Shown: piece after piece, positions 1 through 64,000 of the stretch | Layout: the number at the start of each line of letters is the position of its first letter | Numbering within the stretch: the first letter of the stretch is position 1 | Virus record (IMG/VR): IMGVR_UViG_3300011008_000050 | Source of the DNA: an uncultured virus (IMG/VR IMGVR_UViG_3300011008_000050) | Taxonomy: Duplodnaviria > Heunggongvirae > Uroviricota > Caudoviricetes | Length of the DNA stretch: 64,000 nucleotides | Strand: one strand, 5' to 3' | The notes under the pieces: model-generated | Told to the model about the DNA's origin: nothing | The model's database searches: none | The model's input: the letters and a program-made list of their open reading frames with translations, nothing else | Position numbers and translations under genes: made by a program

Positions 1-529
1 AACCCAATGTCATCGTCTTTCGAAAGTAGAAACGTCGGATCTTAAGAGGACAAATCTTCAGTTAAAAGGAAAGTGGAATGAGAAGGGGAGAATACAAAGA
101 TTTGTTATCTTTCAGTAAAAAGAAAAATTTGTTTTTGGGGAAACATCAAGTCATTTCATTCAGCATAGTTTAGGTTTACGTTTACCCATGTATATATACA
201 TGCACCTCTAAACTTAAAGATTAAACCTACAATAATCTGCTTCAGGTTTACTACACCTTATTATATATATAAGCATATTTAAACTTAAACCTAAACTTAT
301 GGCATTAAATTCCATCCATTTTTCTTTTAATCGAAACAATAATTTGGTAACAGAATGTTGTTTCCACCTTAAGATATATTAAAATCATACACGTTCTGCA
401 AGAAAAACGTGCAGAATGAACGTAAAGTCAGAATAAATCATTAACTTTGCAAACAAAGTTTGCAGAATGTGCTTATGGGGATTATATCCCATCTAAAGTA
501 TGTGATGCGTCTATAGTAAAAATGGTCAG

Positions 530-960
530 TCAAGATGTTGACCAGATTGTTGACCAAATAGAAAAGTAACTCTAAAGATTAAGATTGGATTAGATGAAGA
601 CAGAATTAATTACGTAAGTGACAATTTTTGCAGAAGAATACGAGTCAGAAACGTGCAGAACGTGCAGAACGTGTATGATTTGCATTCGGAATGTTGACCA
701 GTCCTTTCGTAAGTCATTGATAATCAGTGTTCATTAGCCGCCGCACAGGGCGCACTGGAAACAGAATGATGAAAATGCGATATATCAATGAGTTGGGGAG
801 TAAAGTCTTGGAAAACAGGGCTTTGCTCCCTCTTATTTTTGGAGAAGTTACGTGTGTTTGGCAACAGAAAGTGAGCAGAATGAACGCAAATGTTTAGCCT
901 GTAGTTTAGCCAAGAGAAAAAGACGGTTTAGACCGGGTTTAGCCAACAGTTTAGCCAAGT
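530..960. repeat. Putative att region with integrase arm-type repeats
   Basis: GTTTAGCC at 892, 904, 937 and 949 (12-bp-spaced pairs; variant at 926), GTTGACCA at 537, 549 and 693, ACGTGCAGA at 651 and 660. All lie immediately upstream of the integrase. The core att site cannot be defined. Confidence 0.5.
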
Positions 961-992
961 TTTTTATCAACTAACATACAAGTATTGATTTT

Positions 993-2522
993 ATGGCAAC
1001 ATTCAAAACATGCGTCCAGTCGAGCAAGAGACGCAAAGATGGTTTCTACCAAGTGTACATCCGGGTTATACAGCATCAGAAAGTTGCTTATATCCCTACG
1101 GATAAGTATGTGAACGAGCAGGGGCTTTCCTCGAAGTCGGAGGTGAAAGACCCGTATGTGGTGGAACACTGCATGAGGAAAATTACTCACTGGATGGACA
1201 GGCTGAACCGTGCGGAGTCTGAACACTGGACTGTGAAGGAGGTGGTTGAGTTCCTGAAAGAGGACGGGGGTGATGTGTCTTTCAGCGAATATGCGCGAAA
1301 GTATGAGGCTCGTATGATTGACAGCGGCATGGAGCGGACGGCAAGGAACTACCGCTATGCGTATGAGCACCTGGAGCGGTATGCGGGTACGAACAGGTTG
1401 AATTTTTCACAACTGACTTCCGCCTTTTTGGCGAACTGGATTAAGACGCTGGAGCATACGCATCGGGCAAAGGAGAAATATCCTATCTGCATCAGGCAGA
1501 TATTCAAGTCGGCGATGCTGGAGATGAATGATGAAGAACGTGGTGTGGTGCGCATCAGGTTCAACCCTTGGCTGAAGATTCAGATACCGAGGCCTGACAA
1601 GGCTGAGAAGCTGGCTATTGCTCCTGAAGACTGCCGCGATTTCTTCAATGCCCCTATTCCAGAGAGCAAGATGAGGTCACCGCTGCCAGAACTTGGCCGG
1701 GACGTGGCAATGATGGTGCTCTGTCTGGGCGGCATCAATGCCGTGGACTTGTTCAACATGAAGAAGGAAGATTATTTCAAGGGCATCATCCACTACAAAC
1801 GAGCAAAGACGAAGAAGTTTAGGGCGGACGAGGCTTATATGGAGATGCGTGTTCATGCGATACTGAGGCCGCTATTTGAGAAGTACGGTGCGAACACGGT
1901 TGATGGGAGCAACGGATATGACAGGGTGACGGGCAAGGAATGGCTGTTTAACTTCCACAAGAGGTTTTCGACGAGTGACAGTTTCAACTCAAATGTAAAC
2001 ATTGGCATCAAGACGATTTGCGAGAGCATGGGGATGGCAAAGGAGGACTGGTATAGTGTCTATACCTTTCGTCACACATGGGGGACGATAGCACAGAACG
2101 ATTGTGGTGCAAGTATCTCGGAGGTTGCCTTCGGCATGAATCACTCTGCGGGGCACAAGGTTACACGAGGCTATTTGAAGTTGGACTTCACCCCTGCATG
2201 GGAATTGAACGAGAAGGTGATTGAATTGGTGTTCTTCACACAGATAAAGGGTGCCAGGACGAGAGAGAGGGAGGATGAGGATGCGAATGTGTTTGAACGG
2301 TTCTCACCGAGATACCTGATGAGAGGTGAGGTATTTTTCCGTGGTGCTCTGCTTGGTCTAATCGAAGATACAGGCTTCAGCAACGTGGAGGAAATTATTG
2401 CTGGGCTGGTAAAGTTTGTTCCTGATGACGTGCCGGAGCGGTGCAACGTGATGTTTCGCATTACTAACTTGGACAAGCAGCAGAAGGTGATTTATGAGCG
2501 GATGAAGGGCAAGGGGTTTTGA
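993..2522 (+). CDS. int: Tyrosine recombinase/phage integrase (Bacteroidales type, SAM-like N-terminal domain)
   Basis: N-terminal arm-binding-like segment, YKRAKT, TFRHTWGTIA (atypical H-x-x-R box) and H...VTRGY catalytic Tyr; 509 aa. Confidence 0.9.
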   Translation: MATFKTCVQSSKRRKDGFYQVYIRVIQHQKVAYIPTDKYVNEQGLSSKSEVKDPYVVEHCMRKITHWMDRLNRAESEHWTVKEVVEFLKEDGGDVSFSEYARKYEARMIDSGMERTARNYRYAYEHLERYAGTNRLNFSQLTSAFLANWIKTLEHTHRAKEKYPICIRQIFKSAMLEMNDEERGVVRIRFNPWLKIQIPRPDKAEKLAIAPEDCRDFFNAPIPESKMRSPLPELGRDVAMMVLCLGGINAVDLFNMKKEDYFKGIIHYKRAKTKKFRADEAYMEMRVHAILRPLFEKYGANTVDGSNGYDRVTGKEWLFNFHKRFSTSDSFNSNVNIGIKTICESMGMAKEDWYSVYTFRHTWGTIAQNDCGASISEVAFGMNHSAGHKVTRGYLKLDFTPAWELNEKVIELVFFTQIKGARTREREDEDANVFERFSPRYLMRGEVFFRGALLGLIEDTGFSNVEEIIAGLVKFVPDDVPERCNVMFRITNLDKQQKVIYERMKGKGF

Positions 2523-2605
2523 CCACCATTTTGACCACCATTCCGCGCAGAACTACGGAATGGTCAAGAAGGTGATTTACGAGCGGATGAAGGGCAAAGG
2601 GTTTT
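2482..2605 (+). repeat. 39-bp direct repeat duplicating the integrase 3' end
   Basis: AGAAGGTGATTTAyGAGCGGATGAAGGGCAArGGGTTTT at 2482-2520 and 2567-2605 (2 mismatches). Confidence 0.9.
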
Positions 2606-2689
2606 TAACCGTTGCCGAAATAAAAAAACAAAAAAATCTCGTGTGCGCGGGGGCGGATGCGCGCATGCGCATCTCCCACACACTTAATA

Positions 2690-2870
2690 TTTTTTCTTTT
2701 CTTTATTTTCTTTTCTTTTACTTTCTTTTTATGGTTTTCATTTTTGTAGCATTTGCTTGGCATTTGCTACAATTTTTTATAGCATTTGCTACAATTTTGC
2801 TACAAAGACATGTAGCAAATGCCACTTTTGCCGTGTTTTTTTATAGCATTTGCTTGGCGTTTGCTTGGTC
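2690..2870. repeat. T-rich tract plus GCATTTGCT iteron-like repeats
   Basis: GCATTTGCT at 2749, 2760, 2782 and 2846, with an inverted copy at 2814, next to a pyrimidine tract. Confidence 0.7.
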
Positions 2871-2896
2871 TAAAGTAGATGTTTTTAGATGGAGGT

Positions 2897-3181
2897 TCAT
2901 TCCTCGTTTTCCTCGGAAAGTTCTTCCAGCGTGTCCTCTATGGTCTTGGGTTTGTTGCTGGTGATGCTCATGTCGATGGACTGAGGCTTGGGCGTGACGA
3001 ATGCGGCGAGTTTGAGCATTGCGTCAACTCGCTCTTTGGGTTCAAGTGCTTTCATGTCTTCACGCAACAGGCCTGTGTCGTAGTAGTCGCTGAGTATGTC
3101 CTGAATGACTGCCTTGGTGAATGAGGTGGTTTTGTTGGGCGTGCCTTTTCGTCTGCCTCCTGTTTTCTTTCCTAATGCCAT
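2897..3181 (-). CDS. Probable terminase small subunit
   Basis: N-terminal MALGKKTGGRRKGTPNK motif typical of small phage DNA-packaging proteins; start trimmed to ATG at 3181. Confidence 0.65.
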   Translation of the reverse strand: MALGKKTGGRRKGTPNKTTSFTKAVIQDILSDYYDTGLLREDMKALEPKERVDAMLKLAAFVTPKPQSIDMSITSNKPKTIEDTLEELSEENEE

Positions 3182-3228
3182 ATCCTTGTGCTGTCCCTGC
3201 TGCAAAACCGCAGGGCACTTTTCATGTG

Positions 3229-3296
3229 GGTTAAAAGATAAAAGTTTGTTGCAAAAATAATGGATTATCTTTGGCGCATTGTTTTATGTTTTAACT
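3229..3296. promoter_or_regulatory. Divergent promoter pair (TAnnTTTG -7 boxes with a phage-specific upstream 17-bp box)
   Basis: + strand: GGTTAAAAGATAAAAGT (3229-3245), N20, TATCTTTG (3266-3273). - strand: AGTTAAAACATAAAACA (3296-3280), N20, TATTTTTG (3259-3252). Confidence 0.7.
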
Positions 3297-3305
3297 CAGA
3301 AGACC

Positions 3306-3866
3306 ATGTTAGGAAGTATTATAGGCGGCGCAGTCGGCGCACTTGGTGGCCTTTTTGGCTCCAGCAGTAAAAACAAGAAATTAGAGGAACAGGAGCGTCT
3401 GCTTAAAGAGCGTAAGGAAAATGCTCTCAAGAAGTATGAAGAACGCCAGGCCAGGAATGAGGACTGGTATAACCGTCGGTACAATGAAGATGCGACGCAG
3501 AGGGCTGATGCCCAGCGCTTGCTGACACTGACCGAGGATAGTATCAAGAAACGCAACAAGGCCGCTGCAGGGAAGGCTGCTGTCATAGGTGGTACGGACG
3601 AAAGTGTGGCTGCTGAAAAGGAGCGTAACAATCAGGCCATGGCTGATGCTGTCAGCCAGATTTCAGCTGCTGCCGACCAACGGAAAGATGCCATTGAGCA
3701 GCAGTATCTACAGAAGAAGGATGCGTATGAGCAGCAGTATGAGCTTAAGGAAGACAGTTATGATGACGCTCTTGCAAATTTGGCTGGTCAGAAGAAGAAC
3801 GAGTTTGATATTGCGAGCAGTATAATTGGAGGTGCTGCTTCCGGGTTGGGGATGGGTCTTGGTTAA
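3306..3866 (+). CDS. Putative DNA ejection/pilot (internal virion) protein
   Basis: Gly-rich hydrophobic N- and C-termini (MLGSIIGGAVGALGGLFG) around a coiled coil; first gene of the operon preceding the giant protein and portal. Confidence 0.55.
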   Translation: MLGSIIGGAVGALGGLFGSSSKNKKLEEQERLLKERKENALKKYEERQARNEDWYNRRYNEDATQRADAQRLLTLTEDSIKKRNKAAAGKAAVIGGTDESVAAEKERNNQAMADAVSQISAAADQRKDAIEQQYLQKKDAYEQQYELKEDSYDDALANLAGQKKNEFDIASSIIGGAASGLGMGLG

Positions 3867-3914
3867 GTTGGCCATGTCATGGTTACTACATACAGAAGAA
3901 CGATATAGGTTATT

Positions 3915-4793
3915 ATGAGTACAATTGATACGATAAACAAGGCTCTCGCTGGTGATGATGGCGTGATGTCTGAGAAACCTGTGATACAGCAGGAAGAAGT
4001 GTCTGTTACGCCTGCTGGCTCGCCAGATGGTAAGATTGAGCAGAATGGGCAAGATGGTGCATCCCATACGATGAGTTATGTGGAGATGATGCAGCAGCTT
4101 TCGCCATACAAACCTCCAACAGATGAGGAACTGGAGAGGGTGCGGAAGAAACAGAAGCGTGACGCTGTGTTTGCAGCCATCGGTGACGGGCTCTCCGCTT
4201 TCCACAATGCCTACAGCCATGCAAGGGGTGTGCAGCCGATGGCCAACCTTGGCGGTTACTCTCAGAAGGTGAGAGACCGTTACGAGCGTATGAAGAAGGA
4301 GCGTGACGAACAGGCTATGCAGTATGCGAATGCTTATATTAAAGCAGAACAGGCAGACCGTGAATCGTCACGAAATTCTGTACTGGATGCTTTGAAGGCT
4401 AAAAATCAGGATCGCTTAGAGGAGGAGACACGTATCAGGAGGGAAAAGGCTGATGCGTATATGGCGGCTCAGGCTGCGCGTGAGGAAAAGGACGAGGCTC
4501 AAGCGGCTTATTGGCAGACAAAGGCATACGCATTGGAGCAGGGTATTCCTTTGGATGAAGCTGTAAAGAGGGCTGAGGCTGCAAAGAAGAGGGCTGAGGC
4601 TCGGTTGAAAAATGTTCAGGCTGATGGTGGTGGATATGCTCCCCGCTCGGGTGTGGGTGGTTATACCACGACGGAAGAGAAGACTACGACTGACCGTCAT
4701 GGGCGGACTTCGACGAGCACCACGACGAAGACGCGAGTTCCGAATGGAGAATCTGGACAAATGAAGAAAACAATGAAGAAGATAAACTGGTAG
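3915..4793 (+). CDS. Hypothetical coiled-coil protein, probable internal virion/ejection protein
   Basis: 292-aa ORF, Ala/Glu/Lys-rich helical composition, operon context. Confidence 0.55.
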   Translation: MSTIDTINKALAGDDGVMSEKPVIQQEEVSVTPAGSPDGKIEQNGQDGASHTMSYVEMMQQLSPYKPPTDEELERVRKKQKRDAVFAAIGDGLSAFHNAYSHARGVQPMANLGGYSQKVRDRYERMKKERDEQAMQYANAYIKAEQADRESSRNSVLDALKAKNQDRLEEETRIRREKADAYMAAQAAREEKDEAQAAYWQTKAYALEQGIPLDEAVKRAEAAKKRAEARLKNVQADGGGYAPRSGVGGYTTTEEKTTTDRHGRTSTSTTTKTRVPNGESGQMKKTMKKINW

Positions 4794-4798
4794 AGATT

Positions 4799-7700
4799 AT
4801 GGCGAATGATACGAGGCTGCGCCTGTACAAGGCTCTGAATGATGCTGGTTATGACATTGGCGAGTATGATGAGTTTGACCGCAGGATGAATAATTCCGAT
4901 GACCGAGGCAAATTTTACAAGGCAGTAAGTGATGCGGGTTTTGATATAGGACCGATTGATGAGTTTGATGAGCGCATCAGGGATAGTAAGTATAAGTTGC
5001 TGATTCATGGTGTAGAGACTCCTGTCAGTGAAAAGGAGTGGCGTGAGGCTAAACGGAAAGCAGAGCGCAGGAACACTGGTGGTAATGGGTCTGACAGGAA
5101 ATCCGGGATTCAGGAAGAGGCTGAGCGGTTGCCTGTTGCTCCAACAATGGAGCAGAAGGATATGGAGGCAGCTGTTGGGCTGCGGAAACCTGGTTCCTAT
5201 CCTATTGGAAAGGATGGGCAACTGGATATACATCCTGTTTTGACGCAAAGGAGTGAAAGAATACATCAGCGCGGTATGGAGAATGCGCATGGTGACCTTG
5301 ATACGGAGCGTGAAGTGGAGTTGTCGGAAGCCTACGCAGAGCGCAAGCGACTGGAGAAAGAACTGGAGCCATACACCATGAGACAGGCCAGTCGAATCAT
5401 ACATTCGTCAACCATCCCTGGTGGTTATGCTGGAGGCCATAGTTCAGAAGAACGTGCCGACATGAAGAGACATGATGCCCTTCTTGCAGCCAAACGTCAG
5501 CTTGATGAGCGTATTGCTACACTGGAGGAAAGCCGAGACAAGAACACCAGTGGCTTTTGGCGCAACCTTTGGCGCACCGTCACTAATCCTTCCACCTGGT
5601 CATTCGGACTTATTCCCCTGAATGATGCGCTTGCCAGCAATGATGTGGCAGACAAGTTGGAGAATGGCACAGAACTGAACGAGCAGGAAGAGACCATGCT
5701 TCGGCAGATGGTGATGAATGAAGAGGCCAAGCAGAAGTATGGTGATGATAAGGGCTTCATGGCTCGTGCCGGTACCATTACAGGCGAGGCACTTCCCTTT
5801 GTGGCAGAGTTCCTTCTTACAGGCGGTTATGGTGGCGTTACCAAAGGTGTAGGTGAAGCTACAGCCAAAGGACTTGCAAAGATGACCGCCACAGATTTGT
5901 CGAAGAAAGGCCTTCGGTCATGGTTGGTGAAAAGTACAGGCACGGTGGCTGGTGATGTTGCTGGTGCCACGTTGATGGCGAATACCACAGGAGTGGCGAA
6001 AACGGCATCTGACGTGATGGAGCGGCAGAGAGGCAGCATCATACAGGACGAGAACGGAGATTACCACTTTGGCCACTATGAACAGGACGAAGACGGTAAT
6101 TCTGTCTTTGTTGATGGCGGTAAGACATGGGCGCAGTCCATCTATGAGGCTGAGGCTGCAAACACCCTTGAATATTACACGGAAATGCTTGGCAACCACA
6201 TGGAAAAGCCTTTGGGTGCCGTTGGCTCATGGATAGCCGAAAAGACCGGGCTTGGTAAGGCTGGTGCCTACCTCGTTAAGAAGCTTGGCCTTGGTGAAGT
6301 GAGCAAGGATTTGTCGCAGATTACCGCCAACGGCTACGGCAGAGCCATGAAGCATGTGCTGGAGCGCGGAGGCATTCAGGATTATCCCAGTGAGGTGCTT
6401 GAGGAAGAGGCAAACATCATCCTCAACTCCATGTTTGTAGGTGACAACAGCCTGAGTGATTTAGTGGATGGTCGTACACAGGCCGACATTTGGGGTGGCA
6501 TGTTGTTCTCCGTCGGTTTCATGAATTCCCCGGCTGTTGGTTGGCGTGGCATCCAGTCGGCTGGCTATCTGAAAACGAAACATGACATGGAGAAAGCAGA
6601 CAAGTTGGCATCCTATCGCATGACTGAAGACCGCTGGAAGCCATTGCGTGAGCGTATTGACGGAACCAGCAACGAGGATATGACCGACTTGGAGATGGAA
6701 ATCAAGCATGATGACACCATGCATGAGAATGAGAAGAAAGCCGCGTTGGATTATATCGGTCGCCTGTTGAAGTTCCGTGGTTGGAATATAGGTGCAACTG
6801 CCAAGGCGAAGGATGAGGTTGAGAACCCTGCAGCAGAACCGCAGGGCGCAGTGAGCCGTGATTTGAACGCTTCCTATATTGGTGGCTATGAGGCTGACGA
6901 TGAGCAATTGAATGACATCAGGAATGGTTATGAGTTCCAGCGTCAGCGCATCGAAGAGCTTGCCGCTGATGATATGCTTAACCAGTTGGATGCAGACCCT
7001 ATTGGCGCACTGAATTTTATTCGGAGTGGTGAGGCTTGGACGGAAGAAGAGAAGCAGACCGCCATTGATTATGTTAATGCCAAAGCCGCATACGATGGCA
7101 TGATACACCGTGTTCAGGATGATATTGACGGACGAATCGCCATGAGTGATGCGATGATTGAGAGCCGGAAGCATCATGACGATGGCATGATACATCCGGC
7201 CACCATGAAGACCGATGACAGGAAGGTTTATGTGATTGGTGGCAAGTTGGTGATGAATGAGGATGGCACGATGATAGACCACGACCAGAGTGACGAGAGT
7301 GTTATCATCCGTGATGCCGCGACTGGTGCCATTGAGTTTGCAGACCCTCACGATGTTCTTTCTACAGATGAAGCCCTTGATGCAGCTCAGGAGAAAGAAG
7401 CAGCCCAAGAAGCCATCCGTCAGCAGTATGCCCAGGAAGCCGCCAACAAGATTGACGGTGTTCTTCCTTTCAACAATGGCGATACTTATCAGGTCGTGGA
7501 CGATCAGGGACAGCAGCACACGGTGACGGTCATTCCCACTGGCACGGTCAACTCACAGGGTCAGGTGTTACAGACTGGCGACGGTGAGGTTGTCGTGTCG
7601 ATGGATGGCGGAGAGCCTGTAGCCATGAGCCGCGAGGCCATCCAGAACATGGCTGAGAATGTCAACCTTGCGAGGTTGCAGCAGTATGTACAAGAGAAGG

Positions 7701-10700
7701 CCGTCCAGCGAGAGGAACAGGCAGCAGCGGAGCGTGAAGCAAACAGGCCTGTTTACAACCTCAATGATGAAGTGACCTTGCAGACTGAGGAAGGCATGGT
7801 AAGAGGTTCCATTGCAGCCGAGGCAAACGAAGACGGTCTTATTGAAGTTTATACCGAGCGTCCTATTGGCGGTAAGCAAATCAACCTTTATAACCGTGAC
7901 CAGTTAGACGGAATGGTCGTGGAGCATAACGGAGCAGTGGCAGAGCCACAGCCTGTACAAAACGAGGGTGGCGATGCTGGCGGTGAGGCAGGTCTTGAAC
8001 AGACCGGAGCAAACGAGCCGTCAGCGGCCACTCCATCTACACCCGTCGCCGAGGCAACGGTCACCGTGGATGAGCCTATGCCGATGATTGGCGAAGGTGA
8101 GGATGCCGAACCCGACTTCTCACAGGCCACTCCACAGAGGGCGCACACTTACATCTACAATGAGGCAGGTTTGAGCCGTGACGAGGCCAACCAATTTGTT
8201 GAGGCCAACAGAAAGGCCGCAGACAAGGCGTTGGAGAAAGCGCAGAACGGCAAGCCCAAGATGGGAACGAGCCTTGCCAAGTACAGGAAGGAAACGGCAG
8301 AGTGGCAGCAGAAGGTTGAAGCCGCCCAGCAAGTTTCTGACTACTGGAAGCAAGTCAAGGATGAGCAGGGAAGGGTATTGGCTTCTGAGGCGCAGGAGAG
8401 AGCTGTGCGTGATGCTGCAGCCCATGAGCAAGCCGTTACCCAGGAACAGGCACGTCAGGCCGAGGAATTGCGCAAGCGTGAAGAACAGTCTGCCCTTGGC
8501 ACTCACACTGCCAGTCCAGCCATCCGTGAGAAATGGGAGTCAGCCCATAAGGTTGAAGGTGCAAGGAATGAGATAGTGCTTGCCAATGGTGAGCGAGTAC
8601 CAGGCAGATACGTTCTTGTAGAGAGTGGTGCAGCCACCCCGAGCCACAATCCTCGTCAGGAGTTTGTGAAGAATGAAGGTTTCCCGATGGATGAGAACGG
8701 TCAGAGCGTGAATGACCGTGACTATGAGCGTGACAAGGATGCACAGGCCACTACCCGACAGATTGCTTCTGTATATGACCAGCGAGCCTTGCAGACTCCC
8801 GTCGTTGTCACCAATGACGGTATTGTCCTTTCTGGTAATGGCAGGACGATGGCCGGGGAGCTTGCTGCACAGGACGGAACTGATGGTGCATACATTGAGC
8901 ACCTGAAAAAGTATGGTCGGCAGTTTGGCTTCACTCCTGAACAGATGGAAGGTATGGCGCATCCTCGTGTCGTGTTTGTTCCTGATGAGGCTATGCCCTA
9001 CACAGCAGACACGTTTGCGAAGTTCAACCAGCAGGAGATGAAAGGCCAGTCGAAGACTGAACAGGCCGTTAAGCTTGGTAAGGTTGTCGGCAATGAGACT
9101 TTTGGCCGCATCATCAAGAGCATCAATGCCTATGACACTCTTGGGGAATACTATGCAGACCCTTCAGCCACGACACAGGCCGTCAACGAACTGCGTGATG
9201 CTGGTGCCATCAGTCAGGCGCAGTATGCTGAAATGTTCGATGGCGAGACCATTAGCGCACAAGGCCGCGAGGTTCTTGAAAACATGCTCATTGGCAAAGC
9301 CTTTGAGAGCAACCCTGATGCAGTCCGTCAGATAACGTCTTTCAAGGGTGTTCGTCAGAGCGTCATTACTGCCTTGGCAGAAATCAGCAATAACCTGATG
9401 TTGGGTGAAGACTACAGTCACGAAAGCGAACTGGCCCAGGCTATCAACCTTGTCTATCAAGCCCGTCAGAGTGGCTATAAGCAGGGTGACAAGGTTAGCG
9501 GTTTTGCCCGTCAGCAGAATTTGTTTGCTTTTGACGAGGGTGCCACGGTTGCTGACTTCGACAATGCGACGGTTCTCATGTATGCCGACCTTCTGAACGA
9601 GGGTAGGCCTACTTTGTTGAAGAAAGCCCTTGCTCTCTACAATCAAGCTGCCAAGGACAGTGCCAACGGTCAGTTGGACATCTTTAGCGGTGGTGTGAAG
9701 ACCCAGGAGGAAATACTTTACGACGTAAAACAATTATTGAGAAATGGAACAGAAGAAGAACAACAAGCAGCCCTTGCAGCAGCCACAGCCGAGCGTAAGG
9801 CCGCAGCAGTCTCAGGCATTTCAGAGAATGGCGTTGCTGGCGGAGTCAATCAAGGAGGCGAGGTCACAGGAGGAATTGAACGAACAGATGAAAGGGAAGG
9901 TGATTTGGCGCAGGCCAAAGTAACCGCCCCATTGAGTAATGAAGTCAATGAGTTTGACAAACCGTTTGTCTTATCGTCAGATGGTACACCCACTTTTGGT
10001 GAAGTGACAGAAGACAGTGGTTTGACAGCCGCTCCTATCAAGTTAAGTCTTGGTGAAAACATAGTAGATGAGAACGGATCCAATCATGGTTATGGACTGC
10101 TTCACATCGAAGCTGGACATGGTAATCAGATTCGTGCAGCTGGTTTTGCCTCTGTTGAAGATTTTGTGGAGGCTGTTGCCCGCAACTATGATACAATTCG
10201 AGAAGGAAGTGTTGTTGCTGACAATCAAACGTATCTGTTAGAGGTTTCCGATGAGCATAACAACACCCTGTTTGTTCAGTTGTCGAAAGATGGTGGCTAT
10301 TGGAATGTAAACAGCGCGGGCATTTTCAAGAAGAAATACTCGCGCCGTAAACCTGAAGTCTTTACTCGACCCGCATTAGAGCCTGAAACTAACACCGATT
10401 TCAGTGGAGTTGATAGCGGCCTTTCAAATGGTGTAACCGCGCCAGCAGGAAACTCTCCTCAAACTTCTGCTGGCAAAGGTAGCAACAATAATCCTAACTT
10501 GCAAGAAAAAGCGGAGATTTTTGCTGATGGTCAGGGAAATATGGAGATTGATGGGGGGACTGTGTCACAGCAGCACATTGGGCAGGAGGTAGAAAATGAG
10601 GAAGCCACTGTTGGAGAACCGCAGGTTGAGACCGATGCTGTTGCTATTGCCGAGCGTGAGGTGAACACCAATCCCACCCCTGCACAGAAGGATGCCGGCA

Positions 10701-13700
10701 ACTACAAGAAAGGTCATGTGAAGATTGAAGGCTTTGATGTCACTATTGAGAATCCGCGTGGCTCTGAGCGAAGCGGCACTGATGCCAATGGTCATGAGTG
10801 GCGGCAGAGGATGAATAACACCTATGGCTATATTCGTGGCACAGAAGGTGTGGATGGCGACCATATCGACGTGTTCCTCAGTGACAGCCCTGAGAGTGGC
10901 AATGTGTATGTGATAGACCAACGCAAAGCCGATGGCTCATTTGATGAGCATAAGGTGATGTATGGTTTTGGTAGCGCAGACGAAGCCCGTGCCGCGTATC
11001 TCTCCAACTATGAAGAAGGTTGGCAGGGTCTTGGTGCCATTACCGAGGTAAGCAAGGACGAGTTTAAGAAGTGGATAGATAGCAGCCACAGAAAAACGAA
11101 GCCCTTTGCCGAGTATAAGAGCGTGAAAACGTTGGGTGACACACAACTTGGCGAGGGTGCTGCTGTGGTACAGCAGCCTACGGAACAATCGGAAGAGCCT
11201 CAGCCTGTAGGCCGTGGTGTGTTCGGCAATATCTATGACCAATTCAAGGGCAAGGCCAAGGAAGCCATAGCGTTCCTACGAAAAAGAAAGGAAGGTGTAG
11301 CAAAGGGCGCACTTCATCATCGGCAAGTCGGTGACATTGATGTTGTATGGGGTGACGAGAATCGTGGCCTTGCTCATATTGACAACAAACATACAGATGT
11401 CGCAACTCGCTTGCAAGAAGTTCTCGATGGTATGAGTGTTGTAAGTACTTCCGAAAACCGTATTGTTCTTGATAGCCCCACTCATAGAGCGGTCGTTAGC
11501 AAAGATTGGTATGGTGAACCCGTGGATAACTGGCTACTGACTGCTTACGGAAAAAAGAATGGCGTTTCAGGCGGTAGTATTGACATCGTTCCTGAACCCG
11601 AAGGCAAGCAGAATGGCACAGCTCCTCTGCAAAACGCCAGTCCTTCAAATAGTGTTTCTGCTAATACGACGGACACTAACAGAACCGCTGTTGACGGCAA
11701 GCGGAATGACACTGCTACTCCGCAAAACACTGTTTCTGAGGGCAAAGGTAATGATATTTCTGCATCCGAGCAAGGAAATGCGGAAAAATCTGCTATTGAG
11801 CCAGAATTTGAGGCACGTTATCAGATTTCCCCAAAGCCCTATACTACCAAGCGCGGCAAAGTACTTGATATGCAGTTGGTGATGTTTCCTGACGAATTGA
11901 AAGATAAAGTGAACTGGACTAATGCCCGCCAGTTGGCAAAGGAATTGAAAGGTTGGTGGAGTCGTGAAGACGGTGGTTTCCTGATGCGTGATGCCGAGAC
12001 AGCCCAGCAACTTGCCGACACCGTTCTGTCTCAGATTGGCAACAATGATGCAATGGAGCAGCAACTTCGTGACGAACGCCTTTCGTTGTCGGACATGGCT
12101 CTTGCTACTGACGAGGCACAGAATGTTGAGGCCGTTGATGCACAACAGGAAGCCGATGCATTGACTCAGCAGCCTCCACAAGAGGCGCAGGGAAGTATGG
12201 CAGATAATGGGTACGGTGCCAACAATACTTTGGTGAGCCGTGACCGATACGAGGAATTGAAGGAGCGTATGCGCAAGAAGATGTTGGGACAGCTCAACAT
12301 GGGCATTGACCCTGAAATCCTTGCTATTGGCACAGAAATGGCTGCATTCCATATTGAGGCAGGAGCGAGGAAGTTTGCCGACTTCGCCAAAAAGATGATT
12401 GAAGACCTTGGCGATGCCATCCGTCCATATCTGAAATCCTTCTATAACGGTGCAAGGGAGTTGCCCGAAGTGGGGGATGCAGGGTATAGTGAGGAAATGA
12501 GTCCTTATGATGAGGTAAGGGCGTTTGATGTTCTTTCTCTCGGTGGCGAAACCACCGAGCACAGTACACCAACGGTGTTTGAGAGAGCCGAGGAGGTGAC
12601 AAAGGAACTGGATGCTGAGCGTCAGGCAGAGGAAGCCAAAGAGAAGATTGCGGAGTCGAAGCCTAAGACCACCCCCAACCCACTTCGCCCGGCCACAGAA
12701 GCCGACTTTGACAATGCCCATCCCGTTGTTTACTACGATGGCAAGCCCTACGGTGTTATTGCCGTTATGCATAGTGGTGAGCAGATTAGCGCAACCCAAT
12801 TCAGCCAGCCCCACATAGAAAGTATTGTGCTTACCAATGGCAAGAGTGTGAATCTTGACAATCTGCAAGTTTTTGATGAAGCCACCGCAGCGACCCAAAG
12901 AATACGGGAAATTGCAGAAAAAAACTCGATATCGGAACAAAAACGTGGAAAATCCACGCCATCAAAGAAAAAAAGAGTATCTTTGCAGCAGGAACCCGAC
13001 CTTTTCGGCAACTCCTTCAATGAAGAATCCACAAGTGTAGAATCTCAAAACAAAAACGATAATGATAGACTACGAAGAACTGAAACGGCAGTACGAAGCA
13101 GCCGAGGACAAGGAGAAGGAGCGCCAGCGCCAGCGCAGACTGATAGAGGTGGAGAACTACCGTCGGAGTCTGGAGGCTCGCAACTTCAGCAAGGAGCAGA
13201 TAGACAGGGAAGTGCGGGATTACAAGATAGACGCAGCCCTGATGGATTATCGCAGGGAGAATCAGTTGAGTCCAGGAGAGATGACAACGGAGGACTGGAC
13301 TCAGGTTTACAAGAACGCCGGAATGACGGACGAAGAGATAGCAGCGTACAGGGCAGAGATGAGCAAGTACGCAGCAGCTCTGGACGACCCGTTGGATATG
13401 TATCGCAGTTAACAGAAAATCTTTCAGGAGTGCCTAACGGAGATACACGTGGCTCCGTTAGGCCGGGCAGTTCAAATATTCGACGCAGTGAAAGCGAGAG
13501 AGGCAAAAGTGACGCGCCTCTCTCGCCAGTGAGCAACCCCAAGAACTTACGGAATAACCATGCGGAACGTGGCAAGGACTACGCTCCCCGTGGTGTTGAT
13601 GCCCGCATTGATGCCAACATCAAGGCCATTGAGTTGATGAAACAACTCATGGATAGTGGTGAGCAAGCCACCCCTGAACAGATGGCCGTGTTACGTCAGT

Positions 13701-16700
13701 TCAGCGGTTGGGGTGGTCTTGGCAAGGCCTTTGAGAACTATACCGCCCACACCAACGGCAAGCCTACCCCTCAGTATTTGCGTGAGTTGTTAGGTGAAGA
13801 AGCCTACCAACAGGCCAATATGAGCCGTAATAGTGCCTACTACACCCCTGCCAATGTGATTGATGCCCTTTGGGACGTAGCCCGTGCAATGGGCTTCAAA
13901 GGTGGCAGGGTGCTTGAAGGTAGTGCTGGTATCGGCAATATCCTTGGCCTCATGCCCACCGACATGAGTGAGCGCAGCGACATCCATGCCGTTGAGATAG
14001 ACCCAACGACGGGCAACATCCTTAGTCTGCTCTATCCTGATGCGAAGGTCGATGTGCAGGGTTTTGAGGCGACACAGGTAGAGAACGGCAGTGTCGATTT
14101 GGCTATTACCAATGTTCCGTTTGTCACAGGCTTGCGTGTGAATGACACGACAGGCGACAAAGACCTTAGCAAGAAGTTCCACGACATTCACGACTTCTGT
14201 ATTGCCAAGAATGTGCGTAAGTTGAGAGAGGGCGGCATGGGTATCTTCATCACCTCATCAGGCACACTTGACAACAGCGCGAGACTAAGGCAGTGGATTA
14301 TTCAGGAAGGCGGTGCTGATGTTGTAGGTGCTTTCCGCCTGAACAACGAGACTTTTGGCGGTACTGGTGCCACTTCTGACATTATAGTTATCCGCAAGCG
14401 AGTGAATGGCAAGGTGTCACCCCATGCCATTGACGTACTATCCACCACTGGTGAACGGACAGCCGAGTATGACACAGGGGAGAGCAAGCGCGTGAAGGGT
14501 GAGGAAATCCCCATCATCAAGCAGTTGTCGATGGACTATAACAGTTACTTTGTTGAGCATCCTGAAATGATGGGTGGCGAAATGCACTTCGGCTTTGAGA
14601 AGGGCGAGACATTCAGGCCAACAAGCAAGGCACTCTATCCCGTGAAAGGAAAGAACCAGGCAGAGTTGTTGAAGTCATGGGTAAGTAGTTTTGCAGGTAA
14701 AGAATGGGTGAATGCTGAAACCTCACGGCAGAACCGTGAGGCACACGACGTGGTGTATGAAGAGCTTGGCGAAGGTGTGAAAGAGGGCAGCATGGTTGTG
14801 AGCAATGGCCAGTTGTGCATTGCCCAGCGCGGCAAGGCTGTTCCCTTGGCCGTTAATGCCAACAAGGTTAAGGGTCATAGCAAGGTAGAGTGCTTTGAAG
14901 CCTATCAGGGTATCAAGAAAGCCCTTTCCGACTTGCTCCAGTACCAGACCGACGTTGAGGATGATTCGGGTTTGCAGCCTTTGTTGAAAGCCCTGAATAA
15001 AGCCTACGACGATTTTGTGAAGACCTATGGGCATCTTCACAAGAACACCTCTATCTCCTTCCTAAAGAGTGACGTTGATTTTGCCAACATCCTTGCTTTG
15101 GAGAAATTCAGCGAGAGAGGCGACTTGAAGACAGGTAAGCGCATACAGGAGTTTGGCAAAACCGACATCTTCAGTCAGCGAGTTGTGGAAAAGGAGAAAG
15201 CTCCAGAACCAACCAACGTGAAAGATGGTATCATTGCCAGTATCTATGTTTATGGTAGGGTTGATGTTCCTTGGATAACGGAGCAACTCAGCGGCAAAAC
15301 TGCTGAGCACACTACGCTCACAGAGGACGATGTGAAAGCCGAGATTGTCAGGTCTGGACTTGGCTTTGAAAATCCCGTCACCCGTCAGATGGAAGTGAGT
15401 TATGAGTATCTGAGTGGCAATGTGCGTGAGAAGTTGGCACAAGCTACCCAGAATAACAGCAACGGCCAGTATGATGCCAACATCAAGGCACTGGAGAAAG
15501 TGATTCCTGACAACATTCCTGCCCACCTTATCGACTTTAGCATTGGTTCCTCATGGATAGACCCCAAGTTGTACGAGGAATATGTGAAGGAGAAAACCGA
15601 CATTGACGTTACCTTCACTTCTGCTGGTGGCACATGGTTCATGCGGACACCTTACTCTGTTAGTGAACAGAAGAACCGTGCGATGGGTGTTGTGAGTGAA
15701 TTGCTTCACAAGACCATCATGGGTACGCAACTCATTGAAGCCGCCATGCAGAACAAGACCATCACCGTTAGCGAGACGCACAAGAAATGGGATGGCAGTA
15801 CCGAGACCATCACCGACAAGGAAGCCACGCAAGCCTGTTCCAACAAGATAGACGAGATACGTCAGGACTTCAAGGAGTGGGCAAGAGCGAAGATGCAAAG
15901 TGACCCTGCCATGAGTGAGCATATTGAGCGTATCTATAATGACATGTTCAATAATTATGCGCCCATGAAGATTGAGGATACTTTTGTTCCTATTCATTTT
16001 GCTGGTGCCAGCAAGAAGATAACCCTTGACCCTCATCAGAGTCATGCCGCGATGCGTGCCGTTTTGCAGCCCGTGATGCTTGCGCATGAAGTTGGTGCTG
16101 GCAAGACTTTCACGTTGATAACAGCTGCGATGGAAATGCGCCGCCTTGGTACAGCAAAGAAGCCCATGATAGTTGTACAAAATGCAACAGTCGGACAGTT
16201 TGTTGAGAGTGCCAAGGAGTTGTACCTAAGTGCCAAGGTGTTGACTATTGAAGAAGCAGACCGCACGGCAGAGGGCAGAAAGAACTTCTATGCCAAAATC
16301 AAGTATAATGATTGGGACATGATAGTTGTACCTCAGAGTGTCTTTGAGCGTATTCCTGACAGTGAAGAGCGTCAGATGAAGTTCGTTCAGGATAAGATTG
16401 AGGAAAAGATGCTGGTGCTGGAGCAGATGCGCGATGCCGACCCTGACAGCAGCAGTTGGATTGTGAAGCAAGCCGAGAAGGAAATCAACAAGTTGGAAGA
16501 CGAGTTGGCCGGCCTGACGGATTCCATCAGCAGCAAGCGCAAGGAGCGTGACGAGAAGAAAGAGGCCGTGACCCGTCAGAATGCCGAGGTGAAAGCGTTG
16601 GAAATGCTCGACCGTCAGACCGACGATGTTGAAAACTTCGATGATATGGGCATTGATGCCATCTTGGTAGATGAAGCCCACGAATATAAGCACCTTGGCT

Positions 16701-19700
16701 TTGCCACAGCTATGCAGCGAGGCGTGAAGGGTGTTGACCCCTCTTATAGCAAGAAGGCGCAGGGTGTCTATTTGAAGACTCAGGCCGTGTTGGAAAAGAA
16801 CAACGGTCGTAATGTTGTTTTTGCTACTGGCACCCCCATCAGCAACACCGCAGCCGAGATCTGGACTTTCATGCGTTACTTGATGCCAGCCGACACGATG
16901 AAGGAATACGGCATCTATTATTTCGATGATTTTGTGAGGAACTTCGGCAACCTTCAACAAATGCTTGAGTTTACGACAAGCGGAAAGTTCAAGGAGAGTA
17001 ACAGGTTTGCAGGTTATGTGAATCTTCCTGAGCTTGTGCGTATCTGGGCAGGTGTTGCGGACACTATGACTCAGAAGGAGATTGAGGAATACAGGAAAAA
17101 GATGGGTAAGCCAACGAAGATTCCGCGCACCGAATTGTTATATGACAATGGCGACAACAAGGCCGAAGACATCTATCTGCCTCAGACGAGAGCTTTACGC
17201 AGTGTGATGAAGTATGTCAAGAAGAGGTTGGATGATTTTGACAAGATGAGCGGCAAGGAGAAGAAGGAAAACAGCCACATTCCTTTGACGATGTACGGTA
17301 TTGCTAAGGCAGCAGCCGTTGATGCCCGTTTGGTTGTGAGTGATGCAGCCGACGAACCTCAGAGCAAGACCAATGAAGCCGTGCGTCAGACTCTACGTAG
17401 CCTCCGCGAAACGGAGTCCTACAGCGGAACGGTTGCCCTGTTTGCCGACAATTATCAGAACAAGAAGAGTGGCTTCAACCTCTATGAAGACATCCGTGAG
17501 AAACTGATAGCGCAGGGCGTTCCAGCTGAGCAGATTGTTGTCATGAAGAGCGGCATGAGCGTTAAGAAAAAGCTGGAAATCTTTGACAAGGTGAACCGTG
17601 GCGAGATTCGTGTCATTATGGGCAGTACCTTTACGCTTGGCACTGGTGTGAACATACAGGAGCGTTTGCACACCCTCATTCATTTGGATGCCCCTAACCG
17701 TCCTATGGACTATACACAGCGCAATGGCCGTATCTTGCGACAGGGCAACTTACATAAAGAAATGGGCAAGCCTGTGAGAGTGTTGCGTTTTGGTGTTGAG
17801 GATAGTTTGGACGTGACCGCCTATCAGCGTTTGAAGACGAAGGGAGCCATTGCCGACAGCATCATGAATGGCAAACAGATGATGAGCAATTCGATGGAGA
17901 ACCGTGTACTGGAAGAGGAAGAAGATGTTTTTGGTGATACCGTTGCGCAGTTGTCCGGATCTGAGTATGCCATGCTGAAGAACCAGGCCGAGAAAGACGT
18001 TCGCAAGTATGAGGCCAAGAAGAAGCAGTACCAGGCCGACCAAACGTATTGCCACAATGAGATTCCACGGTTAGATGGTGAAATCAGGGCATGGAAAGAG
18101 CGGTTAGACAAGTACCGCAAGAACCTTGCTATTGTTGAGGCCGTGCCTCAACATACAGAACCTTCTATTACCGTAGGCAAGCAGACCTTCCCATCTATTG
18201 AGGCAATGGCCGACTTCATCAAGGAATATAACAAGAGCATCAAGGAAGCCGAGAACGATCTGAGGGACAATCCATCATTGCACTCACAGACCCGTCGGCT
18301 GACGGTGAATGTCGGTGGCATTGACTTTGTGTTTACTACAGAGCAGAATGTAGAGACCAAGGAAGACCAAGGCACCCTGTTCAGTGCTGTTCGCAGGAAG
18401 ATGACCTATTCCTGTGAAGCCCTTGGCCTTACCGATGTTCCTGTTCGCCAGTCTTTGCTCCGTGAAGGTCTTGAAGACATTGTGAAGAATGTTATCAGTG
18501 GTCAGGACTTCCGCGAGGGCATTGAGCGTAGTGAGCGTATCATTGATAAGAATGAGAAGTCTCTCGCCCAAGTCCGTGAACGTCATGGTAAGCCGTTTGA
18601 GTTTGAAAAGGAACTGGAACAGGCACATGAGCGTTTTGACGAATATTCCGAGTTGATGAAGAAGGAACTGGAAGAGAAAGAAAAGAAGTATGCCGAAATG
18701 GATGCCGATGTGGAGGACGTTGATGTTAATGAAGCTGCAGAGGTTGAGGATGAGGATACGGTAGGTGATGAAGATGTGCGGTTCAAGGATGGCGGAGGAC
18801 GTGATGAAGGTGTGGCGCAGGTGCGCAGACGTTTTGACGAGCTTAACAGTCAGTATTCTGGTAAGGCATTTGATGTTGTTGTGCTGGATGAGTTGTCGGA
18901 TGATGAGGTGCTGGATTTGCTTGGTGCTACAGCAGAGGAAAGGGAAGAAATCACTCCAGAAGAAGTTGAAAAGGTAAGAGATTGGTTAAAGAATGGAAAA
19001 AGATATGCTTCTTATAATTCTTTGACAGGAAAAATCATTATCTTTGCCGACAAAGTTCCAGAAGGTAAGGAAGAGGAGGCTTTCTTCCACGAGAATATTC
19101 ATGGTGTACTGCGTGACTTGTATGGTGATGGTGTGCGCCCTGTAGCAGAACTTTTCTGGGAGATAGCCCCTGATAATGGCCTTGTGAGCCGGGACTTTGT
19201 CAAACGAAACTACGAGTCTGCCAAGCAGAAGGAAGAGTATTTCGTTTACTGGCTTAGCCGTGCTATGGTAAAAGGCCGTGTAGATGAGGAACTTGATTTG
19301 CTTGGCAAAGAAGAAACTAATATAAAAGACTATGGACAAGGAACAGAAGAAAATGGAGAAGCCAATCGACCCGAGGTACAGGAAGAAGAAGTCGGAAACT
19401 CTTCTGGAATGGGTTCAGAGACTGGAGAAAGACGGCGTGATAGAGTTCTTCGGGGAGTTCGATTAGAATCCAGTTCTGTCAGAGGAATCAGGGATGTTGT
19501 AGTCGGCATTCTTAATTCAATTGGCTATGAGCCGTCACTGGAGGCAGAGCGTCGGTTGGATATGGATAGCGGCGTTAATTCTGCCACAGGCATTCCTGGC
19601 GGAGCATTGAGCCGTTTGGCTGGTTCTTATGAGCCGAGGACAGCGACTCGGCGTTATACACGGGCTGAGCAGTCGGCTTACGTGGAGCGTAAGCTGAAGC

Positions 19701-22700
19701 AGTTGCGGCGTGCAGCCACGGAACTGGTAGAAAAGCTGGGTCTAACCGGGCGTGTAACTATTCTTGATTCGGACGAAGGTCTGGGTAAGCGTTATCAAGG
19801 CAAACGCGGCTGGTATGATGAAAAGAAGGGCACGATAACCGTTGTGCTGGGTAATCATAGTGGTAAACTCGACGTATTGGAGACTGTGCTGCATGAAGGT
19901 GTGGCGCATTATGGTCTGCGTAGGTTGTTCGGTAGGAACTTTGACCAGTTCCTGGATAATGTGTTTGAGGCTGCTGAACCTGATGTGAGAGCACGGATTG
20001 TCAAGTTGGCAACAAGGCATAAGTGGGACTTCAGAATAGCTACTGAAGAGTATCTTGCTGATTTGGCTGAACGGATTGATTATAATGCTGTAGATAATGT
20101 GATGTTTGGCTGGTGGACGAGCATCAAGCGCATGTTCTTTAAGATGCTTGGCAAACTTGGCCTGAAAGATTTTGCAGATACGGGTATTGAACTGTCGGAT
20201 AATGAGCTTCGTTATATTCTCTGGCGGAGTTATCAGAATCTGGCGGAGCCTGGAAGATACAGAAATCCTTTCTCTGTGGCTAAGGATATGGATATGCAGC
20301 TGCGGTTAGGTGTGAGCAGCTATGACAAGGAACGTGCGCGGATACATAGTCTTGGCCGTATAGATGACAGTAGCAGGGTATTGGCAAATGCCGTTGCAGA
20401 AGGTGGAAACTTTGTGGCAGAACCACAGAGCACAGTGTTACGGTTCAGTGGCGGTGACCTGGAGGATGTAAATGCAAGATTCAATGAGCAGTTGGCTAAC
20501 TTTACTTTGGCTTCATCAGACGATTATGTGTTTGATTTGGGCTCACCTTCTTTACCTTTACTTGCTGCAGGGGTTGAGGATAAGCCTATTCGTCTTTATG
20601 GAAGCAAGGTTGCCGCGAAGATGAGAAAGCATGGCTTCAATGCTTCTGAACTTCGTGATTTACCATACGCAGTTGCGCATCCTATTGCTGTTTTTGACAA
20701 CTTAGGTAGAATCGGTAACCGTTCTGTTTTAACGGAGTTGCAAAAAGAGCGGGGTAATATCCTTGTAACAATAGATATTGGTAAAGGGACAGATGTTGAT
20801 TTTGACATTGTCAGCAGTGTGTTTGGCAAACGTGGCAGCAGTGTTGTTGAATGGATTAACAAAGGTTTTCTCCGATTTGTAGATAAAGAAAAAGCCCTGA
20901 ACTATTTGCACCTCTCCGCACCAATCGCGGAAGCCTCAAATAATCCAGAGCTTAATTCTGCGGCAAAGGTAGTGGAAGAGTTTGAGAATCCCAAACTTTT
21001 TGAGGAAAATCTTTCGGAGGATAGTAAAAAAGGTGGTGTTTTGTTCCGTGATGGCGATGGTGACTTCTCAGAGCGTGACCGTGCCATTGCCCGTGACCGT
21101 TATGAGAAGATGGTGTCCGAAGGTCTTTACCAGTTCCAAGAAGCGGTACAGGACTCCATGCTTGGCCTGAAGAAGCTCTATGATGCCATTCTTACTCCGA
21201 AAGGCAAGGTACACATGGAAGATGTTGAAGGCTACGAAAATGCCTATCTTGCGGAGAACAGGATGAGCAGTGTCAATGCAGCCGAGCAGCACGACTACTA
21301 TTTGCGGTTCATGCAACCTTTGTTGGAAGAGATTGGCAAGCTTACGAAACCCGCTGGCAAAACCAGCGGACACAGTAACGCCGCCCGCATTGCCTTGACC
21401 GATTACATGATGGCCAAGCATGGACTGGAGCGTAACAGGGTGTTTGCCGAGCGTGATGCCCGTGAGGTAGAGGCCAATGGTGGCGACTTTAACGAAGCCT
21501 ATCAGAATTTTAGGGAAAAGGACTATTCAGGTCTTACCGCCTTGACAGGTGAAAATGATGTCCTTGCAGCCGAGGATGCAGCCCAGCAGATAGTCGATGA
21601 TTACGAAGCTGCCTATGATACTGCCGACCTTTGGGATAGAACCCGTGAGGCCACACATGCCACACTGGAAAAGATATACCGAAGCGGTCTGTTGAGCAAG
21701 GAACGTTATGAGCAGATACGTGACATGTTCCAGTATTACATCCCCCTGCAAGGTTGGGACGAAACAACCAGTGATGAGGTGTACGGCTATCTTACGAGCA
21801 AGAGCGGCCCCTTTGGTGGCAGTCCCATCAAACATGCCGTAGGCCGTAGCAGCAAGGCCGACGACCCTGTTGCGACTATCGCCATGATGGCCGATGCCGC
21901 CATCCGTCAGGGCAACCGTAACCTGATGAAGCAGCGTTTCCTTAACTTTGTGCTGAATCATCCGAGTGACTTGGTGAGTGTTCGTGACCTTTGGCTGGAA
22001 TACGATGCTGTAGCCGATGAATGGGTTCCTGTATTTGCCGATATTGAAGACGGTGACACCGCAGCCGATGTTGAGCGCAAGGTGGAAGCGTTTGAGCAGC
22101 GCATGGAGCAACTTGCCGAGGCTGAGCCAGACCGTTACAAACGAGGCCGTGATGCACAGAGCATCCCCTATAAGGTAGTGAAAGGTAACATGAAAGAGCA
22201 TCAAGTATTGGTGAAGCGAGGTGGACGCACATACGTACTGACCATCAACGGCAATCCCCGTGCCGCCCAGGCATTGAACGGTCTGACCAATCCCGATGTG
22301 GAGCAAGGCGGTGCTGTCGGCAAGTTGCTGAAAGCCGGTGAATGGGTGAACCGTCACCTGAGTGCCTTCTATACGACCCGCTACCCCGATTTTGTTGTGA
22401 GTAACTTCTTCCGTGACATGCTTTATAGCAACTGCATGACATGGGTTAAGGAGAGTCCACGCTATGCCTTGCGCTATCACAAGAACTTCGGCATGGTAGC
22501 CAATCCCGTCATGATGAGAAGACTTCTTGGGAAATGGGAGCATGGCACACTCGACAGAAACAAACGGCTTGAAGAAATGTTCTACCAGTTCATGATGAAT
22601 GGCGGTGAGACAGGCTACACCAGTGTCCGTGACATCGAGGAACACAAGCGGGAGATTGCGAAGGAGTTGAAGAAGCAAGGCAGCATGAGCCGCAAAGCAT

Positions 22701-24100
22701 GGTCAGCCCTTGGTATGCAACTTGACCTTTTGAACCGAAGCGTAGAGAACTGCGCGAGATTTGCCGCCTTTGTGACGAGCCGAGAAATGGGCAGGAGCAT
22801 TGACCGCAGCATCTATGATGCGAAGGAAGTCAGTGTGAACTTCAACAAGAAAGGCAGTGGCAGCAAGATGCTTAATTCCAAAGGCCAAGACAGGAATATT
22901 CTCAAACTTCTTGCCAATCCCAAAACATACTTTTCAGAGAAAGACAGGGCAGAGTTGCTTGCCCAAATAGGTTCATACGTTGGTGGCGGTGGCCGTTTGG
23001 CTTTCGTCTTTTGGAATGCAGGAGTTCAGGGTCTCACCAACTTTGGCCGTGCTGGCAAGCGTCATGGTGGCAAAGCCTTTGCCGGAGCCGCAACGATGTT
23101 TATCGTTGGCTATGTCATTCCACAGTTGGCAGCGGCCATGGGAGGCGGTGACGGTGACGATGATGACAAGAATGCCTACTATAACCTTCCCGAATATGTG
23201 CGTAGAAGCAATATCTGTTTCCGTGTTGGCGATCAATGGGTGACCATTCCCTTGCCTATCGAGTTCCGTAGTATCTATGGCCTTGGTGAATTGGCATCAG
23301 GTGTTATCAGTGGCAACGAACACTATGACAACAAGGAACTGAGTTATCAGATAGTCAGTCAGGTGAGTCAGATACTTCCCCTTGATATGCTTGAAGGTGG
23401 CGGTGGCGTGTCGCCCTGGATTCCGAGCAGCGCAAAGCCCTTTGTTGAAGCCTACTGGATGAACAAAGGCTGGACTGGACTACCCATCTACAAAGAAACC
23501 CCTTGGAACCAAAACGACCCAGAATGGACGAAAGCCTATAAGAATACTGACCAAACGCTGGTAGGTGCATCCAAGTGGCTTAATGAGAATACTGGTGGCG
23601 ACGATTTCAAGAAAGGTGCAATAGACATCAATCCTGCGAAGTTGGAATATCTGTTGAGCGGTGTGTTTGGTGGCTATGTGACTACAGCCGAGAAGTTGAA
23701 GAAGATGGGCGAGACCGCATTAGGCAACCGTGAATTTGACTGGCGCAACATGCTTATAGCCAACCGTGTTGTTAAGACTGGTGACGAGCGCACGGCCAAC
23801 AGGAAGTTGCAGAACGAGTATTTCAAGTATAAGAAGGAGTACGAAGAGACGAAACGGCTGATGCGTAAGTATAAAGATGCCGCCGACGAGGGTATTGCAG
23901 GTATGGCCGAAAAGGTTGATTTCCTGTATAACTCCCCTGAATATCTCCGATATGAACTATTCAACAAATACAAGGCCGACATCGACGATTACCGCGAAGA
24001 CCTTCAGGAAGCCACCGATGATTCCGAGCGCAAGAGTATTGAGGGTGAGATGTATGCTACGATGAGAGAGTTAATAGACCTGTTGCATGAAGTGAAATAA
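4799..24100 (+). CDS. Giant DarB-like polyvalent virion protein (6433 aa)
   Basis: Segments recognised: ParB-like (VLSGNGRTMA, ~8600-9100); RNase-like PBECR segments (GYGLLHI ~10090, RGLAHI ~11370, MuF-C-like ~20460-20900); inorganic-pyrophosphatase-like (NYKKGH...YGYIRGTEGVDGDHIDVF, ~10660-11110); N6-MTase (FSGWGG, EGSAGIGN, NVPF, ~13600-14400); SNF2 helicase (HEVGAGKT ~16085, DEAH ~16670, QRNGRILRQGN ~17716); HExxH motifs (~19088, ~19891); LPD38-like C-terminus. Confidence 0.85.
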   Translation: MANDTRLRLYKALNDAGYDIGEYDEFDRRMNNSDDRGKFYKAVSDAGFDIGPIDEFDERIRDSKYKLLIHGVETPVSEKEWREAKRKAERRNTGGNGSDRKSGIQEEAERLPVAPTMEQKDMEAAVGLRKPGSYPIGKDGQLDIHPVLTQRSERIHQRGMENAHGDLDTEREVELSEAYAERKRLEKELEPYTMRQASRIIHSSTIPGGYAGGHSSEERADMKRHDALLAAKRQLDERIATLEESRDKNTSGFWRNLWRTVTNPSTWSFGLIPLNDALASNDVADKLENGTELNEQEETMLRQMVMNEEAKQKYGDDKGFMARAGTITGEALPFVAEFLLTGGYGGVTKGVGEATAKGLAKMTATDLSKKGLRSWLVKSTGTVAGDVAGATLMANTTGVAKTASDVMERQRGSIIQDENGDYHFGHYEQDEDGNSVFVDGGKTWAQSIYEAEAANTLEYYTEMLGNHMEKPLGAVGSWIAEKTGLGKAGAYLVKKLGLGEVSKDLSQITANGYGRAMKHVLERGGIQDYPSEVLEEEANIILNSMFVGDNSLSDLVDGRTQADIWGGMLFSVGFMNSPAVGWRGIQSAGYLKTKHDMEKADKLASYRMTEDRWKPLRERIDGTSNEDMTDLEMEIKHDDTMHENEKKAALDYIGRLLKFRGWNIGATAKAKDEVENPAAEPQGAVSRDLNASYIGGYEADDEQLNDIRNGYEFQRQRIEELAADDMLNQLDADPIGALNFIRSGEAWTEEEKQTAIDYVNAKAAYDGMIHRVQDDIDGRIAMSDAMIESRKHHDDGMIHPATMKTDDRKVYVIGGKLVMNEDGTMIDHDQSDESVIIRDAATGAIEFADPHDVLSTDEALDAAQEKEAAQEAIRQQYAQEAANKIDGVLPFNNGDTYQVVDDQGQQHTVTVIPTGTVNSQGQVLQTGDGEVVVSMDGGEPVAMSREAIQNMAENVNLARLQQYVQEKAVQREEQAAAEREANRPVYNLNDEVTLQTEEGMVRGSIAAEANEDGLIEVYTERPIGGKQINLYNRDQLDGMVVEHNGAVAEPQPVQNEGGDAGGEAGLEQTGANEPSAATPSTPVAEATVTVDEPMPMIGEGEDAEPDFSQATPQRAHTYIYNEAGLSRDEANQFVEANRKAADKALEKAQNGKPKMGTSLAKYRKETAEWQQKVEAAQQVSDYWKQVKDEQGRVLASEAQERAVRDAAAHEQAVTQEQARQAEELRKREEQSALGTHTASPAIREKWESAHKVEGARNEIVLANGERVPGRYVLVESGAATPSHNPRQEFVKNEGFPMDENGQSVNDRDYERDKDAQATTRQIASVYDQRALQTPVVVTNDGIVLSGNGRTMAGELAAQDGTDGAYIEHLKKYGRQFGFTPEQMEGMAHPRVVFVPDEAMPYTADTFAKFNQQEMKGQSKTEQAVKLGKVVGNETFGRIIKSINAYDTLGEYYADPSATTQAVNELRDAGAISQAQYAEMFDGETISAQGREVLENMLIGKAFESNPDAVRQITSFKGVRQSVITALAEISNNLMLGEDYSHESELAQAINLVYQARQSGYKQGDKVSGFARQQNLFAFDEGATVADFDNATVLMYADLLNEGRPTLLKKALALYNQAAKDSANGQLDIFSGGVKTQEEILYDVKQLLRNGTEEEQQAALAAATAERKAAAVSGISENGVAGGVNQGGEVTGGIERTDEREGDLAQAKVTAPLSNEVNEFDKPFVLSSDGTPTFGEVTEDSGLTAAPIKLSLGENIVDENGSNHGYGLLHIEAGHGNQIRAAGFASVEDFVEAVARNYDTIREGSVVADNQTYLLEVSDEHNNTLFVQLSKDGGYWNVNSAGIFKKKYSRRKPEVFTRPALEPETNTDFSGVDSGLSNGVTAPAGNSPQTSAGKGSNNNPNLQEKAEIFADGQGNMEIDGGTVSQQHIGQEVENEEATVGEPQVETDAVAIAEREVNTNPTPAQKDAGNYKKGHVKIEGFDVTIENPRGSERSGTDANGHEWRQRMNNTYGYIRGTEGVDGDHIDVFLSDSPESGNVYVIDQRKADGSFDEHKVMYGFGSADEARAAYLSNYEEGWQGLGAITEVSKDEFKKWIDSSHRKTKPFAEYKSVKTLGDTQLGEGAAVVQQPTEQSEEPQPVGRGVFGNIYDQFKGKAKEAIAFLRKRKEGVAKGALHHRQVGDIDVVWGDENRGLAHIDNKHTDVATRLQEVLDGMSVVSTSENRIVLDSPTHRAVVSKDWYGEPVDNWLLTAYGKKNGVSGGSIDIVPEPEGKQNGTAPLQNASPSNSVSANTTDTNRTAVDGKRNDTATPQNTVSEGKGNDISASEQGNAEKSAIEPEFEARYQISPKPYTTKRGKVLDMQLVMFPDELKDKVNWTNARQLAKELKGWWSREDGGFLMRDAETAQQLADTVLSQIGNNDAMEQQLRDERLSLSDMALATDEAQNVEAVDAQQEADALTQQPPQEAQGSMADNGYGANNTLVSRDRYEELKERMRKKMLGQLNMGIDPEILAIGTEMAAFHIEAGARKFADFAKKMIEDLGDAIRPYLKSFYNGARELPEVGDAGYSEEMSPYDEVRAFDVLSLGGETTEHSTPTVFERAEEVTKELDAERQAEEAKEKIAESKPKTTPNPLRPATEADFDNAHPVVYYDGKPYGVIAVMHSGEQISATQFSQPHIESIVLTNGKSVNLDNLQVFDEATAATQRIREIAEKNSISEQKRGKSTPSKKKRVSLQQEPDLFGNSFNEESTSVESQNKNDNDRLRRTETAVRSSRGQGEGAPAPAQTDRGGELPSESGGSQLQQGADRQGSAGLQDRRSPDGLSQGESVESRRDDNGGLDSGLQERRNDGRRDSSVQGRDEQVRSSSGRPVGYVSQLTENLSGVPNGDTRGSVRPGSSNIRRSESERGKSDAPLSPVSNPKNLRNNHAERGKDYAPRGVDARIDANIKAIELMKQLMDSGEQATPEQMAVLRQFSGWGGLGKAFENYTAHTNGKPTPQYLRELLGEEAYQQANMSRNSAYYTPANVIDALWDVARAMGFKGGRVLEGSAGIGNILGLMPTDMSERSDIHAVEIDPTTGNILSLLYPDAKVDVQGFEATQVENGSVDLAITNVPFVTGLRVNDTTGDKDLSKKFHDIHDFCIAKNVRKLREGGMGIFITSSGTLDNSARLRQWIIQEGGADVVGAFRLNNETFGGTGATSDIIVIRKRVNGKVSPHAIDVLSTTGERTAEYDTGESKRVKGEEIPIIKQLSMDYNSYFVEHPEMMGGEMHFGFEKGETFRPTSKALYPVKGKNQAELLKSWVSSFAGKEWVNAETSRQNREAHDVVYEELGEGVKEGSMVVSNGQLCIAQRGKAVPLAVNANKVKGHSKVECFEAYQGIKKALSDLLQYQTDVEDDSGLQPLLKALNKAYDDFVKTYGHLHKNTSISFLKSDVDFANILALEKFSERGDLKTGKRIQEFGKTDIFSQRVVEKEKAPEPTNVKDGIIASIYVYGRVDVPWITEQLSGKTAEHTTLTEDDVKAEIVRSGLGFENPVTRQMEVSYEYLSGNVREKLAQATQNNSNGQYDANIKALEKVIPDNIPAHLIDFSIGSSWIDPKLYEEYVKEKTDIDVTFTSAGGTWFMRTPYSVSEQKNRAMGVVSELLHKTIMGTQLIEAAMQNKTITVSETHKKWDGSTETITDKEATQACSNKIDEIRQDFKEWARAKMQSDPAMSEHIERIYNDMFNNYAPMKIEDTFVPIHFAGASKKITLDPHQSHAAMRAVLQPVMLAHEVGAGKTFTLITAAMEMRRLGTAKKPMIVVQNATVGQFVESAKELYLSAKVLTIEEADRTAEGRKNFYAKIKYNDWDMIVVPQSVFERIPDSEERQMKFVQDKIEEKMLVLEQMRDADPDSSSWIVKQAEKEINKLEDELAGLTDSISSKRKERDEKKEAVTRQNAEVKALEMLDRQTDDVENFDDMGIDAILVDEAHEYKHLGFATAMQRGVKGVDPSYSKKAQGVYLKTQAVLEKNNGRNVVFATGTPISNTAAEIWTFMRYLMPADTMKEYGIYYFDDFVRNFGNLQQMLEFTTSGKFKESNRFAGYVNLPELVRIWAGVADTMTQKEIEEYRKKMGKPTKIPRTELLYDNGDNKAEDIYLPQTRALRSVMKYVKKRLDDFDKMSGKEKKENSHIPLTMYGIAKAAAVDARLVVSDAADEPQSKTNEAVRQTLRSLRETESYSGTVALFADNYQNKKSGFNLYEDIREKLIAQGVPAEQIVVMKSGMSVKKKLEIFDKVNRGEIRVIMGSTFTLGTGVNIQERLHTLIHLDAPNRPMDYTQRNGRILRQGNLHKEMGKPVRVLRFGVEDSLDVTAYQRLKTKGAIADSIMNGKQMMSNSMENRVLEEEEDVFGDTVAQLSGSEYAMLKNQAEKDVRKYEAKKKQYQADQTYCHNEIPRLDGEIRAWKERLDKYRKNLAIVEAVPQHTEPSITVGKQTFPSIEAMADFIKEYNKSIKEAENDLRDNPSLHSQTRRLTVNVGGIDFVFTTEQNVETKEDQGTLFSAVRRKMTYSCEALGLTDVPVRQSLLREGLEDIVKNVISGQDFREGIERSERIIDKNEKSLAQVRERHGKPFEFEKELEQAHERFDEYSELMKKELEEKEKKYAEMDADVEDVDVNEAAEVEDEDTVGDEDVRFKDGGGRDEGVAQVRRRFDELNSQYSGKAFDVVVLDELSDDEVLDLLGATAEEREEITPEEVEKVRDWLKNGKRYASYNSLTGKIIIFADKVPEGKEEEAFFHENIHGVLRDLYGDGVRPVAELFWEIAPDNGLVSRDFVKRNYESAKQKEEYFVYWLSRAMVKGRVDEELDLLGKEETNIKDYGQGTEENGEANRPEVQEEEVGNSSGMGSETGERRRDRVLRGVRLESSSVRGIRDVVVGILNSIGYEPSLEAERRLDMDSGVNSATGIPGGALSRLAGSYEPRTATRRYTRAEQSAYVERKLKQLRRAATELVEKLGLTGRVTILDSDEGLGKRYQGKRGWYDEKKGTITVVLGNHSGKLDVLETVLHEGVAHYGLRRLFGRNFDQFLDNVFEAAEPDVRARIVKLATRHKWDFRIATEEYLADLAERIDYNAVDNVMFGWWTSIKRMFFKMLGKLGLKDFADTGIELSDNELRYILWRSYQNLAEPGRYRNPFSVAKDMDMQLRLGVSSYDKERARIHSLGRIDDSSRVLANAVAEGGNFVAEPQSTVLRFSGGDLEDVNARFNEQLANFTLASSDDYVFDLGSPSLPLLAAGVEDKPIRLYGSKVAAKMRKHGFNASELRDLPYAVAHPIAVFDNLGRIGNRSVLTELQKERGNILVTIDIGKGTDVDFDIVSSVFGKRGSSVVEWINKGFLRFVDKEKALNYLHLSAPIAEASNNPELNSAAKVVEEFENPKLFEENLSEDSKKGGVLFRDGDGDFSERDRAIARDRYEKMVSEGLYQFQEAVQDSMLGLKKLYDAILTPKGKVHMEDVEGYENAYLAENRMSSVNAAEQHDYYLRFMQPLLEEIGKLTKPAGKTSGHSNAARIALTDYMMAKHGLERNRVFAERDAREVEANGGDFNEAYQNFREKDYSGLTALTGENDVLAAEDAAQQIVDDYEAAYDTADLWDRTREATHATLEKIYRSGLLSKERYEQIRDMFQYYIPLQGWDETTSDEVYGYLTSKSGPFGGSPIKHAVGRSSKADDPVATIAMMADAAIRQGNRNLMKQRFLNFVLNHPSDLVSVRDLWLEYDAVADEWVPVFADIEDGDTAADVERKVEAFEQRMEQLAEAEPDRYKRGRDAQSIPYKVVKGNMKEHQVLVKRGGRTYVLTINGNPRAAQALNGLTNPDVEQGGAVGKLLKAGEWVNRHLSAFYTTRYPDFVVSNFFRDMLYSNCMTWVKESPRYALRYHKNFGMVANPVMMRRLLGKWEHGTLDRNKRLEEMFYQFMMNGGETGYTSVRDIEEHKREIAKELKKQGSMSRKAWSALGMQLDLLNRSVENCARFAAFVTSREMGRSIDRSIYDAKEVSVNFNKKGSGSKMLNSKGQDRNILKLLANPKTYFSEKDRAELLAQIGSYVGGGGRLAFVFWNAGVQGLTNFGRAGKRHGGKAFAGAATMFIVGYVIPQLAAAMGGGDGDDDDKNAYYNLPEYVRRSNICFRVGDQWVTIPLPIEFRSIYGLGELASGVISGNEHYDNKELSYQIVSQVSQILPLDMLEGGGGVSPWIPSSAKPFVEAYWMNKGWTGLPIYKETPWNQNDPEWTKAYKNTDQTLVGASKWLNENTGGDDFKKGAIDINPAKLEYLLSGVFGGYVTTAEKLKKMGETALGNREFDWRNMLIANRVVKTGDERTANRKLQNEYFKYKKEYEETKRLMRKYKDAADEGIAGMAEKVDFLYNSPEYLRYELFNKYKADIDDYREDLQEATDDSERKSIEGEMYATMRELIDLLHEVK
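9744..9923 (+). CDS. Possible overprinted 59-aa ORF (+1 frame) within giant gene
   Basis: MEQKKNNKQPLQQ...WRRPK*, preceded by A/T-rich GTAAAACAATTATTGAGAA. Confidence 0.3.
   Translation: MEQKKNNKQPLQQPQPSVRPQQSQAFQRMALLAESIKEARSQEELNEQMKGKVIWRRPK
10474..10504 (-). promoter_or_regulatory. Antisense Bacteroidetes sigma-A-type promoter inside giant gene
   Basis: - strand TTG-N20-TACCTTTG. Confidence 0.55.
11743..11773 (-). promoter_or_regulatory. Antisense Bacteroidetes sigma-A-type promoter inside giant gene
   Basis: - strand TTG-N20-TACCTTTG. Confidence 0.55.
13062..13412 (+). CDS. Overprinted 116-aa helical ORF (+1 frame) nested in giant gene
   Basis: Natural helical composition (MIDYEELKRQYEAAED...), A-rich leader CAAAACAAAAACGATA and upstream TATCTTTG at 12978-12985. 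The main frame here is R/G/S/D low-complexity. Confidence 0.55.
   Translation: MIDYEELKRQYEAAEDKEKERQRQRRLIEVENYRRSLEARNFSKEQIDREVRDYKIDAALMDYRRENQLSPGEMTTEDWTQVYKNAGMTDEEIAAYRAEMSKYAAALDDPLDMYRS
19332..19466 (+). CDS. Possible overprinted 44-aa ORF (+1 frame) within giant gene
   Basis: MDKEQKKMEKPIDPRYRKKKSETLLEWVQRLEKDGVIEFFGEFD*, preceded by GAAACTAATATAAAAGACT. Confidence 0.4.
   Translation: MDKEQKKMEKPIDPRYRKKKSETLLEWVQRLEKDGVIEFFGEFD
20964..20995 (-). promoter_or_regulatory. Antisense Bacteroidetes sigma-A-type promoter inside giant gene
   Basis: - strand TTTG-N20-TACCTTTG, a full consensus match. Confidence 0.6.
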
Positions 24101-24101
24101 C

Positions 24102-24128
24102 CCCTGCGGCAGAACCGCAGGGCACAGT
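24102..24128 (+). repeat. Representative copy of dispersed hairpin element CCCTGCGG-CAGAA-CCGCAGGG-CACAGT (about 30+ copies across the window)
   Basis: Copies start near 3195, 6826, 12539, 14721, 15287, 20410, 21351, 24102, 28817, 29097, 29816, 30750, 30784, 32627, 33035, 33225, 33903, 34315, 34682, 34717, 35112, 35147, 35857, 47039, 47597, 47630, 50934, 51382, 58058, 58560, 58599, 60030, 60743 and 63018. Confidence 0.9.
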
Positions 24129-24160
24129 AACTGGATAGAGAACATTTAAAAAGAATAGAT

Positions 24161-26116
24161 ATGGCAGAAGAAAAATTGTTATCTATGAGCAAGGTTCGCC
24201 CGGTGATGGAGATGGATACCATTAAGGAGGCGAAGAAGCTGGGTGACCGTCGTGCGTTTCATGTGCTGATGGAAGCGCAGCAGTTTTGGGACAACATGTC
24301 ACGATTCAGGAAGGAGCGTGAGCGCAACAAGCGTTACTGCTATGGTGACCAGTGGGGCGACATCATCCATGTGGACGGTCAGGACATGACTGAGGAAGAA
24401 TACATCAAGAGCCAGGGCAACGTGCCTTTGAAGAACAACCTGATTCGCAGACTTGTGAAGAATGTGCTTGGTGTGTATCGGAGTCAGTCGAAGGAGCCTA
24501 TCTGCACAGCGCGAGACCGTGACGAGCAGAAACTTGGCGAGACAATGACCACCATCTTGCAGTGTAACATGCAGATGAACAGGATGAGCGAGGTGTATGC
24601 GCGAACGATGGAAGAATACCTTATCAGTGGTTTTGTTGTTCATCGTAAGTGGTATGGCTGGCGCAATGACAAACTGGATTGCTGGACGGACTATGTTCAG
24701 CCGAACAATTTCTTTATCGACAACAACATGCGTGACTTCCGAGGCTGGGACTGTTCCTGTCTTGGTGAGGTACACGACATCAGTTTTGAGCAGTTGTGCC
24801 AGCAGTTTGCGCACAGCCCCGAAGACTACAACAGGCTTTCAGCCATCTATGCGACCGCCCGTAACCGTGGTGCATTGATTACTCAGTGTGAGCGTTTCGG
24901 GTACAGCCGTTTGCAGAACTACGATTTTCTGTTTACCAATGACCCGACGAGGTGCAGGGTTATCGAGGTGTGGCGCAAGGAGAGCAAGCCGAGGTACAGG
25001 TGCCATGACTACAACAACGGTGACGTTTACAAGATAGACGTTGAAGACTACGGTGTGATGGTGGCTGATGTTAATGCCAGCCGCTTGCAGCGAGGCTTGG
25101 AAGCTGGGATGCAGAAAGAAGACATCCCCCTGATTAAAGCCGAGTGGTTCATGGATGATTACTGGTACTACTATTATCTGACTCCGTTCGGTGACATATT
25201 GGATGAAGGTGAAAGCCCCTACGAACACAAGAGCTATCCGTATGTATTCAAAGCCTATCCGTTCATTGACGGTGAGATACATAGTTTCGTTGCCGACGTA
25301 ATAGACCAGCAGCGATATACGAACCGTCTGATAACGCTTTATGACTGGATTATGCGAGCAAGCGCGAAGGGTGTTCTTATGTTCCCCGAAGAATGTCTGC
25401 CAAAGGGCATGAGCATTGACGAGATAGCCGACGAGTGGAGCCGCTTCAACGGTGTGATACTCATCAAGGCGAAGAACGGCCAACCGTTGCCGCAGCAGAT
25501 AGCGAACAACTCAACGAACATAGGCATCAATGAATTGCTCCAGTTGCAACTGAAGTTCTTTGAGGACATCAGCGGTGTTCACGGTGCCTTGCAGGGCAGA
25601 ACCCCGTCAGCCGGAACCAGTGGCACTTTGTACTCTCAGCAACAGCAGAACGCCACCACGTCATTGCTTGACTTGCTGGATTCGTTCTCTATCTTTGTTG
25701 TTGATGCAGCATATAAGGATGTGAAGAACATGCAGCAGTTCTACGACACGAAGCGTGTGTTCAACATTGCTGGCAGGAGCAGCGCACAGATAGAGTATGA
25801 CCCGAAGAAGATTCGTGACGTAGAGTTTGATCTGAGCATCGTCGAGAGCACCAGCACCCCGGCCTACCGTCAGATGGCTAATGAGTTCCTGATGCAGATT
25901 TGGCAGACAGGCCAGATTTCGTTGCAGCAGTTGTTGGAGAATGGCAACTTCCCGTTTGCCGACCAGTTGCTACAGAGCATACAGAGCCAACAGGAACAAC
26001 TGGAGAACGGTCAGGTTCCCGAAGGTCTGTCACCTCAGTTGCAACAGCAGGTTGCGCAGGGTGCCAACCAGCAAGCCGTTCAGCAACTTTATGGTGCAAT
26101 GCGTCAGGCAGCATGA
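24161..26116 (+). CDS. Portal protein (P22 gp1-like podoviral type)
   Basis: 651 aa; RYCYGDQW and NNLIRRLV N-terminal motifs, VIDQQRYTN, Q-rich C-terminal coiled coil. Confidence 0.8.
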   Translation: MAEEKLLSMSKVRPVMEMDTIKEAKKLGDRRAFHVLMEAQQFWDNMSRFRKERERNKRYCYGDQWGDIIHVDGQDMTEEEYIKSQGNVPLKNNLIRRLVKNVLGVYRSQSKEPICTARDRDEQKLGETMTTILQCNMQMNRMSEVYARTMEEYLISGFVVHRKWYGWRNDKLDCWTDYVQPNNFFIDNNMRDFRGWDCSCLGEVHDISFEQLCQQFAHSPEDYNRLSAIYATARNRGALITQCERFGYSRLQNYDFLFTNDPTRCRVIEVWRKESKPRYRCHDYNNGDVYKIDVEDYGVMVADVNASRLQRGLEAGMQKEDIPLIKAEWFMDDYWYYYYLTPFGDILDEGESPYEHKSYPYVFKAYPFIDGEIHSFVADVIDQQRYTNRLITLYDWIMRASAKGVLMFPEECLPKGMSIDEIADEWSRFNGVILIKAKNGQPLPQQIANNSTNIGINELLQLQLKFFEDISGVHGALQGRTPSAGTSGTLYSQQQQNATTSLLDLLDSFSIFVVDAAYKDVKNMQQFYDTKRVFNIAGRSSAQIEYDPKKIRDVEFDLSIVESTSTPAYRQMANEFLMQIWQTGQISLQQLLENGNFPFADQLLQSIQSQQEQLENGQVPEGLSPQLQQQVAQGANQQAVQQLYGAMRQAA

Positions 26117-26150
26117 TGAGAGTTGCGATAGCATCGCAACATACAGAACA

Positions 26151-26180
26151 AAGGGGCAGTCATTTTCGACTGCCCCTTTT
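26151..26180. terminator. Hairpin terminator between convergent operons
   Basis: AAGGGGCAGTC-ATTTTC-GACTGCCCCTT-TT. Confidence 0.75.
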
Positions 26181-26277
26181 CGATGGACGGCCACCATGTA
26201 GGGAGTAGGTGGCGAGCGGGTCATTGGTGAGCGTTGCAATGCCTTCTAATCCTTGCGGGCAAAACGCTTTGCACTCT

Positions 26278-26655
26278 TTACTTTTTTGATTTTCCATGTT
26301 TTTTCATCTTTCTAAGCGTTCTTGTTGTTTGGCAGTAGGAGAAATAGAGAGAGAGTTTGATGCGCCTACCCCGTGCATCGAGATAGCCATCACCATTGCG
26401 ATATGGTGTGCAGTAGAAGCACTCTGAAACGAGGTCTCTGACATTTGCCCGATTGTTGATGTAGCCTTTCTGCTTCAACTTTCGGAAGTTGAATCTATCC
26501 ATGACAAGCAACTTGATTCCCGACGGAGAACCCTCGGGAGTGGTGGCTGGCATGACATAGTAGCGTTCTCCAGTTTGAGCATGAGCCTTGTCGGCTTTAT
26601 TGACCGCTTCCCTGTATCGAAGATAGTCAACGAATTGTTTGAATGGGTTGTACAT
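26278..26655 (-). CDS. Hypothetical phage protein
   Basis: MYNPFKQF... ORF directly downstream of terL with an AT-rich leader. Confidence 0.6.
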   Translation of the reverse strand: MYNPFKQFVDYLRYREAVNKADKAHAQTGERYYVMPATTPEGSPSGIKLLVMDRFNFRKLKQKGYINNRANVRDLVSECFYCTPYRNGDGYLDARGRRIKLSLYFSYCQTTRTLRKMKKHGKSKK

Positions 26656-26712
26656 AAAACTTGAATTTAGAGTTATAAACTGGTCGCTGTGGCACAGCGA
26701 CATACTGAACAC

Positions 26713-28860
26713 TTATATTGTTGCGGCAGATACCGCCTTTTTCCTTTTGTGGTTGACAGGTTGCCGTGGTTTCTTGATGATGCGAGGCAAGTCCATTTCG
26801 TGGTAGCATATCTGCATACCGATGGCACGTGTCATGAGTCGGTCATCGTGGTAGCCTTCCATCGCCTCAAATCCTCCTTTCTCATTCTCGATGTATGTAA
26901 GGTATTCATTGAGGCACTCTTCTTCACGTTCGACATAGAGGTGTTCACGTACAATGGCCTTCAGGTTGTGGATGATAACCTTCTTCGTGAGCGGGTTTGT
27001 GTGGAATCCGTATTTTCTTGGCACTCCCTCGCGTATGTCTTCCGCACTCTGCTTTCGTGCGTAGAGTTGATCACCGTAAACATCGTGGATGAGCGTAAGG
27101 ATATACTCAGCCTCGCCCTTTGTGTTGTTGGTTTCAAGGGTATTGCTCTCAATGACCAGCAGCGCATTGTTATAGTATGCCGCTACCTGTGCAGCCTTCC
27201 ATGCCAGTTTATCCATGTCGATGTGTCCGTGCCATTCAGCAATGACGGAAGGCGGTTCTGCATCCATCATATATATACGGTCAATGACAAGAATGTCTGC
27301 AAAGTCTGCTTTCTCTGTCTGTCCCTTGCATACATCGACAATGACGAGGTATCGGTCAATGACTTCTTCCTCTTCATCCTTTTCAACATCTTGCCACATC
27401 CAAAAGCGGCCGTTTTCCTCTTTTCTGAATCGTAGGTTTTGCAATGCCTCTTCGCCTTCGTCTGCACGACCGTATATTTCCCCCTTCCATTTAGGAGGCT
27501 TACAAGCGTGCCGGAACTGCTCCACATCTTCATTTGCAAACACCCTACGACCTGAGAATGTGAACGCCTCGATGTCGTTTGACGGGTATTCCGAAGCCAT
27601 GTCTGCATGAGACGAATACTTTGACCTCTCCTGAATGTACCAATTGATGGCCTCCAGTGTTGCGCCCTGCTGCCACAGGCTCCAAAGGTATGTACCCGGC
27701 TGTTCACGGTCAGAGTTTGCAACCTCGTTGTGACGGTTGTTGTAGAGCCAGGCAGCGAAGGCCTCAACGGGTGATAACCCGACGGGCAAACCGCCTGGCA
27801 CACTTTCCGCTGTGATGGGTGCTGCATACTGCTCAATCTCGTACCATGCAACGAACATTGCTTCAAACTGGCTCTTTCCCAGTTTTGCCGCAAGATATTC
27901 CTTATGGAAGAAGTTTCCTGTGCCGTTAGCCGTTGACTCATATACAATCATGGTGTAAGGCTTCAGGAGAATACCCGAACATGCGGAGCGCACAATCTGC
28001 TCAGGTGTCTTGCCGTCGGTCTTTTTCCATAGCCCGACCTCTGTGCAGTGTACCAGGTTGTAGTCACCACCACGGGCAGAGTCAGGCTTCTCGGCGGTTC
28101 CAATCTTGATTTTGCAATTTCGTTGTGGTATTCGGTGTATGTTTCCGCTGTTTCCAACCCCTACCAGTTTCGCCTCGTTCTCGTTGTATTCCTCCCCCAA
28201 CTTGTATAACATTTCGGTTGGGTATGCCTTAATCATGCGGTCGAACATGTCCTTTACCTCATTGGAGGCATCCTTGACGTGACCGACGATGAGGGAGTTG
28301 AGGCCGACTTTGTGTATGAGTTGCAGCCATGCCATGTAGATTTGCGTAGCCGTAGAGCCACCCCACTGACGAGCCTTTAGCAGAATAAGACGAATAGGCT
28401 TTCCGGCCAGCCTCATCTTCTCGAATCGTGCAATCAGCTTCCGTTGTGGCCTATTGAGCCGGAAATGCACATCTTCACCCCCTCCCTTGTTTTTAATGAA
28501 GACGTAGAGAGCCGCCCAAAAGGCAAAGTCGTATCTGCATCTGATACGCACAAGTTGCTCAACAACCTTGTGATGCTCTTCGTCTGTGACCTCTGCCCCC
28601 ATATCTTCCAGCCATTGGTCTATAGAACCAGCCTCTACGATTTGCCGCACCAACGGCACTTGCATCATTTGCTTTGGTATGTACTGAACAGGAAGGTTGA
28701 AGTCTGCTATTTCAATCTTCACCCTTTCTCCTATAGAGCCTTCTCCCGTGATGGGATTGAACTTGGCACATACCAGCGCATTGCGACGTTGGTTTTCGGC
28801 TATGATGTGTTTAATCTCGGCGGCAAAACCGCCAGACACACTACTTTCTACTGTTGACAT
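26713..28860 (-). CDS. terL: Terminase large subunit
   Basis: LKARQWGGST Walker A, HCTEVG Walker B variant, YESTANG motif III, nuclease domain VDV...D and HDDRLM. Confidence 0.92.
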   Translation of the reverse strand: MSTVESSVSGGFAAEIKHIIAENQRRNALVCAKFNPITGEGSIGERVKIEIADFNLPVQYIPKQMMQVPLVRQIVEAGSIDQWLEDMGAEVTDEEHHKVVEQLVRIRCRYDFAFWAALYVFIKNKGGGEDVHFRLNRPQRKLIARFEKMRLAGKPIRLILLKARQWGGSTATQIYMAWLQLIHKVGLNSLIVGHVKDASNEVKDMFDRMIKAYPTEMLYKLGEEYNENEAKLVGVGNSGNIHRIPQRNCKIKIGTAEKPDSARGGDYNLVHCTEVGLWKKTDGKTPEQIVRSACSGILLKPYTMIVYESTANGTGNFFHKEYLAAKLGKSQFEAMFVAWYEIEQYAAPITAESVPGGLPVGLSPVEAFAAWLYNNRHNEVANSDREQPGTYLWSLWQQGATLEAINWYIQERSKYSSHADMASEYPSNDIEAFTFSGRRVFANEDVEQFRHACKPPKWKGEIYGRADEGEEALQNLRFRKEENGRFWMWQDVEKDEEEEVIDRYLVIVDVCKGQTEKADFADILVIDRIYMMDAEPPSVIAEWHGHIDMDKLAWKAAQVAAYYNNALLVIESNTLETNNTKGEAEYILTLIHDVYGDQLYARKQSAEDIREGVPRKYGFHTNPLTKKVIIHNLKAIVREHLYVEREEECLNEYLTYIENEKGGFEAMEGYHDDRLMTRAIGMQICYHEMDLPRIIKKPRQPVNHKRKKAVSAATI

Positions 28861-29410
28861 GGTGAGCGGGGGAGTTGAGGAAGCCGACCAACAGCCCGGC
28901 AACGTAGCAGTAGATGTGTATGGTGTTATTGGGCGTGGCTATGGCATAGCCGCATACGGAACAGATGGGTGGCAGCGTGAATCCAATAGCGATGAAGGAT
29001 AATACCCATGTATGGAAAAGGCGTTTGTGTTTGACCTGAAATGCAATCTGCCCGAGCAGGGAGAAACAAACGGCAGAGAGGCCTACGGTGGGAACGTCGG
29101 CGACAAAACCGCCGAACACACTGCTGGTGGTGTCGATAGGGAAGGTGACGGCAGTGATGTAGGCAATGATGAGTGATGAGATGGAAATGTCGTAGATGAA
29201 GACGATGGAAAGCAGACACCAACAATTGATGAGTGCATGAGGCATGGATGCATGGAAGAAAGAATAGGTGAGCCGTGCAAATATGGGACAACCCTTATAG
29301 ATGGCGACATCAGCGAGTGGAAACCTCGCTGCCCACTGAACAGCCGAAAGCAAGAGGCAGATGACCGTCAGAATAAGTGTCGTAGTTTTCGTTTTCTTTC
29401 TTCGTACCAT
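28841..29410 (-). CDS. Rhomboid-family intramembrane serine protease
   Basis: Multiple TM segments; FFHA...HALIN, VGLS (GxS) and the late H in NNTIHIY. Confidence 0.7.
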   Translation of the reverse strand: MVRRKKTKTTTLILTVICLLLSAVQWAARFPLADVAIYKGCPIFARLTYSFFHASMPHALINCWCLLSIVFIYDISISSLIIAYITAVTFPIDTTSSVFGGFVADVPTVGLSAVCFSLLGQIAFQVKHKRLFHTWVLSFIAIGFTLPPICSVCGYAIATPNNTIHIYCYVAGLLVGFLNSPAHHVNSRK

Positions 29411-29802
29411 TTCCTTTTTGCTTTACAGATAATAACCTTTGCCGAACCTGGTGTGAGATAGAATTTTGGTGCTGGTTGCTTTACCACATTGAAAGCAATG
29501 TCAAATAGAGAGAGCCACGGTTTTTCCTTCTTCAACTTCATAGCCCTTCTGTATATTTCCCTGAACATTTCCCTTTTGTTCGGTCTCATTGATGATAGCC
29601 TGTCGCCTCTCATCATGGATGCAATGACGATAGCCGCACGTCCTTCACTCACCCAAAAGCGAGCCGACGGCATGTTGACGATTTCTTCATAGATGAGTGG
29701 CATAGAGATGAAATCTGTTTTTTCTATGAGCAGATGATAAGCCCTCATCAGGTCTTTGTCTCTCTCTTGCTCATATTCAAATTTGCTTCCGTGGGGTTTC
29801 AT
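29368..29802 (-). CDS. Hypothetical basic phage protein (possible DNA-binding/regulatory)
   Basis: MKPHGSKFEYEQERD... basic helical protein with repeated PA/SxRF(W/Y) motifs; downstream of a - strand TATCTTTG at 29850-29843. Confidence 0.6.
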   Translation of the reverse strand: MKPHGSKFEYEQERDKDLMRAYHLLIEKTDFISMPLIYEEIVNMPSARFWVSEGRAAIVIASMMRGDRLSSMRPNKREMFREIYRRAMKLKKEKPWLSLFDIAFNVVKQPAPKFYLTPGSAKVIICKAKRKWYEERKRKLRHLF

Positions 29803-29861
29803 GGCTTTTGTTGACATGGTGGCAAAACCGTCATTCACTTTGCAAAGATAGTGGAAACGAC

Positions 29862-29906
29862 GGTTAATAGATAAAAGTGAGAAATGGTAAATGGTGCTTA
29901 TCTTTG
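29862..29906 (+). promoter_or_regulatory. Promoter of scaffold/capsid operon with 17-bp upstream box
   Basis: GGTTAATAGATAAAAGT-N20-TATCTTTG. Confidence 0.7.
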
Positions 29907-29937
29907 CCATGAAAAATTTACAAAACCATTATTATAT

Positions 29938-30735
29938 ATGGAAGGTGTTGAAAATAAACAAGTTAAAAGTAAACGTCAGTCTATGACTGAGCGTTTGCAG
30001 AGTCGCTATCCCGACAAAGATTTTTCTGACGAGGAATCGTTTTTTGGTCAGATTTCCGATGATTACGACGAATACGACAAGAATATAGCAGGCTACCAAG
30101 AGCGCGAGAAAGCCTTCTCGGACATGTTTACGAGCGACCCTCGCAGTGCTCGTTTCCTTACTGATTGGCGTAATGGTCAAGACCCCGTTGTGGGTTTGGT
30201 TCGCCAGTTCGGTACCGACATCAAGGATGCCATTGATGACCCTGAACGTCAGGAAGAGATAGCCGCAGCCAATAAGGAGTTTGTTGAGCGTGTAGCAAAG
30301 GAGAAAGAACTGGAAGAGACCTACCAGAAGAATCTGCAGGAGAGCCTTTCCACTTTGGAGAAGATGCAACAGGAGAGAGGCATGAGTGACGAGCAGATTG
30401 ATGCCGCTATGGAGTTTCTTCTGAACATCATCAAGGATGGTATCATAGGTAAGTTCACTCCTGAGAGTATCAACATGGCACTGAAGGCCATCAACCATGA
30501 TGCCGACGTGACAGCCGCCAACCATGAGGGTGTGGTTCAGGGCAAGAACACAAAAGTGGAAGAGAAGCTTCGCAAGCCCAAGAGTGGTGACGGTACAGCA
30601 GCCCTTAGTGGGACGAATGGCACGGCAAAACCGAGACGCACACGGGCGAGCCTTGGTGCTTTGGACAACTTCGACGATGGCACGAAGACCATTTGGGAAC
30701 GTGGCAATGAGAAGCGCAGGAGCAGCCGAGAGTAA
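29938..30735 (+). CDS. Probable capsid scaffolding protein
   Basis: Acidic coiled-coil protein directly upstream of the capsid gene; start at ATG 29938. Confidence 0.6.
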   Translation: MEGVENKQVKSKRQSMTERLQSRYPDKDFSDEESFFGQISDDYDEYDKNIAGYQEREKAFSDMFTSDPRSARFLTDWRNGQDPVVGLVRQFGTDIKDAIDDPERQEEIAAANKEFVERVAKEKELEETYQKNLQESLSTLEKMQQERGMSDEQIDAAMEFLLNIIKDGIIGKFTPESINMALKAINHDADVTAANHEGVVQGKNTKVEEKLRKPKSGDGTAALSGTNGTAKPRRTRASLGALDNFDDGTKTIWERGNEKRRSSRE

Positions 30736-30862
30736 ACCTTGCGGAAAGACCAGCGGCAAAACCGCTTGGCACAGTAAACAAGACCAGCGGCAAAACCGCT
30801 GGGCACAGTGAAGATATTGTGATTTTTAATTTTAGTAATAACCCATCAAAATTTTAACAGCA

Positions 30863-32620
30863 ATGAAGAAGATTTCAAATGCTTCTACATGGATGTTGAG
30901 CTTGCTGCTCACATTCATTGCGCTGATTAGTGGCGCATCATCGGGAGTTATGATGGCTGATGCCTCGAACCTCCCCGATGCAGGTAAAACGACAGGTGGC
31001 GATGGCGGTAATGCCGCACCTCCCACAGGTATTGCAACAGAGACGGCAGGTCGCCAGGATGGTGACCCTGATTTCTACACGAAGGACATCGACAAGCGTA
31101 TCATCAAGATTCGCCCGATGGCGACCCCTGTTGACCAGATTTCGCGTTATGCGAAGGCTCAGAGTTGCGACTCTTTCGAGGTGAAGTATTACAGCGTAGG
31201 CACCCGTCCTATCAGTTGTACTACTACACAGGCCATCAATGCACAGGTTTCAGGAGCGAGTGTAGAGTTACCAGTTGACGATGCCAATCTGTTCACGCTT
31301 GACGATACTATCCGCGTAGTCGGTGTTAAGGGTAAGTACAACGATAAGGGTGTAGCCTACGACCCTGACGATGAGAACACCCCCGACTTGGTTCTGTGTG
31401 TTTGCGGTCGTAATGACAGCACTTCCATGCCTGTAGTCTATGCCGTGAACGGCAACAAGGCAGCTGACGGTCAGACCATTTTCCTTCCCGCCATTCCACA
31501 GGGCACCCGTCTTGTCCGCATGGGTAAGGCTTGCGGTGAGTTGGACGTTCAGACAGGCCGCTTCAACAATATCCCGATGCCTGAGATTCAGTATTGTCAG
31601 AACTTCATGATTCAGGTTGAGCAATCGACGTTTGATAAGATTGCCGCCAAGGAAGTTGACTGGAGTTTCAGCGATATTGAGGAAGACGGTATCTATGACA
31701 TGCGACTGGCACAGGAGAACACCTTCATTTGGGGTGTGAAGAATGTCATCCGTCACACTACGAAGGATGGCATGAATACCTGGTTTACTGGTGGCATTTG
31801 GTGGATGGCCGGTAAGGACATCGAAGTTGGTGAATGGGATGCTAAGAAGCAGTGTGCCGTTATCAGCGACGAGAACCTTGTTGACATCAGTAAGGATTTG
31901 TTTGTCGGTACTGGCATTGGCAACAAGCGTAAGATTCTTCTTTGCGGTAGTGACCTGCTTGCCGCTTTCTCTAAGATTAAGAGTGAGAAGTTCCGTCTGA
32001 AGGACACTGTTGAGGTATGGAACCTGAAGTTCAAGAGTTGGGAGACAGACTTCGGTGAGATTCTGACGATTCATCATGAGTTGTTCGACCTGAACGGCAT
32101 GAGTGACTGCGGTTTCGCCATGGACCCCGAATACCTGACGAAGAAGACTCACGTAAGTTGGAGTCGCAACATTCTCGACTTGAAGAAGGCTGGTGTTCGC
32201 AACACCAATGCTGTGGTTATTCAGGAGGTTGTCTGCCTGTACCTGCGCTATGCGAAAGCACACGCAAGATTGCGCCTTGCCACGGCTTCAAGTGCCGAAG
32301 CTTCAGGGTCTAATGAGCAGACGCAGGAGCAGGCTCAGGAGCAGGCTCAGGAGCAGACGCAGCAGAAGGTTGCCACTCCTACATTCTCTCCGGCTGCATG
32401 GGCTGACGCTTCTGCCGACCAGGTTGTTGAACTGGCTTGCGATACTGATTCTGCCACTATCTACTACACTACGGATGGCAGCACACCTACCAGTGAATCT
32501 ACAGCCTACAATGCAACGAATAAGATTACGCTGAGCGCAACGACAACCATTAAGGCCATTGCCATGAAGGACGGCATGACTGATAGTGACGTAGCCAGCA
32601 AGACTTATACGAAAGCGTGA
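30863..32620 (+). CDS. Major capsid protein with N-terminal hydrophobic helix and C-terminal Ig/FN3-associated domain
   Basis: Position after scaffold; YCQNF...E..F.WG...TGGI core pattern; EQ(T/A)Q linker (32315-32362); VATPTFSP...IYYTTDGSTP...TTIKAIA FN3-associated motif. Confidence 0.75.
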   Translation: MKKISNASTWMLSLLLTFIALISGASSGVMMADASNLPDAGKTTGGDGGNAAPPTGIATETAGRQDGDPDFYTKDIDKRIIKIRPMATPVDQISRYAKAQSCDSFEVKYYSVGTRPISCTTTQAINAQVSGASVELPVDDANLFTLDDTIRVVGVKGKYNDKGVAYDPDDENTPDLVLCVCGRNDSTSMPVVYAVNGNKAADGQTIFLPAIPQGTRLVRMGKACGELDVQTGRFNNIPMPEIQYCQNFMIQVEQSTFDKIAAKEVDWSFSDIEEDGIYDMRLAQENTFIWGVKNVIRHTTKDGMNTWFTGGIWWMAGKDIEVGEWDAKKQCAVISDENLVDISKDLFVGTGIGNKRKILLCGSDLLAAFSKIKSEKFRLKDTVEVWNLKFKSWETDFGEILTIHHELFDLNGMSDCGFAMDPEYLTKKTHVSWSRNILDLKKAGVRNTNAVVIQEVVCLYLRYAKAHARLRLATASSAEASGSNEQTQEQAQEQAQEQTQQKVATPTFSPAAWADASADQVVELACDTDSATIYYTTDGSTPTSESTAYNATNKITLSATTTIKAIAMKDGMTDSDVASKTYTKA

Positions 32621-32660
32621 GTCAATCCTTGCGGCAGAACCGCAAGGCACACTAACCAAC

Positions 32661-32697
32661 AGAGGGGCGGACGTGAGCAAACGCCCGTCCCTCTTTC
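32661..32697 (+). terminator. Possible terminator after capsid gene
   Basis: AGAGGGGCGGACG...CGCCCGTCCCTCT-TTC imperfect GC stem. Confidence 0.45.
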
Positions 32698-32727
32698 GTA
32701 ACTGAAAAACTTAAAAATCAATTTGAC

Positions 32728-33222
32728 ATGTTGAAGAAATATAAATCGAAGAGCTGTGTCAGTCTGAGTGTAATACTTCCTACAGGAGGAACGACACACA
32801 TCAGCTTCAACCCCGTCACAGGTGGTGGCAGTGTATTTTACACTGACAACGCCAAGATACAGGCTGGACTGGAGAAACATCCGAAATTTGGAAGATTGTT
32901 CACGCTTGATGTTGCTGCGGCAGTGCCACAGCCTACGGAACAGCATCGGACAGGCAAAGCCGTAGAGACTAAGCCTAAGAATGTGGAGCAGCCCGTCCCC
33001 AAGGGTGACAACGTGCTACAGAATGGTGATGATTCGGACGGGAAAACCGTCAGACACTCTACCGATGATGAAGTTGAGTTGAAGCCTGTTGAAATGAGTT
33101 GTAACGATGATGCGAAGGACTATCTTGTTGACAAGTTCGGCATCAGCCGCACAAAACTTCGCAACCGCACTCAGATTGAAGAGGCTGGCAAGGCTAAGGG
33201 CATCAAGTTTGTGTGGGTGTAA
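32728..33222 (+). CDS. Hypothetical virion-associated protein
   Basis: 164-aa ORF in the structural operon. Confidence 0.65.
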   Translation: MLKKYKSKSCVSLSVILPTGGTTHISFNPVTGGGSVFYTDNAKIQAGLEKHPKFGRLFTLDVAAAVPQPTEQHRTGKAVETKPKNVEQPVPKGDNVLQNGDDSDGKTVRHSTDDEVELKPVEMSCNDDAKDYLVDKFGISRTKLRNRTQIEEAGKAKGIKFVWV

Positions 33223-33272
33223 ATCTCGTGGCAGAACCGCGAGGCACATTACCGTAACAGAAAGGCAGGAAT

Positions 33273-33902
33273 ATGACATACGATGTTTCAGATTTAATGG
33301 CAGAAATCCGTATTGCTCTTGACCAGAACATGAGCAGCACGGCACTTGCAGATTTGGCTGACATTGACACGCTTTCCTTGGATGAACTCATTGAAAGCAA
33401 GATTGCCAGTGCCGCCCGAATCGTTGAGGAACGTGCTCCGCGTGAGTTGCTTGATGGCGGTGTCCGCTTTAATACGCCTGATGGGCAGTTGCATGGACGT
33501 ATCGCGTTGCCTTCTGACTTCTTGCGTCTGCTGACATTCAAGATGAGCAGCTGGCGTCGGGCTGTAACGATGGCCATCAGTGAAGATTCCCCCCTGTATA
33601 TGCAGCAGTTTTCTGCCTATCCAGGTGTTCGCGGCAGTGCATTGAAGCCTGTGGTTGCCATCGTTCAGGATGCGGACGGTTTGGTACTGGAGTATTTCCC
33701 TCATGTGTCTTCAGACAGTGTGGAGCGTGCCCAATATGTGCCCATTCCTGTTATTAATGGTGGCTTTATCGACATCTGTGAGAAGTTGAAGCCGGCTGTG
33801 GTTTACTATGCAGCCTACTTGGTTGCGTTGGCAACCGGGCAGACAGAACAGCAGATAGCCGGTTTGCTGACGGTGGCGAAGGAGCTGGCAAGAATTTCTT
33901 GA
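33273..33902 (+). CDS. Putative head-tail adaptor protein
   Basis: 209 aa; LPSDFLRL and C-terminal AVVYYAAYLV helix typical of adaptors; structural context. Confidence 0.5.
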   Translation: MTYDVSDLMAEIRIALDQNMSSTALADLADIDTLSLDELIESKIASAARIVEERAPRELLDGGVRFNTPDGQLHGRIALPSDFLRLLTFKMSSWRRAVTMAISEDSPLYMQQFSAYPGVRGSALKPVVAIVQDADGLVLEYFPHVSSDSVERAQYVPIPVINGGFIDICEKLKPAVVYYAAYLVALATGQTEQQIAGLLTVAKELARIS

Positions 33903-33954
33903 CCCTCGCTGCAAAACAGCGGGGTGCAGTACACTAAAAAAGGATAAAAATATT

Positions 33955-34314
33955 ATGAACACATTTTATAAAGGAACAGAAATTAAGTTCAAGGTGGACT
34001 TGCAATGTGCAGGGTTCTCGATGGCCGAAGACAACTTTCAGCTGAATATAGTCAGTGGCAAGACGAGTGTAACCATTGAGCATTTATATGAAGATACTAT
34101 AGGCGGTTTCCATGAAGATGTCGTCGTTACTCCTGAAGGCTGCGGTTCGCTGTCAAAGGTTGGTGATGATTTCTACGCTTATGTAGATACTAATGTGCTG
34201 GCCGTTGGTGCAGTTAAAGTGATTGCTACGGCTCAAGTGGACGATTCGGGTGCTACAGGCGGAAAACGTCAGGAAGTGGCCGTTTGTCAGTTGTGTAATC
34301 TTGTGAATCCTTAA
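33955..34314 (+). CDS. Hypothetical structural protein (beta-rich)
   Basis: 119-aa ORF in the structural operon. Confidence 0.6.
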   Translation: MNTFYKGTEIKFKVDLQCAGFSMAEDNFQLNIVSGKTSVTIEHLYEDTIGGFHEDVVVTPEGCGSLSKVGDDFYAYVDTNVLAVGAVKVIATAQVDDSGATGGKRQEVAVCQLCNLVNP

Positions 34315-34360
34315 CTCTGCGGCAGAACCGCAGAGCACACTTGTACCAGAGATTGATAGT

Positions 34361-34681
34361 ATGGGTTGTTTGAATGTGAATATAGAGTTGGTGTCAGCGA
34401 GTGTATTGCTCGTTAGTGCCTTGTCTCCTGGGCTTACGGTAGATGCGGAATGCCTTGGCGTCATGGATGTCTCGGTCGTTCCTGAGTCACAGAGCGAATT
34501 GACATTAGCGGCCATGGACGAACCGCAGTTGTTTGTGGAAGCTGTGAATGATGGTCTTGTGGTCACTCTGTCAGAGGTCTGTTCCGTCATTAGCGACCCT
34601 ATGACTGTTCTGAGTGCCAGTGACGGTATTCTCTATGCAAGCAATGGTGACTATATCCTGCTTGATGATGAAGAAGAATGA
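34361..34681 (+). CDS. Hypothetical protein
   Basis: 106-aa acidic ORF in the structural operon. Confidence 0.55.
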   Translation: MGCLNVNIELVSASVLLVSALSPGLTVDAECLGVMDVSVVPESQSELTLAAMDEPQLFVEAVNDGLVVTLSEVCSVISDPMTVLSASDGILYASNGDYILLDDEEE

Positions 34682-34759
34682 CCCAGCGGCAAAACTGCAG
34701 GGCACAGTAAACAAGACCTGCGGCAGAACCGCTGGACATAGTAACAAAAACGGACTATT

Positions 34760-34945
34760 ATGAGCAAGCCAATAAGTAAGCTATTTCTGACCTACACAAG
34801 GCAGAAGATTCAGGAACTTCTCGACCGTGTATTTCATTTGGACTTTTTCGTTGATGTGACACAGGAAGAATATGATGCGCTCAGTGAAGAAGAAAAGAAG
34901 AACGGTAATCTTTATCTCGTTCACGAAGAAGATGAGGAAGTATGA
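34760..34945 (+). CDS. Small tail-fibre-associated protein
   Basis: VTQEEYDALS...LYLV motif common in phage upper tail-fibre proteins. Confidence 0.55.
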   Translation: MSKPISKLFLTYTRQKIQELLDRVFHLDFFVDVTQEEYDALSEEEKKNGNLYLVHEEDEEV

Positions 34946-35109
34946 AGCATAACGTATTTGACATCATAGGCTCTCATCACAAGGGCTTTAGCATATCCTC
35001 CATCTACCATGCAGGGCGACTTGTTTGGGAGGCAGTGAAGAGCTGTTTCAGTAAGGGCTGGAATAATGATGAAGGCTGGAATAATGATGAAGGCTGGAGC
35101 AATGACTGA
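34942..35109 (+). CDS. Small 55-aa hypothetical protein missed by the ORF track
   Basis: ATGA overlap with the previous stop; MKHNVF...VWEAVKSCFSKGWNNDEGWNNDEGWSND*, with an 18-nt tandem repeat. Confidence 0.6.
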   Translation: MKHNVFDIIGSHHKGFSISSIYHAGRLVWEAVKSCFSKGWNNDEGWNNDEGWSND

Positions 35110-35196
35110 CACCCAGCGGCAAAACCGCAGGGCACAGTACACAAAGCCAGCGGCAGAACCGCAGGGCACAGTGGTAACGATTTAATAATTTGAATT

Positions 35197-38100
35197 ATGG
35201 CAACAAAGAAGAAAAGAAAAATAAATCCTGACCTGAGTTATAATCCCATCTTGGATTATGAAACGGACTGGATGGAAGACCCCAGTAACGGGCATAAGCA
35301 GTTTGCCGGAGAAAGTGTGCAGAACTTTCTCAAAAGTGAGCTGAAGAAGGGTTTCGGCTATTCCCGCATGTCGGGCAATATGCTTCAACACTTCCATAGC
35401 ATTGATGATGCAGATGCCTACGACGGCGGTGATACTTCCAAGCTGCTTGACCAGACGGATATGTCGGGTAAGACCAATGTTCAGTTTAAGTTCCTTGAAA
35501 TCCCCATAGGCAGTAACGTCTATATCAATGGTTCCCGTCCATATATCTTCCCTTTGTATGTGAAGTCTGTGGAAGTGGACAACGAGGGGAACGAGACGCC
35601 TACAAGTTTCATGGTGACGCTGACCATCAACGTGACTCTGAACGGTCGCACCGTATCTACGCCCATCGGTTTGTTTGAACCGAACAAGGCCATAGAGGTG
35701 AATATCCGTCCCTATATCAGTGGCGGAGCCTCCTTCACCATCATGGCGAGCGATGACCAAGGCAACCGCCGCACGTCACAGCGTTACAATGTGGTGATGG
35801 CCTCGATGTATATGGAGCCAAGAAATAACACATGGTGGGCGAGTGCTTACAGGCAACCCGTCGGCGAAAGCGCCGGGCAAAGTACATGGAGTGTGCCTCT
35901 GAGTATTGAGGTGAACGTTGATTGTAGATTGAATGCCCGTCTTGTAAAGGATGGCACAACCTATGTGACGAAGACGGTCTTGCGTGAGAACATGCTGACC
36001 AACTATGACCTGACATTGGAGCACCCGATGGCGAGCGGTGGCACGGCTGGCGTGTATCAGCTCATCCTGGAACTGGTATGCACCGACGAGAGTCTGCAGA
36101 CTTCGGTGCCCACCCAGACGCTCACGTACAGTGTCTTTTGCGTAGGTTCGGAAGAGGCAGGAAGTTTCTTCCTTGCCAACAACAAGGCCGACAATCTGAC
36201 GAACTACACCAACAACCGCCTCTTTGATTATGCCGTCTTTGGCAATCATGCCACGCTTGACCTTTCTGCCATGGTTGGAGCTGTAAGTGTTCAGTCCACC
36301 GAAGATATTGAGCCGGACAGCGAGACGGTCTATTCATATTATGTTGAACTGGAGGTGGAACGCGCCGACACCAACGACTTCGAGCTTGACGTGTCAGCAT
36401 CTTTCAATGGCAGCGAAGTCCTCTCCGAGTCGTTTACGGTCAACAACAGTTCTGGCTATGCCGCCACTCCCGGCTCAGTTCTTTTTGTGAAGGCTGCAGG
36501 CCGTGACAACAGCGAGGCCAATAAGGATAAGCTCTTCAATATAGCCACTGGCAGCTATGTCACTCCAACGCTTGAAGGCATTTCCTTTAGCGCGTCAGAC
36601 GGTTGGAAGCGCAAGACGGTGACCGACATAGGCGGCAATGAGGTGGCGGTGTCCTTCTTCCGCATCCTTGGTGGCGGTCGTATGGAGCTTCCCGTGAAGC
36701 CACTCAAGATGAACGCTAACGAGGGCCGCACGGTTGAATTGATGTTCCAGCCTCGTAATGTTCTTAACGAGGACACGCCCATCATCACCTGTTTGACTCC
36801 CGTCGGTGGAACTGCCGGGCACCCTGAATCGTTTGTCGGTCTGAGGGTGACGAGCAGCAGAATCACGCTTCTGACAGCCAACAGTCAGGACGAGGATAAT
36901 CAGAGCAAAGCCTACGACGATGCCGAACCTATCCACATGGCCATCGTTGTTGCTCCTGGTTACAGCGAGGCCGGGGAGGCATACGATGCTTGTTTCATTT
37001 TCATCAACGGTGTGAAGCAGCGTGAGTTTGCCTACAACCGCGATTTGGATGTCAATGCCAACCTTGTCATTGACAATGCAGACGCAGATGTTGACTGGTA
37101 TGGCATCCGCACTTATGAATCGGCCTTGTCCACGGACGAGATTCAACAGAATGCCGCCAACTGGAAGATTTCTCTCTATGAAAAAGCGCAGTTCAAGTCT
37201 CAGTGTGACATCAAGGAAGCTGGCGTTGTTGACTTCAACAAGGTACGTGCGATATGCAATACTTTTGTGTGGAGAGCTGACGAGATACCCGCAGACGAAC
37301 CTATCACAAATACATTCCCTCACTTTGGCATGTCCGAGGGGCAGAAGATAGGCGGTGTCTTGAAGACCTACTGGCGTGACCATACAGATTGGAACAAGAC
37401 TCTTCACATGGACATCGAAGGCCAAGGTACGACTTCCATGGAATACTGGCGCTGGAATTTCAAGGGTTCTTCTGATGATCCCATCGACTTTGACGGTGGC
37501 ACCCATACCGCCATCAAAAAGTTGTGCGGCAAGAAGAACGTTGCAAGTTCTATGCAGAGTCACAAGATGGGTGGCTGTGAGGCTTTCGACTATCTGGCTC
37601 GTGCCACAGGTGCCGTTGAGCAGGATGCCGCTCGTCAGGCCATTTGGCAATATCCGTTTGTTGGCTTCGTGGAGGATGCAGACGGCAACAAGACGTTTAT
37701 CGGCCTCTACACAATTGGTCCAGACAAGGGTGACAAGGGAACTTTCGGGTTCGGGTCAAACACCATTGCTATGGAGGGACTGGATAATGACGTGCTGAGT
37801 GCCAACTTCCGTGTGCCTTGGAACGGCAGTACGGTCACCCCTGATAGCAGCAATAAGAAATATACCGTGTGTGGTGAGAAGTCTTGGGAAGACAGCATGA
37901 AGAATGCAGCTGGCGTGAACAGTCGTTGGAAACCTGCCTACAACCTGGTCTATGAGTGCTCTCAGCTCATCAAGCCCTGGAAGGGTGCCACAGTAGGGCA
38001 GACGGTCTATCCAGCCACGCAGCAAGGTCTGTTGGACCATGCCTCAACCATCACATCCATTGACACATCGACCGATGAGGGCAAGGCTCAGTACAAGGAA

Positions 38101-41100
38101 GCCACGTTGTATGAATACTGGATTACGTCTTCTGGCGATAGCGGCAATGCCTACAAGCTGTTTTTCTACAACCCTGCCACACATGAATACACTCAGAGCG
38201 AGACCACCGCAGCTGTCAACCTTTCCAGCCAGCTTTGCGGCCATGAGTACAAAGTTGGTGAAACGACCGACGGGGCAGTTACCACGCCTGTATATCTCAC
38301 CACGGAAGTGCTTGCAGCTGCGGCGGATGATGATGCAAGAAATGTGCTGTTCAAGAAAGCTCGTATCTCGAAGTTCAGAAAAGAGGCCTCAGCACATTTT
38401 GACATCGTCAATGCGTTTTTCCACCTTGGATGGGTAGAGTTTGATGCAGCAACGGACAACCTTGTGAAGAATACGTATCCTTATTTGCTGAATGTGCTGG
38501 ATGAGTTGATGAAGATTCGCTGGCGACAGGATGACGTTGATACGGTATTCCCCATCGAGAACCAAGGTAAGGACAAGAAGCCGTACTGCGTAGAGTTGGA
38601 AGATGACTATTCAGACTACGGCATGTCACCTTTGGCCGTGTTCAATGGCCGACGGTCTCAATTCTGGTTTACGCTGAAAGAAGCATTTGCCGACGAATAC
38701 GACACCTTCATGCGTGAGACCTTCATTCCCGCGCTGACAGGCTACCGTCCCGCCTTGGGTATTCTTGGCAGTGTGATGGCCTTCTTCCAGGACTTCTATT
38801 TCAGCCGTGCCCAGGAATATTTCGGTGCTGCCCTGTATAATGCCGATAGTACCTATTGCTATGAACAGGCTCACTTGGCCACAGGCTACACGACCCACCG
38901 CAACATTGCCCTGCAGCAGCTTCTTGGCGACCACTATTCTGCGGAGAAGCGTTGGATAAGGATGCGTGCCATCTACATGATGAGCAAGTACAAGGCTGGT
39001 CTCTTTGCTGCAGGAACGACAGCAGATGCCTTTGCCACTCGTGTAAGTTCTGGCCAGAACAGCTACACGTTGACTCCCGCCATCTACATGTATCCCAGCG
39101 TTGACTTCGGACAGACGGTGCATCGTGGTCCTCGTTTTTGGCCAGGCAGCAACGTGACAGCATGGACTACCCCCGTGTTCAGCTCTGATGGTGACCAGAC
39201 AATCCGTTTCCATGGCATGAGCTATCTGCGTGACGTTGGCAACCTGTATAACAATACCTTGAAGGATGCCATCACGGTGTATGCTCCCATGCTCAGCAAC
39301 CTTCTTCTCGGCAACAAGGATGCAGTGAGTGCCGTAGCTTCTAAGGGCATTTCTTCTATCCTCATCGACAGTGCATCGACGTTGCGTAAGATTGATTTGA
39401 GCCGTCTGGTTAACCTTGCCGGAACGGTTGACCTGTCTGCCTGTGTGAACCTGCGTGAGCTGTATATGGAGAATACCGCCATCACTCAGCTGAACATCAG
39501 CAACAGTGGTACGCTTGGCATCGTGAAGGCCAATAACAGCCGTCTGACGGCGTTTGCCCCTGCAGAGGGTGTGACATTGACGGCTGTGGAACTGCCGTCC
39601 ACACTCAGCACTCTGACGTTGAACAAGGCGAGGGTGAGTGCATTGACGATTGGTGACGGCACTGCTGCTGCGCATGCTCAGTTACGTCATGTGACGCTGC
39701 GTGACGTGACGGGCAGCTGGAGTGTCAAGACATTCGTCAACACATGGCTTGGCGCACTGACGGATGCAGAACTGGCCAGCTCATCCCTCGCGCTGACAGG
39801 TATCAACTGGACAGGCATGAGCGTAGCCCAGGTGTTGCAGATGGGCAAGGTGGGCACAAAAGACTACCAAGGCAAGGTCACGCTGTCAAGCATGACCCAA
39901 GCCGAGTATCAGCAACTTGTGTCATTATTTGGAGCGAGTGTCTTCAACGCTGGCAACGAGTTTGTGATTGATGCTCCTACAGGTGTAGCCATCGCATCGG
40001 ACAAAAGCCAGATAGAGCCTGAAGACACAGGTCTGGTGACCGCGACGCTGTTTCCTGTGACGGATGGTGCCACCATCGTCTTTCAACTTTATAAGGACGG
40101 CACGATGATTAACCCTGTGAACGGCATAGCCACGGTGGACGGTATCAGTCTTAACACGGCTACTGGTGCCATCACTACGACGAGTGCAGCGGGTGGCACG
40201 GTGAAGGTGAGGGCAGCGGCCACGGTAGGCGGCAATACCAGTTACAGCGACTATGTGACTATTTTGGTTGAGCCTTTGACCTATCCCTCATCCATCATCA
40301 TTACAGGTGCTGACAATGTTCAGGAGGCAGGTAGTTTCAACTACACCAAGGCATTTGACACGGATGACTTCACGGCAGAGGTGCTTGGTGTCGCGTGGAG
40401 CTTGAGCGGTGGCGGTGGTGTTGTTGCGATAACATCGCAACAAGCAGGACAGGCTACGCTTGCCGTGAGCGAGGTTACAGAAAACGAGGTAGAAGTGACA
40501 CTTACTTGCACTGCCACGTTGAGCAATAACCGCACCGTGACAGGCACAAAGAGCATCACGATTAAAGAGCCAAGTGCCAGTGGTGATTTCGTTGACCTCG
40601 GCTTGCCGTCAGGTGTGAAGTGGGCTACCTGTAATGTTGGTGCCACGAATCCCGAAGACCCCGGTCTATATTTCTCATGGGGTAACACCGAAGGCCATGC
40701 AGAGGGCAGTGGATATAACTTCGACAGCACTACATACAATGGTACTGCCGCAGCAAGTATTTCCGCCAACCTCTCCTTGTCACAGGATGCAGCCCGTGCA
40801 AACATGGGTGGCAACTGGCGTATGCCAACCAAGGAAGAAACCAAGGAATTGTACGACAACACCGATAGAGAATGGACTACCATCAATGGTATGAACGGCT
40901 GGAAGTTTATGAAGAAGTCTGATCATAGCGTCTTTATTTTCTTGCCTGCTGCTGGCTACTACAATGGTGCGTCGCTCTACTTTCGTGGTTCCTACGGGCG
41001 CTACTGGTCTGCCTCGTTCTACAATAGTTCCGGCGCCTACAACTTGTACTTCAATAGTTCGAATGTCAATCCGCAGAACATCGACAATCGGTACTATGGT

Positions 41101-41124
41101 TTCTCGGTTCGTGCTGTTCAGTAA
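35197..41124 (+). CDS. Large tail/receptor-binding protein, DGR target 1
   Basis: 1975 aa; LamG-like segment, CotH-kinase-like motifs (DNLVKN, DVDT), LRR-like repeats, Ig-like region, and a C-terminal VDLGLPSG..WA..NVGA...FLPAAG...GFSVRAVQ lectin-like domain carrying VR1. Confidence 0.8.
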   Translation: MATKKKRKINPDLSYNPILDYETDWMEDPSNGHKQFAGESVQNFLKSELKKGFGYSRMSGNMLQHFHSIDDADAYDGGDTSKLLDQTDMSGKTNVQFKFLEIPIGSNVYINGSRPYIFPLYVKSVEVDNEGNETPTSFMVTLTINVTLNGRTVSTPIGLFEPNKAIEVNIRPYISGGASFTIMASDDQGNRRTSQRYNVVMASMYMEPRNNTWWASAYRQPVGESAGQSTWSVPLSIEVNVDCRLNARLVKDGTTYVTKTVLRENMLTNYDLTLEHPMASGGTAGVYQLILELVCTDESLQTSVPTQTLTYSVFCVGSEEAGSFFLANNKADNLTNYTNNRLFDYAVFGNHATLDLSAMVGAVSVQSTEDIEPDSETVYSYYVELEVERADTNDFELDVSASFNGSEVLSESFTVNNSSGYAATPGSVLFVKAAGRDNSEANKDKLFNIATGSYVTPTLEGISFSASDGWKRKTVTDIGGNEVAVSFFRILGGGRMELPVKPLKMNANEGRTVELMFQPRNVLNEDTPIITCLTPVGGTAGHPESFVGLRVTSSRITLLTANSQDEDNQSKAYDDAEPIHMAIVVAPGYSEAGEAYDACFIFINGVKQREFAYNRDLDVNANLVIDNADADVDWYGIRTYESALSTDEIQQNAANWKISLYEKAQFKSQCDIKEAGVVDFNKVRAICNTFVWRADEIPADEPITNTFPHFGMSEGQKIGGVLKTYWRDHTDWNKTLHMDIEGQGTTSMEYWRWNFKGSSDDPIDFDGGTHTAIKKLCGKKNVASSMQSHKMGGCEAFDYLARATGAVEQDAARQAIWQYPFVGFVEDADGNKTFIGLYTIGPDKGDKGTFGFGSNTIAMEGLDNDVLSANFRVPWNGSTVTPDSSNKKYTVCGEKSWEDSMKNAAGVNSRWKPAYNLVYECSQLIKPWKGATVGQTVYPATQQGLLDHASTITSIDTSTDEGKAQYKEATLYEYWITSSGDSGNAYKLFFYNPATHEYTQSETTAAVNLSSQLCGHEYKVGETTDGAVTTPVYLTTEVLAAAADDDARNVLFKKARISKFRKEASAHFDIVNAFFHLGWVEFDAATDNLVKNTYPYLLNVLDELMKIRWRQDDVDTVFPIENQGKDKKPYCVELEDDYSDYGMSPLAVFNGRRSQFWFTLKEAFADEYDTFMRETFIPALTGYRPALGILGSVMAFFQDFYFSRAQEYFGAALYNADSTYCYEQAHLATGYTTHRNIALQQLLGDHYSAEKRWIRMRAIYMMSKYKAGLFAAGTTADAFATRVSSGQNSYTLTPAIYMYPSVDFGQTVHRGPRFWPGSNVTAWTTPVFSSDGDQTIRFHGMSYLRDVGNLYNNTLKDAITVYAPMLSNLLLGNKDAVSAVASKGISSILIDSASTLRKIDLSRLVNLAGTVDLSACVNLRELYMENTAITQLNISNSGTLGIVKANNSRLTAFAPAEGVTLTAVELPSTLSTLTLNKARVSALTIGDGTAAAHAQLRHVTLRDVTGSWSVKTFVNTWLGALTDAELASSSLALTGINWTGMSVAQVLQMGKVGTKDYQGKVTLSSMTQAEYQQLVSLFGASVFNAGNEFVIDAPTGVAIASDKSQIEPEDTGLVTATLFPVTDGATIVFQLYKDGTMINPVNGIATVDGISLNTATGAITTTSAAGGTVKVRAAATVGGNTSYSDYVTILVEPLTYPSSIIITGADNVQEAGSFNYTKAFDTDDFTAEVLGVAWSLSGGGGVVAITSQQAGQATLAVSEVTENEVEVTLTCTATLSNNRTVTGTKSITIKEPSASGDFVDLGLPSGVKWATCNVGATNPEDPGLYFSWGNTEGHAEGSGYNFDSTTYNGTAAASISANLSLSQDAARANMGGNWRMPTKEETKELYDNTDREWTTINGMNGWKFMKKSDHSVFIFLPAAGYYNGASLYFRGSYGRYWSASFYNSSGAYNLYFNSSNVNPQNIDNRYYGFSVRAVQ
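40936..41121 (+). repeat. DGR variable region VR1
   Basis: 186-bp ungapped match to TR; 15 mismatches, all at TR adenines. Confidence 0.97.
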
Positions 41125-41222
41125 CTTGTCTGTTCCCCATCAGAACGGACAACCATTCTTCTTCGCTCCCCAGCCACCGCCCTCCCCAAGAGGGCGAGGC
41201 GGGGATGCAAGAAGAATGAATC
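41122..41222 (+). promoter_or_regulatory. IMH-adjacent sequence plus DGR retrohoming hairpin (copy 1)
   Basis: Nested stem 41154-41218 (CATTCTTCTT...CGCCCTC-CCCAA-GAGGGCG...AAGAAGAATG), near-identical to the sequence after VR2. Confidence 0.8.
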
Positions 41223-41249
41223 ACAGAGAAAAAACTATAAATAAAAGAT

Positions 41250-41828
41250 ATGGCAAAGATTTCAGAAATACTGGAGATTGAGAAAGAAAGAACGGATGCC
41301 TCGACATGGAACGTGATTCATCTGTTCAAGGAAGGCGGTTTCTACCGTGCCTATAACTGGAGTGCCTGGCTGATTGTGACGGTGGCCTATTCTGACGATG
41401 TGAGGAAAGGTCAGAGCGACAGGAAGCCATTGAACGTGTCTCGCAAGAAGACCAAGAGCGGTGACAATGACTTTGCCTTTGTCGGTTTTCCGTTGAAGTC
41501 GATGGAGAAGTTCATCCCTTATCAGACGAGTTTCACCCCAGTGAATGACGGTCAGATAGACATCACGATTGAGTTGCCCGCCACCGAGACCCCCATTTCA
41601 TACGAGTTGCTTCAGCAATCCTTTGATGAATGGAAGCAGTCAATCGCCATTCAGGAAGACAAGCCAAAACGCGAAGGAGTATCACCCGATGAGGCCGTTC
41701 AAGCCTCTCCCCGTAGTATTACTCAGGTGATGCAGCAAGTATTGAGTTTTCCGTTGGAGTCGAGAACCCCGATGGAATGCATGTCGTTTATCAGCCTGTT
41801 GAAACAACAACTGGCTGCACTCTTTTGA
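41250..41828 (+). CDS. DGR accessory protein, MutS domain-I-like (MSL type)
   Basis: IHLFKEGGFYRAYNWSA resembles the MutS mismatch-binding motif; it sits between target and TR, where Avd normally lies. Confidence 0.7.
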   Translation: MAKISEILEIEKERTDASTWNVIHLFKEGGFYRAYNWSAWLIVTVAYSDDVRKGQSDRKPLNVSRKKTKSGDNDFAFVGFPLKSMEKFIPYQTSFTPVNDGQIDITIELPATETPISYELLQQSFDEWKQSIAIQEDKPKREGVSPDEAVQASPRSITQVMQQVLSFPLESRTPMECMSFISLLKQQLAALF

Positions 41829-42009
41829 GGTCGCTATAAGATAGCGACATACGGAACAGAAATATGAGATAATCAGAAACAAGAATAACAGACAAGTTCA
41901 TAGGCTATTCGTCTTGTGTCCGTAGGCCATGAGAAAAACAAAAGATGCTTGTTGGCTTTGCGTAAGTGATTCCTTCATTCCATCGTGATAGGTGATAGCC
42001 GATAGACGG

Positions 42010-42195
42010 ATTTTCTTGCCTGCTGCTGGCAACTACAATGGTACGTCGCTCAACAATCGTGGTTCCAACGGGAACTACTGGTCTGCCTCGTTCAACAATA
42101 GTTCCAACGCATACAACTTGAACTTCAATAGTTCGAATGTCAATCCGCAGAACAACAACAATCGGTACTATGGTTTCTCGGTTCGTGCTGTTCAG
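42010..42195 (+). ncRNA. DGR template repeat (TR)
   Basis: AAC/AAT-rich 186-bp copy of both VRs upstream of RT; followed by a divergent IMH*-like end and hairpin GTTGCGGC-AAT-GCCGCAAC (42215-42233). Confidence 0.97.
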
Positions 42196-42249
42196 CACTC
42201 GTCTGTAGGGAATGGTTGCGGCAATGCCGCAACATACAAGACAAAGGAT

Positions 42250-43629
42250 ATGGGATATAAACTGACCCGGCAGGATTTGATGCGCGACTTGTATGTTGCT
42301 TTCTACGATGCGAGGAAGCACAAGGCGAGCATGTCCTACGTTGTTCAATTTGAGAAACACCTTCATCAGAACCTCGAAGAACTATGTGATGCCCTGCTTA
42401 ACAGAACGTATATTGCCCATCCATCCAAATGCTTCATCATTGATTATCCCAAGAAGCGGGAAGTATTTGCCGCAATGTTTGTAGATAGGATTGTGCATCA
42501 CCTATACTACAACTATACCAGCCAACTCTTTGAACGTACCTTTATACAGGACACCTACAGTTGCATCAAGGGCAGAGGCACCCACTATGGCATAGAACGT
42601 CTTGACAGCCATATCCGCAAGGAGAGTCAGAACTACACGGAAACGTGCTACGTTCTGAAACTTGACATCCGTGGTTACTTCATGCACATCAACAGGCAGC
42701 GGCTCTTAGACATAGCCACCCATTCGTTAGAGAAGATGAGTACCCACAAGGTGATGAATGGTAGCAGTGCCACATGGTCTGACGTGATAGACATGGACTT
42801 TGTTCTATGGCTGACCCGTGAGATTGTGACACTCGATCCGAAACTGAATTGTGAGATAGTAGGCTCATGGTCTAACTGGCTTGGCCTTGACAGGAGCAAG
42901 AGCCTTTTCTTCACAGAAGAAGGATGCGGTCTGCCCATTGGCAACCTTACCAGTCAATTGTTCAGCAACGTGTATCTGAACGTGTTCGACCAATATGTGA
43001 AGCGTGACCTTCGCTGCAAGCACTATGGGCGATATGTTGATGATGCTTACATCGTGAGTTGTGACAAGGACTGGATGCTGTCTCTTGTTCCTAAGATACG
43101 TCAGTTCCTGAAATCCGAACTTGGTCTTGATTTGCACATGGGCAAGTTGCACGTCTGCAACATAGAGCAGGGTGTTGAGTTCCTTGGTGCCTACATCAAG
43201 CCATACAGGATTTATGTGTCGAACCAGTCGCTTCGCAGAGTGAGGTCAAACATTGGTGAGATAGATTTTACAGACGCTGAAAAGGTGTTCAGGACGGTCA
43301 ATTCCTATCTCGGCATGATGATACACTATTCCTCCTTCAATTTGCGTCAAGAGTTGTTCATGCGCAATGAGTTCCTGCAAATTGCTCCATACGACAGTGA
43401 TATGTCGAAAATGAAGAAGTCAAACCCTTTAATTCACAGAGAACATGAACAGAACATTTGGAATCATATCCGACTACGCACCAGTGAGACAGGATGCGAG
43501 TCGCATCATCATCGGTTACGACTTACAAGCAGCCGACGAAGGACATTACACATGGAACGAGGTTTATTTCTACAAGAAGCAGACCCCGAATCCGAGTTTG
43601 GAACAAGTGAAAGAAGCCGTTGTGCGTGA
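42250..43629 (+). CDS. DGR reverse transcriptase
   Basis: PKKREVFAA, DRIVHH, LKLDIRGYF, GLPIGNLTSQLFSN, YGRYVDD and FLG motifs; start at ATG 42250. Confidence 0.95.
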   Translation: MGYKLTRQDLMRDLYVAFYDARKHKASMSYVVQFEKHLHQNLEELCDALLNRTYIAHPSKCFIIDYPKKREVFAAMFVDRIVHHLYYNYTSQLFERTFIQDTYSCIKGRGTHYGIERLDSHIRKESQNYTETCYVLKLDIRGYFMHINRQRLLDIATHSLEKMSTHKVMNGSSATWSDVIDMDFVLWLTREIVTLDPKLNCEIVGSWSNWLGLDRSKSLFFTEEGCGLPIGNLTSQLFSNVYLNVFDQYVKRDLRCKHYGRYVDDAYIVSCDKDWMLSLVPKIRQFLKSELGLDLHMGKLHVCNIEQGVEFLGAYIKPYRIYVSNQSLRRVRSNIGEIDFTDAEKVFRTVNSYLGMMIHYSSFNLRQELFMRNEFLQIAPYDSDMSKMKKSNPLIHREHEQNIWNHIRLRTSETGCESHHHRLRLTSSRRRTLHMERGLFLQEADPESEFGTSERSRCA

Positions 43630-43960
43630 CATCAACGAGGCCACGAAGCAGAAGATTATCGAGGGCTTTGTGTGGAACGGTCACAAGGTATGGCTATCCA
43701 GTGAGAACCAGTTCAACTACAAGTCAGCCTTTGACATGGCCGTTCAGACAGGTGGCGAGTCACTGCCTGAAACGTTCAAGTTTGGCACAGATGAAGTGCC
43801 GGAGTATGTTACTTTTGAGACGGTGAGCGAACTGCGCAACTTCTGGACTGCAGCCCGGAACCACATCAAGCAGACCATCACCAGCGGTTGGGCGCGTAAG
43901 GATGGCATTGACTGGAGTGAGTATGAGAGAGCATTAGAAAAATTGAAAATTGAGAATTGA
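43445..43960 (+). CDS. Tail-fibre-associated protein (DUF4376-like)
   Basis: GFVWNGHKVWLSSENQFNY...GW.RKD pattern. Confidence 0.6.
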   Translation: MNRTFGIISDYAPVRQDASRIIIGYDLQAADEGHYTWNEVYFYKKQTPNPSLEQVKEAVVRDINEATKQKIIEGFVWNGHKVWLSSENQFNYKSAFDMAVQTGGESLPETFKFGTDEVPEYVTFETVSELRNFWTAARNHIKQTITSGWARKDGIDWSEYERALEKLKIEN

Positions 43961-44015
43961 AAATTGAAAATTGAGAATTGAAAATTGAAAATTGAAAATT
44001 GAAAATTGAAAATTG
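43939..44015 (+). repeat. Tandem heptamer repeat A(A/G)AATTG x11
   Basis: Directly visible; spans the stop of 43445-43960 up to the holin start. Confidence 0.95.
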
Positions 44016-44018
44016 GCA

Positions 44019-44504
44019 ATGCTTACACGTTTCTTTGACAAGCTTACTCTCATCCTTCGGACTATAGAAGGATGGCTTATTGCTTTTTCCCTGATTATTG
44101 CCGACTATTTTGCTGGCCATAGTTTCGTCTGCTTTCTTGTTGCGTCGGTCACGCTGATGGATGCAGTCTTCGGCATTTGGGTTAGTCTTCGGCGTGGCCA
44201 GTTTGCCCTCTCGGAGCTGGCGCGGCTGACGATTGACAAAGTCACTGTCTATGGCTGTGCAATGTTCGTGTTCGTGGGGCTTGACCGCTTTGCGGGAACA
44301 ACTTTGACCGCTTCCCTTGTAGGTGCGGCCATCGTGCTGGTAGAGTTCTGGAGTAGTCTGGCCTCCATGATAATCCTGTATCCACACATTCCTCTGCTGA
44401 AGCTGCTGCGGAAGGCCATGACGGGCGAGATTGCATCAAAGCTGAAAATCAGCGAAGATGATGTGGAGGAAGTTCTTTACGGAAAGGAGGTAAGCCATGA
44501 GTGA
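44019..44504 (+). CDS. Holin-like membrane protein
   Basis: Several TM helices, D..FGI..S and VEFWS motifs; upstream of the endolysin. Confidence 0.7.
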   Translation: MLTRFFDKLTLILRTIEGWLIAFSLIIADYFAGHSFVCFLVASVTLMDAVFGIWVSLRRGQFALSELARLTIDKVTVYGCAMFVFVGLDRFAGTTLTASLVGAAIVLVEFWSSLASMIILYPHIPLLKLLRKAMTGEIASKLKISEDDVEEVLYGKEVSHE

Positions 44505-44700
44505 TTATATAGAACAGATGCTCGCGGCGGTGCTTTTCACTGCTGTGTGGATATACATCATGTCGGTAAGGGATGGTTGAATGGGGAAATGGGGCTGTGG
44601 TGGGGAAAAATGAAGATTTCATTTTTCCAAAACCGTTCCCAAATTCCCAAAGTCATTCCCAAAACAAAAAATATAGTGCATAAATGTACAATAAAAAAAT

Positions 44701-45276
44701 ATGGCACAGATAGAAAAACTCATTCCCTTTATCATCAAGTGGGAGGCCGGGGGCAAACAGCAGCCTTACGAGACCAACGGCAACTTCTTCAATCGTCGCC
44801 GCAAGAATGGCTTTGCCAACGACCCGAAAGATATGGGCGGAGCCACACAGACGGGTGTCACGCTGAATGCTTACAGGAAATATTGCAAGCTGAAGGGCAT
44901 TAGCGCCCCCACTGTGGATAACCTGAAGAATATTCCATACGAGACATGGAAGGACGTTCTGAAGACCTTGTACTGGGACAAATGGAAGGCTGACGAGATA
45001 GAAAGCCAGCCTGTGGCGAACATCTTGGTTGATTGGGTCTGGGCAAGTGGTAGTTATGGCATCACCAAGCCACAGAAGTTGCTTGGCGTGGTGGCTGATG
45101 GCATTGTGGGCAAGAAGACCCTCGCTGCCGTGAATGGCCGCAGTCCGCTTGGCTTGTTCGGACAAATCAAGCAAGCAAGGCTTGATTTTGTCGAAAGTAT
45201 CGCCCGAGTGAATCCGTCACAAAAGAAGTGGCTGAACGGTTGGAAGAATCGCATCAATGACATAAAGTATTCGTAG
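44701..45276 (+). CDS. Endolysin, glycosyl hydrolase 108-like with peptidoglycan-binding C-terminus
   Basis: WEAGG...NDPKDMGGAT.GVT, DGIVGKKT and GWKNR motifs. Confidence 0.85.
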   Translation: MAQIEKLIPFIIKWEAGGKQQPYETNGNFFNRRRKNGFANDPKDMGGATQTGVTLNAYRKYCKLKGISAPTVDNLKNIPYETWKDVLKTLYWDKWKADEIESQPVANILVDWVWASGSYGITKPQKLLGVVADGIVGKKTLAAVNGRSPLGLFGQIKQARLDFVESIARVNPSQKKWLNGWKNRINDIKYS

Positions 45277-45383
45277 GAATGCTTTATAAAAAGGTTAGTT
45301 AAATGATTGGAGTTTGTTTTTAACCGTAAGGTGGAAGCCATCTGTGAAGACCGCTTCCCCAAATTTTTAAAGAATAATAAATT

Positions 45384-45920
45384 ATGTATAAGGATAGATT
45401 TGAAAAAGTGATGTTTCTTCGTTTGGTAATGGCTGGTGTTAAGACCGTCATGGTGTATGTGGTTGCGATGGCCTGTTCCGCATTGCTGTTTGGCTGCAAG
45501 TCGTGCCGATGTGCGGAGAGTACGGACACGAAGGATAGCGTGTCGGTAACTGAAAAGGAGTGGGTGGTGGAAGTGCCTTGCACGGTGTACTATGATGTGC
45601 CTTTGTTTGTAGGGCATTCCGTTGTCTCTGTTGGTGACACGTCCCATTTGGAGAATCCGCTGGCTGAAAGTGATGCGTGGGTGGATGAAGCGGGGTTGCA
45701 CCATACTTTGACGACAAAGCCGCAGGAGGTTGCTATTTCTGCCACTGTGAATGAGCACCACAAGGAGGTAGCACGGGTGGAGAAACGGACAATCACCCGA
45801 ACAGTGATAGTGAAGGAGAGCAAGACCTGGAAGTATTACGGCAAGGCGGTGCTTGTTTGTCTCGGGTGTGTCTTTGTCGGGTTTGTCCTCGGGAGGGTAG
45901 AACGGGTGCAGAAGAAATAG
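45384..45920 (+). CDS. Spanin-like lipoprotein
   Basis: Hydrophobic N-terminus with LLFGC lipobox-like motif and a C-terminal TM helix; follows the endolysin. True start uncertain. Confidence 0.55.
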   Translation: MYKDRFEKVMFLRLVMAGVKTVMVYVVAMACSALLFGCKSCRCAESTDTKDSVSVTEKEWVVEVPCTVYYDVPLFVGHSVVSVGDTSHLENPLAESDAWVDEAGLHHTLTTKPQEVAISATVNEHHKEVARVEKRTITRTVIVKESKTWKYYGKAVLVCLGCVFVGFVLGRVERVQKK

Positions 45921-45967
45921 TTGCCGTGGCGGTCGAAGTTGCTGTGATGCAGGTCGGAAGGCTTGGC

Positions 45968-46012
45968 GGTTAATACTTAAAAGTGACAAGATGTCTTAAT
46001 ACATTATTTTTG
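45968..46012 (+). promoter_or_regulatory. Promoter with 17-bp upstream box
   Basis: GGTTAATACTTAAAAGT-N20-TATTTTTG, just before ATG 46017. Confidence 0.65.
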
Positions 46013-46016
46013 CATT

Positions 46017-46484
46017 ATGATTGATATAACTCTTACCATCAACAAGGCGGAGGTGTATGACGAGGTGGCTAAGACCACGAGTTACACGGGCGCAAAAATG
46101 GATAGTGACGGCAGTGCCTACGAGCGCATCTTCACTACGGCTGAGGACCAGCTGATGCTGGAGCGTTTCTGGACTGAGGCTTGTGATGTCGTGACGGAGC
46201 AGCTGAAAGCTTTTCTGAAGGATGTGAGCGAGCCATCGACCACAAGTTTCGACCTGGAGCTGGAACTGAGCAGCAGCTTTGACGAGACGCTGACGGGTAG
46301 CATCAATACAAGCCTGTTCAGTTTCTTCGTGAATGCTGTCGTGAGCAAGTGGTATAAGTTCACGAACAAGGGCGAGGCTGAGAGTTACGCAGCAGAGGCA
46401 ACGGTCATGATGGGTGACGTAATGCGTAAGATTTATTACAGGAAGAAGCCCAAGCGGACAAAACCCTCTGTTCTGTCTGAATAA
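46017..46484 (+). CDS. Hypothetical structural protein (tail/adaptor-like)
   Basis: 155 aa; similar organisation to the next two ORFs. Confidence 0.65.
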   Translation: MIDITLTINKAEVYDEVAKTTSYTGAKMDSDGSAYERIFTTAEDQLMLERFWTEACDVVTEQLKAFLKDVSEPSTTSFDLELELSSSFDETLTGSINTSLFSFFVNAVVSKWYKFTNKGEAESYAAEATVMMGDVMRKIYYRKKPKRTKPSVLSE

Positions 46485-46515
46485 TTTTTTTCACCATTTT
46501 AAATAATTATCTATT

Positions 46516-47037
46516 ATGGCAAAACAAAATGTAAGTATCACCCTGTATGTGTCTGAAATGCTGTACGACATACAGAACAAGACGTATCTGACAGGCCGCA
46601 GCCGTCAGAATGGTCAAAACCACGAAGAGGTAGCCAACATGATGGCCAGTGACGATGAGGAGAACGGCAACCAGATTCTCCGCAGTCTTTACAATGCCTT
46701 CGGCAACCTGAAGAGCAAGTTGAGTGAGTATCTGGACGAGAACCAGTTGACGGGCAACAACGTCCTTGAAGGTGCTGACGAGACTGGACTTGACACCGAC
46801 AAGACGCTGGTGCTGAATCTGAAGATGCCATCGAACTACAATCAGGCTACGGTAGCGGCCATCACGGCAGGCTGCCACCAGTTCATTGTGAACACTTCGA
46901 TTGCTGACTGGTTTACCATCACGGACAAGGCCGATGCCGCCGACTATGTGAACATCGCCCAGCAGAACATCGAGCAAGTGCGCGAGGCCATCAACAAGCG
47001 TATTCGCCCGAAGTATAATGCTCCAGAGACCACTTAA
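46516..47037 (+). CDS. Hypothetical structural protein (tail/adaptor-like)
   Basis: 173 aa; LYDIQN.TY...ADWFTIT. Confidence 0.65.
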   Translation: MAKQNVSITLYVSEMLYDIQNKTYLTGRSRQNGQNHEEVANMMASDDEENGNQILRSLYNAFGNLKSKLSEYLDENQLTGNNVLEGADETGLDTDKTLVLNLKMPSNYNQATVAAITAGCHQFIVNTSIADWFTITDKADAADYVNIAQQNIEQVREAINKRIRPKYNAPETT

Positions 47038-47078
47038 TCCTGCAACAAAAACGCTGGGCACTGTAATAGCAAGGGACT

Positions 47079-47594
47079 ATGTTTAAGAAAGAGTGGACGA
47101 AGCGAGTGACTATCACGTTCAAGCGTGATGAACTGCTCTACGACATCCGTAACTATGCGTGGGTTGAGGGCGACATCATGCCCGTTAAAGACGAGCATGA
47201 GCGTCATCAGGTCATTGATGTTGGTGAGGATGGCAACGTGGACAGGGTCAACCGTGTTCTTGACTTGGCCTTTGCACAGTGTGTTGAATTGTGCTATCCC
47301 TACAGCAAGGTTGCGGTAGGTGACGAGACGGAGGCCGACGATACCCTGAACGCTCCTGCAACCTACGTTCTGCGGTTGCGTGTTCCTGACGATTTCGCTC
47401 AAAGCACGGTGAACTTGCTGGAGAAGCTTATCCACGAGCTGCTGGTGTGCAAGGTGATGGCAGACTGGATGAGTATCACGAAGCCGGATGCGAAGGAGAA
47501 CTGGCAGGTGAAGATTCTGGAACTGGAGTTTCAGATAACTGCTAACCTGAACTTCCGGGTCGGGAGGGTGAGACGGAGAATGAATCCGTTTTGA
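47079..47594 (+). CDS. Hypothetical structural protein (tail/adaptor-like)
   Basis: 171 aa; LYDIRN.AW...ADWMSIT. Confidence 0.65.
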   Translation: MFKKEWTKRVTITFKRDELLYDIRNYAWVEGDIMPVKDEHERHQVIDVGEDGNVDRVNRVLDLAFAQCVELCYPYSKVAVGDETEADDTLNAPATYVLRLRVPDDFAQSTVNLLEKLIHELLVCKVMADWMSITKPDAKENWQVKILELEFQITANLNFRVGRVRRRMNPF

Positions 47595-47665
47595 AGCCAG
47601 CGGCAGAACCGCTGGGCACAGTGACACCACTTAGCGGCAGAACCGCTGGGCACAGTGGCAAATTT

Positions 47666-47699
47666 GAAAGGCATCTATCCTCACGGACGGATGCCTTTC
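47666..47699. terminator. Hairpin terminator between convergent operons
   Basis: GAAAGGCATCT...GGATGCCTTTC followed by T-rich sequence. Confidence 0.7.
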
Positions 47700-47782
47700 T
47701 TCACTTATAAAACCTAACTAAAACTAACCTTTCATGAAAACAAAACTACTTTTGTTGTATTGTGTCTGCTGTGGCAGGATTG

Positions 47783-50494
47783 TCATCGGGGCTGCGCTGT
47801 GAGGCGTGGCGTGAACTGTATGGTGCATCCTGATATGCTTTCGTCTTTTTGGAGAGAGCAGATGAGGGCGAGGCGGAAGTATTTGTAGGGTGTGCCACGG
47901 AATCCACGGAGGTAGTGGTCTGTGGAGGACGCGACGAGGTGCCAACTGAAGAGGTCACGGGAGCCGTAGAGTATGGTCTTAACGTGTCCTTTGCGGAAGT
48001 AGCCACGCTGGATGATGGTGTCGATGGTCTTCAGCTGGTCGGGTGTATCGAGCTTGATGGGACGTGTGATGATGATTTGGGTTGGCGGCGTGGTGTCGGG
48101 TTCCGTTTCTGAATAGTTGACGAGTTCGTGCACGGGGTCTTCTTCCGGGTCGGCAGGATTTTCGGCTTTGACCGCGATGGCATCGGGGTATGCGTTGACG
48201 TGGTACTCGATGTCGGACTGCATCATTCCCCATTGTCTTGATTTGAGGGAGTAGATGTAGGCGTAGTGCAGGGAAGGGTTGTAGGCGATGATGCGCTGGT
48301 GTATGTAGTCGTAGAGCAGTCTGCATTCCTGGAGGAACTGCCTGAATGGGACGAAGTCGCTGATGGTGGCGATGGCATCGCCACATACGGAACTGAGACC
48401 CTGGATGGATGTAGCGGTGAGGGGGAGGGGGGAGTCGATGCTGTCGGAGATGCAGCGGCTTTCTGCTCCAGAGAGGAGCATGATGCCCCGGTCGGTAGCG
48501 AAGATTACGGCGGTGTCGATGGATGTGATGCTTTTGGGGTTGATGCATACGTCGCGCGTGACGGGCTGGCGTGCCGATATGGTTCCTGTGGATGATATTT
48601 CGAGTGCCCAGACTCCTTCGGTCGTGAAGGCGTAGAGAGGAAATTGTCCGAACTGCCCTTGTGAGAGAGCCTTTGTGGCGGCGGCGATGGCCATGACGGT
48701 TCCTGTTCCGACGGTTGTGGAATAGGGGAAGGCGAAAGGGTTGTCAGGATCGGAGTAGTAGATGGGGAGCATGAGCGATTCTTCATCAGCAGTGGGTGCG
48801 GGTACCTGTTCTACGGGTATGGTTTCTGGAATGGTTTCTGGTACTTTGAGGTAGTAGGCTCCGTTGAGGAAGTCGTGTGCGGTGAGTGGCAGCTTGTACC
48901 AAGTGTCGGTTCCGACGGGGTTGATGTATGCTGTTTTGGCATTGGTGTTGGGGTAGTAGAAGAAGAATGTGGTACGTCCTCCATCGCCGTTTGTGAGGGT
49001 GAAGAGGCTGGTTCCGAGTTGTGCGGCATTGTTTTGGATTACGATGTCGCGTGAGCCGTCTCTCAGGAGTATGCGGCACTGGTATTGGCGTTGCTGCTGG
49101 TTTGTGTCGCTCATGCCTGTTCCCCGGCAGCATGATGTGTCGAGAGGGAATCCCTGAAAGTATTTTTTGCGCATGCCTGCAAGGAAAAGCCTGGCGTTAT
49201 AGACGAAAGCACAGGAGGCAATGGAAGTGTCGTTGGTAGCGGTAGCGTCGCCGGCCATTCGTTCTTTGGATGTGAGTGCGGCGAGGTAAGATGCTGTGAT
49301 GTCGATTTTTGTGTCGTTGGTGGTGAGGTCGTCGATGTTGATTTGCTTGAGCAGGTAGAAGTTCTGGTTATTGCGGTAGTCGTTACGGATGTCGTTGTAG
49401 TTGCGTGCTATGGGTAGGGCATCGATGGGGGTATTATAGAGGCGGAAGAAGCCTGACCTGTTCTCCTCGTCATGGCTGTTCTGTGCGAGGTAGGCTGAGA
49501 GTGGCGACACGCTGCCATAGCCAGCGTTGTTTCCGTATTGGCAGACAGAGCTTTTGGATGTGTAGTCAGTCTGCTGTGCGTCGATGGCTCCGTTCTGGTC
49601 GTAGGTGTAGATGGGGCTGGAGATGAATATGTCGAGAGACTGGATGATGTCTTTCCATTTCCTCAGTGCTTCGAGTGCTGCCTCATCGTTGATTTTGAAG
49701 TAGAGGTCGTGGACGAGTGCAAAGAGGACGTATGTTTGTGAGCAAGTGAAGTAATTTCTGTTGTCATCGTTTCTGTTGAAGCTATAGTAGTACTCCCTCA
49801 TGTATGGTGTGGCTCCGTCGGTTTTCATCAGTATAGGGGGTGAGAAGCGCGCGAGTGTTCCGTCGTAGAGACGGAAGGCATATCGGACAAAAAAAGGGAA
49901 TATGAAGCGTCCGGCGTTGGTGGCTTTCTCGGCGATGAAGGCATTCATGTTTGCGTTGATGTTCTGTTTGAATAGTGGTGTGAATGCTTCTATCGCGGAC
50001 AAGCTTGATTCGTATTCTCCGCTGGCCGTGAAGGTGTAGTCCTTGTATGCGAGTGTGCCCCGTAATCCGAAGGCAAGTGGTATGAAAGGTGGCAATGAAC
50101 CGATGACGGTGTATTGTGCATTTTCCCATCGGAAGTAGCGTATGTCGTCGGAAAGTAGTATGGTGAGTATGTTTCCGATGGCGGCGACCTGAATGGGGTG
50201 TGGAAAGTAGCTGTCGATGATGTAATATGTGATGCGCCCGTGGCGGTAGAGGAGTGCTTCTTCTTCAGGGTCGTAGAGGATGTAATTAGTGATGTATTCA
50301 CTCCCTGATATTACTTTGTGGATGTAGAGGACTTCCCAGGTGCCGAGGTCTTCAAGGATGGTTTTTGGGGTGGTCAGCGGATGGAAGGCTTCGTCTTCGG
50401 GAACGAGGTTGATGGCTGCTGCGAGGTCTCCGTCTGGTGCTTCGTAGTCGGATGGTGTGGCTGTGAAGCCGTTGTACTTTATTTCCTTAATCAT
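47783..50494 (-). CDS. Putative tail hub/stabilisation (nozzle-like) protein
   Basis: 903 aa, beta-rich; ALSQGQFGQFPLYAF and FATDRG beta-propeller-like segments. Confidence 0.55.
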   Translation of the reverse strand: MIKEIKYNGFTATPSDYEAPDGDLAAAINLVPEDEAFHPLTTPKTILEDLGTWEVLYIHKVISGSEYITNYILYDPEEEALLYRHGRITYYIIDSYFPHPIQVAAIGNILTILLSDDIRYFRWENAQYTVIGSLPPFIPLAFGLRGTLAYKDYTFTASGEYESSLSAIEAFTPLFKQNINANMNAFIAEKATNAGRFIFPFFVRYAFRLYDGTLARFSPPILMKTDGATPYMREYYYSFNRNDDNRNYFTCSQTYVLFALVHDLYFKINDEAALEALRKWKDIIQSLDIFISSPIYTYDQNGAIDAQQTDYTSKSSVCQYGNNAGYGSVSPLSAYLAQNSHDEENRSGFFRLYNTPIDALPIARNYNDIRNDYRNNQNFYLLKQINIDDLTTNDTKIDITASYLAALTSKERMAGDATATNDTSIASCAFVYNARLFLAGMRKKYFQGFPLDTSCCRGTGMSDTNQQQRQYQCRILLRDGSRDIVIQNNAAQLGTSLFTLTNGDGGRTTFFFYYPNTNAKTAYINPVGTDTWYKLPLTAHDFLNGAYYLKVPETIPETIPVEQVPAPTADEESLMLPIYYSDPDNPFAFPYSTTVGTGTVMAIAAATKALSQGQFGQFPLYAFTTEGVWALEISSTGTISARQPVTRDVCINPKSITSIDTAVIFATDRGIMLLSGAESRCISDSIDSPLPLTATSIQGLSSVCGDAIATISDFVPFRQFLQECRLLYDYIHQRIIAYNPSLHYAYIYSLKSRQWGMMQSDIEYHVNAYPDAIAVKAENPADPEEDPVHELVNYSETEPDTTPPTQIIITRPIKLDTPDQLKTIDTIIQRGYFRKGHVKTILYGSRDLFSWHLVASSTDHYLRGFRGTPYKYFRLALICSLQKDESISGCTIQFTPRLTAQPR

Positions 50495-50508
50495 ATTTTG
50501 GAGAGGTT

Positions 50509-50898
50509 TTATAGAGGGTGGCGTGTGATGAGATGAACGGCCGTACTACCATTTGGACCCAAGATAACAGCAGAACCAGCAGGGAGTCGTATAGGGCGGT
50601 TGTCTGATACACGAGACACTTGTTTGATGGACGTGTAAAGCCTGTGTGAGTATGCCCTGAAATTGTTACTGTCGTGTTTCCCCTTGTTAGTTGGGTGGAC
50701 TGTGGCTTCATAGCGACCAACGCACTCGGCAGCGCGTAGGCGCACATATAGGAGGTATTCGTCATACGAGACAGCCACATCAATCACATCGCCATTTTGC
50801 AGTTGCAGCACCTTGGCAATGCGGGCAGTGATGTCGATGCGACCGTTAGGGTGGAATATGACATCAGGACGGCGGGAGTTAGGAAGCAGTGATGTCAT
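50509..50898 (-). CDS. Hypothetical protein
   Basis: MTSLLPNSRRPDVIFHPNGRIDIT..., start trimmed to ATG 50898. Confidence 0.6.
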   Translation of the reverse strand: MTSLLPNSRRPDVIFHPNGRIDITARIAKVLQLQNGDVIDVAVSYDEYLLYVRLRAAECVGRYEATVHPTNKGKHDSNNFRAYSHRLYTSIKQVSRVSDNRPIRLPAGSAVILGPNGSTAVHLITRHPL

Positions 50899-51331
50899 GA
50901 GGCCGTAGTATTTTGTAGTAGGTGAATGGTTTTCCGTCGGCAGAACCGACGGGCACAGTGGCTGTTTCGACGGATAGTTTGACAGGGTGGTCGTAGGGTA
51001 TTCCGTAATCGTAGAAGATGCGATTGACGGTAGGGCAGAGAGATTCAAAGCCGATGGAGCGGTGCTTGCTGTTATACTGGATGTCGGCCAGGCATGTGGG
51101 CTGCTGGATGTCGGGATTGAGTGTGAAGGCATATATGCCAGTTCCGGCAGAGCCGTCACCTACGGAGAACATGAAGACCTTTGCCTGTTCTTGGTTCATC
51201 ACGTCCATGTGGTCAAAGAGGGCACGGGAGAGGGTGACGGAGTTGTCGGACGGGTCGGCAATGACATAGAGGGAGCGGTGACGATACCATCGCCACACAC
51301 CTAATAGCCAAAGACGGAATTTTCTAATCAT
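50879..51331 (-). CDS. Hypothetical protein
   Basis: 150-aa ORF just downstream of a boxed promoter. Confidence 0.65.
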   Translation of the reverse strand: MIRKFRLWLLGVWRWYRHRSLYVIADPSDNSVTLSRALFDHMDVMNQEQAKVFMFSVGDGSAGTGIYAFTLNPDIQQPTCLADIQYNSKHRSIGFESLCPTVNRIFYDYGIPYDHPVKLSVETATVPVGSADGKPFTYYKILRPHDITAS

Positions 51332-51335
51332 AGTG

Positions 51336-51380
51336 CGAAGATAATCTGAAAGGGTGAAACGGTTGTTTTATGTTTTAACT
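51336..51380 (-). promoter_or_regulatory. Promoter with 17-bp upstream box
   Basis: - strand AGTTAAAACATAAAACA-N20-TATCTTCG (one mismatch in the -7 box). Confidence 0.6.
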
Positions 51381-51405
51381 CTCGATGGCAGAACCATCGA
51401 ACACA

Positions 51406-51624
51406 CTAATAGTCCTTGTGTGAACGGAAGGAAACGGTCTCAATGTAGAGAAACGAGCGGGTGGACTCAATTTCAAGACGGTGGCGCATTGCATCATCCT
51501 TTGAGCGGTGGATGAATGACGTTGCCTCACAGCGGTTTGTGCCGCGTGTGTTGACGATGTTCACATAATACTTATGCCCGAAGATGTGGGCAATGATGGA
51601 TTGCAGTACTGTTTCTTGTGCCAT
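51406..51624 (-). CDS. Hypothetical protein
   Basis: 72-aa ORF in the minus-strand operon. Confidence 0.6.
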   Translation of the reverse strand: MAQETVLQSIIAHIFGHKYYVNIVNTRGTNRCEATSFIHRSKDDAMRHRLEIESTRSFLYIETVSFRSHKDY

Positions 51625-51629
51625 AGTTG

Positions 51630-51998
51630 TTAGTGAAATTTAATGATGAATACTGGTTTATCTGTAGGCGCACCCCATTCAGGTTTGCCGTTAAAGCCCA
51701 TTGTGATGCTGTCGAGACAGAAGAGCATGGTTCGCTTGGTATAGCCATAACGGAATCGAACGTGAGTATATCCGCGAGGAAAGACACGGTCTGCACCTTC
51801 AAGGGTTGTCCGATTAGGGAAAAGGATTTTCTTTGTCATCAGCTCTTTGTAGTTGTCTTCAACATACTGCTTCAGACGTTTGTAGTCGAGCAGCCGCTTT
51901 TCCCAGTAGGGTGTAATGTCCCTGTACTCTTCGCGTTTCTCTCCGCTCTCAATCATATTGTACCACTCCTTTTTAAGTGGAAGTTCAAGTATCTTCAT
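51630..51998 (-). CDS. ASCH/PUA-like domain protein
   Basis: LELPLKKEWYNMIESGEKREEYR motif. Confidence 0.75.
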   Translation of the reverse strand: MKILELPLKKEWYNMIESGEKREEYRDITPYWEKRLLDYKRLKQYVEDNYKELMTKKILFPNRTTLEGADRVFPRGYTHVRFRYGYTKRTMLFCLDSITMGFNGKPEWGAPTDKPVFIIKFH

Positions 51999-52276
51999 AG
52001 TTCTAACGGGGTTGTTATGACTTTTCTTAATTTATCAAATGCTTCTGTAATCTTTGGCTTGATTGCCAGTTCCAGTTTCGTTAACTCATTAAAGTCTATA
52101 TCTATACCGAGTTCTTCCGTATTACAAAGGACTTCACTGATAATTGCATGCTCTACTTCGCACTGTCCATATTCAAGCCATTCTGCACATTTTTTGCGAC
52201 GAGGCCAAAAGACACGGTTCCAAAACTTTTGCCATAACTCTTTTGGAGAGTAGAGGGTGATTGTGATTTTCTTCAT
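51995..52276 (-). CDS. Hypothetical protein
   Basis: 93 aa with 4-nt overlaps on both sides. Confidence 0.6.
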   Translation of the reverse strand: MKKITITLYSPKELWQKFWNRVFWPRRKKCAEWLEYGQCEVEHAIISEVLCNTEELGIDIDFNELTKLELAIKPKITEAFDKLRKVITTPLEL

Positions 52277-53220
52277 ACAAACATATTTGGGGTTACTTGA
52301 ATTTTCTGTTTAATAATTGGGAAATATTCAGGGTTGAGTTCAAAGCCTACGTAGTGACGTTGATACTGGAGTGCTACCATGACCGTTGTGCCAGTCCCCA
52401 TGAATGGATCGAGGATTATTCCACCCACAGGACAGCCAGCGAGAACGCAATCACGGATAAGCGCAGGGGGATAGGCGGCAAAGTGTACGTTAGAGCCTGA
52501 CGGTTTGGTATTCTGAATCCACACGTCACGTTTATTGACCAGTGACGACGTTGGGATGTTGTTGCCCTGAAAGGTTTTGTAGTTGTTGCCTGGCACATGA
52601 AAGTCCACCTTACGATGCTTCACTATCTTGGAACGTATCTTCGACCTTGCTGGTTGTTTGATGCTTTCTGAGTCGAAGTAGTAGCGATTGGATTTTGATA
52701 GCAAAAAGATGTATTCGTGTGATTTGGTGCAACGGTCACGGACACTTTCGGGCATTGCATTGGGCTTATACCAAACAATATCCTGACGGAGAAAGTAACC
52801 AAGAGAGCGCAGGGAGAAGGCCAGCATCCACGGTATGCCTATCAGGTCTTTATCCTTACATGATGTGATGTACTTATAGGCAGTACGGTTATTGAGAGTT
52901 CCACGATTGGAACCCTGCTTGTATTTCTTAGCGTTATCGGGATAGCGAGCTGCCCCTTTGTTGCTCCCTGCATAACTATCTCCAATGTTGAGCCACAAGG
53001 TGCCTTCGGGTTTTAGGACACGCAACACTTCGGCAAAGATTTCAGTGAGTCTTTCTATATATTCTTCAGGTGACCGCTCCAGTCCGATTTGCCCATCAAC
53101 ACCATAGTCCCGCAGACCGTAGTAAGGTGGTGACGTGATACAGCAGTCGATGCAGTCGGATGGCATGAGCCTCAGCCCTTCAAGACAATCCATGTTATAT
53201 GTGTTGTCAGGTTCTATCAT
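52273..53220 (-). CDS. DNA N4-C/N6-A methyltransferase (beta class), orphan
   Basis: TSPPYY catalytic motif, HFAAYP and LDPFMGTGTT SAM-binding motif. Confidence 0.9.
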   Translation of the reverse strand: MIEPDNTYNMDCLEGLRLMPSDCIDCCITSPPYYGLRDYGVDGQIGLERSPEEYIERLTEIFAEVLRVLKPEGTLWLNIGDSYAGSNKGAARYPDNAKKYKQGSNRGTLNNRTAYKYITSCKDKDLIGIPWMLAFSLRSLGYFLRQDIVWYKPNAMPESVRDRCTKSHEYIFLLSKSNRYYFDSESIKQPARSKIRSKIVKHRKVDFHVPGNNYKTFQGNNIPTSSLVNKRDVWIQNTKPSGSNVHFAAYPPALIRDCVLAGCPVGGIILDPFMGTGTTVMVALQYQRHYVGFELNPEYFPIIKQKIQVTPNMFV

Positions 53221-53353
53221 TACTTCTACTTATTTGTTGCTTTCGTTGTTCTTTCTTACAAGCCTCGCTGCCGATGTGCTTGCGAAAACTGATTGCTCCT
53301 GTGCACCATTTGCCACAGTAGGGGCATTGGTAGGGTGTTCTGTCAAAAGCCAT
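53207..53353 (-). CDS. Small zinc-finger-like protein
   Basis: YQCPYCGK...FRKH....C, C2H2/C2HC-like. Confidence 0.5.
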   Translation of the reverse strand: MAFDRTPYQCPYCGKWCTGAISFRKHIGSEACKKEQRKQQISRSNDRT

Positions 53354-53357
53354 GTTC

Positions 53358-54083
53358 TTACAAATTAGGTAATTGTTTCCACTCCCTGCCATCGAGCAAA
53401 GAACCATTCTTGTATTTACTTCGCTTTACACCATCTTCGCCCCATGTACCCCATTGCTTGAAGAAGAAAGCCGTGTTGGTGTCAATGCAGCGGTCACGGA
53501 GTACACGAAACCAATCCGGGGACGGGCGACGGGCGCGGTTGCTACATTCTCCCCCCGTGATGAGCCAGTCGATGCCATCAAGCGTAATATCCCGCATATC
53601 TCCTAATAACGGTTCGCAACTGACAAAGCGGACGTTTGCGATGATGCGTTTCAGGTGGAAAATTCTTCCGTAGTGTTTGGCACTTTCGCAAGAGACCCCC
53701 AGCCATACGTTTTTAGGAACCTCGTACTCGTAGGTGAAGAACTCAGCCATCCTTTCAGCACGTTTCGTAAGAACCTGAAACGTGCATTGTGGGTTGTCCT
53801 GTATAGTCTCCATGACCTTTTTGATGAAGGAGAAGGGAACATCATCATGGAAGAGGTCGCTCATGGAGCAGACGAACACCATGCCATGCTTCCATTCGTA
53901 AGGTTCTTTGAGTGCTTCGTGGTGTATTGTCGGTATGAAGCCGTTGGCATACTTCTTTTGTCCCATGCCTTTCAGCCGCAAAGCCATTGTCTTAGCGTAG
54001 CAGTTGAAGCATCCTTCGCTTCTTGGTGTGCATCCCGTTACTGGGTTCCACACTCTTTCAGTCCATTCTATTTTTGTCGCCAT
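53358..54083 (-). CDS. Phage gp37/gp68-like (DUF5131) radical-SAM-like protein
   Basis: KIEWTE.VWNPVTGC...GC.NCYA, SMSDLFH and FFFKQWG motifs. Confidence 0.88.
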   Translation of the reverse strand: MATKIEWTERVWNPVTGCTPRSEGCFNCYAKTMALRLKGMGQKKYANGFIPTIHHEALKEPYEWKHGMVFVCSMSDLFHDDVPFSFIKKVMETIQDNPQCTFQVLTKRAERMAEFFTYEYEVPKNVWLGVSCESAKHYGRIFHLKRIIANVRFVSCEPLLGDMRDITLDGIDWLITGGECSNRARRPSPDWFRVLRDRCIDTNTAFFFKQWGTWGEDGVKRSKYKNGSLLDGREWKQLPNL

Positions 54084-54124
54084 AATTCTGATGTTTTGAT
54101 GTTAGTTAGTTTTTTCTGATTGTG

Positions 54125-54224
54125 GATTCATTCTTCTTGCATCCCCGCCTCGCCCTCTTGGGGAGGGCGGTGGCTGGGGAGCGAAGAAGAATGGTGTCCG
54201 TTCTGATGGGGAACAGACAAGTTA
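54125..54224 (-). promoter_or_regulatory. IMH-adjacent sequence plus DGR retrohoming hairpin (copy 2)
   Basis: Reverse complement matches 41122-41222 except for a 1-nt indel. Confidence 0.85.
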
Positions 54225-54818
54225 CTGAACAGCACGAACCGAGAAACCATAGTACCGAGTGTCGTAGATCTGCGGACTGACATTCGAACTATAGAAGTAC
54301 AAGTAGTATGCGCCGGAACTACCGCGGAACGAGGCAGACCAGTAGCTCCCGAGGGAACCACGACTGTAGAGCGACGTACCATAGTAGTAGCCAGCAGCAG
54401 GCAAGAAAATAGAATTGCCGTTAATCTTAGAGGTGAATAGACAGCCCTTCTTTCCCTTCACATCGACCCAACTACGTTTGCAGTTGTCGTAAAGTTCTTG
54501 GAAGTCTTCTTTCGTAGGCATGTGCCAGTCGCCACCAAGCATAGCGTGAGCGGCATCGTGTTCAAGCGGCAGATCAGTATCTATCTTCGATGCTGGTCTA
54601 TCTTCGTAGTCTGACCGATAGAATGTGTCATCACTACCATCCTCATGCCCCTCAGTGTCACCCCATGCGAAATAGAGTCCGCTTTCGTTAGGAGTGTTGG
54701 CTCCAAGATTCATATTTGCCCATTTACGTCCAGATGGCAAGCCAAGGTCAACGGCTTCGAGTGACGGGGTGGCGGTGTGCACCCTTGCTTCTTGGTTTTC
54801 TGAAAGTTCTTGTTTCAT
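54222..54818 (-). CDS. Standalone lectin-like domain protein, remote DGR target 2
   Basis: VDLGLPSGRKWANMNLGA...FLPAAG...GFSVRAVQ; paralog of the tail protein C-terminal domain. Confidence 0.9.
   Translation of the reverse strand: MKQELSENQEARVHTATPSLEAVDLGLPSGRKWANMNLGANTPNESGLYFAWGDTEGHEDGSDDTFYRSDYEDRPASKIDTDLPLEHDAAHAMLGGDWHMPTKEDFQELYDNCKRSWVDVKGKKGCLFTSKINGNSIFLPAAGYYYGTSLYSRGSLGSYWSASFRGSSGAYYLYFYSSNVSPQIYDTRYYGFSVRAVQ
54225..54410 (-). repeat. DGR variable region VR2
   Basis: 186-bp ungapped match to TR; 21 mismatches, all at TR adenines. Confidence 0.97.
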
Positions 54819-54834
54819 AATGATTTTACAGGTG

Positions 54835-55683
54835 TTAATGGTGGCTGTTGTCAGTCACAGGTGAAACTTGTTTTGTTTTTGTTGTAGGTGGTGGTACGGC
54901 TTCTGCAACTCGTTTTTCGTATTCCTTTTCCCAAGCTTTCCTTTCGAGTTCACGCTGGATGGCTTCTTCTTCAAGTCTGGCTTTTTGTGGATTGAGACGC
55001 TGTTCGTGCTCTTTCCATTTTTTGAGTGCGACGGTGAAGTACTTCCATTTTTTGCGGAAGGGTTCGTTGGCTGCGATTTCGAGACAGGCTTGTTCGAGGC
55101 GGCGCAGGGTGCCATAGAGACACTTGATTTCCGTCCATCCATCTTCGCTGGGTGGTCTCATACGGGTGAGTTCCGGCGCGTTCTTTTGCAGCCAGCCTTC
55201 AAAGTCGCTGTAGGTGAGCTTGGTTTTGCCTTTTGTGGCTGGTTTTGGAGTCTCGCATGGCGGCACAGCATCAGCGTCAGAGGTGTCGCAGGGCGGTGCC
55301 TGGGTGTCTGTATTGGTGCTGGTCTGTTTGCGGCTGTTTGCGGTGGCTTCACCTCCTCTTCTTCCTGCCTCCGCCCTTGTCTTGCTAATAGATTCCCTTT
55401 TACCCATTCTTTCGAGGAACGACTTGGAGTAGAAGAACTTATTGTCTTCAGTAAATTCAAATAACCCATAGTTCTCGACAACGGATTTTACGAGTGCAGC
55501 GTCTTCACGTAGGTCAAAGGCTATCAAGTTGTAATCTTTGGCACACATGTAGTCGTTTTCTTCGCGCATTCTTTCGAGTATCATGAAGTAAACTCCATAT
55601 CCTGCTGATTTGTGTTGCATTCGCAAGCGTATGAGCTTTTCATCGTTTCGCGCGTTGCTGTCGTGTGGGAAGTAGTTATGCAT
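54835..55683 (-). CDS. Putative replication initiator (DUF4373/Lin1244-like N-terminus)
   Basis: YFPHDSNARNDEKL...GYGVYFMILE motif. Confidence 0.75.
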   Translation of the reverse strand: MHNYFPHDSNARNDEKLIRLRMQHKSAGYGVYFMILERMREENDYMCAKDYNLIAFDLREDAALVKSVVENYGLFEFTEDNKFFYSKSFLERMGKRESISKTRAEAGRRGGEATANSRKQTSTNTDTQAPPCDTSDADAVPPCETPKPATKGKTKLTYSDFEGWLQKNAPELTRMRPPSEDGWTEIKCLYGTLRRLEQACLEIAANEPFRKKWKYFTVALKKWKEHEQRLNPQKARLEEEAIQRELERKAWEKEYEKRVAEAVPPPTTKTKQVSPVTDNSHH

Positions 55684-55696
55684 GGCTTTAGGGTTT

Positions 55697-56137
55697 TTAT
55701 TTGGAATTGCCAGGGAGGTGGGAATCGGATAGATAGTTGTTGATTTCGCGCATGAAGTCGTAGAGTGAGCGGCATACGACGTATTTGTAGCCGTCTTGCT
55801 CGATGAGTCGTTGCCAGGAGCGTTGCGTGTCGGCCTGGCGACCCGTGCGTGTCTTCATTTCGATGAGGAGTGCGCCGTGATGTGCGTTGGGCTTGAGCAG
55901 GATGAGGTCTGCGACTCCGGGGAGTACGCCTTCTGCCTTCATCTTGGCAGCAGTCACCTTGTCACGATGGCCACCGTTTGGGACGGCGAAGAGGTTGTGG
56001 CGGCAGTGTGGGTATTGATAGCGGAACCACTGGAGGCAAGCGCACTGGATGCGGTGCTCTTCATCGTCAGGACGCTTGCGCGACTTTGTTCTTTGTCGCG
56101 CAAGCATCTGTTCAAAGGTTTGTCGGAGATTGCTCAT
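55697..56137 (-). CDS. VRR-NUC nuclease
   Basis: EH.IQ, AVPNGG, GVADL, IEMK and Q..WQ motifs. Confidence 0.85.
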   Translation of the reverse strand: MSNLRQTFEQMLARQRTKSRKRPDDEEHRIQCACLQWFRYQYPHCRHNLFAVPNGGHRDKVTAAKMKAEGVLPGVADLILLKPNAHHGALLIEMKTRTGRQADTQRSWQRLIEQDGYKYVVCRSLYDFMREINNYLSDSHLPGNSK

Positions 56138-56904
56138 TACACTTCGATGATGGGGATCTCAGGAGCGAACTCCCTGATAAGGTTAATCTGTTCGTCAATG
56201 AGGCGGTCGCGCACTTCCTCAACGATGGATTCAGCATCAGGTGAAATCAATTCCAGTGCCACATCACGCCCGTTGACGGTTGCAATGACCTCAATCTCTA
56301 TCTCTTCGGGAGCAGCACCCTTATAGATGGGTATGCAGACCTTGAAGGAATCAGGGAGGTTGGAGTTGACCACCTTCTTATAGACATCGGTGACTGAGCC
56401 GTTATCCTTCTTCTCACGCTCGACCTCGGTCTCAATCTTGGCACGGAAGGCTTTCAGGTTGGAAACGAGAACCATGTTCTCGGCACGGTCTTTGAAGTAG
56501 GAGCGGTTGATGCGGAAGAAGTTTGCAAGGTCTTCGGGCATAAACTGAACGTCCATATTGACACCGAAAGCCTTGAACTGGCGAGACAACTCAATCTTGC
56601 CCGTAACGGTCATGATGTTGCGCTCGTCGGTCTCGTTGCAGACAAGCATCATCTTCAGGTTGTCACGGTCAACGACGATGTGAGTCCGTGCATGGTCAAT
56701 CTGCGGAACTTCTTCTTTTGAATCCATTGGTGCATCCCAACGCTTCTGAAGGAAAACGTATGGTGCCGTGATTGTACCAGTGATGCCAACCTTCTTAGGT
56801 TCCAAGATGGGTAGCGGCTCGTTGACGTGGTTGGTCTCACGAATGATCAGTTCCTTTACGGTTTCGCCCTCGGCGAAGTTGATGTTTAATTTCTCTGTGT
56901 CCAT
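56137..56904 (-). CDS. Hypothetical phage protein
   Basis: 255-aa ORF with typical codon usage, coupled to the VRR-NUC gene. Confidence 0.7.
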   Translation of the reverse strand: MDTEKLNINFAEGETVKELIIRETNHVNEPLPILEPKKVGITGTITAPYVFLQKRWDAPMDSKEEVPQIDHARTHIVVDRDNLKMMLVCNETDERNIMTVTGKIELSRQFKAFGVNMDVQFMPEDLANFFRINRSYFKDRAENMVLVSNLKAFRAKIETEVEREKKDNGSVTDVYKKVVNSNLPDSFKVCIPIYKGAAPEEIEIEVIATVNGRDVALELISPDAESIVEEVRDRLIDEQINLIREFAPEIPIIEV

Positions 56905-56937
56905 TGTTTTGTGGATTTTGATTGTTGATAAAGTTGT

Positions 56938-57534
56938 TTATTCTCCTTGTGTGGAAAGACTACGTGAAACGACGTTGGGAAGAATGGGCTTGACCCAAAC
57001 GTGTGAGCCATCAGCAAGCATAAGTTTCTTGCATCCGGGCATGTCAGGCTCATTCTCACCTTCATTGCAGCGACCAGCATCAATGATGGTAGTTCCAATG
57101 ATTGAATCGGTTTCGTTCTTCTGAGCCAGTTGCGCGTCCTGTGCTTCCTTTGAGCGCATTTCCTCCTTTGCATCGTCGATGCGCTGTGCGAGTGTGGCAA
57201 GATAGCCCGACATGGCATTGGACTGATTGACCAGCCTGTCCATAGACTTCTGCGGGAGCGCACGGAAATCCTCTGTGAGCATGAAAGCCGTAGCCTTCAG
57301 GAAATTGTCGCGTACCTGGGCGAACTCAATACGCATACGGTCGAGCCGTGTTTCCGAAGGCATGTAAGTCTCTTCAAACACAGACTTAGGCGACCATGAC
57401 TGATAGCCATCAGGATATTGGATGAAATAGCCCTCAGACTCCTTGCAGTCAATCGTGCGGTTCAACTTCTGTTCTGCTTCACTCTTTGCCATCGGCATAG
57501 CCTTGATGGTCTTCGTACCTGTGTACTGTTTCAT
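56938..57534 (-). CDS. Conserved phage protein (crAss001_48-like C-terminal helices)
   Basis: Y.GTK.IKA.PM, GY.I.YPDGY.SWSPK.VFE..Y and Q..AM..Y...L..RI motifs. Confidence 0.55.
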   Translation of the reverse strand: MKQYTGTKTIKAMPMAKSEAEQKLNRTIDCKESEGYFIQYPDGYQSWSPKSVFEETYMPSETRLDRMRIEFAQVRDNFLKATAFMLTEDFRALPQKSMDRLVNQSNAMSGYLATLAQRIDDAKEEMRSKEAQDAQLAQKNETDSIIGTTIIDAGRCNEGENEPDMPGCKKLMLADGSHVWVKPILPNVVSRSLSTQGE

Positions 57535-57593
57535 TTTGTTTTTTTGAATTTAATTGTTATTGACTGGTCGCCATGACATGGCGACATACTTAA

Positions 57594-58028
57594 CTACTCA
57601 TTAGCCGCCTTGCGCTGGACGGTGAAAAGAGTTGGCTGGCGCAGTTCCTCGCGTGTTGCCGGACGTGAGGAAACGAGGATTCCTTCTGCATTGTAGAAGC
57701 AAGCCATCTTTTCCTCTCGCTCGATGAAGCAATAGCACTTCTCGCGCACCGTCTTACCTTTGGACTTGATGTCAGCAAGTAGAGCCGTGCGTGTTTCTTT
57801 GAGCGGTTTCAGTTCAAGGTTCATGTTTGCACGATAATCCTTGATGTCTTCTTCGATGTCATTGATACGGATGCACGTCTCGGAAAGTTCAGTCTTCTTC
57901 CTTGCCAGTTCATCAGAATCAAATGCTTTGTGGTAGTCCATTTCCACCACGCTGTCTGCATTGTCGATGAGGAAGTTCTTTCGGGCTTCAAGGTCGGCAA
58001 TGTCCTGTCCTAATACTTTTTGAATCAT
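57594..58028 (-). CDS. Hypothetical coiled-coil protein
   Basis: 144-aa ORF. Confidence 0.7.
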   Translation of the reverse strand: MIQKVLGQDIADLEARKNFLIDNADSVVEMDYHKAFDSDELARKKTELSETCIRINDIEEDIKDYRANMNLELKPLKETRTALLADIKSKGKTVREKCYCFIEREEKMACFYNAEGILVSSRPATREELRQPTLFTVQRKAANE

Positions 58029-58084
58029 ACTTAAAAATTTTTATTGGGTTATTACTTCCATGCGGTAAAACCGCACGGCACACT

Positions 58085-58357
58085 TTACTTTACCTGTTCT
58101 TTCAGTTCCTTGCAGGGAATGAACTTCACGACCTTACGTTCAGGTACGGTGACAGAGGTTCCACGGGTGATGTTGCGGGCAGTCTTGGCGGCACGCTGCT
58201 CAATGCGGAATGTTCCGAATCCACGGAGATAGATGTTTTCTCCACGGAAGAATGCCCTTGTGGCAGAATGCATGAGTGCTTCGATGGCTTCAAGAGCCTG
58301 AGACTTCGTAAGTCTTGTGTTGCTGACCATTTCGTCAGCGAGGTCATTTTTTGTCAT
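58085..58357 (-). CDS. hup: HU/IHF-like DNA-binding protein
   Basis: MTKNDL...LRGFGTF...ARNITRG...VP..KVVKF.P.KELK. Confidence 0.9.
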   Translation of the reverse strand: MTKNDLADEMVSNTRLTKSQALEAIEALMHSATRAFFRGENIYLRGFGTFRIEQRAAKTARNITRGTSVTVPERKVVKFIPCKELKEQVK

Positions 58358-58544
58358 TGTCTTGTTGTTTTTTTAAGTTATTTGATAGTTTTTTTGTCAT
58401 AAGGCGCATGCGCCTTATGCGATTTTGCAAACGTAGTGTGCCAACCCCCATCTTGCGTTTACGTGCTACTTCCTGTTCCGTGAGGGTGGTGCCATCGATG
58501 AGAAACTGGATGATGTTCTTGATGTCTGTCTTGCTTATTTCCAT
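58344..58544 (-). CDS. Hypothetical small basic protein
   Basis: 66 aa, overlapping both neighbours in the operon. Confidence 0.55.
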   Translation of the reverse strand: MEISKTDIKNIIQFLIDGTTLTEQEVARKRKMGVGTLRLQNRIRRMRLMTKKLSNNLKKQQDNDKK

Positions 58545-60013
58545 GATGTTATTGTTTTCTCGTCGGCAAAACCGTCGGGTACAGTGTTTTTTTCTGTTTC
58601 GTCGGCAAAACCGTTGGGCACAGTGAATAATGAGGTGACCAGTTCGTCGAAGTAGGCTTCGGAGGTTGGAATGTCATCGTCGGAGGCCATGATTTGGCTT
58701 GCGATGGACTTTTTACGATGGATGATGTTGTAGAGCGCGAAGTCGATGGTTGCCCTGCCAATGAGGTAGTAGCAGGTCACGTTGTCACGTTGTCCGATGC
58801 GGTGTGCACGGTCTTCGCACTGGCAGCAGTCGGCATAGGTCCATGGGAATTCCACGAAAGCGACATTGGACGATGCTGTGAGGGTGAGGCCGACACCAGC
58901 AGCCTTGATGGAGCAGATGATGAGCCTGGCATGGCCGGACTGAAAGGCATCGACGGCAGCTTGTTTTGCCGTGAGGCTGTCACGCCCTGTAACACGGACG
59001 GCATGAGGGAAGGCACGGCAGAGGGCATCCACGATGTCGTGATAGGAGCAGAAGATGATGAGCTGCTTGCCTGATGCGAGGAAGTTTCGGGTAAAGTCGA
59101 TGGCCTGTTTCACTTTTCCCATGGCTGAGAGTGAGCGTAGTGTCATGAACTTGACCAGTGCTTCCATGCGCATTTTTCGCCGTATCTCAACATCGGTGCA
59201 CTCCTTGTACTGGCGAAGGTATTCAGCGAGATTGGTGGCAGCAAGGTTGTATTCGTCGCGGTTGGAAATATCGACGTAGAGGTCGCAGCGTGTCTTTTCG
59301 GGCAGTTCCGTCAGGACTTTTGCCTTTTCCCTGCGGATGAGGCAGGAGGAATAGAGCCGTGATGAAAGTTCGTTCAGGTTCTCGCCGTCGCCATACATGG
59401 AGAGGAAAGCTCCCTTTCCACCGAACTCGCTCAGGCGGTTCATGATGGAGAGTTGTGAGACGAGGTCTTCAGGACGGTTGACCACAGGTGTTCCTGACAG
59501 GAGTATGCACCAGCGTTTGCCTGTTGCAATGCCCTTGGTGAAGATGGTCTGCCCGGTAGAGGGGTCTTTCACACGATGTGATTCGTCGATGATGATGGAC
59601 TTGAAGAGTTTGATGTGTGGGCAGAAGACAACGTCTTTGAGGCGAAAGGACTTGCCGCCCTTGATGTCCCAGACGAAGAACTTGCGCAGGGATTCATAGT
59701 TGACAATGGCGACATGGTGCATCTTCATTTGCAGCAGGTACGGCCAGGTGGTGCGGGTGTTATTGTCGAGAACGAGGGCTTTCTTGTCGGTGAACTTCTC
59801 GAATTCGCGCTGCCAGTTGATTTTTAGCGAGGAAGGACAGATAACGAGGCATGGATAGGCGTTGGCTGTATCTACGATGCCGATGGATTGCAGTGTCTTG
59901 CCAAGGCCTGGTTCATCGCCGATGATAAGGCGTTGCTTTTGAAGCCCGAAGCGTATGCCCTCCAGCTGGTAGGGGTAGGGCTGCACTTTTAGATGATGTT
60001 GAAGTTCTGTCAT
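58535..60013 (-). CDS. SNF2/HARP-like helicase
   Basis: DEPGLGKT, DESH, LSGTP and QCEDRAHRIGQ motifs. Confidence 0.92.
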   Translation of the reverse strand: MTELQHHLKVQPYPYQLEGIRFGLQKQRLIIGDEPGLGKTLQSIGIVDTANAYPCLVICPSSLKINWQREFEKFTDKKALVLDNNTRTTWPYLLQMKMHHVAIVNYESLRKFFVWDIKGGKSFRLKDVVFCPHIKLFKSIIIDESHRVKDPSTGQTIFTKGIATGKRWCILLSGTPVVNRPEDLVSQLSIMNRLSEFGGKGAFLSMYGDGENLNELSSRLYSSCLIRREKAKVLTELPEKTRCDLYVDISNRDEYNLAATNLAEYLRQYKECTDVEIRRKMRMEALVKFMTLRSLSAMGKVKQAIDFTRNFLASGKQLIIFCSYHDIVDALCRAFPHAVRVTGRDSLTAKQAAVDAFQSGHARLIICSIKAAGVGLTLTASSNVAFVEFPWTYADCCQCEDRAHRIGQRDNVTCYYLIGRATIDFALYNIIHRKKSIASQIMASDDDIPTSEAYFDELVTSLFTVPNGFADETEKNTVPDGFADEKTITSWK

Positions 60014-60044
60014 ATTCTTCTGTTGGGTTCTGACGGCAGAAGCG

Positions 60045-60725
60045 TCAGGCGCAGTTTAAGTTAAGACACCAATACTGGAAAGCCAGTTCTTCATACTTGG
60101 CACGTCCACGCTCATAGGTGGCATCGCCACGATGTATGAAGTGCTTGAAGACACGGTTTGTTTTCTTGCTGATGGCGTAGATGAAGTCACGGTCGGTGCC
60201 GGCAATGTCCATGTACCAGGCGCGGCTGCGGTCCCAGTCGAAGAAGTCAATGGCTTCTTCAAACTCCTTCTGTGTTGAGGCGAAAGTGGTTTTGAGGTCT
60301 CCGCCAATGTTGACACCAACCTTTTCTTTCGGTAGCCACCAGTCCCATTTGCACCGTGTATCAAGCATGAAGGGAAACTGACTATACTCAAATCGTTGGT
60401 TCAGACGCACCATGATGTGCTGCGTGTTGGCTTCATTGAGGACGATATTGAGGAACTGGTCTTTTATCGCTTCCCTTCTAAGTGCACCGAACATTTCCTC
60501 TGCATGGCGAAACTCGTCTTCCGTGTACTGTTCATCATCGACGGTGAGGGTGTAGAAGTTGACCCGTTTCGGCTCTGTGATGATGGCATCGACGAGGTTA
60601 CCGAATCGGAAGGCTGTCTCGCGGTCTCCGAACTGGAGGCGAGGGTGCAGAAGGTTTTTGAGGGTGGTGAGGTCTGAGTTGGAGACCTCACTACGGTGAT
60701 AGTATGTGTCGGGGTTGGAGCTCAT
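60045..60725 (-). CDS. PD-(D/E)XK exonuclease (RecE/DUF3799-like)
   Basis: SNSDL, FG..VD, RCKWD, DLKTT and RAWY motifs; near recT. Confidence 0.7.
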   Translation of the reverse strand: MSSNPDTYYHRSEVSNSDLTTLKNLLHPRLQFGDRETAFRFGNLVDAIITEPKRVNFYTLTVDDEQYTEDEFRHAEEMFGALRREAIKDQFLNIVLNEANTQHIMVRLNQRFEYSQFPFMLDTRCKWDWWLPKEKVGVNIGGDLKTTFASTQKEFEEAIDFFDWDRSRAWYMDIAGTDRDFIYAISKKTNRVFKHFIHRGDATYERGRAKYEELAFQYWCLNLNCA

Positions 60726-60768
60726 GCGCTTTCTTTATTTATCCCTGCGGCAGAACCGCAGGGCACAG

Positions 60769-61965
60769 TTACTTTGCTTTGACTTCGTCTTCGTAGGAGA
60801 TGTGTTCGGACTTGATGATTGTTCCTTCTTTTGCCATCTTTTCGCAGAATGTGATTTGCTTCTTGAATATCTTTGTCAGTTCTTCGATTGGAAGTTTGCA
60901 GCCTTCGGAAAGCCACCACATGCTGAATATTTCAGGGAAAGCTTCGGCATTGAGGGGAACGAGTCTTTTTTTGACTTGTGTCTTTGGCTGGTAGGCTGGG
61001 GCGGAGATTTGGGCTGCATCGAACAATCCTTTGATTTCAGTCTGTTTGGCTTGCATTTCTGCTTCCTTTCTCTGTTGTTGTTCCCGCTTTGCGCGTTCTT
61101 CGGCCAGCCTTGCAGCTTCTGCTGCATCTTTTTCGGCCATTTCCTTGCGGATGCGTTCTGCTTCTTCTGCGTTTGCGCTTGCGGCTTTTTCCAGTTCCTG
61201 GCGCTTAGATGGCATGAGGTCGAGGATGCGCTGGCGTTCAGCTGTCATTGCCTGTTCGAACTCTTTCTTGAAGGATGGTAGTAGTTGCTGGAGTGTGTCT
61301 TCACGTATCTGCTTCAACTCGTCTGCATCTATGAGGCCAGCCAGTGGGAGCGGGGCGGAAGAACGTACTGTCTGTGTGTAATCTTCAGGGAAAAAGTGGA
61401 CTGTATTTTGAATTTCAGCCAGACGCTGTTCGTAGTTGTCGAGGCTAACGGTTGTGAACAGTCCCTGCAGCCCTTCGATGTGGAAATCAAGAAAGCCTTG
61501 GAAGTCATTGCGGTAGTCGCTATCGCAGTCGGAGCGGTACTTGGCTTTGGCTTGTTCTATTTGCTGGCGACGCATGGCTTCACGCTGGCGTTGCGCTTCT
61601 TCTTCACGTTTCTTGGCTGCGTATCGGTTGCGTTCCTGCTGGATGAGGAAGGGGACGGTTCCGCTTTTTGTAAGGTCGATGGCGTTCTCCATGCCTGTGA
61701 ACTGGGTGCGGATGTCGTCGAAGAGTTTTGTGAGCGGTGAACGCTTGTCGTTCATCTTTCGGATAGTCTTTCGGGCTTTCTCTATGAAGATGGCGGCTTG
61801 CTGGTCGAGTTCGTCGGTCATGCCTTGTTGCATCTTTGCCAGCAGTTGTTTGCCAGCTTCGATGCAGCGGTCACGGCTGACAGCGTTTTCGTTGAAGGCG
61901 GCTGGAGCCGAGGACACAATGGTGTCGATGTTTTCCTTTCGGATGATTGCGAAATCTGTATGCAT
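60769..61965 (-). CDS. Coiled-coil phage protein (recombination module)
   Basis: 398-aa helical protein between recT and the exonuclease. Confidence 0.65.
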   Translation of the reverse strand: MHTDFAIIRKENIDTIVSSAPAAFNENAVSRDRCIEAGKQLLAKMQQGMTDELDQQAAIFIEKARKTIRKMNDKRSPLTKLFDDIRTQFTGMENAIDLTKSGTVPFLIQQERNRYAAKKREEEAQRQREAMRRQQIEQAKAKYRSDCDSDYRNDFQGFLDFHIEGLQGLFTTVSLDNYEQRLAEIQNTVHFFPEDYTQTVRSSAPLPLAGLIDADELKQIREDTLQQLLPSFKKEFEQAMTAERQRILDLMPSKRQELEKAASANAEEAERIRKEMAEKDAAEAARLAEERAKREQQQRKEAEMQAKQTEIKGLFDAAQISAPAYQPKTQVKKRLVPLNAEAFPEIFSMWWLSEGCKLPIEELTKIFKKQITFCEKMAKEGTIIKSEHISYEDEVKAK

Positions 61966-61983
61966 GATTGTATGTGTGTTAAG

Positions 61984-62988
61984 TTAGAATGTTCCATCAT
62001 CTTCACCTGCAGCACCAGCAGAAGGGTCAACTGTCACACCTGCTGATGTGTCGGCAGGGTTGCCGAAGGGTGTATTTGTGTCTTGTGGCATGACCTGGTC
62101 TTGCTGTCCTTCCACATGATAGAAATCATCAATGTTGGCCTGTTCCTCTTCTGGCTGCTGTGACTCCAGTTCGGCCTTTCCGATACGCATTTTCGGATAG
62201 GTCTTGAAGGCGTGTTTGATGAGTTTGGCACAGAGGAAGCCGCTGTCTATTTTACCGTTGTTGGCTGTGTAGAGTGCATTGGGAACTTCTATATACTTGT
62301 TGGCATTGGCATCCCACTTCTTGTTTGCCTTTCCGGAATAGGTCAGCAGACGCATCCAGTCTTCTTCCAGCATGACTGCGTAGTCGATGGAACCGTCTGA
62401 GCGAGTGATGCGGAGGTAGGCGGCAATGACGTGGTTTGACGTGTGAGGGAGGTGGCAGGTGTAGGATACTTGCTTTCGTCCGTCCTGGTCGGAAAACGAG
62501 AAGTTGTCTTCCTCATAGACGAGGACGGGATTGTCGGCATGACGAATCTGCCCGGAACGTGCGCGAAGCACCAATTCGCCGTAGCCGCTGATGGTAAGCA
62601 CGAGGCGACCTTCATACTGGTACATGATGTTGCCCTGACGGTCACGCAGGGGCTGTCCGCTGGTGTCGAGCTTTGGGACGTTGGTCTTGTAGTTGCGTCC
62701 CATGAGGTAGCAGAGTGCACGGGCACCTGGTTCTAATGACAGGCCGCAGACGGCGAGGTCGATGAACGATGTGAAGATGGAGAACTTGGATGCCTTCTGC
62801 AACTTCTCATCATCACGAAGGATGGCATTGAAGTGGATGCTTTCGCGCTGATAGGCTGGTTCTCCGCTACCAGCACCCCAAAGGGTGTCGTGAATCTGGA
62901 TGAAGCGTGTGCGCACGGCTTCTGACTGGATGATGTCGAGGGGGTTGAGCTTGTTGATTTGCTCAATGGTAAGTTGAATGCTACTCAT
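61984..62988 (-). CDS. recT: RecT-like single-strand annealing protein
   Basis: GLSLEP...CYL, ISGYGEL.L..RSG and K.IKHAFK..P motifs, acidic tail; start at ATG 62988. Confidence 0.8.
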   Translation of the reverse strand: MSSIQLTIEQINKLNPLDIIQSEAVRTRFIQIHDTLWGAGSGEPAYQRESIHFNAILRDDEKLQKASKFSIFTSFIDLAVCGLSLEPGARALCYLMGRNYKTNVPKLDTSGQPLRDRQGNIMYQYEGRLVLTISGYGELVLRARSGQIRHADNPVLVYEEDNFSFSDQDGRKQVSYTCHLPHTSNHVIAAYLRITRSDGSIDYAVMLEEDWMRLLTYSGKANKKWDANANKYIEVPNALYTANNGKIDSGFLCAKLIKHAFKTYPKMRIGKAELESQQPEEEQANIDDFYHVEGQQDQVMPQDTNTPFGNPADTSAGVTVDPSAGAAGEDDGTF

Positions 62989-63054
62989 GATGTTTTGTTT
63001 TTTTATTGTTAATACTGGCTGCGGCAGAGCCACAGCATACTGAACACTAATTGT

Positions 63055-63136
63055 TGGTGCCAAGGAGTGGAGTCGAACCACCAACGGGACCAAATCTTAT
63101 GTGCAGCGCGTACCTTCTTATGCTGCCTTCCTTGGC
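63055..63136 (-). ncRNA. tRNA-like element (acceptor stem, T arm and CCA; non-canonical interior)
   Basis: GCCAAGG...GGTGG-TTCGACT-CCACT-CCTTGGC-A-CCA. Confidence 0.55.
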
Positions 63137-63156
63137 TTTTGTTAATACTAATTTTT

Positions 63157-63257
63157 TTGTGGGAAGCGGCGGAATCGAACCGCCGTCCGAAAAGAAGCTT
63201 TTTGAAACTGAAACACAAAACTCTTGAACAGGACCTGCTTCTTTCGCCGTTCTTCCC
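63157..63257 (-). ncRNA. tRNA-like/tmRNA-TLD-like element
   Basis: GGGAAG...long stem CGAAAGAAGC/GCTTCTTTTCG...GGAC-GGCGG-TTCGATT-CCGCC-GCTTCCC-A. Confidence 0.45.
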
Positions 63258-63376
63258 GTGTGTGGGGCTATGGCCGCTTGCCGTTGAGACTTTCCATAGC
63301 CCCGGTGTTGTCCGTGCTGTTGCGGACTGTCATCGGTTTATGGCCTTTACAGGGGGATTCCCTTCCGCTGGCTTTT

Positions 63377-63676
63377 CTATGATAGCATGAATGGGTCGTG
63401 GTAGAACTGGCTGCTGAGGTCTGAGGGGCAGGGTTGTCCGGGACGGCCTTTGCAGAGTCTCTCTTGGCCGCCTGTACGTCTGTGGGTGTGGAGATAACAG
63501 TTGGGTATGCAGCGGTAGCCGTTGCGTACAATGTTGACAGTCTCTGTAATGTCAGCCTGAATTTTCGCGTCGGCTTCTCTGATGGCATCCGCTGTTTTTC
63601 TTTTTCGTGGCTTCTGCCAGCCTTGCACTGGTCGCTGTGCGTGGATGTGGTTGAGGGTTTTCTTGATTCTTGTCAT
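63377..63676 (-). CDS. Hypothetical protein
   Basis: 99 aa with an A-rich leader, between tRNA-like elements. Confidence 0.45.
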   Translation of the reverse strand: MTRIKKTLNHIHAQRPVQGWQKPRKRKTADAIREADAKIQADITETVNIVRNGYRCIPNCYLHTHRRTGGQERLCKGRPGQPCPSDLSSQFYHDPFMLS

Positions 63677-63700
63677 GGTTGATGTTTTTTATTGTTTTGC

Positions 63701-63777
63701 TGGTGAATGGGGCAGGAGTCGAACCTGCTGTTTGCGGCTTAGGGTGCCGCAGCTCCATCCGTAGGAGTTCCCCATCC
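63701..63777 (-). tRNA. Atypical tRNA, anticodon CCT (Arg-like)
   Basis: GGATGGG GA ACTC CTACGGATG GAGC T GCGGC ACCCTAA GCCGC AAACA GCAGG TTCGACT CCTGC CCCATTC A CCA. Full cloverleaf, but lacks U8 and U33. Confidence 0.6.
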
Positions 63778-64000
63778 GATATGCCCTGCCGCTGCAGGGC
63801 GAAAAAAAAGGTTGATGGATAAAATCACAGGGCAGATGCTTCGCAGCATGTTGTTGGTGCCCGTCTAATACTTATTGAAAGTAGTCTTGATGTTTATTCT
63901 GCAGGAGTCGCAGGTCTGCGGTTCGGTATTCTACTTTGCCTGGTCGTTTGTGGCCTTCGATTTTTCCTTGGCGTACCCATCTTTCGACATTGCCTCGTCC

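Follow-up and report, generated by a model that had tools for sequence, protein, structure and literature searches.

What are the small hairpins that recur along the genome of this uncultured tailed phage, and why do they all point the same way? The stretch analyzed (the window, 64,000 nucleotides) belongs to a temperate phage of the Prevotella type. An earlier note had described some thirty copies of a hairpin with a covarying stem, a CARAA loop and a 3' tail, all on the plus strand, and had proposed a directional signal of the phage, used in replication, packaging or ejection. We counted 27 occurrences of the core GGCARAACC in the window versus 1.14 expected, and none of 100 shuffles reached 27; 23 occurrences are on the plus strand, and the four on the minus strand are bare 9-mers devoid of hairpin. 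A strict scan for hairpins with a CARAA loop and at least five pairs gave 24 matches on the plus strand and none on the minus strand; one of the 24, at 16178, seems unrelated. The gapless alignment of 27 copies supports an 8-bp stem, in which 91.2% of the cells pair versus 77.2% in shuffles (0/500 reach 91.2%). Pairing falls to 27–44% when the partner is slid, and six of the eight stem pairs change on both sides, with 35 compensatory cells. A covariance model of this family (family A: 8-bp covarying stem, CARAA loop, CACAGT tail), R1, was run on both strands with filters off and a cut-off of E<0.01. It retrieved 34 copies, which makes the case firmer than it had been, namely the 27 seeds and seven new ones (27774, 29092, 33030, 34678, 35853, 36795 and 47034); all are on the plus strand, the top minus-strand match having an E-value of 1.2. 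Every coordinate named in the earlier note corresponds to a real copy.

Fifteen of the 34 family A copies lie within ORFs and 19 in spacers, a strong enrichment given that 6% of the window is non-coding (p=5e-15), and their spacing along the genome is irregular. The nine sense copies within ORFs (R1 scores in brackets here and below) are located (i) in the giant ORF, at 6822..6856 (39.3 bits; translated as PAAEPQGAV), 12535..12569 (39.4 bits), 14717..14751 (38.2 bits), 15283..15317 (38.8 bits), 20406..20440 (41.4 bits) and 21346..21380 (40.4 bits); (ii) in ORF 32728-33222, at 33030..33064 (weak, 18.3 bits); and (iii) in a 1975-aa ORF, at 35853..35887 and 36795..36829 (both weak, 23.6 and 18.3 bits). 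The large terminase gene carries two antisense copies, at 27774..27808 (weak, 19.0 bits) and, at its 5' end, 28812..28846 (38.9 bits); copies 29092..29126 (weak, 23.8 bits) and 50929..50963 (39.8 bits) are in minus-strand ORFs (28841-29410 for the former), and copy 60025..60059 (32.7 bits) overlaps the 3' end of a minus-strand gene. The spacer copies are mostly found directly 3' of a stop codon, in both gene blocks: copy 24098..24132 (48.0 bits) right after that of the giant ORF, copy 32623..32657 (46.2 bits) just 3' of that of the capsid gene, and copies 33220..33254 (37.3 bits), 33900..33934 (34.4 bits), 34311..34345 (43.2 bits) and 47034..47068 (weak, 22.6 bits) abutting one, with copy 58054..58088 (36.0 bits) just downstream of the minus-strand HU-like gene. 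Copies 3191..3225 (34.2 bits), 51377..51411 (37.6 bits) and 60739..60773 (48.1 bits) are intergenic, the last two in minus-strand gene blocks; the last has the same 27-nt core as copy 24098, 36 kb away. Five tandem pairs, direct rather than inverted and with members 34–39 nt apart, much as had been noted, complete the set: 30745..30778 and 30779..30813 upstream of the capsid gene (30.6 and 42.2 bits), 34678..34712 and 34713..34746 (40.5 and 28.0 bits, the first being non-seed), 35108..35142 and 35143..35176 (45.2 and 32.0 bits), 47592..47626 and 47630..47657 at a convergent gene junction (43.7 and 31.2 bits), and 58555..58589 and 58594..58628 (36.6 and 35.9 bits), the former antisense to the final codons of the SNF2 helicase gene and read as TVPDGFADE.

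A second, distinct hairpin, family B, has an 8-bp stem, a 3-nt loop and the tail ATACGGAAC. Its covariance model, R2, identified 12 copies at E<0.001, again all on the plus strand: 11155..11191 (46.2 bits; tail CTACGGAAC) and 18130..18166 (28.2 bits, non-seed) in the giant ORF; 26118..26154 just 3' of the portal gene stop (46.5 bits); 26679..26715 at the 3' end of the terminase gene (45.3 bits); 28931..28967 (46.0 bits); 32910..32946 in ORF 32728-33222 (44.0 bits); 40419..40455, with a weak tail (23.3 bits); 41826..41862 just 3' of the stop of ORF 41250-41828 (45.5 bits); 42211..42247, 16 nt past the DGR template repeat (30.3 bits); 48362..48398 in a minus-strand 902-aa ORF (46.1 bits); 57563..57599, intergenic in a minus-strand block (26.8 bits); and 63014..63050 upstream of the RecT-like gene (43.1 bits). 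The last had been assigned to the main family (at about 63020-63045); it is indeed a hairpin, but one of family B, with its 3-nt loop and tail ATACNGAAC. Altogether, the phage carries 46 gene-less elements of 27–37 nt.

The location of most spacer copies behind stop codons, in both gene blocks, is what one would expect of an RNA-level element, i.e. of 3' hairpins that stabilize, process or attenuate phage transcripts like REP or phage intercistronic hairpins. Since the stem is palindromic, it also folds alike on either strand (-10.7 and -11.0 kcal/mol; for copy 24098, the DNA fold of -10.7 kcal/mol has a z-score of -4.9). However, the asymmetric loop and tail stay on one genome strand even in the minus-strand gene regions, which harbor 10 of the 34 family A copies, including those at 51382, 58058, 60030 and 60743 on which the independence of polarity from transcription had been based, and the copies within ORFs are hard to reconcile with such a role. 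U-tails are lacking, as previously noticed: a T-run is present within 15 nt downstream of just 2 of the 34 copies and an A-run upstream of none. The fold of the region following the capsid gene shows that copy 32623 is followed by a separate, canonical terminator made of a second GC stem and a T-run, and Rfam contains no family matching the element. We therefore reject the terminator function for family A, and an RNA-level role in general appears very improbable.

The polarity extends beyond the window, as all the copies are on one strand in every phage record that has any. In G002, whose copies span gene blocks of both directions, the ratios are 5:0 and 9:0; in three sets of capsid-related records, some of which overlap, 7/7, 14/14 and 17/17 copies are on the capsid-sense strand; and both families are co-polar in the six records carrying both (the window, G002, L257, L255, G012 and G014). 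Could insertion be unbiased and polarity result from selection in the phage? Inverted copies might cause lethal inversions or cruciforms, so that copies matching the first orientation alone would persist, since genes for a RecT-like protein and an exonuclease are present in the phage. Also in favor of this idea are assembly contigs that join distant copies (30777 to 32630; 30810 to 35147) and the chimeric arms present in the tandem pairs. Yet independent recombination avoidance does not predict that two unrelated families share the same polarity, nor does it fit with the use of the same strand in all capsid-related records or with the replication-strand bias of the bacterial copies described below. 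We consider this explanation improbable.

If the hairpins were a signal specific to the phage, related phages should have them. Among 80 capsid-related viral loci (1.34 Mb), we found only seven matches in total, and 75 loci had none. More specifically, L257, which displays 86–91% nucleotide identity to the window and a 95% identical capsid protein, has two copies where the window has 18. Copy 24098 is a clean 31-nt insertion relative to L257, which is also cleanly gapped at 28812 (25 nt, with a 21-nt gap in L156), 34713 and 35108/35143, and is gapped at 21346; the neighbor of 34713, copy 34678, is present in both. These empty sites in a close relative indicate that the elements are not needed by the phage family. 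Note that at four sites (27774, 29092, 30745 and 32623) relatives have a hairpin of another family: L257 has a family B hairpin at 27774, where L155 has none, and L155, L156 and L257 have variant hairpins at 32623. This site-sharing could reflect function rather than insertion hot spots.

Family A is also scattered through the chromosomes of rumen Prevotella and Prevotellaceae. Its exact pattern matched over 122 genome loci; among the 80 matches listed, about 37 are from Prevotella, Prevotellaceae or Bacteroidales, often on several contigs of one genome. Four such genomes contain at least 24, 45, 23 and 45 copies according to the covariance model, lower bounds given that 150 of about 1000 candidates were scored, and bacterial contigs gave 38 copies in 362 kb and 40 in 392 kb. 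We sampled 151 genomes from the bacterial family and found the motif in just 5. The density in the phage, 0.55 per kb, is 5–25 times that of the sampled bacterial contigs, so that the equal abundance that would mark an ordinary host REP is approached in part, by the dispersal but not by the density. Sixty-seven of 78 bacterial copies examined lie within ordinary genes, and 68 of the 78 are antisense, mostly in one reading frame, in which they encode the peptide T/S-V-x-x-G-S/F-A-x-x; sense copies are rare (9 of the 67 in-ORF copies). The insertions, 36–72 nt long, are part of the translated sequence. Among the genes carrying copies are those of TatD, Rho, iPGM, MetH, the GrpE-DnaJ spacer and glycoside hydrolases. 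The clearest case is the TatD gene of G010, where a tandem pair forms a precise in-frame insertion of 72 nt (24 aa) that is absent from three orthologues.

Is the orientation of the bacterial copies related to replication? We split GC3 skew into a replication term (r) and a coding term. In bacterial contigs with |r|>=0.03, antisense copies are on the replication G-rich strand in a 43:10 ratio, and this strand is favored in 13 of 14 contigs (p=0.002). One contig, C35 of G010, has six copies on the C-rich strand. Gene direction is nevertheless a stronger predictor of orientation in bacteria than GC skew. The plus strand of the window is strongly G-rich (r=+0.186), and its coding term, -0.148, is like that of the host; in the relatives G012 and G013, r is near 0 and polarity still uniform. 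The elements might constitute a polar DNA signal common to bacterium and phage, acting on the single-stranded G-rich strand or in directional DNA transactions, for instance as a site for priming or restart on the lagging strand or as an orienting motif of the Chi/KOPS type, in which case the phage would have been selected for dense, correctly oriented copies. The strict polarity of two or three families together, the four shared sites and the enrichment in phage spacers are consistent with this idea, and the bacterial bias has the size of that of known polar motifs, the co-orientation of KOPS amounting to 90% in chromosomes and to 86% in lambdoid prophages, as given in the data of Bobay et al. 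(PMC3603311). Like KOPS, the hairpins favor one strand in the host chromosome and recur, co-oriented, in its temperate phages; unlike KOPS, which are 8-mers evolving by point mutation, they are inserted, 100% co-oriented per phage, and far denser in the phage. Oligomer signals do not evolve as translated insertions, and the irregular spacing, the rarity of the motif in the bacterial family and the many related phage loci devoid of it also argue against a signal, which we deem rather unlikely. What stands of the initial proposal is a DNA-level, strand-polarized element that is blind to gene direction.

A REP-like element spread by an HUH enzyme had been the alternative, and the REP-like part fits better than a phage signal. 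According to PMC6006769 and PMC3733652, REPs and REPINs associated with RAYT (TnpA_REP) resemble our elements in being short, GC-rich stem-loops that occur in many copies, have stems that covary and form several families in a genome. They are thought to be processed as single-stranded DNA by HUH Y1 enzymes, and the Bacteroidetes have a TnpA_REP subclass of their own, with atypical structures. REPs are extragenic, carry a 5' tag (GTAG or CGTC), usually come as inverted doublets and flank a RAYT gene, whereas the bacterial copies studied here are mostly intragenic, the pairs are direct, the conserved tag, CACAGT or ATACGGAAC, is 3', and we saw no linked RAYT. Indeed, we found no HUH or transposase gene in the window, apart from a tyrosine integrase, and no RAYT/HUH enzyme linked to the element in the bacterial genomes examined. 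A Y1 transposase (PF01797) is encoded by just two of the four element-rich genomes; its genes are not flanked by family A or B hairpins, and one of them carries its own, different hairpins. In these searches, no enzyme that would mobilize the elements came to light.

The Rickettsia palindromic elements (RPEs), as presented in part of the MITE review PMC10969869, offer another parallel: they are gene-less palindromes that lie within unrelated housekeeping genes without breaking the frame and yield a conserved peptide on translation. In our data, such translation is shown in the case of tatD, and there are indications of it in rho, iPGM, metH and glycoside hydrolases of Prevotellaceae. RPEs, some 150 bp in length, are found in Rickettsia, whereas the present elements are much shorter, single hairpins with a fixed loop and 3' tail, reside in Bacteroidota and their phages and, in the latter, are all on one strand; the passages on RPEs in that review report no polarity. 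That small non-autonomous elements are common to prokaryotes and viruses, Prevotella phages included, is already published (PMC11602168, main text). The host-virus MITEs described there likewise occur in a host genus and its phages, but they measure 50–800 bp, possess target duplications as well as terminal inverted repeats, and in bacteria 90.4% of them lie between genes; neither "strand" nor "orientation" is used in that main text. Finally, IS200/IS605 elements, which insert into and excise from the lagging-strand template, show a replication-tied orientation bias, as outlined in PMC6006769, the very behavior proposed here; our elements lack a transposase gene, cargo and two distinct ends.

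On balance, we lean towards mobile hairpins of the REP/RPE kind, inserted in a strand-specific manner into the single-stranded DNA of replication forks, a mechanism to which the strand statistics point. Two families of tiny palindromic elements native to a rumen Prevotella lineage would also have colonized the phages of that lineage, moving as, or into, single-stranded DNA. The asymmetric parts, loop and 3' tail, would be recognized on a single strand, namely the exposed lagging-strand template (the G-rich strand); if the phage or prophage is replicated in one direction, all copies should then have one orientation, whatever the direction of the genes. Selection would then set where copies survive: in the compact phage, mainly in short spacers just 3' of stop codons; within bacterial genes, mostly in antisense direction and in frame, encoding a small, presumably neutral peptide. 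That sense copies are rare in bacterial genes and common in the phage, in ORFs as well as in the spacers of plus-strand genes, needs an extra assumption. Because the same elements are scattered in rumen Prevotella chromosomes, the hairpins look like selfish DNA common to host and phage, not like a signal built by the phage.

The repeated hairpin with a covarying stem that the earlier note described from the sequence is borne out by motif counts, alignment and covariance modelling. The core GGCARAACC occurs 27 times in the window, against 1.14 occurrences expected, and a strict hairpin scan returned 24 hits on the + strand and none on the − strand. Twenty-seven copies of this hairpin, referred to as family A, align without gaps: their 8-bp stem pairs in 91.2% of cells compared to 77.2% after shuffling (none of 500 shuffles reached 91.2%), pairing drops to 27–44% when the stem partner is slid, and six of the eight stem pairs display two-sided changes. 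The family A unit combines this stem with a CARAA loop and a conserved 3′ flank, the CACAGT tail, and its predicted fold as single-stranded DNA has an energy of −10.7 kcal/mol (z = −4.9). A covariance model (R1), applied to both strands with no filters, detects 34 copies with E < 0.01, seven of them absent from the seed alignment; all 34 lie on the + strand, as the earlier note had observed for every copy it found, and the best minus-strand match has an E-value of 1.2. The same 27-nt core recurs without a mismatch in two copies that are 36 kb apart. Rfam yields no family at gathering score over the whole window, and within 30600–35300 it returns only a chance snoRNA match (E 0.19).

The element set of the earlier note holds for family A, but a second family had been overlooked, and the copy delimiting the right end of that set belongs to it. 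In this family B (families D8 and D10), a covarying stem of 8 bp encloses a 3-nt loop and is followed by a tail of the form (A/C)TACNGAAC, the 3′ tail ATACNGAAC being its conserved flank. Its covariance model (R2) finds 12 copies at E < 0.001 in the window, all on the + strand; on the minus strand, the one match at E < 0.01 mirrors the copy at 40419. Families A and B thus amount to 46 hairpins in one orientation. A third family, CCCTGCGC-YGAC-GCGCAGGG followed by CACTGT, is present in the related phage locus L255 (at 3271, 5326, 5491 and 15518, among others), where it occupies the capsid-sense strand only and where two of its members each form a pair with a family B copy 30 nt further downstream.

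These hairpins are carried by a tailed phage or prophage that is temperate, of Prevotella type and about 62 kb long; virus record G001 contains nearly identical DNA, offset by 174 bases. PHROGs and Pfam scans identify a tyrosine integrase (993–2522), a 6433-aa ‘polyvalent’ virion protein (4799–24100) with LPD14, LPD38, MuF_C, ddrB-ParB, InPase, PBECR1 (nuclease) and SNF2 (helicase) domains, the portal (24161–26116), the large terminase (26713–28902, minus strand) and an SU10-type capsid protein (30863–32620). Beyond a diversity-generating retroelement (DGR), a minus-strand block (47783–63093) encodes a methyltransferase, a replication initiator, a VRR-NUC nuclease, an HU-like protein, an SNF2 helicase, an exonuclease and a RecT-like protein. 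The DGR is complete (40936–41121, 42010–42195, 41992–43629): its 186-nt variable repeat forms the C-terminus of a 1975-aa protein with a lectin-like end (Lcl_C/Fib_succ), the template repeat is 92% identical to it with all 15 differences at template adenines, and a reverse transcriptase gene follows. Family B hairpins flank the template repeat on both sides (41826 and 42211). A small minus-strand ORF (54222–54818) ends in the same lectin-like fold family (Fib_succ_major/Lcl_C) as the DGR target and may be a second target; the DNA of a relative near 54136–54437 matches the DGR region of L257, a close relative of the phage, in inverted orientation. Other repeats are found in the window: GTGCAGAA(C/T)G motifs recur at 380–670, in an AT-rich region upstream of the integrase gene, and may be arm-type or operator sites, and a 14-nt (7+7) tandem array of AAAATTGAGAATTG-like units spans 43925–44027, just ahead of ORF 44013–44504. 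ARAGORN calls two tRNA genes, at 63159–63243 and 63701–63777 (− strand), as ‘SeC’ tca and Arg-CCT; Rfam detects no tRNA at gathering score at either locus, and the two may represent phage tRNAs that have degenerated or remnants of attachment sites.

Within this genome, 19 of the 34 family A copies fall in the non-coding 6% (p = 5e-15), where they typically abut a stop codon, and the other 15 lie inside ORFs. The giant 6433-aa ORF tolerates six family A hairpins, which between them use all three frames, and two family B hairpins, all in frame. Tandem pairs had also been reported; there are five in the window, all direct. In one of them (34678–34746) the arms are exchanged between the copies, each 5′ arm pairing with the 3′ arm of the other copy, and the predicted fold is a single long hairpin with two stems (−14.6 kcal/mol) instead of two hairpins. 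A target-site motif was rejected: the 5′ flank of the copies is A-rich in the plus-strand gene block but T-rich in the minus-strand one, and therefore follows local composition. Intrinsic (rho-independent) termination was likewise discarded, since, in agreement with the lack of U-tails initially noted, a T-run follows the stem in only two of 34 copies, an upstream A-run being found in none of 34. Note that a canonical terminator, with a GC stem and a T-run, does exist at 32661–32694, directly after the family A hairpin of the capsid gene, and is kept in three related loci (L155, L156 and L257).

The element is not phage-specific: family A is also found in genomes of Prevotella, Prevotellaceae and Bacteroidales. 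An exact-pattern scan of one genome per species gave at least 122 loci; about 37 of the 80 matches listed are from Prevotella, Prevotellaceae or Bacteroidales, mostly ruminant and often on several contigs per genome, and the remaining matches listed are single ones in unrelated phyla, as chance predicts. In four of these genomes the covariance model finds at least 24, 45, 23 and 45 copies, respectively, these counts being lower bounds because scoring covered 150 of the roughly 1000 candidates in each genome; it finds none in Segatella hominis among the same number of scored candidates. Contigs of the genomes G010 and G008 carry 38 copies in 362 kb and 40 copies in 392 kb, respectively. With stricter filters, family A occurs in five of 151 sampled genomes of the bacterial family, and it belongs to a bacterial sub-lineage.

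In the G010 and G008 contigs, 67 of 78 copies are inside ORFs, 58 of these 67 being antisense, and 54 of the 58 antisense copies are read in one frame, giving the peptide T/S-V-x-x-G-S/F-A-x-x. This peptide varies in such a way that the DNA palindrome is preserved. The carrier ORFs are ordinary genes that encode Rho, phosphoglycerate mutase, MetH, TatD, glycoside hydrolases, an NRPS-like protein, an OPT transporter, an aminotransferase and a PIF1 helicase; spacer copies also exist, e.g. between grpE and dnaJ. The tatD gene of G010 contains a precise tandem-pair insertion of 72 nt (24 residues) that is missing from three orthologues, which identifies the family A copies in bacterial genes as insertions that are predicted to be translated, in the manner of the Rickettsia palindromic elements (RPEs; PMC10969869). 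Another TatD orthologue (L151, in genome G007) displays a different in-frame repetitive insertion, with a repeated ...NVQCSM... peptide in a different TatD loop, which suggests that such Prevotella genomes harbor more families of translated repeats.

Gain and loss of the hairpins can be followed among related phages. Eighty capsid-related viral loci (1.34 Mb) contain seven family A copies, in five loci, and L257, with 95% identity in the capsid protein and 86–91% DNA identity over the block, has two copies versus 18 in the window. Alignment with L257 reveals cleanly delimited extra segments in the window at 24098 (31 nt), at 28812, at 34713 and at the 35108/35143 pair, and the clean empty sites show no consistent target duplication. 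A fold-back model, in which the 3′ arm of a family A element is copied from an upstream target, was rejected: at 24098, 34713 and 35108 the empty sites of L257 have neither arm, so the target is not the source from which the element builds its 3′ arm. At four sites (27774, 29092, 30745 and 32623) the relatives carry other hairpins, of family B or the third family, and these sites are either insertion hot spots or places where some function is retained. Contigs assembled from sequencing runs show joins between copies, and segment 32911–33091 is replaced in two other samples. A looser regular-expression scan of the 80 relatives, for a hairpin followed by a CAYNNT tail, yielded mostly noise and conserved coding sites.

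The single orientation extends to the relatives. Family A lies on the capsid-sense strand in seven of seven copies from the 80 loci, in 14 of 14 from four capsid-related records (G012, G013, G014 and G016) and in 17 of 17 from metagenome loci, two of which are the same contigs as G013 and G014. In record G002, five family A and nine family B copies are all on one strand across plus- and minus-strand gene blocks; in G003, the ratios are 6:0 for family A and 1:1 for family B. Bacterial contigs mix orientations (7:3 in contig C38 and 6:2 in contig C41 of G010). For the bacterial contigs, we decomposed GC skew at third codon positions into a coding term and a replication-type strand term, r. In contigs with |r| ≥ 0.03, antisense copies are distributed 43:10 in favor of the G-rich strand and sense copies 2:5, a further 18 bacterial copies lying in contigs without clear r; the G-rich strand is favored in 13 of 14 bacterial contigs (p = 0.002), the direction of replication being read from skew on fragmentary contigs. 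For the window, r is +0.186, which makes the + strand G-rich in both gene blocks, and the coding term of −0.148 resembles that of the bacterial contigs; in relatives that carry few copies, r ranges from −0.016 to +0.078. The bacterial bias and the r of the window together indicate that the strand on which the element is written is the G-rich strand in bacterium and phage alike.

The G-rich strand would be the lagging-strand template, from which IS200/IS605 elements excise and into which they insert (PMC6006769). We infer that, in a phage replicated unidirectionally, whether by rolling circle or by the host fork as a prophage, a single orientation would thereby become fixed. Among three distant prophage relatives located on long contigs, two have the capsid-sense strand on the host G-rich strand; the family A model finds no copy in five genomes, namely these three hosts and two others with prophage relatives. 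Gene direction predicts the orientation of bacterial copies better than skew does, 68 of 78 being antisense when spacer copies are assigned by nearest gene, and sense copies are rare in bacteria and common in phage. Possibly, a sense copy harms the RNA of an expressed gene, and the silence of prophage genes would allow sense copies to be common there.

The hairpins resemble REP elements and RPEs and may resemble IS200/IS605 elements, yet fail defining features of each. Like REPs of REPIN–RAYT systems, they are numerous short GC-rich palindromic stem-loops with covarying stems (34 and 12 copies for families A and B). However, REPs are extragenic, whereas 67 of 78 bacterial and 15 of 34 phage copies are inside ORFs; REPs bear a GTAG or CGTC tag at one end (PMC3733652), unlike the 3′ CACAGT or ATACNGAAC tail found here; and REPINs are inverted doublets, unlike the direct pairs of the window, two inverted pairs being seen in G010 (C41, 18221/18263; C38, 192419/192486). 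As regards a cognate RAYT flanked by hairpins, the Y1 transposase family PF01797 is present in two of the four element-rich genomes, which are incomplete MAGs, at loci devoid of R1 matches; one such locus has different hairpins. Family A shares with RPEs (PMC10969869) in-frame insertion into unrelated genes and a translated conserved peptide, but RPEs measure about 100–150 bp, compared to a 27–37-nt unit here. A possible IS200/IS605-like trait is the strand bias (43:10 on the G-rich strand among antisense copies, with replication direction taken from skew on fragmentary contigs), and PHROGs and Pfam scans find no TnpA (Y1 HUH) gene in the window, where the earlier note likewise saw no HUH enzyme. 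MITEs have terminal inverted repeats, a target-site duplication and a length of 50–800 bp, in contrast to a single 27–37-nt hairpin with no consistent duplication.

Alternatively, the hairpins could be a functional polar signal comparable to KOPS in lambdoid prophages (PMC3603311). KOPS- or Chi-like motifs are over-represented on the leading, G-rich strand, and a G-rich bias exists here too, but the hairpins are inserted blocks and occur in five of 151 sampled genomes of the bacterial family; we regard this explanation as improbable.

The hunt for a mobilizing enzyme found no transposase gene in the window. A PDB sequence search gave no match for its 902-aa and 397-aa ORFs; atlas look-alikes of the 902-aa protein are crAss ‘muzzle’-type virion proteins (score 0.92), a lead only, and nothing informative emerged for the 397-aa protein. 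Small elements common to Prevotella and its phages are already in print (PMC11602168, the main text of which mentions neither strand nor orientation), and the literature searched on palindromic, in-frame or MITE elements of Prevotella, Bacteroidetes REP/RAYT systems and co-oriented phage stem-loops describes neither this element nor its one-strand arrangement. Very tentatively, and with low confidence, we propose that hairpin and tail could constitute miniature mobile elements of Bacteroidota, read on the single-stranded G-rich strand by non-Y1 machinery, that might also be polar landmarks. As landmarks they might serve replication or recombination, as priming, restart or Chi-like sites. Strand-read mobile hairpins of this kind would account for both the density in temperate phages, 5–25 times that of the chromosome, and their absolute polarity.

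If the hairpins are indeed mobile elements that insert strand-specifically, a 62-kb phage genome would hold a record of strand-specific insertion, with 46 of 46 copies pointing one way across both gene directions, making the mechanism of such tiny elements directly testable. It would likewise caution annotators that such phage hairpins are not terminators, and imply that RPE-like translation inside housekeeping genes exists in Bacteroidota. Finally, the hairpins would provide a sequence marker linking uncultured rumen phages to their Prevotella hosts.

What the first reader, a model, noticed from the sequence alone, without database searches (positions are those of the whole stretch)
10474..20995. 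Three antisense promoters inside the giant gene, each right after an RNase-like domain
Seen: - strand (T)TTG-N20-TACCTTTG at 10474-10504, 11743-11773 and 20964-20995, with identical spacing. Each lies just 3' of a PBECR/MuF-C-like segment (domain calls by motif recognition). Inference: host-sigma antisense RNAs cover the toxin-like domain coding regions, either silencing leaky expression in the lysogen or acting as RNA antitoxins carried along when the domains were captured.
Basis: partly seen in the sequence, partly recalled or inferred. Interest (0 to 1): 0.7.

Follow-up and report, generated by a model that had tools for sequence, protein, structure and literature searches.

The report
Hidden antisense RNAs guard phage RNases
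Behind each predicted RNA-cutting domain of a giant phage protein lies, on the opposite DNA strand, a small folded RNA gene, sometimes shaped like a tRNA, which probably binds and blocks that enzyme in the cell that makes it.

Summary
The three motifs are real Bacteroidota sigma-A promoter matches on the - strand (3 seen, 0.05 expected). Each follows a BECR-fold RNase-like domain (PBECR1/3-like, PBECR1, MuF-C) of a 6,433-aa phage polyvalent protein. They do not cover the domains. Each heads a 65-115 nt structured RNA that overlaps the linker and ends at the domain's last codons; site 2 holds two units.

The cassette is general: 205 of 213 homologous domains carry the box, against 5 of 117 control domains. 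Stems covary, third codon positions are constrained, and the promoter type changes with the host phylum. In Mu-like phages the RNA lies after the stop codon and is a degenerate tRNA. It is present with the putative catalytic His (32 of 33) and absent without it (0 of 16). Two PBECR2 genes with a protein partner (DUF2283) lack it.

Best reading (0.62): a cognate RNA inhibitor, a tRNA-shaped decoy, that travels in-frame with each RNase module. It would work like a type III antitoxin but is not a member. Transcription, RNase activity and binding are inferred, not shown. I found no description in the searched literature or Rfam.

The parts
4799..24100 (+). Giant polyvalent protein gene, 6,433 aa (ddrB-ParB, PBECR-like, InPase, PBECR1, SNF2-type helicase, MuF_C, LPD38; methylase and metallopeptidase motifs by eye), upstream of the portal gene of a temperate Bacteroidales-type phage
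10010..10339 (+). Domain 1: PBECR1/PBECR3-like BECR domain (GLLHIEAGH...NVNSAG); no direct Pfam hit
   Evidence: AlphaFold model poor (pLDDT 50.8)
10474..10504 (-). Promoter 1 (TTG-N20-TACCTTTG)
10355..10467 (-). RNA 1, about 113 nt (ends inferred): multi-branch fold with a loop-loop kiss (ACACC/GGUGU) and a pseudoknot (CCUGC/GCGGG)
   Evidence: 11 sequences, 91.9% of cells paired, 11 of 26 pairs with two-sided change; single-sequence z only 0.58
11207..11560 (+). Domain 2: PBECR1 with N-terminal FGNIYDQF extension; conserved His and Thr
11743..11773 (-). Promoter 2
11651..11733 (-). RNA 2 unit A (promoter-proximal, extra copy of another subtype; no domain of its own)
   Evidence: z -3.03
11551..11641 (-). 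RNA 2 unit B (domain-proximal, cognate subtype) plus U-run: four-way junction whose two 13-nt loops pair with each other
   Evidence: single-sequence z 0.09
20612..20893 (+). Domain 3: MuF_C (RKHGF...IVSS)
20964..20995 (-). Promoter 3 (TTTG-N20-TACCTTTG)
20886..20957 (-). RNA 3: 17-bp stem, internal loop, 6-bp apical stem-loop, U-run
   Evidence: z -5.85; 49 sequences, 88.3% paired, 21 of 23 pairs with two-sided change

Best explanation
Each BECR RNase module of the phage protein carries its own inhibitor gene. A host housekeeping promoter on the opposite strand drives a short, compact RNA. The RNA binds the cognate nuclease as a substrate look-alike: a degenerate tRNA in Mu-like phages, a tRNA-sized junction or long hairpin here. 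This keeps the enzyme quiet in the lysogen and while the giant protein is made and packaged. In a newly infected cell without the RNA the enzyme would act, probably on tRNA. Because the RNA gene is written antisense into a tolerant linker, domain and inhibitor move and duplicate as one in-frame cassette, which a separate protein immunity gene could not do. Extra RNA units, such as unit A, would give immunity to related nucleases of rival phages. Shown here by comparison: the promoter-domain linkage, RNA-level selection, covarying structures, tRNA likeness in the Mu-like clade, and joint presence or absence with the His. Inferred: transcription, RNase activity and target, virion delivery (proposed for PBECR proteins in PMC5512222), binding and inhibition.
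For: (1) Antisense -7 box within 230 nt after 13 of 14, 118 of 123 and 74 of 76 non-redundant homologs of domains 1-3, against 5 of 117 control domains. It occurs in all three frames for PBECR1. (2) 32 of 53 further antisense promoters follow PBECR1/2/3, MuF_C, LPD3 or LPD13. (3) Covariation, with 0 of 500 shuffles reaching the paired fraction. (4) Fourfold third-base identity is 0.66-0.76 in linkers and 0.35-0.40 in domain cores, while amino-acid identity is lower in linkers. G-U exceeds A-C in the stems (96 vs 15, 151 vs 41), which points to the antisense strand. (5) The promoter type follows the host: TGnTAnAAT-type in Campylobacterota, sigma70-like -10 in Proteobacteria. (6) Mu-like MuF: the RNA lies after the stop codon and matches Rfam tRNA in 12 of 16 His+ loci and 0 of 4 His- loci. 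It is present in 32 of 33 His+ and 0 of 16 His- proteins, over 2-3 independent changes. Mu gpF, called inactive in PMC5512222, has none. (7) Two PBECR2 genes with an overlapping DUF2283 gene lack the RNA. (8) Top structural neighbours of the PBECR1 model are CdiA and colicin D RNase toxins (weak Z 4.2-5.1; their tRNA specificity partly recalled). (9) 11 extra RNA copies without a cognate domain, all on the - strand, 10 with a -7 box downstream.
Against: No transcript was observed, and no PBECR domain has been shown to cut RNA in the papers I saw. Ralstonia phage YO088 MuF keeps the His, but I saw no RNA. The His/RNA correlation rests on only 2-3 independent events, and the C-terminal tree forces only 1. 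Domain-RNA class agreement (82 of 91) is also expected from physical linkage. Inside ORFs the RNA is perfectly complementary to the mRNA, so pairing can occur. RNA 1 and unit B are not unusually stable on their own (z 0.58, 0.09), and 4 of 9 post-stop PBECR2 segments have z above -2. No window RNA matches Rfam tRNA. Structural matches are all Z under 8. Loss of the RNA along with the His also fits a cofactor model.
Confidence: 0.62

Rival explanations
1. The RNA is a working partner or cargo, not a brake. The domain binds or processes it, and the ribonucleoprotein acts in the new host, for example as a tRNA decoy against host anticodon nucleases or as a specificity factor for the nuclease.
For: tRNA D- and T-loop motifs are kept while the anticodon arm varies. 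The RNA is lost together with the His. Each domain family has its own RNA.
Against: The promoters are housekeeping-type, not late-phage-type, which suits steady supply in the producer cell. The RNA is absent where a protein partner gene is present. Extra copies without a domain suit immunity. No guide-like variable segment was seen; the variable parts are helix lengths.
Confidence: 0.2
2. Cis-antisense control: the RNAs or their transcription lower expression of the giant mRNA by duplex formation, RNase III cleavage or polymerase collision.
For: Perfect complementarity to the linker mRNA. Stem-loop antisense RNAs are known (CopA/CopT, recalled). Antisense promoters are enriched in these ORFs, 210 vs 26 on the sense strand.
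Against: The RNAs do not reach the domain or any ribosome-binding site. One copy would do, yet there is one per RNase domain (4-5 in some genes) and almost none after other domains. They persist after stop codons. Loop-loop helices and tRNA motifs are conserved from Bacteroidota to Bordetella and Pseudomonas phages, which pairing does not need.
Confidence: 0.13
3. Relics: each domain was captured with its old intergenic terminator and convergent promoter, and these are now neutral linker DNA.
For: Linkers are low-confidence in the model (pLDDT under 50 for residues 123-131), and similar elements are intergenic in other phages.
Against: Third-position constraint, compensatory changes, strand bias and host-matched promoter turnover show ongoing selection.
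Confidence: 0.05

Closest known systems
Type III toxin-antitoxin systems (ToxIN, CptIN, TenpIN; PMC3401426, passages)
   Same: An endoribonuclease paired with a small structured, pseudoknot-bearing RNA from a constitutive promoter; occasional tandem units.
   Different: Type III: repeat array, terminator and toxin gene in one sense operon, with a MazF/Kid-related toxin. Here: the RNA is downstream and antisense, usually single, often inside the ORF, with a BECR nuclease domain in a large structural-region protein. Inhibition is not shown here.
PBECR domains of phage polyvalent proteins (Iyer et al. 2017, PMC5512222, passages)
   Same: The domains and the host protein architecture are these.
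   Different: The main text has 0 hits for antisense, ncRNA or promoter and names no inhibitor in the passages seen. It suggests mRNA or crRNA targets, whereas the tRNA-like partners point to tRNA.
Polymorphic toxin/immunity pairs (CdiA/CdiI, colicin D/ImmD, MuF toxins; recalled, structures)
   Same: BECR RNase followed by a convergent or adjacent cognate element; orphan extra copies.
   Different: The element is an RNA gene on the opposite strand, not a protein gene.
Type I toxin-antitoxin / cis-antisense RNAs
   Same: Antisense promoter and short RNA overlapping the toxin locus.
   Different: The toxin is not a small peptide. The RNA lies 3' of the toxic domain and is under selection for tertiary structure.
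tRNA, pseudo-tRNA, allo-tRNA (RF00005; RefSeq tRNA-OTHER; PMC5389517, passages)
   Same: Mu-like members score above the Rfam tRNA cut-off and are labelled tRNA-OTHER in RefSeq. Irregular tRNAs near toxin-antitoxin genes were noted in PMC5389517.
   Different: No link to MuF or BECR domains was seen in those passages. The window's RNAs do not match tRNA models.

Membership tests
Bacteroidota sigma-A promoter | -7 TAnnTTTG with TTTG-like element near -33 | tested here: met
   full TTTG only at site 3, TTG at sites 1 and 2
Bacteroidota sigma-A promoter | Transcription start a few nt downstream | tested here: inconclusive
   contigs only, low share, no strand or ends
PBECR / MuF-C | Profile match | tested here: met
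   domains 2 and 3 above Pfam cut-off
PBECR / MuF-C | Profile match, domain 1 | tested here: inconclusive
   no direct hit; homologs below cut-off; Atlas 0.93; hhalign to domain 2 probability 2%
PBECR / MuF-C | His in N-terminal helix and C-terminal Thr/Ser | tested here: met
   His motif in 124 of 127 PBECR1 and 66 of 75 MuF-C by regex
PBECR / MuF-C | RNase activity | not testable with these tools
   predicted only (PMC5512222)
Type III toxin-antitoxin | Tandem repeat array and terminator upstream of the toxin, same strand | tested here: not met
   RNA is downstream and antisense, mostly single
Type III toxin-antitoxin | ToxN/CptN/TenpN-family toxin or Rfam antitoxin match | tested here: not met
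   Pfam assigns PBECR1 and MuF_C; no Rfam hit
Type III toxin-antitoxin | Pseudoknotted RNA | tested here: met
   loop-loop and pseudoknot helices in RNAs 1 and 2 (several of these pairs are invariant); RNA 3 is a plain hairpin
Type III toxin-antitoxin | RNA binds and inhibits the toxin protein | not testable with these tools
   indirect only
Type I toxin-antitoxin | Small (<60 aa) toxin | tested here: not met
   100-130 aa domains in a 6,433-aa ORF
Type I toxin-antitoxin | Antisense RNA overlapping the toxin mRNA | tested here: met
   overlaps the linker or the 3' region, not the domain
tRNA (RF00005) | Covariance-model or ARAGORN match, window RNAs | tested here: not met
tRNA (RF00005) | Covariance-model match, Mu-like partner RNAs | tested here: met
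   11 of 16 His+ loci at or above the cut-off and L226; ARAGORN found none in L225/L226; no encoded CCA seen

The most novel reading that the evidence does not exclude
A widespread, undescribed class of RNA immunity genes: tRNA-derived or tRNA-shaped decoys written antisense into or just after the coding sequence of phage BECR tRNases (PBECR1-3, MuF-C, LPD3, LPD13). They make each nuclease-inhibitor pair a shuffle-ready in-frame module of virion-delivered proteins, with orphan RNAs giving immunity to rival phages. Many tRNA-OTHER annotations in Mu-like prophages would be these inhibitors.
Probability: 0.5. Interest if true: 0.93.

Novelty: categorically new. Interest (0 to 1): 0.86.

Why it matters
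PBECR domains are common in phage polyvalent and MuF proteins, but in the papers I saw they have no known target and no known way of sparing the producer cell. A cognate RNA after nearly every His-bearing domain sampled supplies both a likely inhibitor and a clue to the substrate (tRNA). It makes the family testable with a 100-130 aa domain and a 70-110 nt RNA. It points to several new RNA folds hidden inside coding sequence, where intergenic screens would miss them. It suggests a role for the tRNA-OTHER genes beside MuF in Mu-like E. coli prophages (the locus matches 230 of 5,426 genomes). It also marks LPD3 and LPD13 as probable RNases.

Tried and rejected
RNA-seq: 3 runs were found, all kept as contigs; the two RNA runs hold 6% of the words, so they say nothing on strand, ends or level. 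Rfam: no match in the window or in 15 homologous loci, apart from one chance hit. Foldseek on the PBECR1 model: no hit at E <= 0.001. The domain-1 model was too poor to search. hhalign between the three domains was uninformative. The generic sigma70/terminator scan of the gene was at chance level and does not list the three RNAs. A protein-motif explanation was rejected (frames differ; third positions constrained). The fourth promoter-like match at 11386 and TACCTTTG at 27683 were rejected (no structure). Whole-genome family searches gave little: MuF_C 3 of 301, PBECR4 0 of 201, so PBECR4/5 and Bacillota are untested, and the phylum of those genome samples is not told. tblastn found no MuF-C match in named phages with domain 3 and no PBECR1 in plasmids. 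The idea that RNA 3's apical loop is an anticodon was dropped: it varies widely and is trivially the complement of an in-frame codon. Earlier scan notes: nothing. Literature searches with no description of this cassette: (open PMC and bioRxiv only; supplements not read).
Full report
SETTING. The window is a temperate phage of Bacteroidales type: an integrase-like gene, a 6,433-aa ORF at 4799-24100, portal, capsid and a reverse transcriptase. The host type is inferred from the promoters and from homologs in Bacteroidales assemblies. The giant ORF is a polyvalent protein with ddrB-ParB, InPase, PBECR1, SNF2-type helicase, MuF_C and LPD38 domains. No host genome is held. The nearest virus record is identical over site 2 and may be the same source.

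THE OBSERVATION. The three motifs are as stated: 3 matches against 0.05 expected. They fit the Bacteroidota sigma-A consensus (PMC7366714, passages) and lie in two reading frames. Site 2 follows PBECR1 and site 3 follows MuF_C. The site-1 domain is PBECR1/3-like on weaker evidence.

A FAIR TEST IN HOMOLOGS. I collected loci by protein similarity, built profiles of the domain cores without the linkers, and looked downstream. Of 281 domain hits, 43 duplicates, 11 partial and 10 truncated hits were dropped. Of the remaining 217, 206 have the antisense -7 box within 330 nt. The same stretch has a sense-strand box in 13 of 217, and the 330 nt upstream have an antisense box in 38 of 202. Offsets cluster near 134-152, 80-135 and 64-73 nt for domains 1, 2 and 3, and PBECR1 uses all three frames (80/30/9). 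Leaving out four non-Bacteroidota phages and using 230 nt, the counts are 13 of 14, 118 of 123 and 74 of 76. Eight control domains of the same protein give 5 of 117, all InPase and at scattered offsets. The Bacteroidota misses have one-base promoter variants and keep the RNA. These counts include the window's own sites and related phages, so they are not independent draws. Across ORFs of 700 aa or more there are 210 full antisense promoters and 26 sense ones. 144 follow domains 1-3 and 12 lay too near an ORF start to examine. Of 53 others sent to Pfam, 32 follow PBECR1, PBECR2, PBECR3, MuF_C, LPD3 or LPD13 (my count from the table), most with a family-specific RNA closed by a long stem.

WHAT IS TRANSCRIBED (INFERRED). 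Each promoter heads a compact RNA whose closing stem ends at the domain's last codons. A U-run follows directly at sites 2 and 3 and about 20 nt later at site 1. RNA 3 is a long hairpin (z -5.85); over 49 sequences 88.3% of cells pair, and 21 of 23 pairs show two-sided change. RNA 2 has two units. Over 41 sequences, including Bordetella phage BPP-1 and Pseudomonas phage Itty13, 91.5% pair and 19 of 23 pairs change on both sides. Two 13-nt loops pair with each other in one register (helices 81.7% and 100% paired), giving a four-way junction with a loop-loop contact. RNA 1 has a loop-loop kiss and a pseudoknot (11 sequences, 91.9%; several of these tertiary pairs are invariant and so uninformative). 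I drew these structures by hand from the alignments, which favours them over the slid controls. RNA 1 and unit B are not unusually stable as single sequences. Independent of any structure, fourfold third-base identity is 0.66-0.76 in the linkers and 0.35-0.40 in the domain cores, while amino-acid identity is lower in the linkers. G-U pairs outnumber A-C by 96:15 and 151:41, and the antisense strand folds better in 148 of 172 cassettes. The RNA, not the peptide, is under selection, and on the - strand.

THE PROMOTER FOLLOWS THE HOST. Ten PBECR1 domains in Helicobacter and Campylobacter phages are followed by TGnTAnAAT-type extended -10 matches at about 80-180 nt. Across seven such gene regions there are 37 antisense and 8 sense matches, some clearly chance in AT-rich DNA. 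BPP-1, Itty13, PBC5, BcepMigl, phiE058 and a Rhizobium phage have sigma70-like -10 boxes at the same place (read by regex or by eye, without a chance control). In a Campylobacter phage and the Rhizobium phage the RNA lies after the stop codon.

THE MU-LIKE TEST. PMC5512222 calls the MuF-C domain of phage Mu inactive (passages). Mu and Shewanella MuM16-1 lack the His-bearing segment, and the next gene abuts. Relatives that keep the His have a gap of about 120 nt holding an antisense promoter and an RNA with tRNA D-loop and T-loop motifs, a variable anticodon arm and no encoded CCA. One scores above the Rfam tRNA cut-off, and RefSeq labels many of them tRNA-OTHER (the locus matches 230 of 5,426 E. 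coli genomes). Among 49 non-redundant MuF ends from 76 loci (5 not parsed), 33 keep the His. Of these, 30 match the T-loop pattern, 2 have a one-base variant and 1 is an interrupted gene. None of the 16 His-less ends has the RNA. Rfam on 20 of these loci hit tRNA in 12 of 16 His+ and 0 of 4 His-. A tree of 18 rows needs 3 changes on the N-terminal part (2 forced) and 2 on the C-terminal part (1 forced), so this is a few events, not 49. Ralstonia phage YO088 is an exception: His kept, no RNA seen. In a sample of 301 genomes, 12 PBECR2 matches were found. The two with an overlapping DUF2283 gene (its antitoxin role is recalled) have no structured antisense segment. Of nine others ending in a stop codon, 5 have z below -2 and 4 do not.

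EXTRA COPIES. Sequence profiles found 181 cognate and 11 extra RNA copies, all on the - strand. Window unit A resembles another subtype (82% to L147, 81% to L144), while unit B resembles the RNAs of most of the closest domains. L134 carries a near copy of window RNA 1 with its own promoter behind a different domain; L190 carries one with no recognised domain. Some genes hold 3-5 domain-RNA cassettes, each with a different RNA. These extras may be immunity or remnants of domain deletions.

MECHANISM. The PBECR1 model (pLDDT 79.6) has CdiA toxins, BrnT and the colicin D tRNase domain as top neighbours, at weak Z of 4.2-5.1. An RNA that accompanies His-bearing nucleases, is missing where the His is lost or a protein partner exists, resembles tRNA in one clade, and is made from housekeeping promoters is most simply an inhibitor that mimics the substrate (0.62). 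A cofactor or cargo role (0.20) fits much of the same data. Antisense silencing (0.13) explains neither the one-per-RNase placement, nor the post-stop copies, nor the conserved tertiary motifs. Transcription was not observed, and activity and binding cannot be tested here.

KNOWN SYSTEMS AND NOVELTY. It would work like a type III antitoxin, but it fails the defining arrangement and toxin family (PMC3401426, passages). The window RNAs match no Rfam family. PBECR1 is named in one paper of the library, whose main text has no hit for antisense, ncRNA or promoter. PMC5389517 (passages) notes irregular tRNAs near toxin-antitoxin genes; the passages seen do not mention MuF. Other papers were seen only as search listings. 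Nine searches found no description. Subscription papers and supplements were not seen, and RNA-motif screens may list some of these RNAs in tables. I rate it categorically new as an arrangement and as a set of RNAs. If inhibition is confirmed, it is a functional analogue of type III systems.

Noticed in passing
window 41992-43629 (+), 35197-41124 (+), 54222-54818 (-): Reverse transcriptase beside a 1,975-aa gene ending in an Lcl_C/Fib_succ_major-like domain, which looks like a diversity-generating retroelement; a second gene with the same C-terminal domain type lies far away on the other strand. Template and variable repeats were not checked.
   Followed up: no
window 63159-63243 (-), 63701-63777 (-): ARAGORN calls a tRNA-SeC-like gene (TCA) and tRNA-Arg(CCT); Rfam listed neither at its cut-off, so both may be irregular.
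   Followed up: no
window 28841-29410 (-), 26713-28902 (-), 29842-29907: A rhomboid-like gene and a 729-aa orphan gene run against the structural genes, behind a divergent pair of Bacteroidota -7 boxes; possibly a lysogen-expressed cargo cassette.
   Followed up: no
window 30863-32620 (+): Major capsid protein with a C-terminal Fn3-associated / CHB_HEX_C domain.
   Followed up: no
L052, L136, L139, L140, L147, L155, L205 (LPD13); L119, L148, L155, L163, L166, L175, L186, L202, L217 (LPD3): LPD3 and LPD13, of unknown function, carry the same antisense promoter and RNA cassette; LPD13 weakly hits PBECR2. They are probably BECR RNases.
   Followed up: partly
L231:651-731, L232:651-735 (E. coli Mu-like prophages): RefSeq tRNA-OTHER genes sit antisense right after His-bearing MuF genes.
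   Followed up: yes
L205:10542-10632, L206:10167-10255, L173:2944-3009: RNA units persist beside frameshifted or truncated PBECR1 domains, or outside any ORF.
   Followed up: no
L136:9696, L141:12740, L156:12363, L190:9447, L207:14415: Promoter plus structured antisense RNA in giant ORFs with no recognised RNase domain upstream, i.e. orphan RNAs.
   Followed up: partly
L139, L140, L146, L147, L160, L169, L172, L182, L190: Bacteroidota-type prophage contigs filed in assemblies titled as Firmicutes, Treponemataceae or Gastranaerophilales; they keep Bacteroidota promoters and are probably misbinned.
   Followed up: no

Follow-up and report, generated by a model that had tools for sequence, protein, structure and literature searches.

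Why should a tailed phage keep a second DGR target among its replication genes, on the opposite strand and far from the template, and what might the encoded protein do there? The question is raised by a 64,000-nt stretch of DNA from an uncultured virus (IMG/VR record IMGVR_UViG_3300011008_000050), hereafter the window. The window contains most of a phage of Bacteroidales type, which is called temperate on the strength of an integrase gene. Its genes include: a P22-like portal; a terminase; a capsid protein with a match of the SU10 type; a 1975-aa tail-region protein; a reverse transcriptase (RT); and a lysin. An opposite-strand arm carries RecT-like, helicase, HU, VRR-NUC, initiator, DUF5131 and methylase genes. 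The nearest cultured relatives are the Bacteroides phages BS-TP4 and BKO1-TP3 (capsid 74% identical), and the sequencing runs in which the locus occurs are labelled, where a habitat is given, as gut, bovine-gut or goat-gut.

Several other features of the window can be recorded here. A 6433-aa open reading frame (4799-24100) precedes the portal gene. The terminase gene (26713-28902) sits among the structural genes in the opposite orientation, as it does in BS-TP4 and BKO1-TP3, where its counterpart is annotated 'tail spike protein', and the capsid protein (30863-32620) has a C-terminal Fn3-associated/CHB_HEX_C domain. Two families of dispersed repeats are also present. The first comprises about 20 hairpin copies between 6800 and 60800 with the core GGCA[A/G]AACC inside a palindrome (for example at 24101, 30748, 30782, 32626, 34681, 35111, 47595, 50932, 58558 and 60742); these often lie where genes end and as tandem pairs of 34 nt, and are strongly strand-biased even within the minus-strand arm (24 plus-strand cores, 14 with a paired stem, versus three minus-strand cores, none with one). 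In the second, an ATAC(G/T)GAACA-like tail comes after a short palindrome (26122, 26683, 28935, 41830, 48366, 57567 and 63018), with one copy between the accessory gene and the template repeat (TR) of the DGR cassette.

The cassette itself lies on the plus strand. The TR (42010-42195) is 186 nt long and contains 48 A, 47 of them at codon positions 1-2. The RT (42250-43629) is encoded in an open frame that begins 54 nt past the TR, and contains the GxxxSQ and YVDD motifs and an RVT_1 match (E 7e-14). This frame overlaps a DUF4376 gene by 185 nt (43445-43629). DUF4376 comes after the RT in most related cassettes, and the RT in most relatives ends at or before the DUF4376 start, with a few overlapping by 110-272 nt. 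Tandem repeats of 7 nt (AAAATTG type; 43925-44027) separate DUF4376 from a possible holin gene. Upstream of the TR is an accessory gene (41250-41828, plus strand) that occupies the same place in relatives and encodes an acidic protein (pI 5.2), possibly of the MSL type in view of a weak MutS_I match (E 0.14). A family scan of this gene gave no Avd match; since Avd is present in 74% of DGRs according to the portions of the Wu et al. survey available to us (PMC5758913), it is not required for a DGR. This gene, which looks more like MutS_I than Avd, is kept ahead of the TR and RT in dozens of relatives, none with a recognised Avd, and MSL genes are reported solely alongside avd in the same portions of that survey (PMC5758913). 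The cassette target is the 1975-aa protein (35197-41124, plus strand), whose presumed tail role is suggested by its position and size and which ends in a C-type-lectin-fold (CLec) domain. Its VR1 (40936-41121, plus strand) differs from the TR at 15 positions, all 15 of them A, and is followed by the stop codon, a presumed IMH and hairpins (41122-41222, plus strand).

The second target gene (54222-54818, minus strand) lies where the original prediction had placed it, between the replication initiator and a DUF5131 gene, with a gap of 12,029 nt from TR to VR2. It encodes a standalone CLec protein of 198 aa, assigned to PF26707/DUF8237 on the record and with weak matches to Fib_succ_major and Lcl_C. 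VR2 (54225-54410, minus strand) encodes the last 62 residues. All 21 of its mismatches to the TR fall at A (9 A>T, 9 A>G and 3 A>C), as had been claimed, and the chance of such a pattern is 8e-15. With A-only mismatches in both VRs, the proposal that one TR serves a tail-side and a remote standalone target is supported. VR1 and VR2 differ from each other at 19 nt; 10 sites are altered in both, seven to the same base, which is the highest count but near the range of three to six found in five VR pairs of relatives. This pattern fits separate homing events with common site preferences and thus favours the independent diversification originally suggested. Some shared history of the two VRs is possible because recent exchange between them is evident from their near-identical flanks.

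The flanks in question begin at the stop codon. The element at 54125-54224 (minus strand) contains the stop codon, the presumed IMH and two predicted DNA hairpins, and is a copy of the VR1 3' element minus one base. The predicted match of roughly 100 bp after the two stop codons was recovered as about 98 nt that are identical but for one base, with the same two hairpins predicted at both sites (fold energies of -32.7 kcal/mol for VR2 and -33.6 for VR1). The VRs and the TR part right after the last codon, where IMH differs from IMH*, and both VRs then continue into the predicted hairpins. By analogy with BPP-1, the 3' element is inferred to act as an IMH: IMH and hairpin would make VR2 a landing site on either strand, and TR RNA and RT would act on it in trans. 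In BPP-1 an IMH together with a hairpin is enough to turn a gene into a target, in a manner that is orientation-independent and transplantable, as described in the part of PMC3240598 that we consulted, and DGR components are able to act in trans (PMC5758913, in part). The distance and strand of VR2 therefore need no new mechanism, and we consider it virtually certain that 54222-54818 is a genuine DGR target.

The neighbours of the gene suggest when it is expressed. Upstream is the initiator (54835-55683, minus strand; Lin1244_N, phrog_2562), a place taken by other DNA in relatives. Downstream is the DUF5131 gene (53358-54083, minus strand), which also comes after the remote target in the related locus L033 and in G017, where the join of the record lies between the two. 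An N6/N4 DNA methyltransferase (52273-53220, minus strand) belongs to the same gene run, 1 kb downstream. The target gene begins 16 nt past the initiator stop codon and has an A-rich start context resembling those of its neighbours, which together suggest transcription along with the early arm. Promoter and terminator scans gave counts at chance level (13 versus 12.5 and 25 versus 20.4, respectively) with a model that is ill-suited to Bacteroidetes.

The locus recurs in other sequencing runs. G001 carries the same VR1 and VR2, and both it and run X1 match the window and may be the window's own source; the X1 contigs end at the 3' repeat common to VR1 and VR2. Three runs from three other studies (X4, X5 and X7) contain the same neighbourhood as the window's remote target, and one X5 contig spans from DUF5131 into the VR end. 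An assembly artefact is unlikely, since the order DUF5131-hairpin-VR-core is kept in contigs of other studies and the layout is common to relatives with unlike flanks. One X7 contig contains the VR and core up to 54758 and rejoins the window at 55731, with 1627 other letters replacing 972, which implies that relatives have the same target body with a different leader and with the initiator gene replaced by other DNA. The X4/X5 loose end at 54758 resembles, by eye, the linker of a 235-aa type of homolog (P0002). Within runs, variation was read from assembled contigs: X1 lists no VR2 variant, and short variants in X4 and X5 are unassignable among VR1, VR2 and TR.

Among relatives, variation is concentrated in the VR. 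Core identity is 95-100% in the 11 of 13 close orthologs that could be scored (the two with an insertion were left out), while VR identity is only 65-81% across all 13. The core substitutions listed for the three other studies are all synonymous (6/6). In seven of the 13 orthologs every VR residue can be reached from the window's TR by A-to-N change, and in the other six between one and six residues cannot. Four more distant orthologs (core 71-74%) show five exceptions relative to the window's TR and none when the TR is taken from L014, which is closely related to the phage. This comparison, made without placing the four orthologs in the L014 genome, suggests that the remote VR follows the resident template.

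The survey of relatives also bears on placement. Nine other loci or records were examined for TR-VR pairs, and seven of them contain a remote, adenine-mutated VR, a proportion that is not a frequency because the records were chosen for a visible second domain. Five are on the opposite strand (L033, with 26 A changed; G027, 15; G017, 16; L171, 16; and G005, 22) and two on the same strand (L054, 13; and G023, 21), with zero to two non-A mismatches in each. In L014 the test was confined to regions outside its early arm, and in L258 the extra targets adjoin the cassette rather than being remote. When 26 records were searched whole, four contained a cassette and a remote domain, two a standalone domain only and 20 a cassette only; a second full domain occurs in two of the nine records that are at least 90% complete. 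Judged from these genomes, the remote target gene is dispensable and accessory. Outside L005, whose adjoining genes could not be named, the genes near standalone copies include those for helicase, RecT, exonuclease, sliding clamp, methylases and DUF5131. VR1 and VR2 no longer have matching 3' flanks in L033, L097, G017 and G027; VR2 still tracks the TR in the first three of these, and the VR2 flanks of L033, G027 and G017 are alike among themselves, even with unlike TRs. Two side observations concern individual relatives. L054 and L121 (about 11510-12850) have an RT spread over three frames, which recalls the frameshifted RT of Quimbyvirus, within a DGR that has a remote target as well. L190 (9803-10567 in contig C1 of G022) is a standalone target of the same lineage and a possible orphan, with no TR or RT match in the roughly 75 kb read around it.

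The predicted structure of the 198-aa protein is that of a single CLec domain. A model built from 116 sequences, which supersedes an earlier one from 28 sequences (pLDDT 58), has a pLDDT of 92, with residues 1-16 below 50 and the remainder forming one domain. Most of the structural matches listed have a CLec fold, among them Lcl (Z 7.8, rmsd 3.0, 103 aligned), TvpA (6.8), Mtd (6.6) and TaqVP (6.1), the last three being DGR targets and all the matches listed being below Z 8. Foldseek returned nothing at E<=0.001, a sequence search of the PDB nothing under E 0.2, and an Atlas search with the protein only hypothetical or DUF8237 clusters. The original prediction of a protein with neither signal peptide nor fibre shaft agrees with the model and with hydropathy: there is no hydrophobic leader (best 10-residue hydropathy 0.76), nothing beyond the one domain after residue 16, and no membrane anchor or effector domain. 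Because the leaderless 198-aa form folds confidently, it should make a simple bait.

The N terminus is the changeable part. The first 20 codons (54759-54818, minus strand) are exchangeable, as relatives diverge at 54758 and carry another leader. Of the best 120 homologs, 53 have a short helical motif as their leader, 36 a leader of less than 25 aa, 11 a Cys-rich one, one a different small phage domain and 19 a leader of some other kind; none of these leaders is strongly hydrophobic (maximum 1.63), and an Atlas search with the Cys-rich leader gave no usable match. Across these homologs the CLec body is the constant unit and the leaders swap, and the window's copy, which does not have the helical leader, could be a reduced version. 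Composition differs as well. In 16 standalone versus 65 cassette rows the cores contain 17 versus 13% D/E, 9 versus 6% K/R and 35 versus 44% S/T/N/G/A, a contrast to be taken as one lineage difference and not 81 tests because the rows are related; net charge is alike (-9.1 versus -9.0). The standalone composition suits a cytoplasmic protein.

Where, then, did the protein come from? The original prediction described it as a standalone paralog of the tail C-terminal domain with diverged upstream coding parts. The divergence is evident, with 56 of 117 core residues identical to the window's own tail domain, and the standalone CLec domain is as described; the derivation from that tail domain did not survive phylogenetic analysis. 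A tree was built from the non-VR core, with 82 rows and 124 columns, and in it a 100/99 branch separates 13 standalone targets plus nine database homologs from all 60 cassette-adjacent targets. Grouping the remote target with the tail domain of its own phage, as a recent duplication would imply, was rejected (AU p 7.8e-6) in a test run after the tree was seen, with the grouping taken from the earlier claim. All rows were found with the remote target protein, its alignments or the RT, and the standalone and cassette labels are a reading of context, which is thin for L007, L008 and L137. On this tree the remote target falls in a distinct lineage made up of standalone targets and did not arise by recent copying of the tail domain; other origins are possible for some standalone targets because L005, L054 and L299, with under 100 core residues aligned, were left out. 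The nearest named homologs are in Prevotella and Bacteroidaceae bins. In the 201 genomes of G022's genus there was no close ortholog (23 had matches at E<=1e-40), so the host is not fixed. Scans of viral contigs with one protein at a time gave one and two distant loci, and tblastn of a phage collection gave only matches of 33-34%, in seven records.

We therefore come to the function of the protein. Its position and anatomy indicate that it is probably a cytoplasmic protein and not part of the virion. The reading that we prefer, with a probability of about one half, is that the gene is accessory and encodes an early variable binder directed, in the cytoplasm, against variable defence proteins of the host. 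The gene would be transcribed with the early initiator-DUF5131-methylase run, and its product would stay in the cytoplasm and present a variable binding face; variants arising in one cycle would be packaged, and then tested at the next infection or induction. The most likely ligand would be a variable host defence protein, blocked alongside the action of the neighbouring methylases. That counter-defence as such is its job is a serious possibility, if a little short of an even bet; the nearby methylases say little on defence because they are ordinary residents of early arms. A broader idea, which we put forward tentatively, is that Bacteroidales phages have a dedicated and old family of intracellular antibody-like proteins encoded in the early arm, in which a portable CLec body with swappable leaders is re-adopted by any resident DGR through overwriting of the VR, and is selected against host defence proteins. 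If true, the system would be an adaptive counter-defence repertoire and not a host-range device.

Other roles would account for parts of these data. It is unlikely that the protein is a host-adaptation factor, whose variable face binds a replisome or regulatory protein of the host and so makes several Bacteroidales hosts usable. The gene directly follows the initiator, at a place where BS-TP4 has an annotated DnaC-like loader, and sliding-clamp genes adjoin the remote target in L012 and L020; yet the target is absent from close relatives, BKO1-TP3 has a methylase at that place, the immediate neighbours of the target vary, and its body is kept while the initiator region is swapped. We give a little less credence to a factor, produced either by the prophage or at an early stage of infection, that binds proteins of competing phages in exclusion or defence. 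Bacterial DGRs have been implicated in anti-phage defence, in the passages available to us of PMC12629997. The phage is temperate by its integrase, and a variable binder would suit variable viral targets, but the protein has no membrane anchor or effector domain and its gene sits inside the replication gene run. Such a run is usually repressed in lysogens.

Less probable again is an alternative tip or decoration on the virion, or a soluble decoy freed at lysis, that binds surface glycans or proteins. The protein has its fold and TR in common with the tail target, the cassette target of many relatives is a protein of its own of about 310 aa, and both targets of the Bacuni phages are read as adhesion proteins in the part of PMC8143477 that we saw. 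Against this, the strand is opposite to that of the structural genes, the standalone targets have their own lineage and composition, and near-identical bodies carry N termini of 9-60 aa of unrelated types. The swap-in tip of the original prediction also fares poorly: the window's tail CLec domain is covalently fused into the 1975-aa chain, and the N terminus that would dock is exchanged or missing in near-identical relatives. Least probable is a passenger or sequence reservoir, mutated because it offers a valid landing site and at most a gene-conversion donor for VR1, as the near-identical 3' flanks (implying recent exchange), the seven same-base changes and the TR-less copy in L190 might suggest, because a silent donor would need neither a conserved non-VR core with synonymous changes nor a long-lived clade, and VR2 tracks the TR in L033, L097 and G017 in spite of their diverged flanks. 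VR1 and VR2 form inverted repeats of about 290 nt, and the phage has RecT-like and exonuclease genes; a regular inversion of the 13 kb between them was considered, and would leave the lysis genes behind the early genes.

An early, cytoplasmic binder of host defence proteins, our preferred reading, can be compared with systems already described. A distal second target is a published layout for gut phages (PMC8008677, PMC8143477 and PMC12629997). In Quimbyvirus a single TR goes with two CLec targets; the first follows the tail genes, and the second is distal, opposite in strand and near methyltransferases, and was proposed to be a non-structural protein in phage-host conflict (Benler et al. 2021; PMC8008677, in part). 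The window resembles it in layout, with a distal, opposite-strand second target and a methylase 1 kb downstream. Unlike Quimbyvirus, as far as its description was accessible, the window's phage belongs to another group, with a P22-like portal, an SU10-type capsid match and a one-frame RT, whereas the Quimbyvirus RT is frameshifted. Four gut prophage species likewise have a second VR far from the RT cassette, with DNA methyltransferases nearby, which was taken to indicate counter-defence (Dahlman et al. 2025; PMC12629997, in part); the likeness is again to a described layout, and those prophages are human-gut isolates. The Bacuni phages F1, F2 and F4 have two DUF1566/Fib_succ_major targets, the adjacent ORF 22 and the distant ORF 43, and F1 and F2 have a common host despite 15-16 site differences in the secondary VR (Hedzet et al. 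2021; PMC8143477, in part); they differ from the window's phage as 40-kb siphoviruses with Avd. More generally, non-adjacent targets occur in 45 of 372 DGRs, and phage DGRs of this kind typically combine an adjacent target with another no more than 50 kb away (Wu et al. 2018; PMC5758913); the portions of that survey at hand contain no functional or phylogenetic treatment of early-arm targets. The excerpts seen of PMC10743442 describe two-target DGRs of a different layout, and those of PMC11054128 and of the Roux preprint add nothing on remote phage targets.

The cultured relatives BS-TP4 (PQ571277) and BKO1-TP3 (PQ571269), described in PMC12694917 (seen in part), share with the window the gene order, the inverted terminase and a large tail-region gene, as well as RT, DUF4376, lysin and an opposite-strand early arm. 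Their RTs are distant from that of the window (23% for BS-TP4). BS-TP4 has one TR-VR pair in the 44 of 64 kb read; BKO1-TP3 (L301, PQ571269.1) has an RT after the large tail-region gene and no TR-VR repeat of at least 70 nt in the 40 of 65 kb read; and neither has a remote VR in these stretches. In the parts available of the literature searched, including PMC8008677, PMC8143477 and PMC12629997, we found no functional study of distal targets and no report of a separate lineage, leader swapping or template tracking. To the layout known from gut phages, our analysis thus adds a separate lineage of standalone targets, exchangeable leaders, and VRs that track the resident TR; the remote targets sampled form a conserved lineage of their own and are not fresh duplicates of tail domains.
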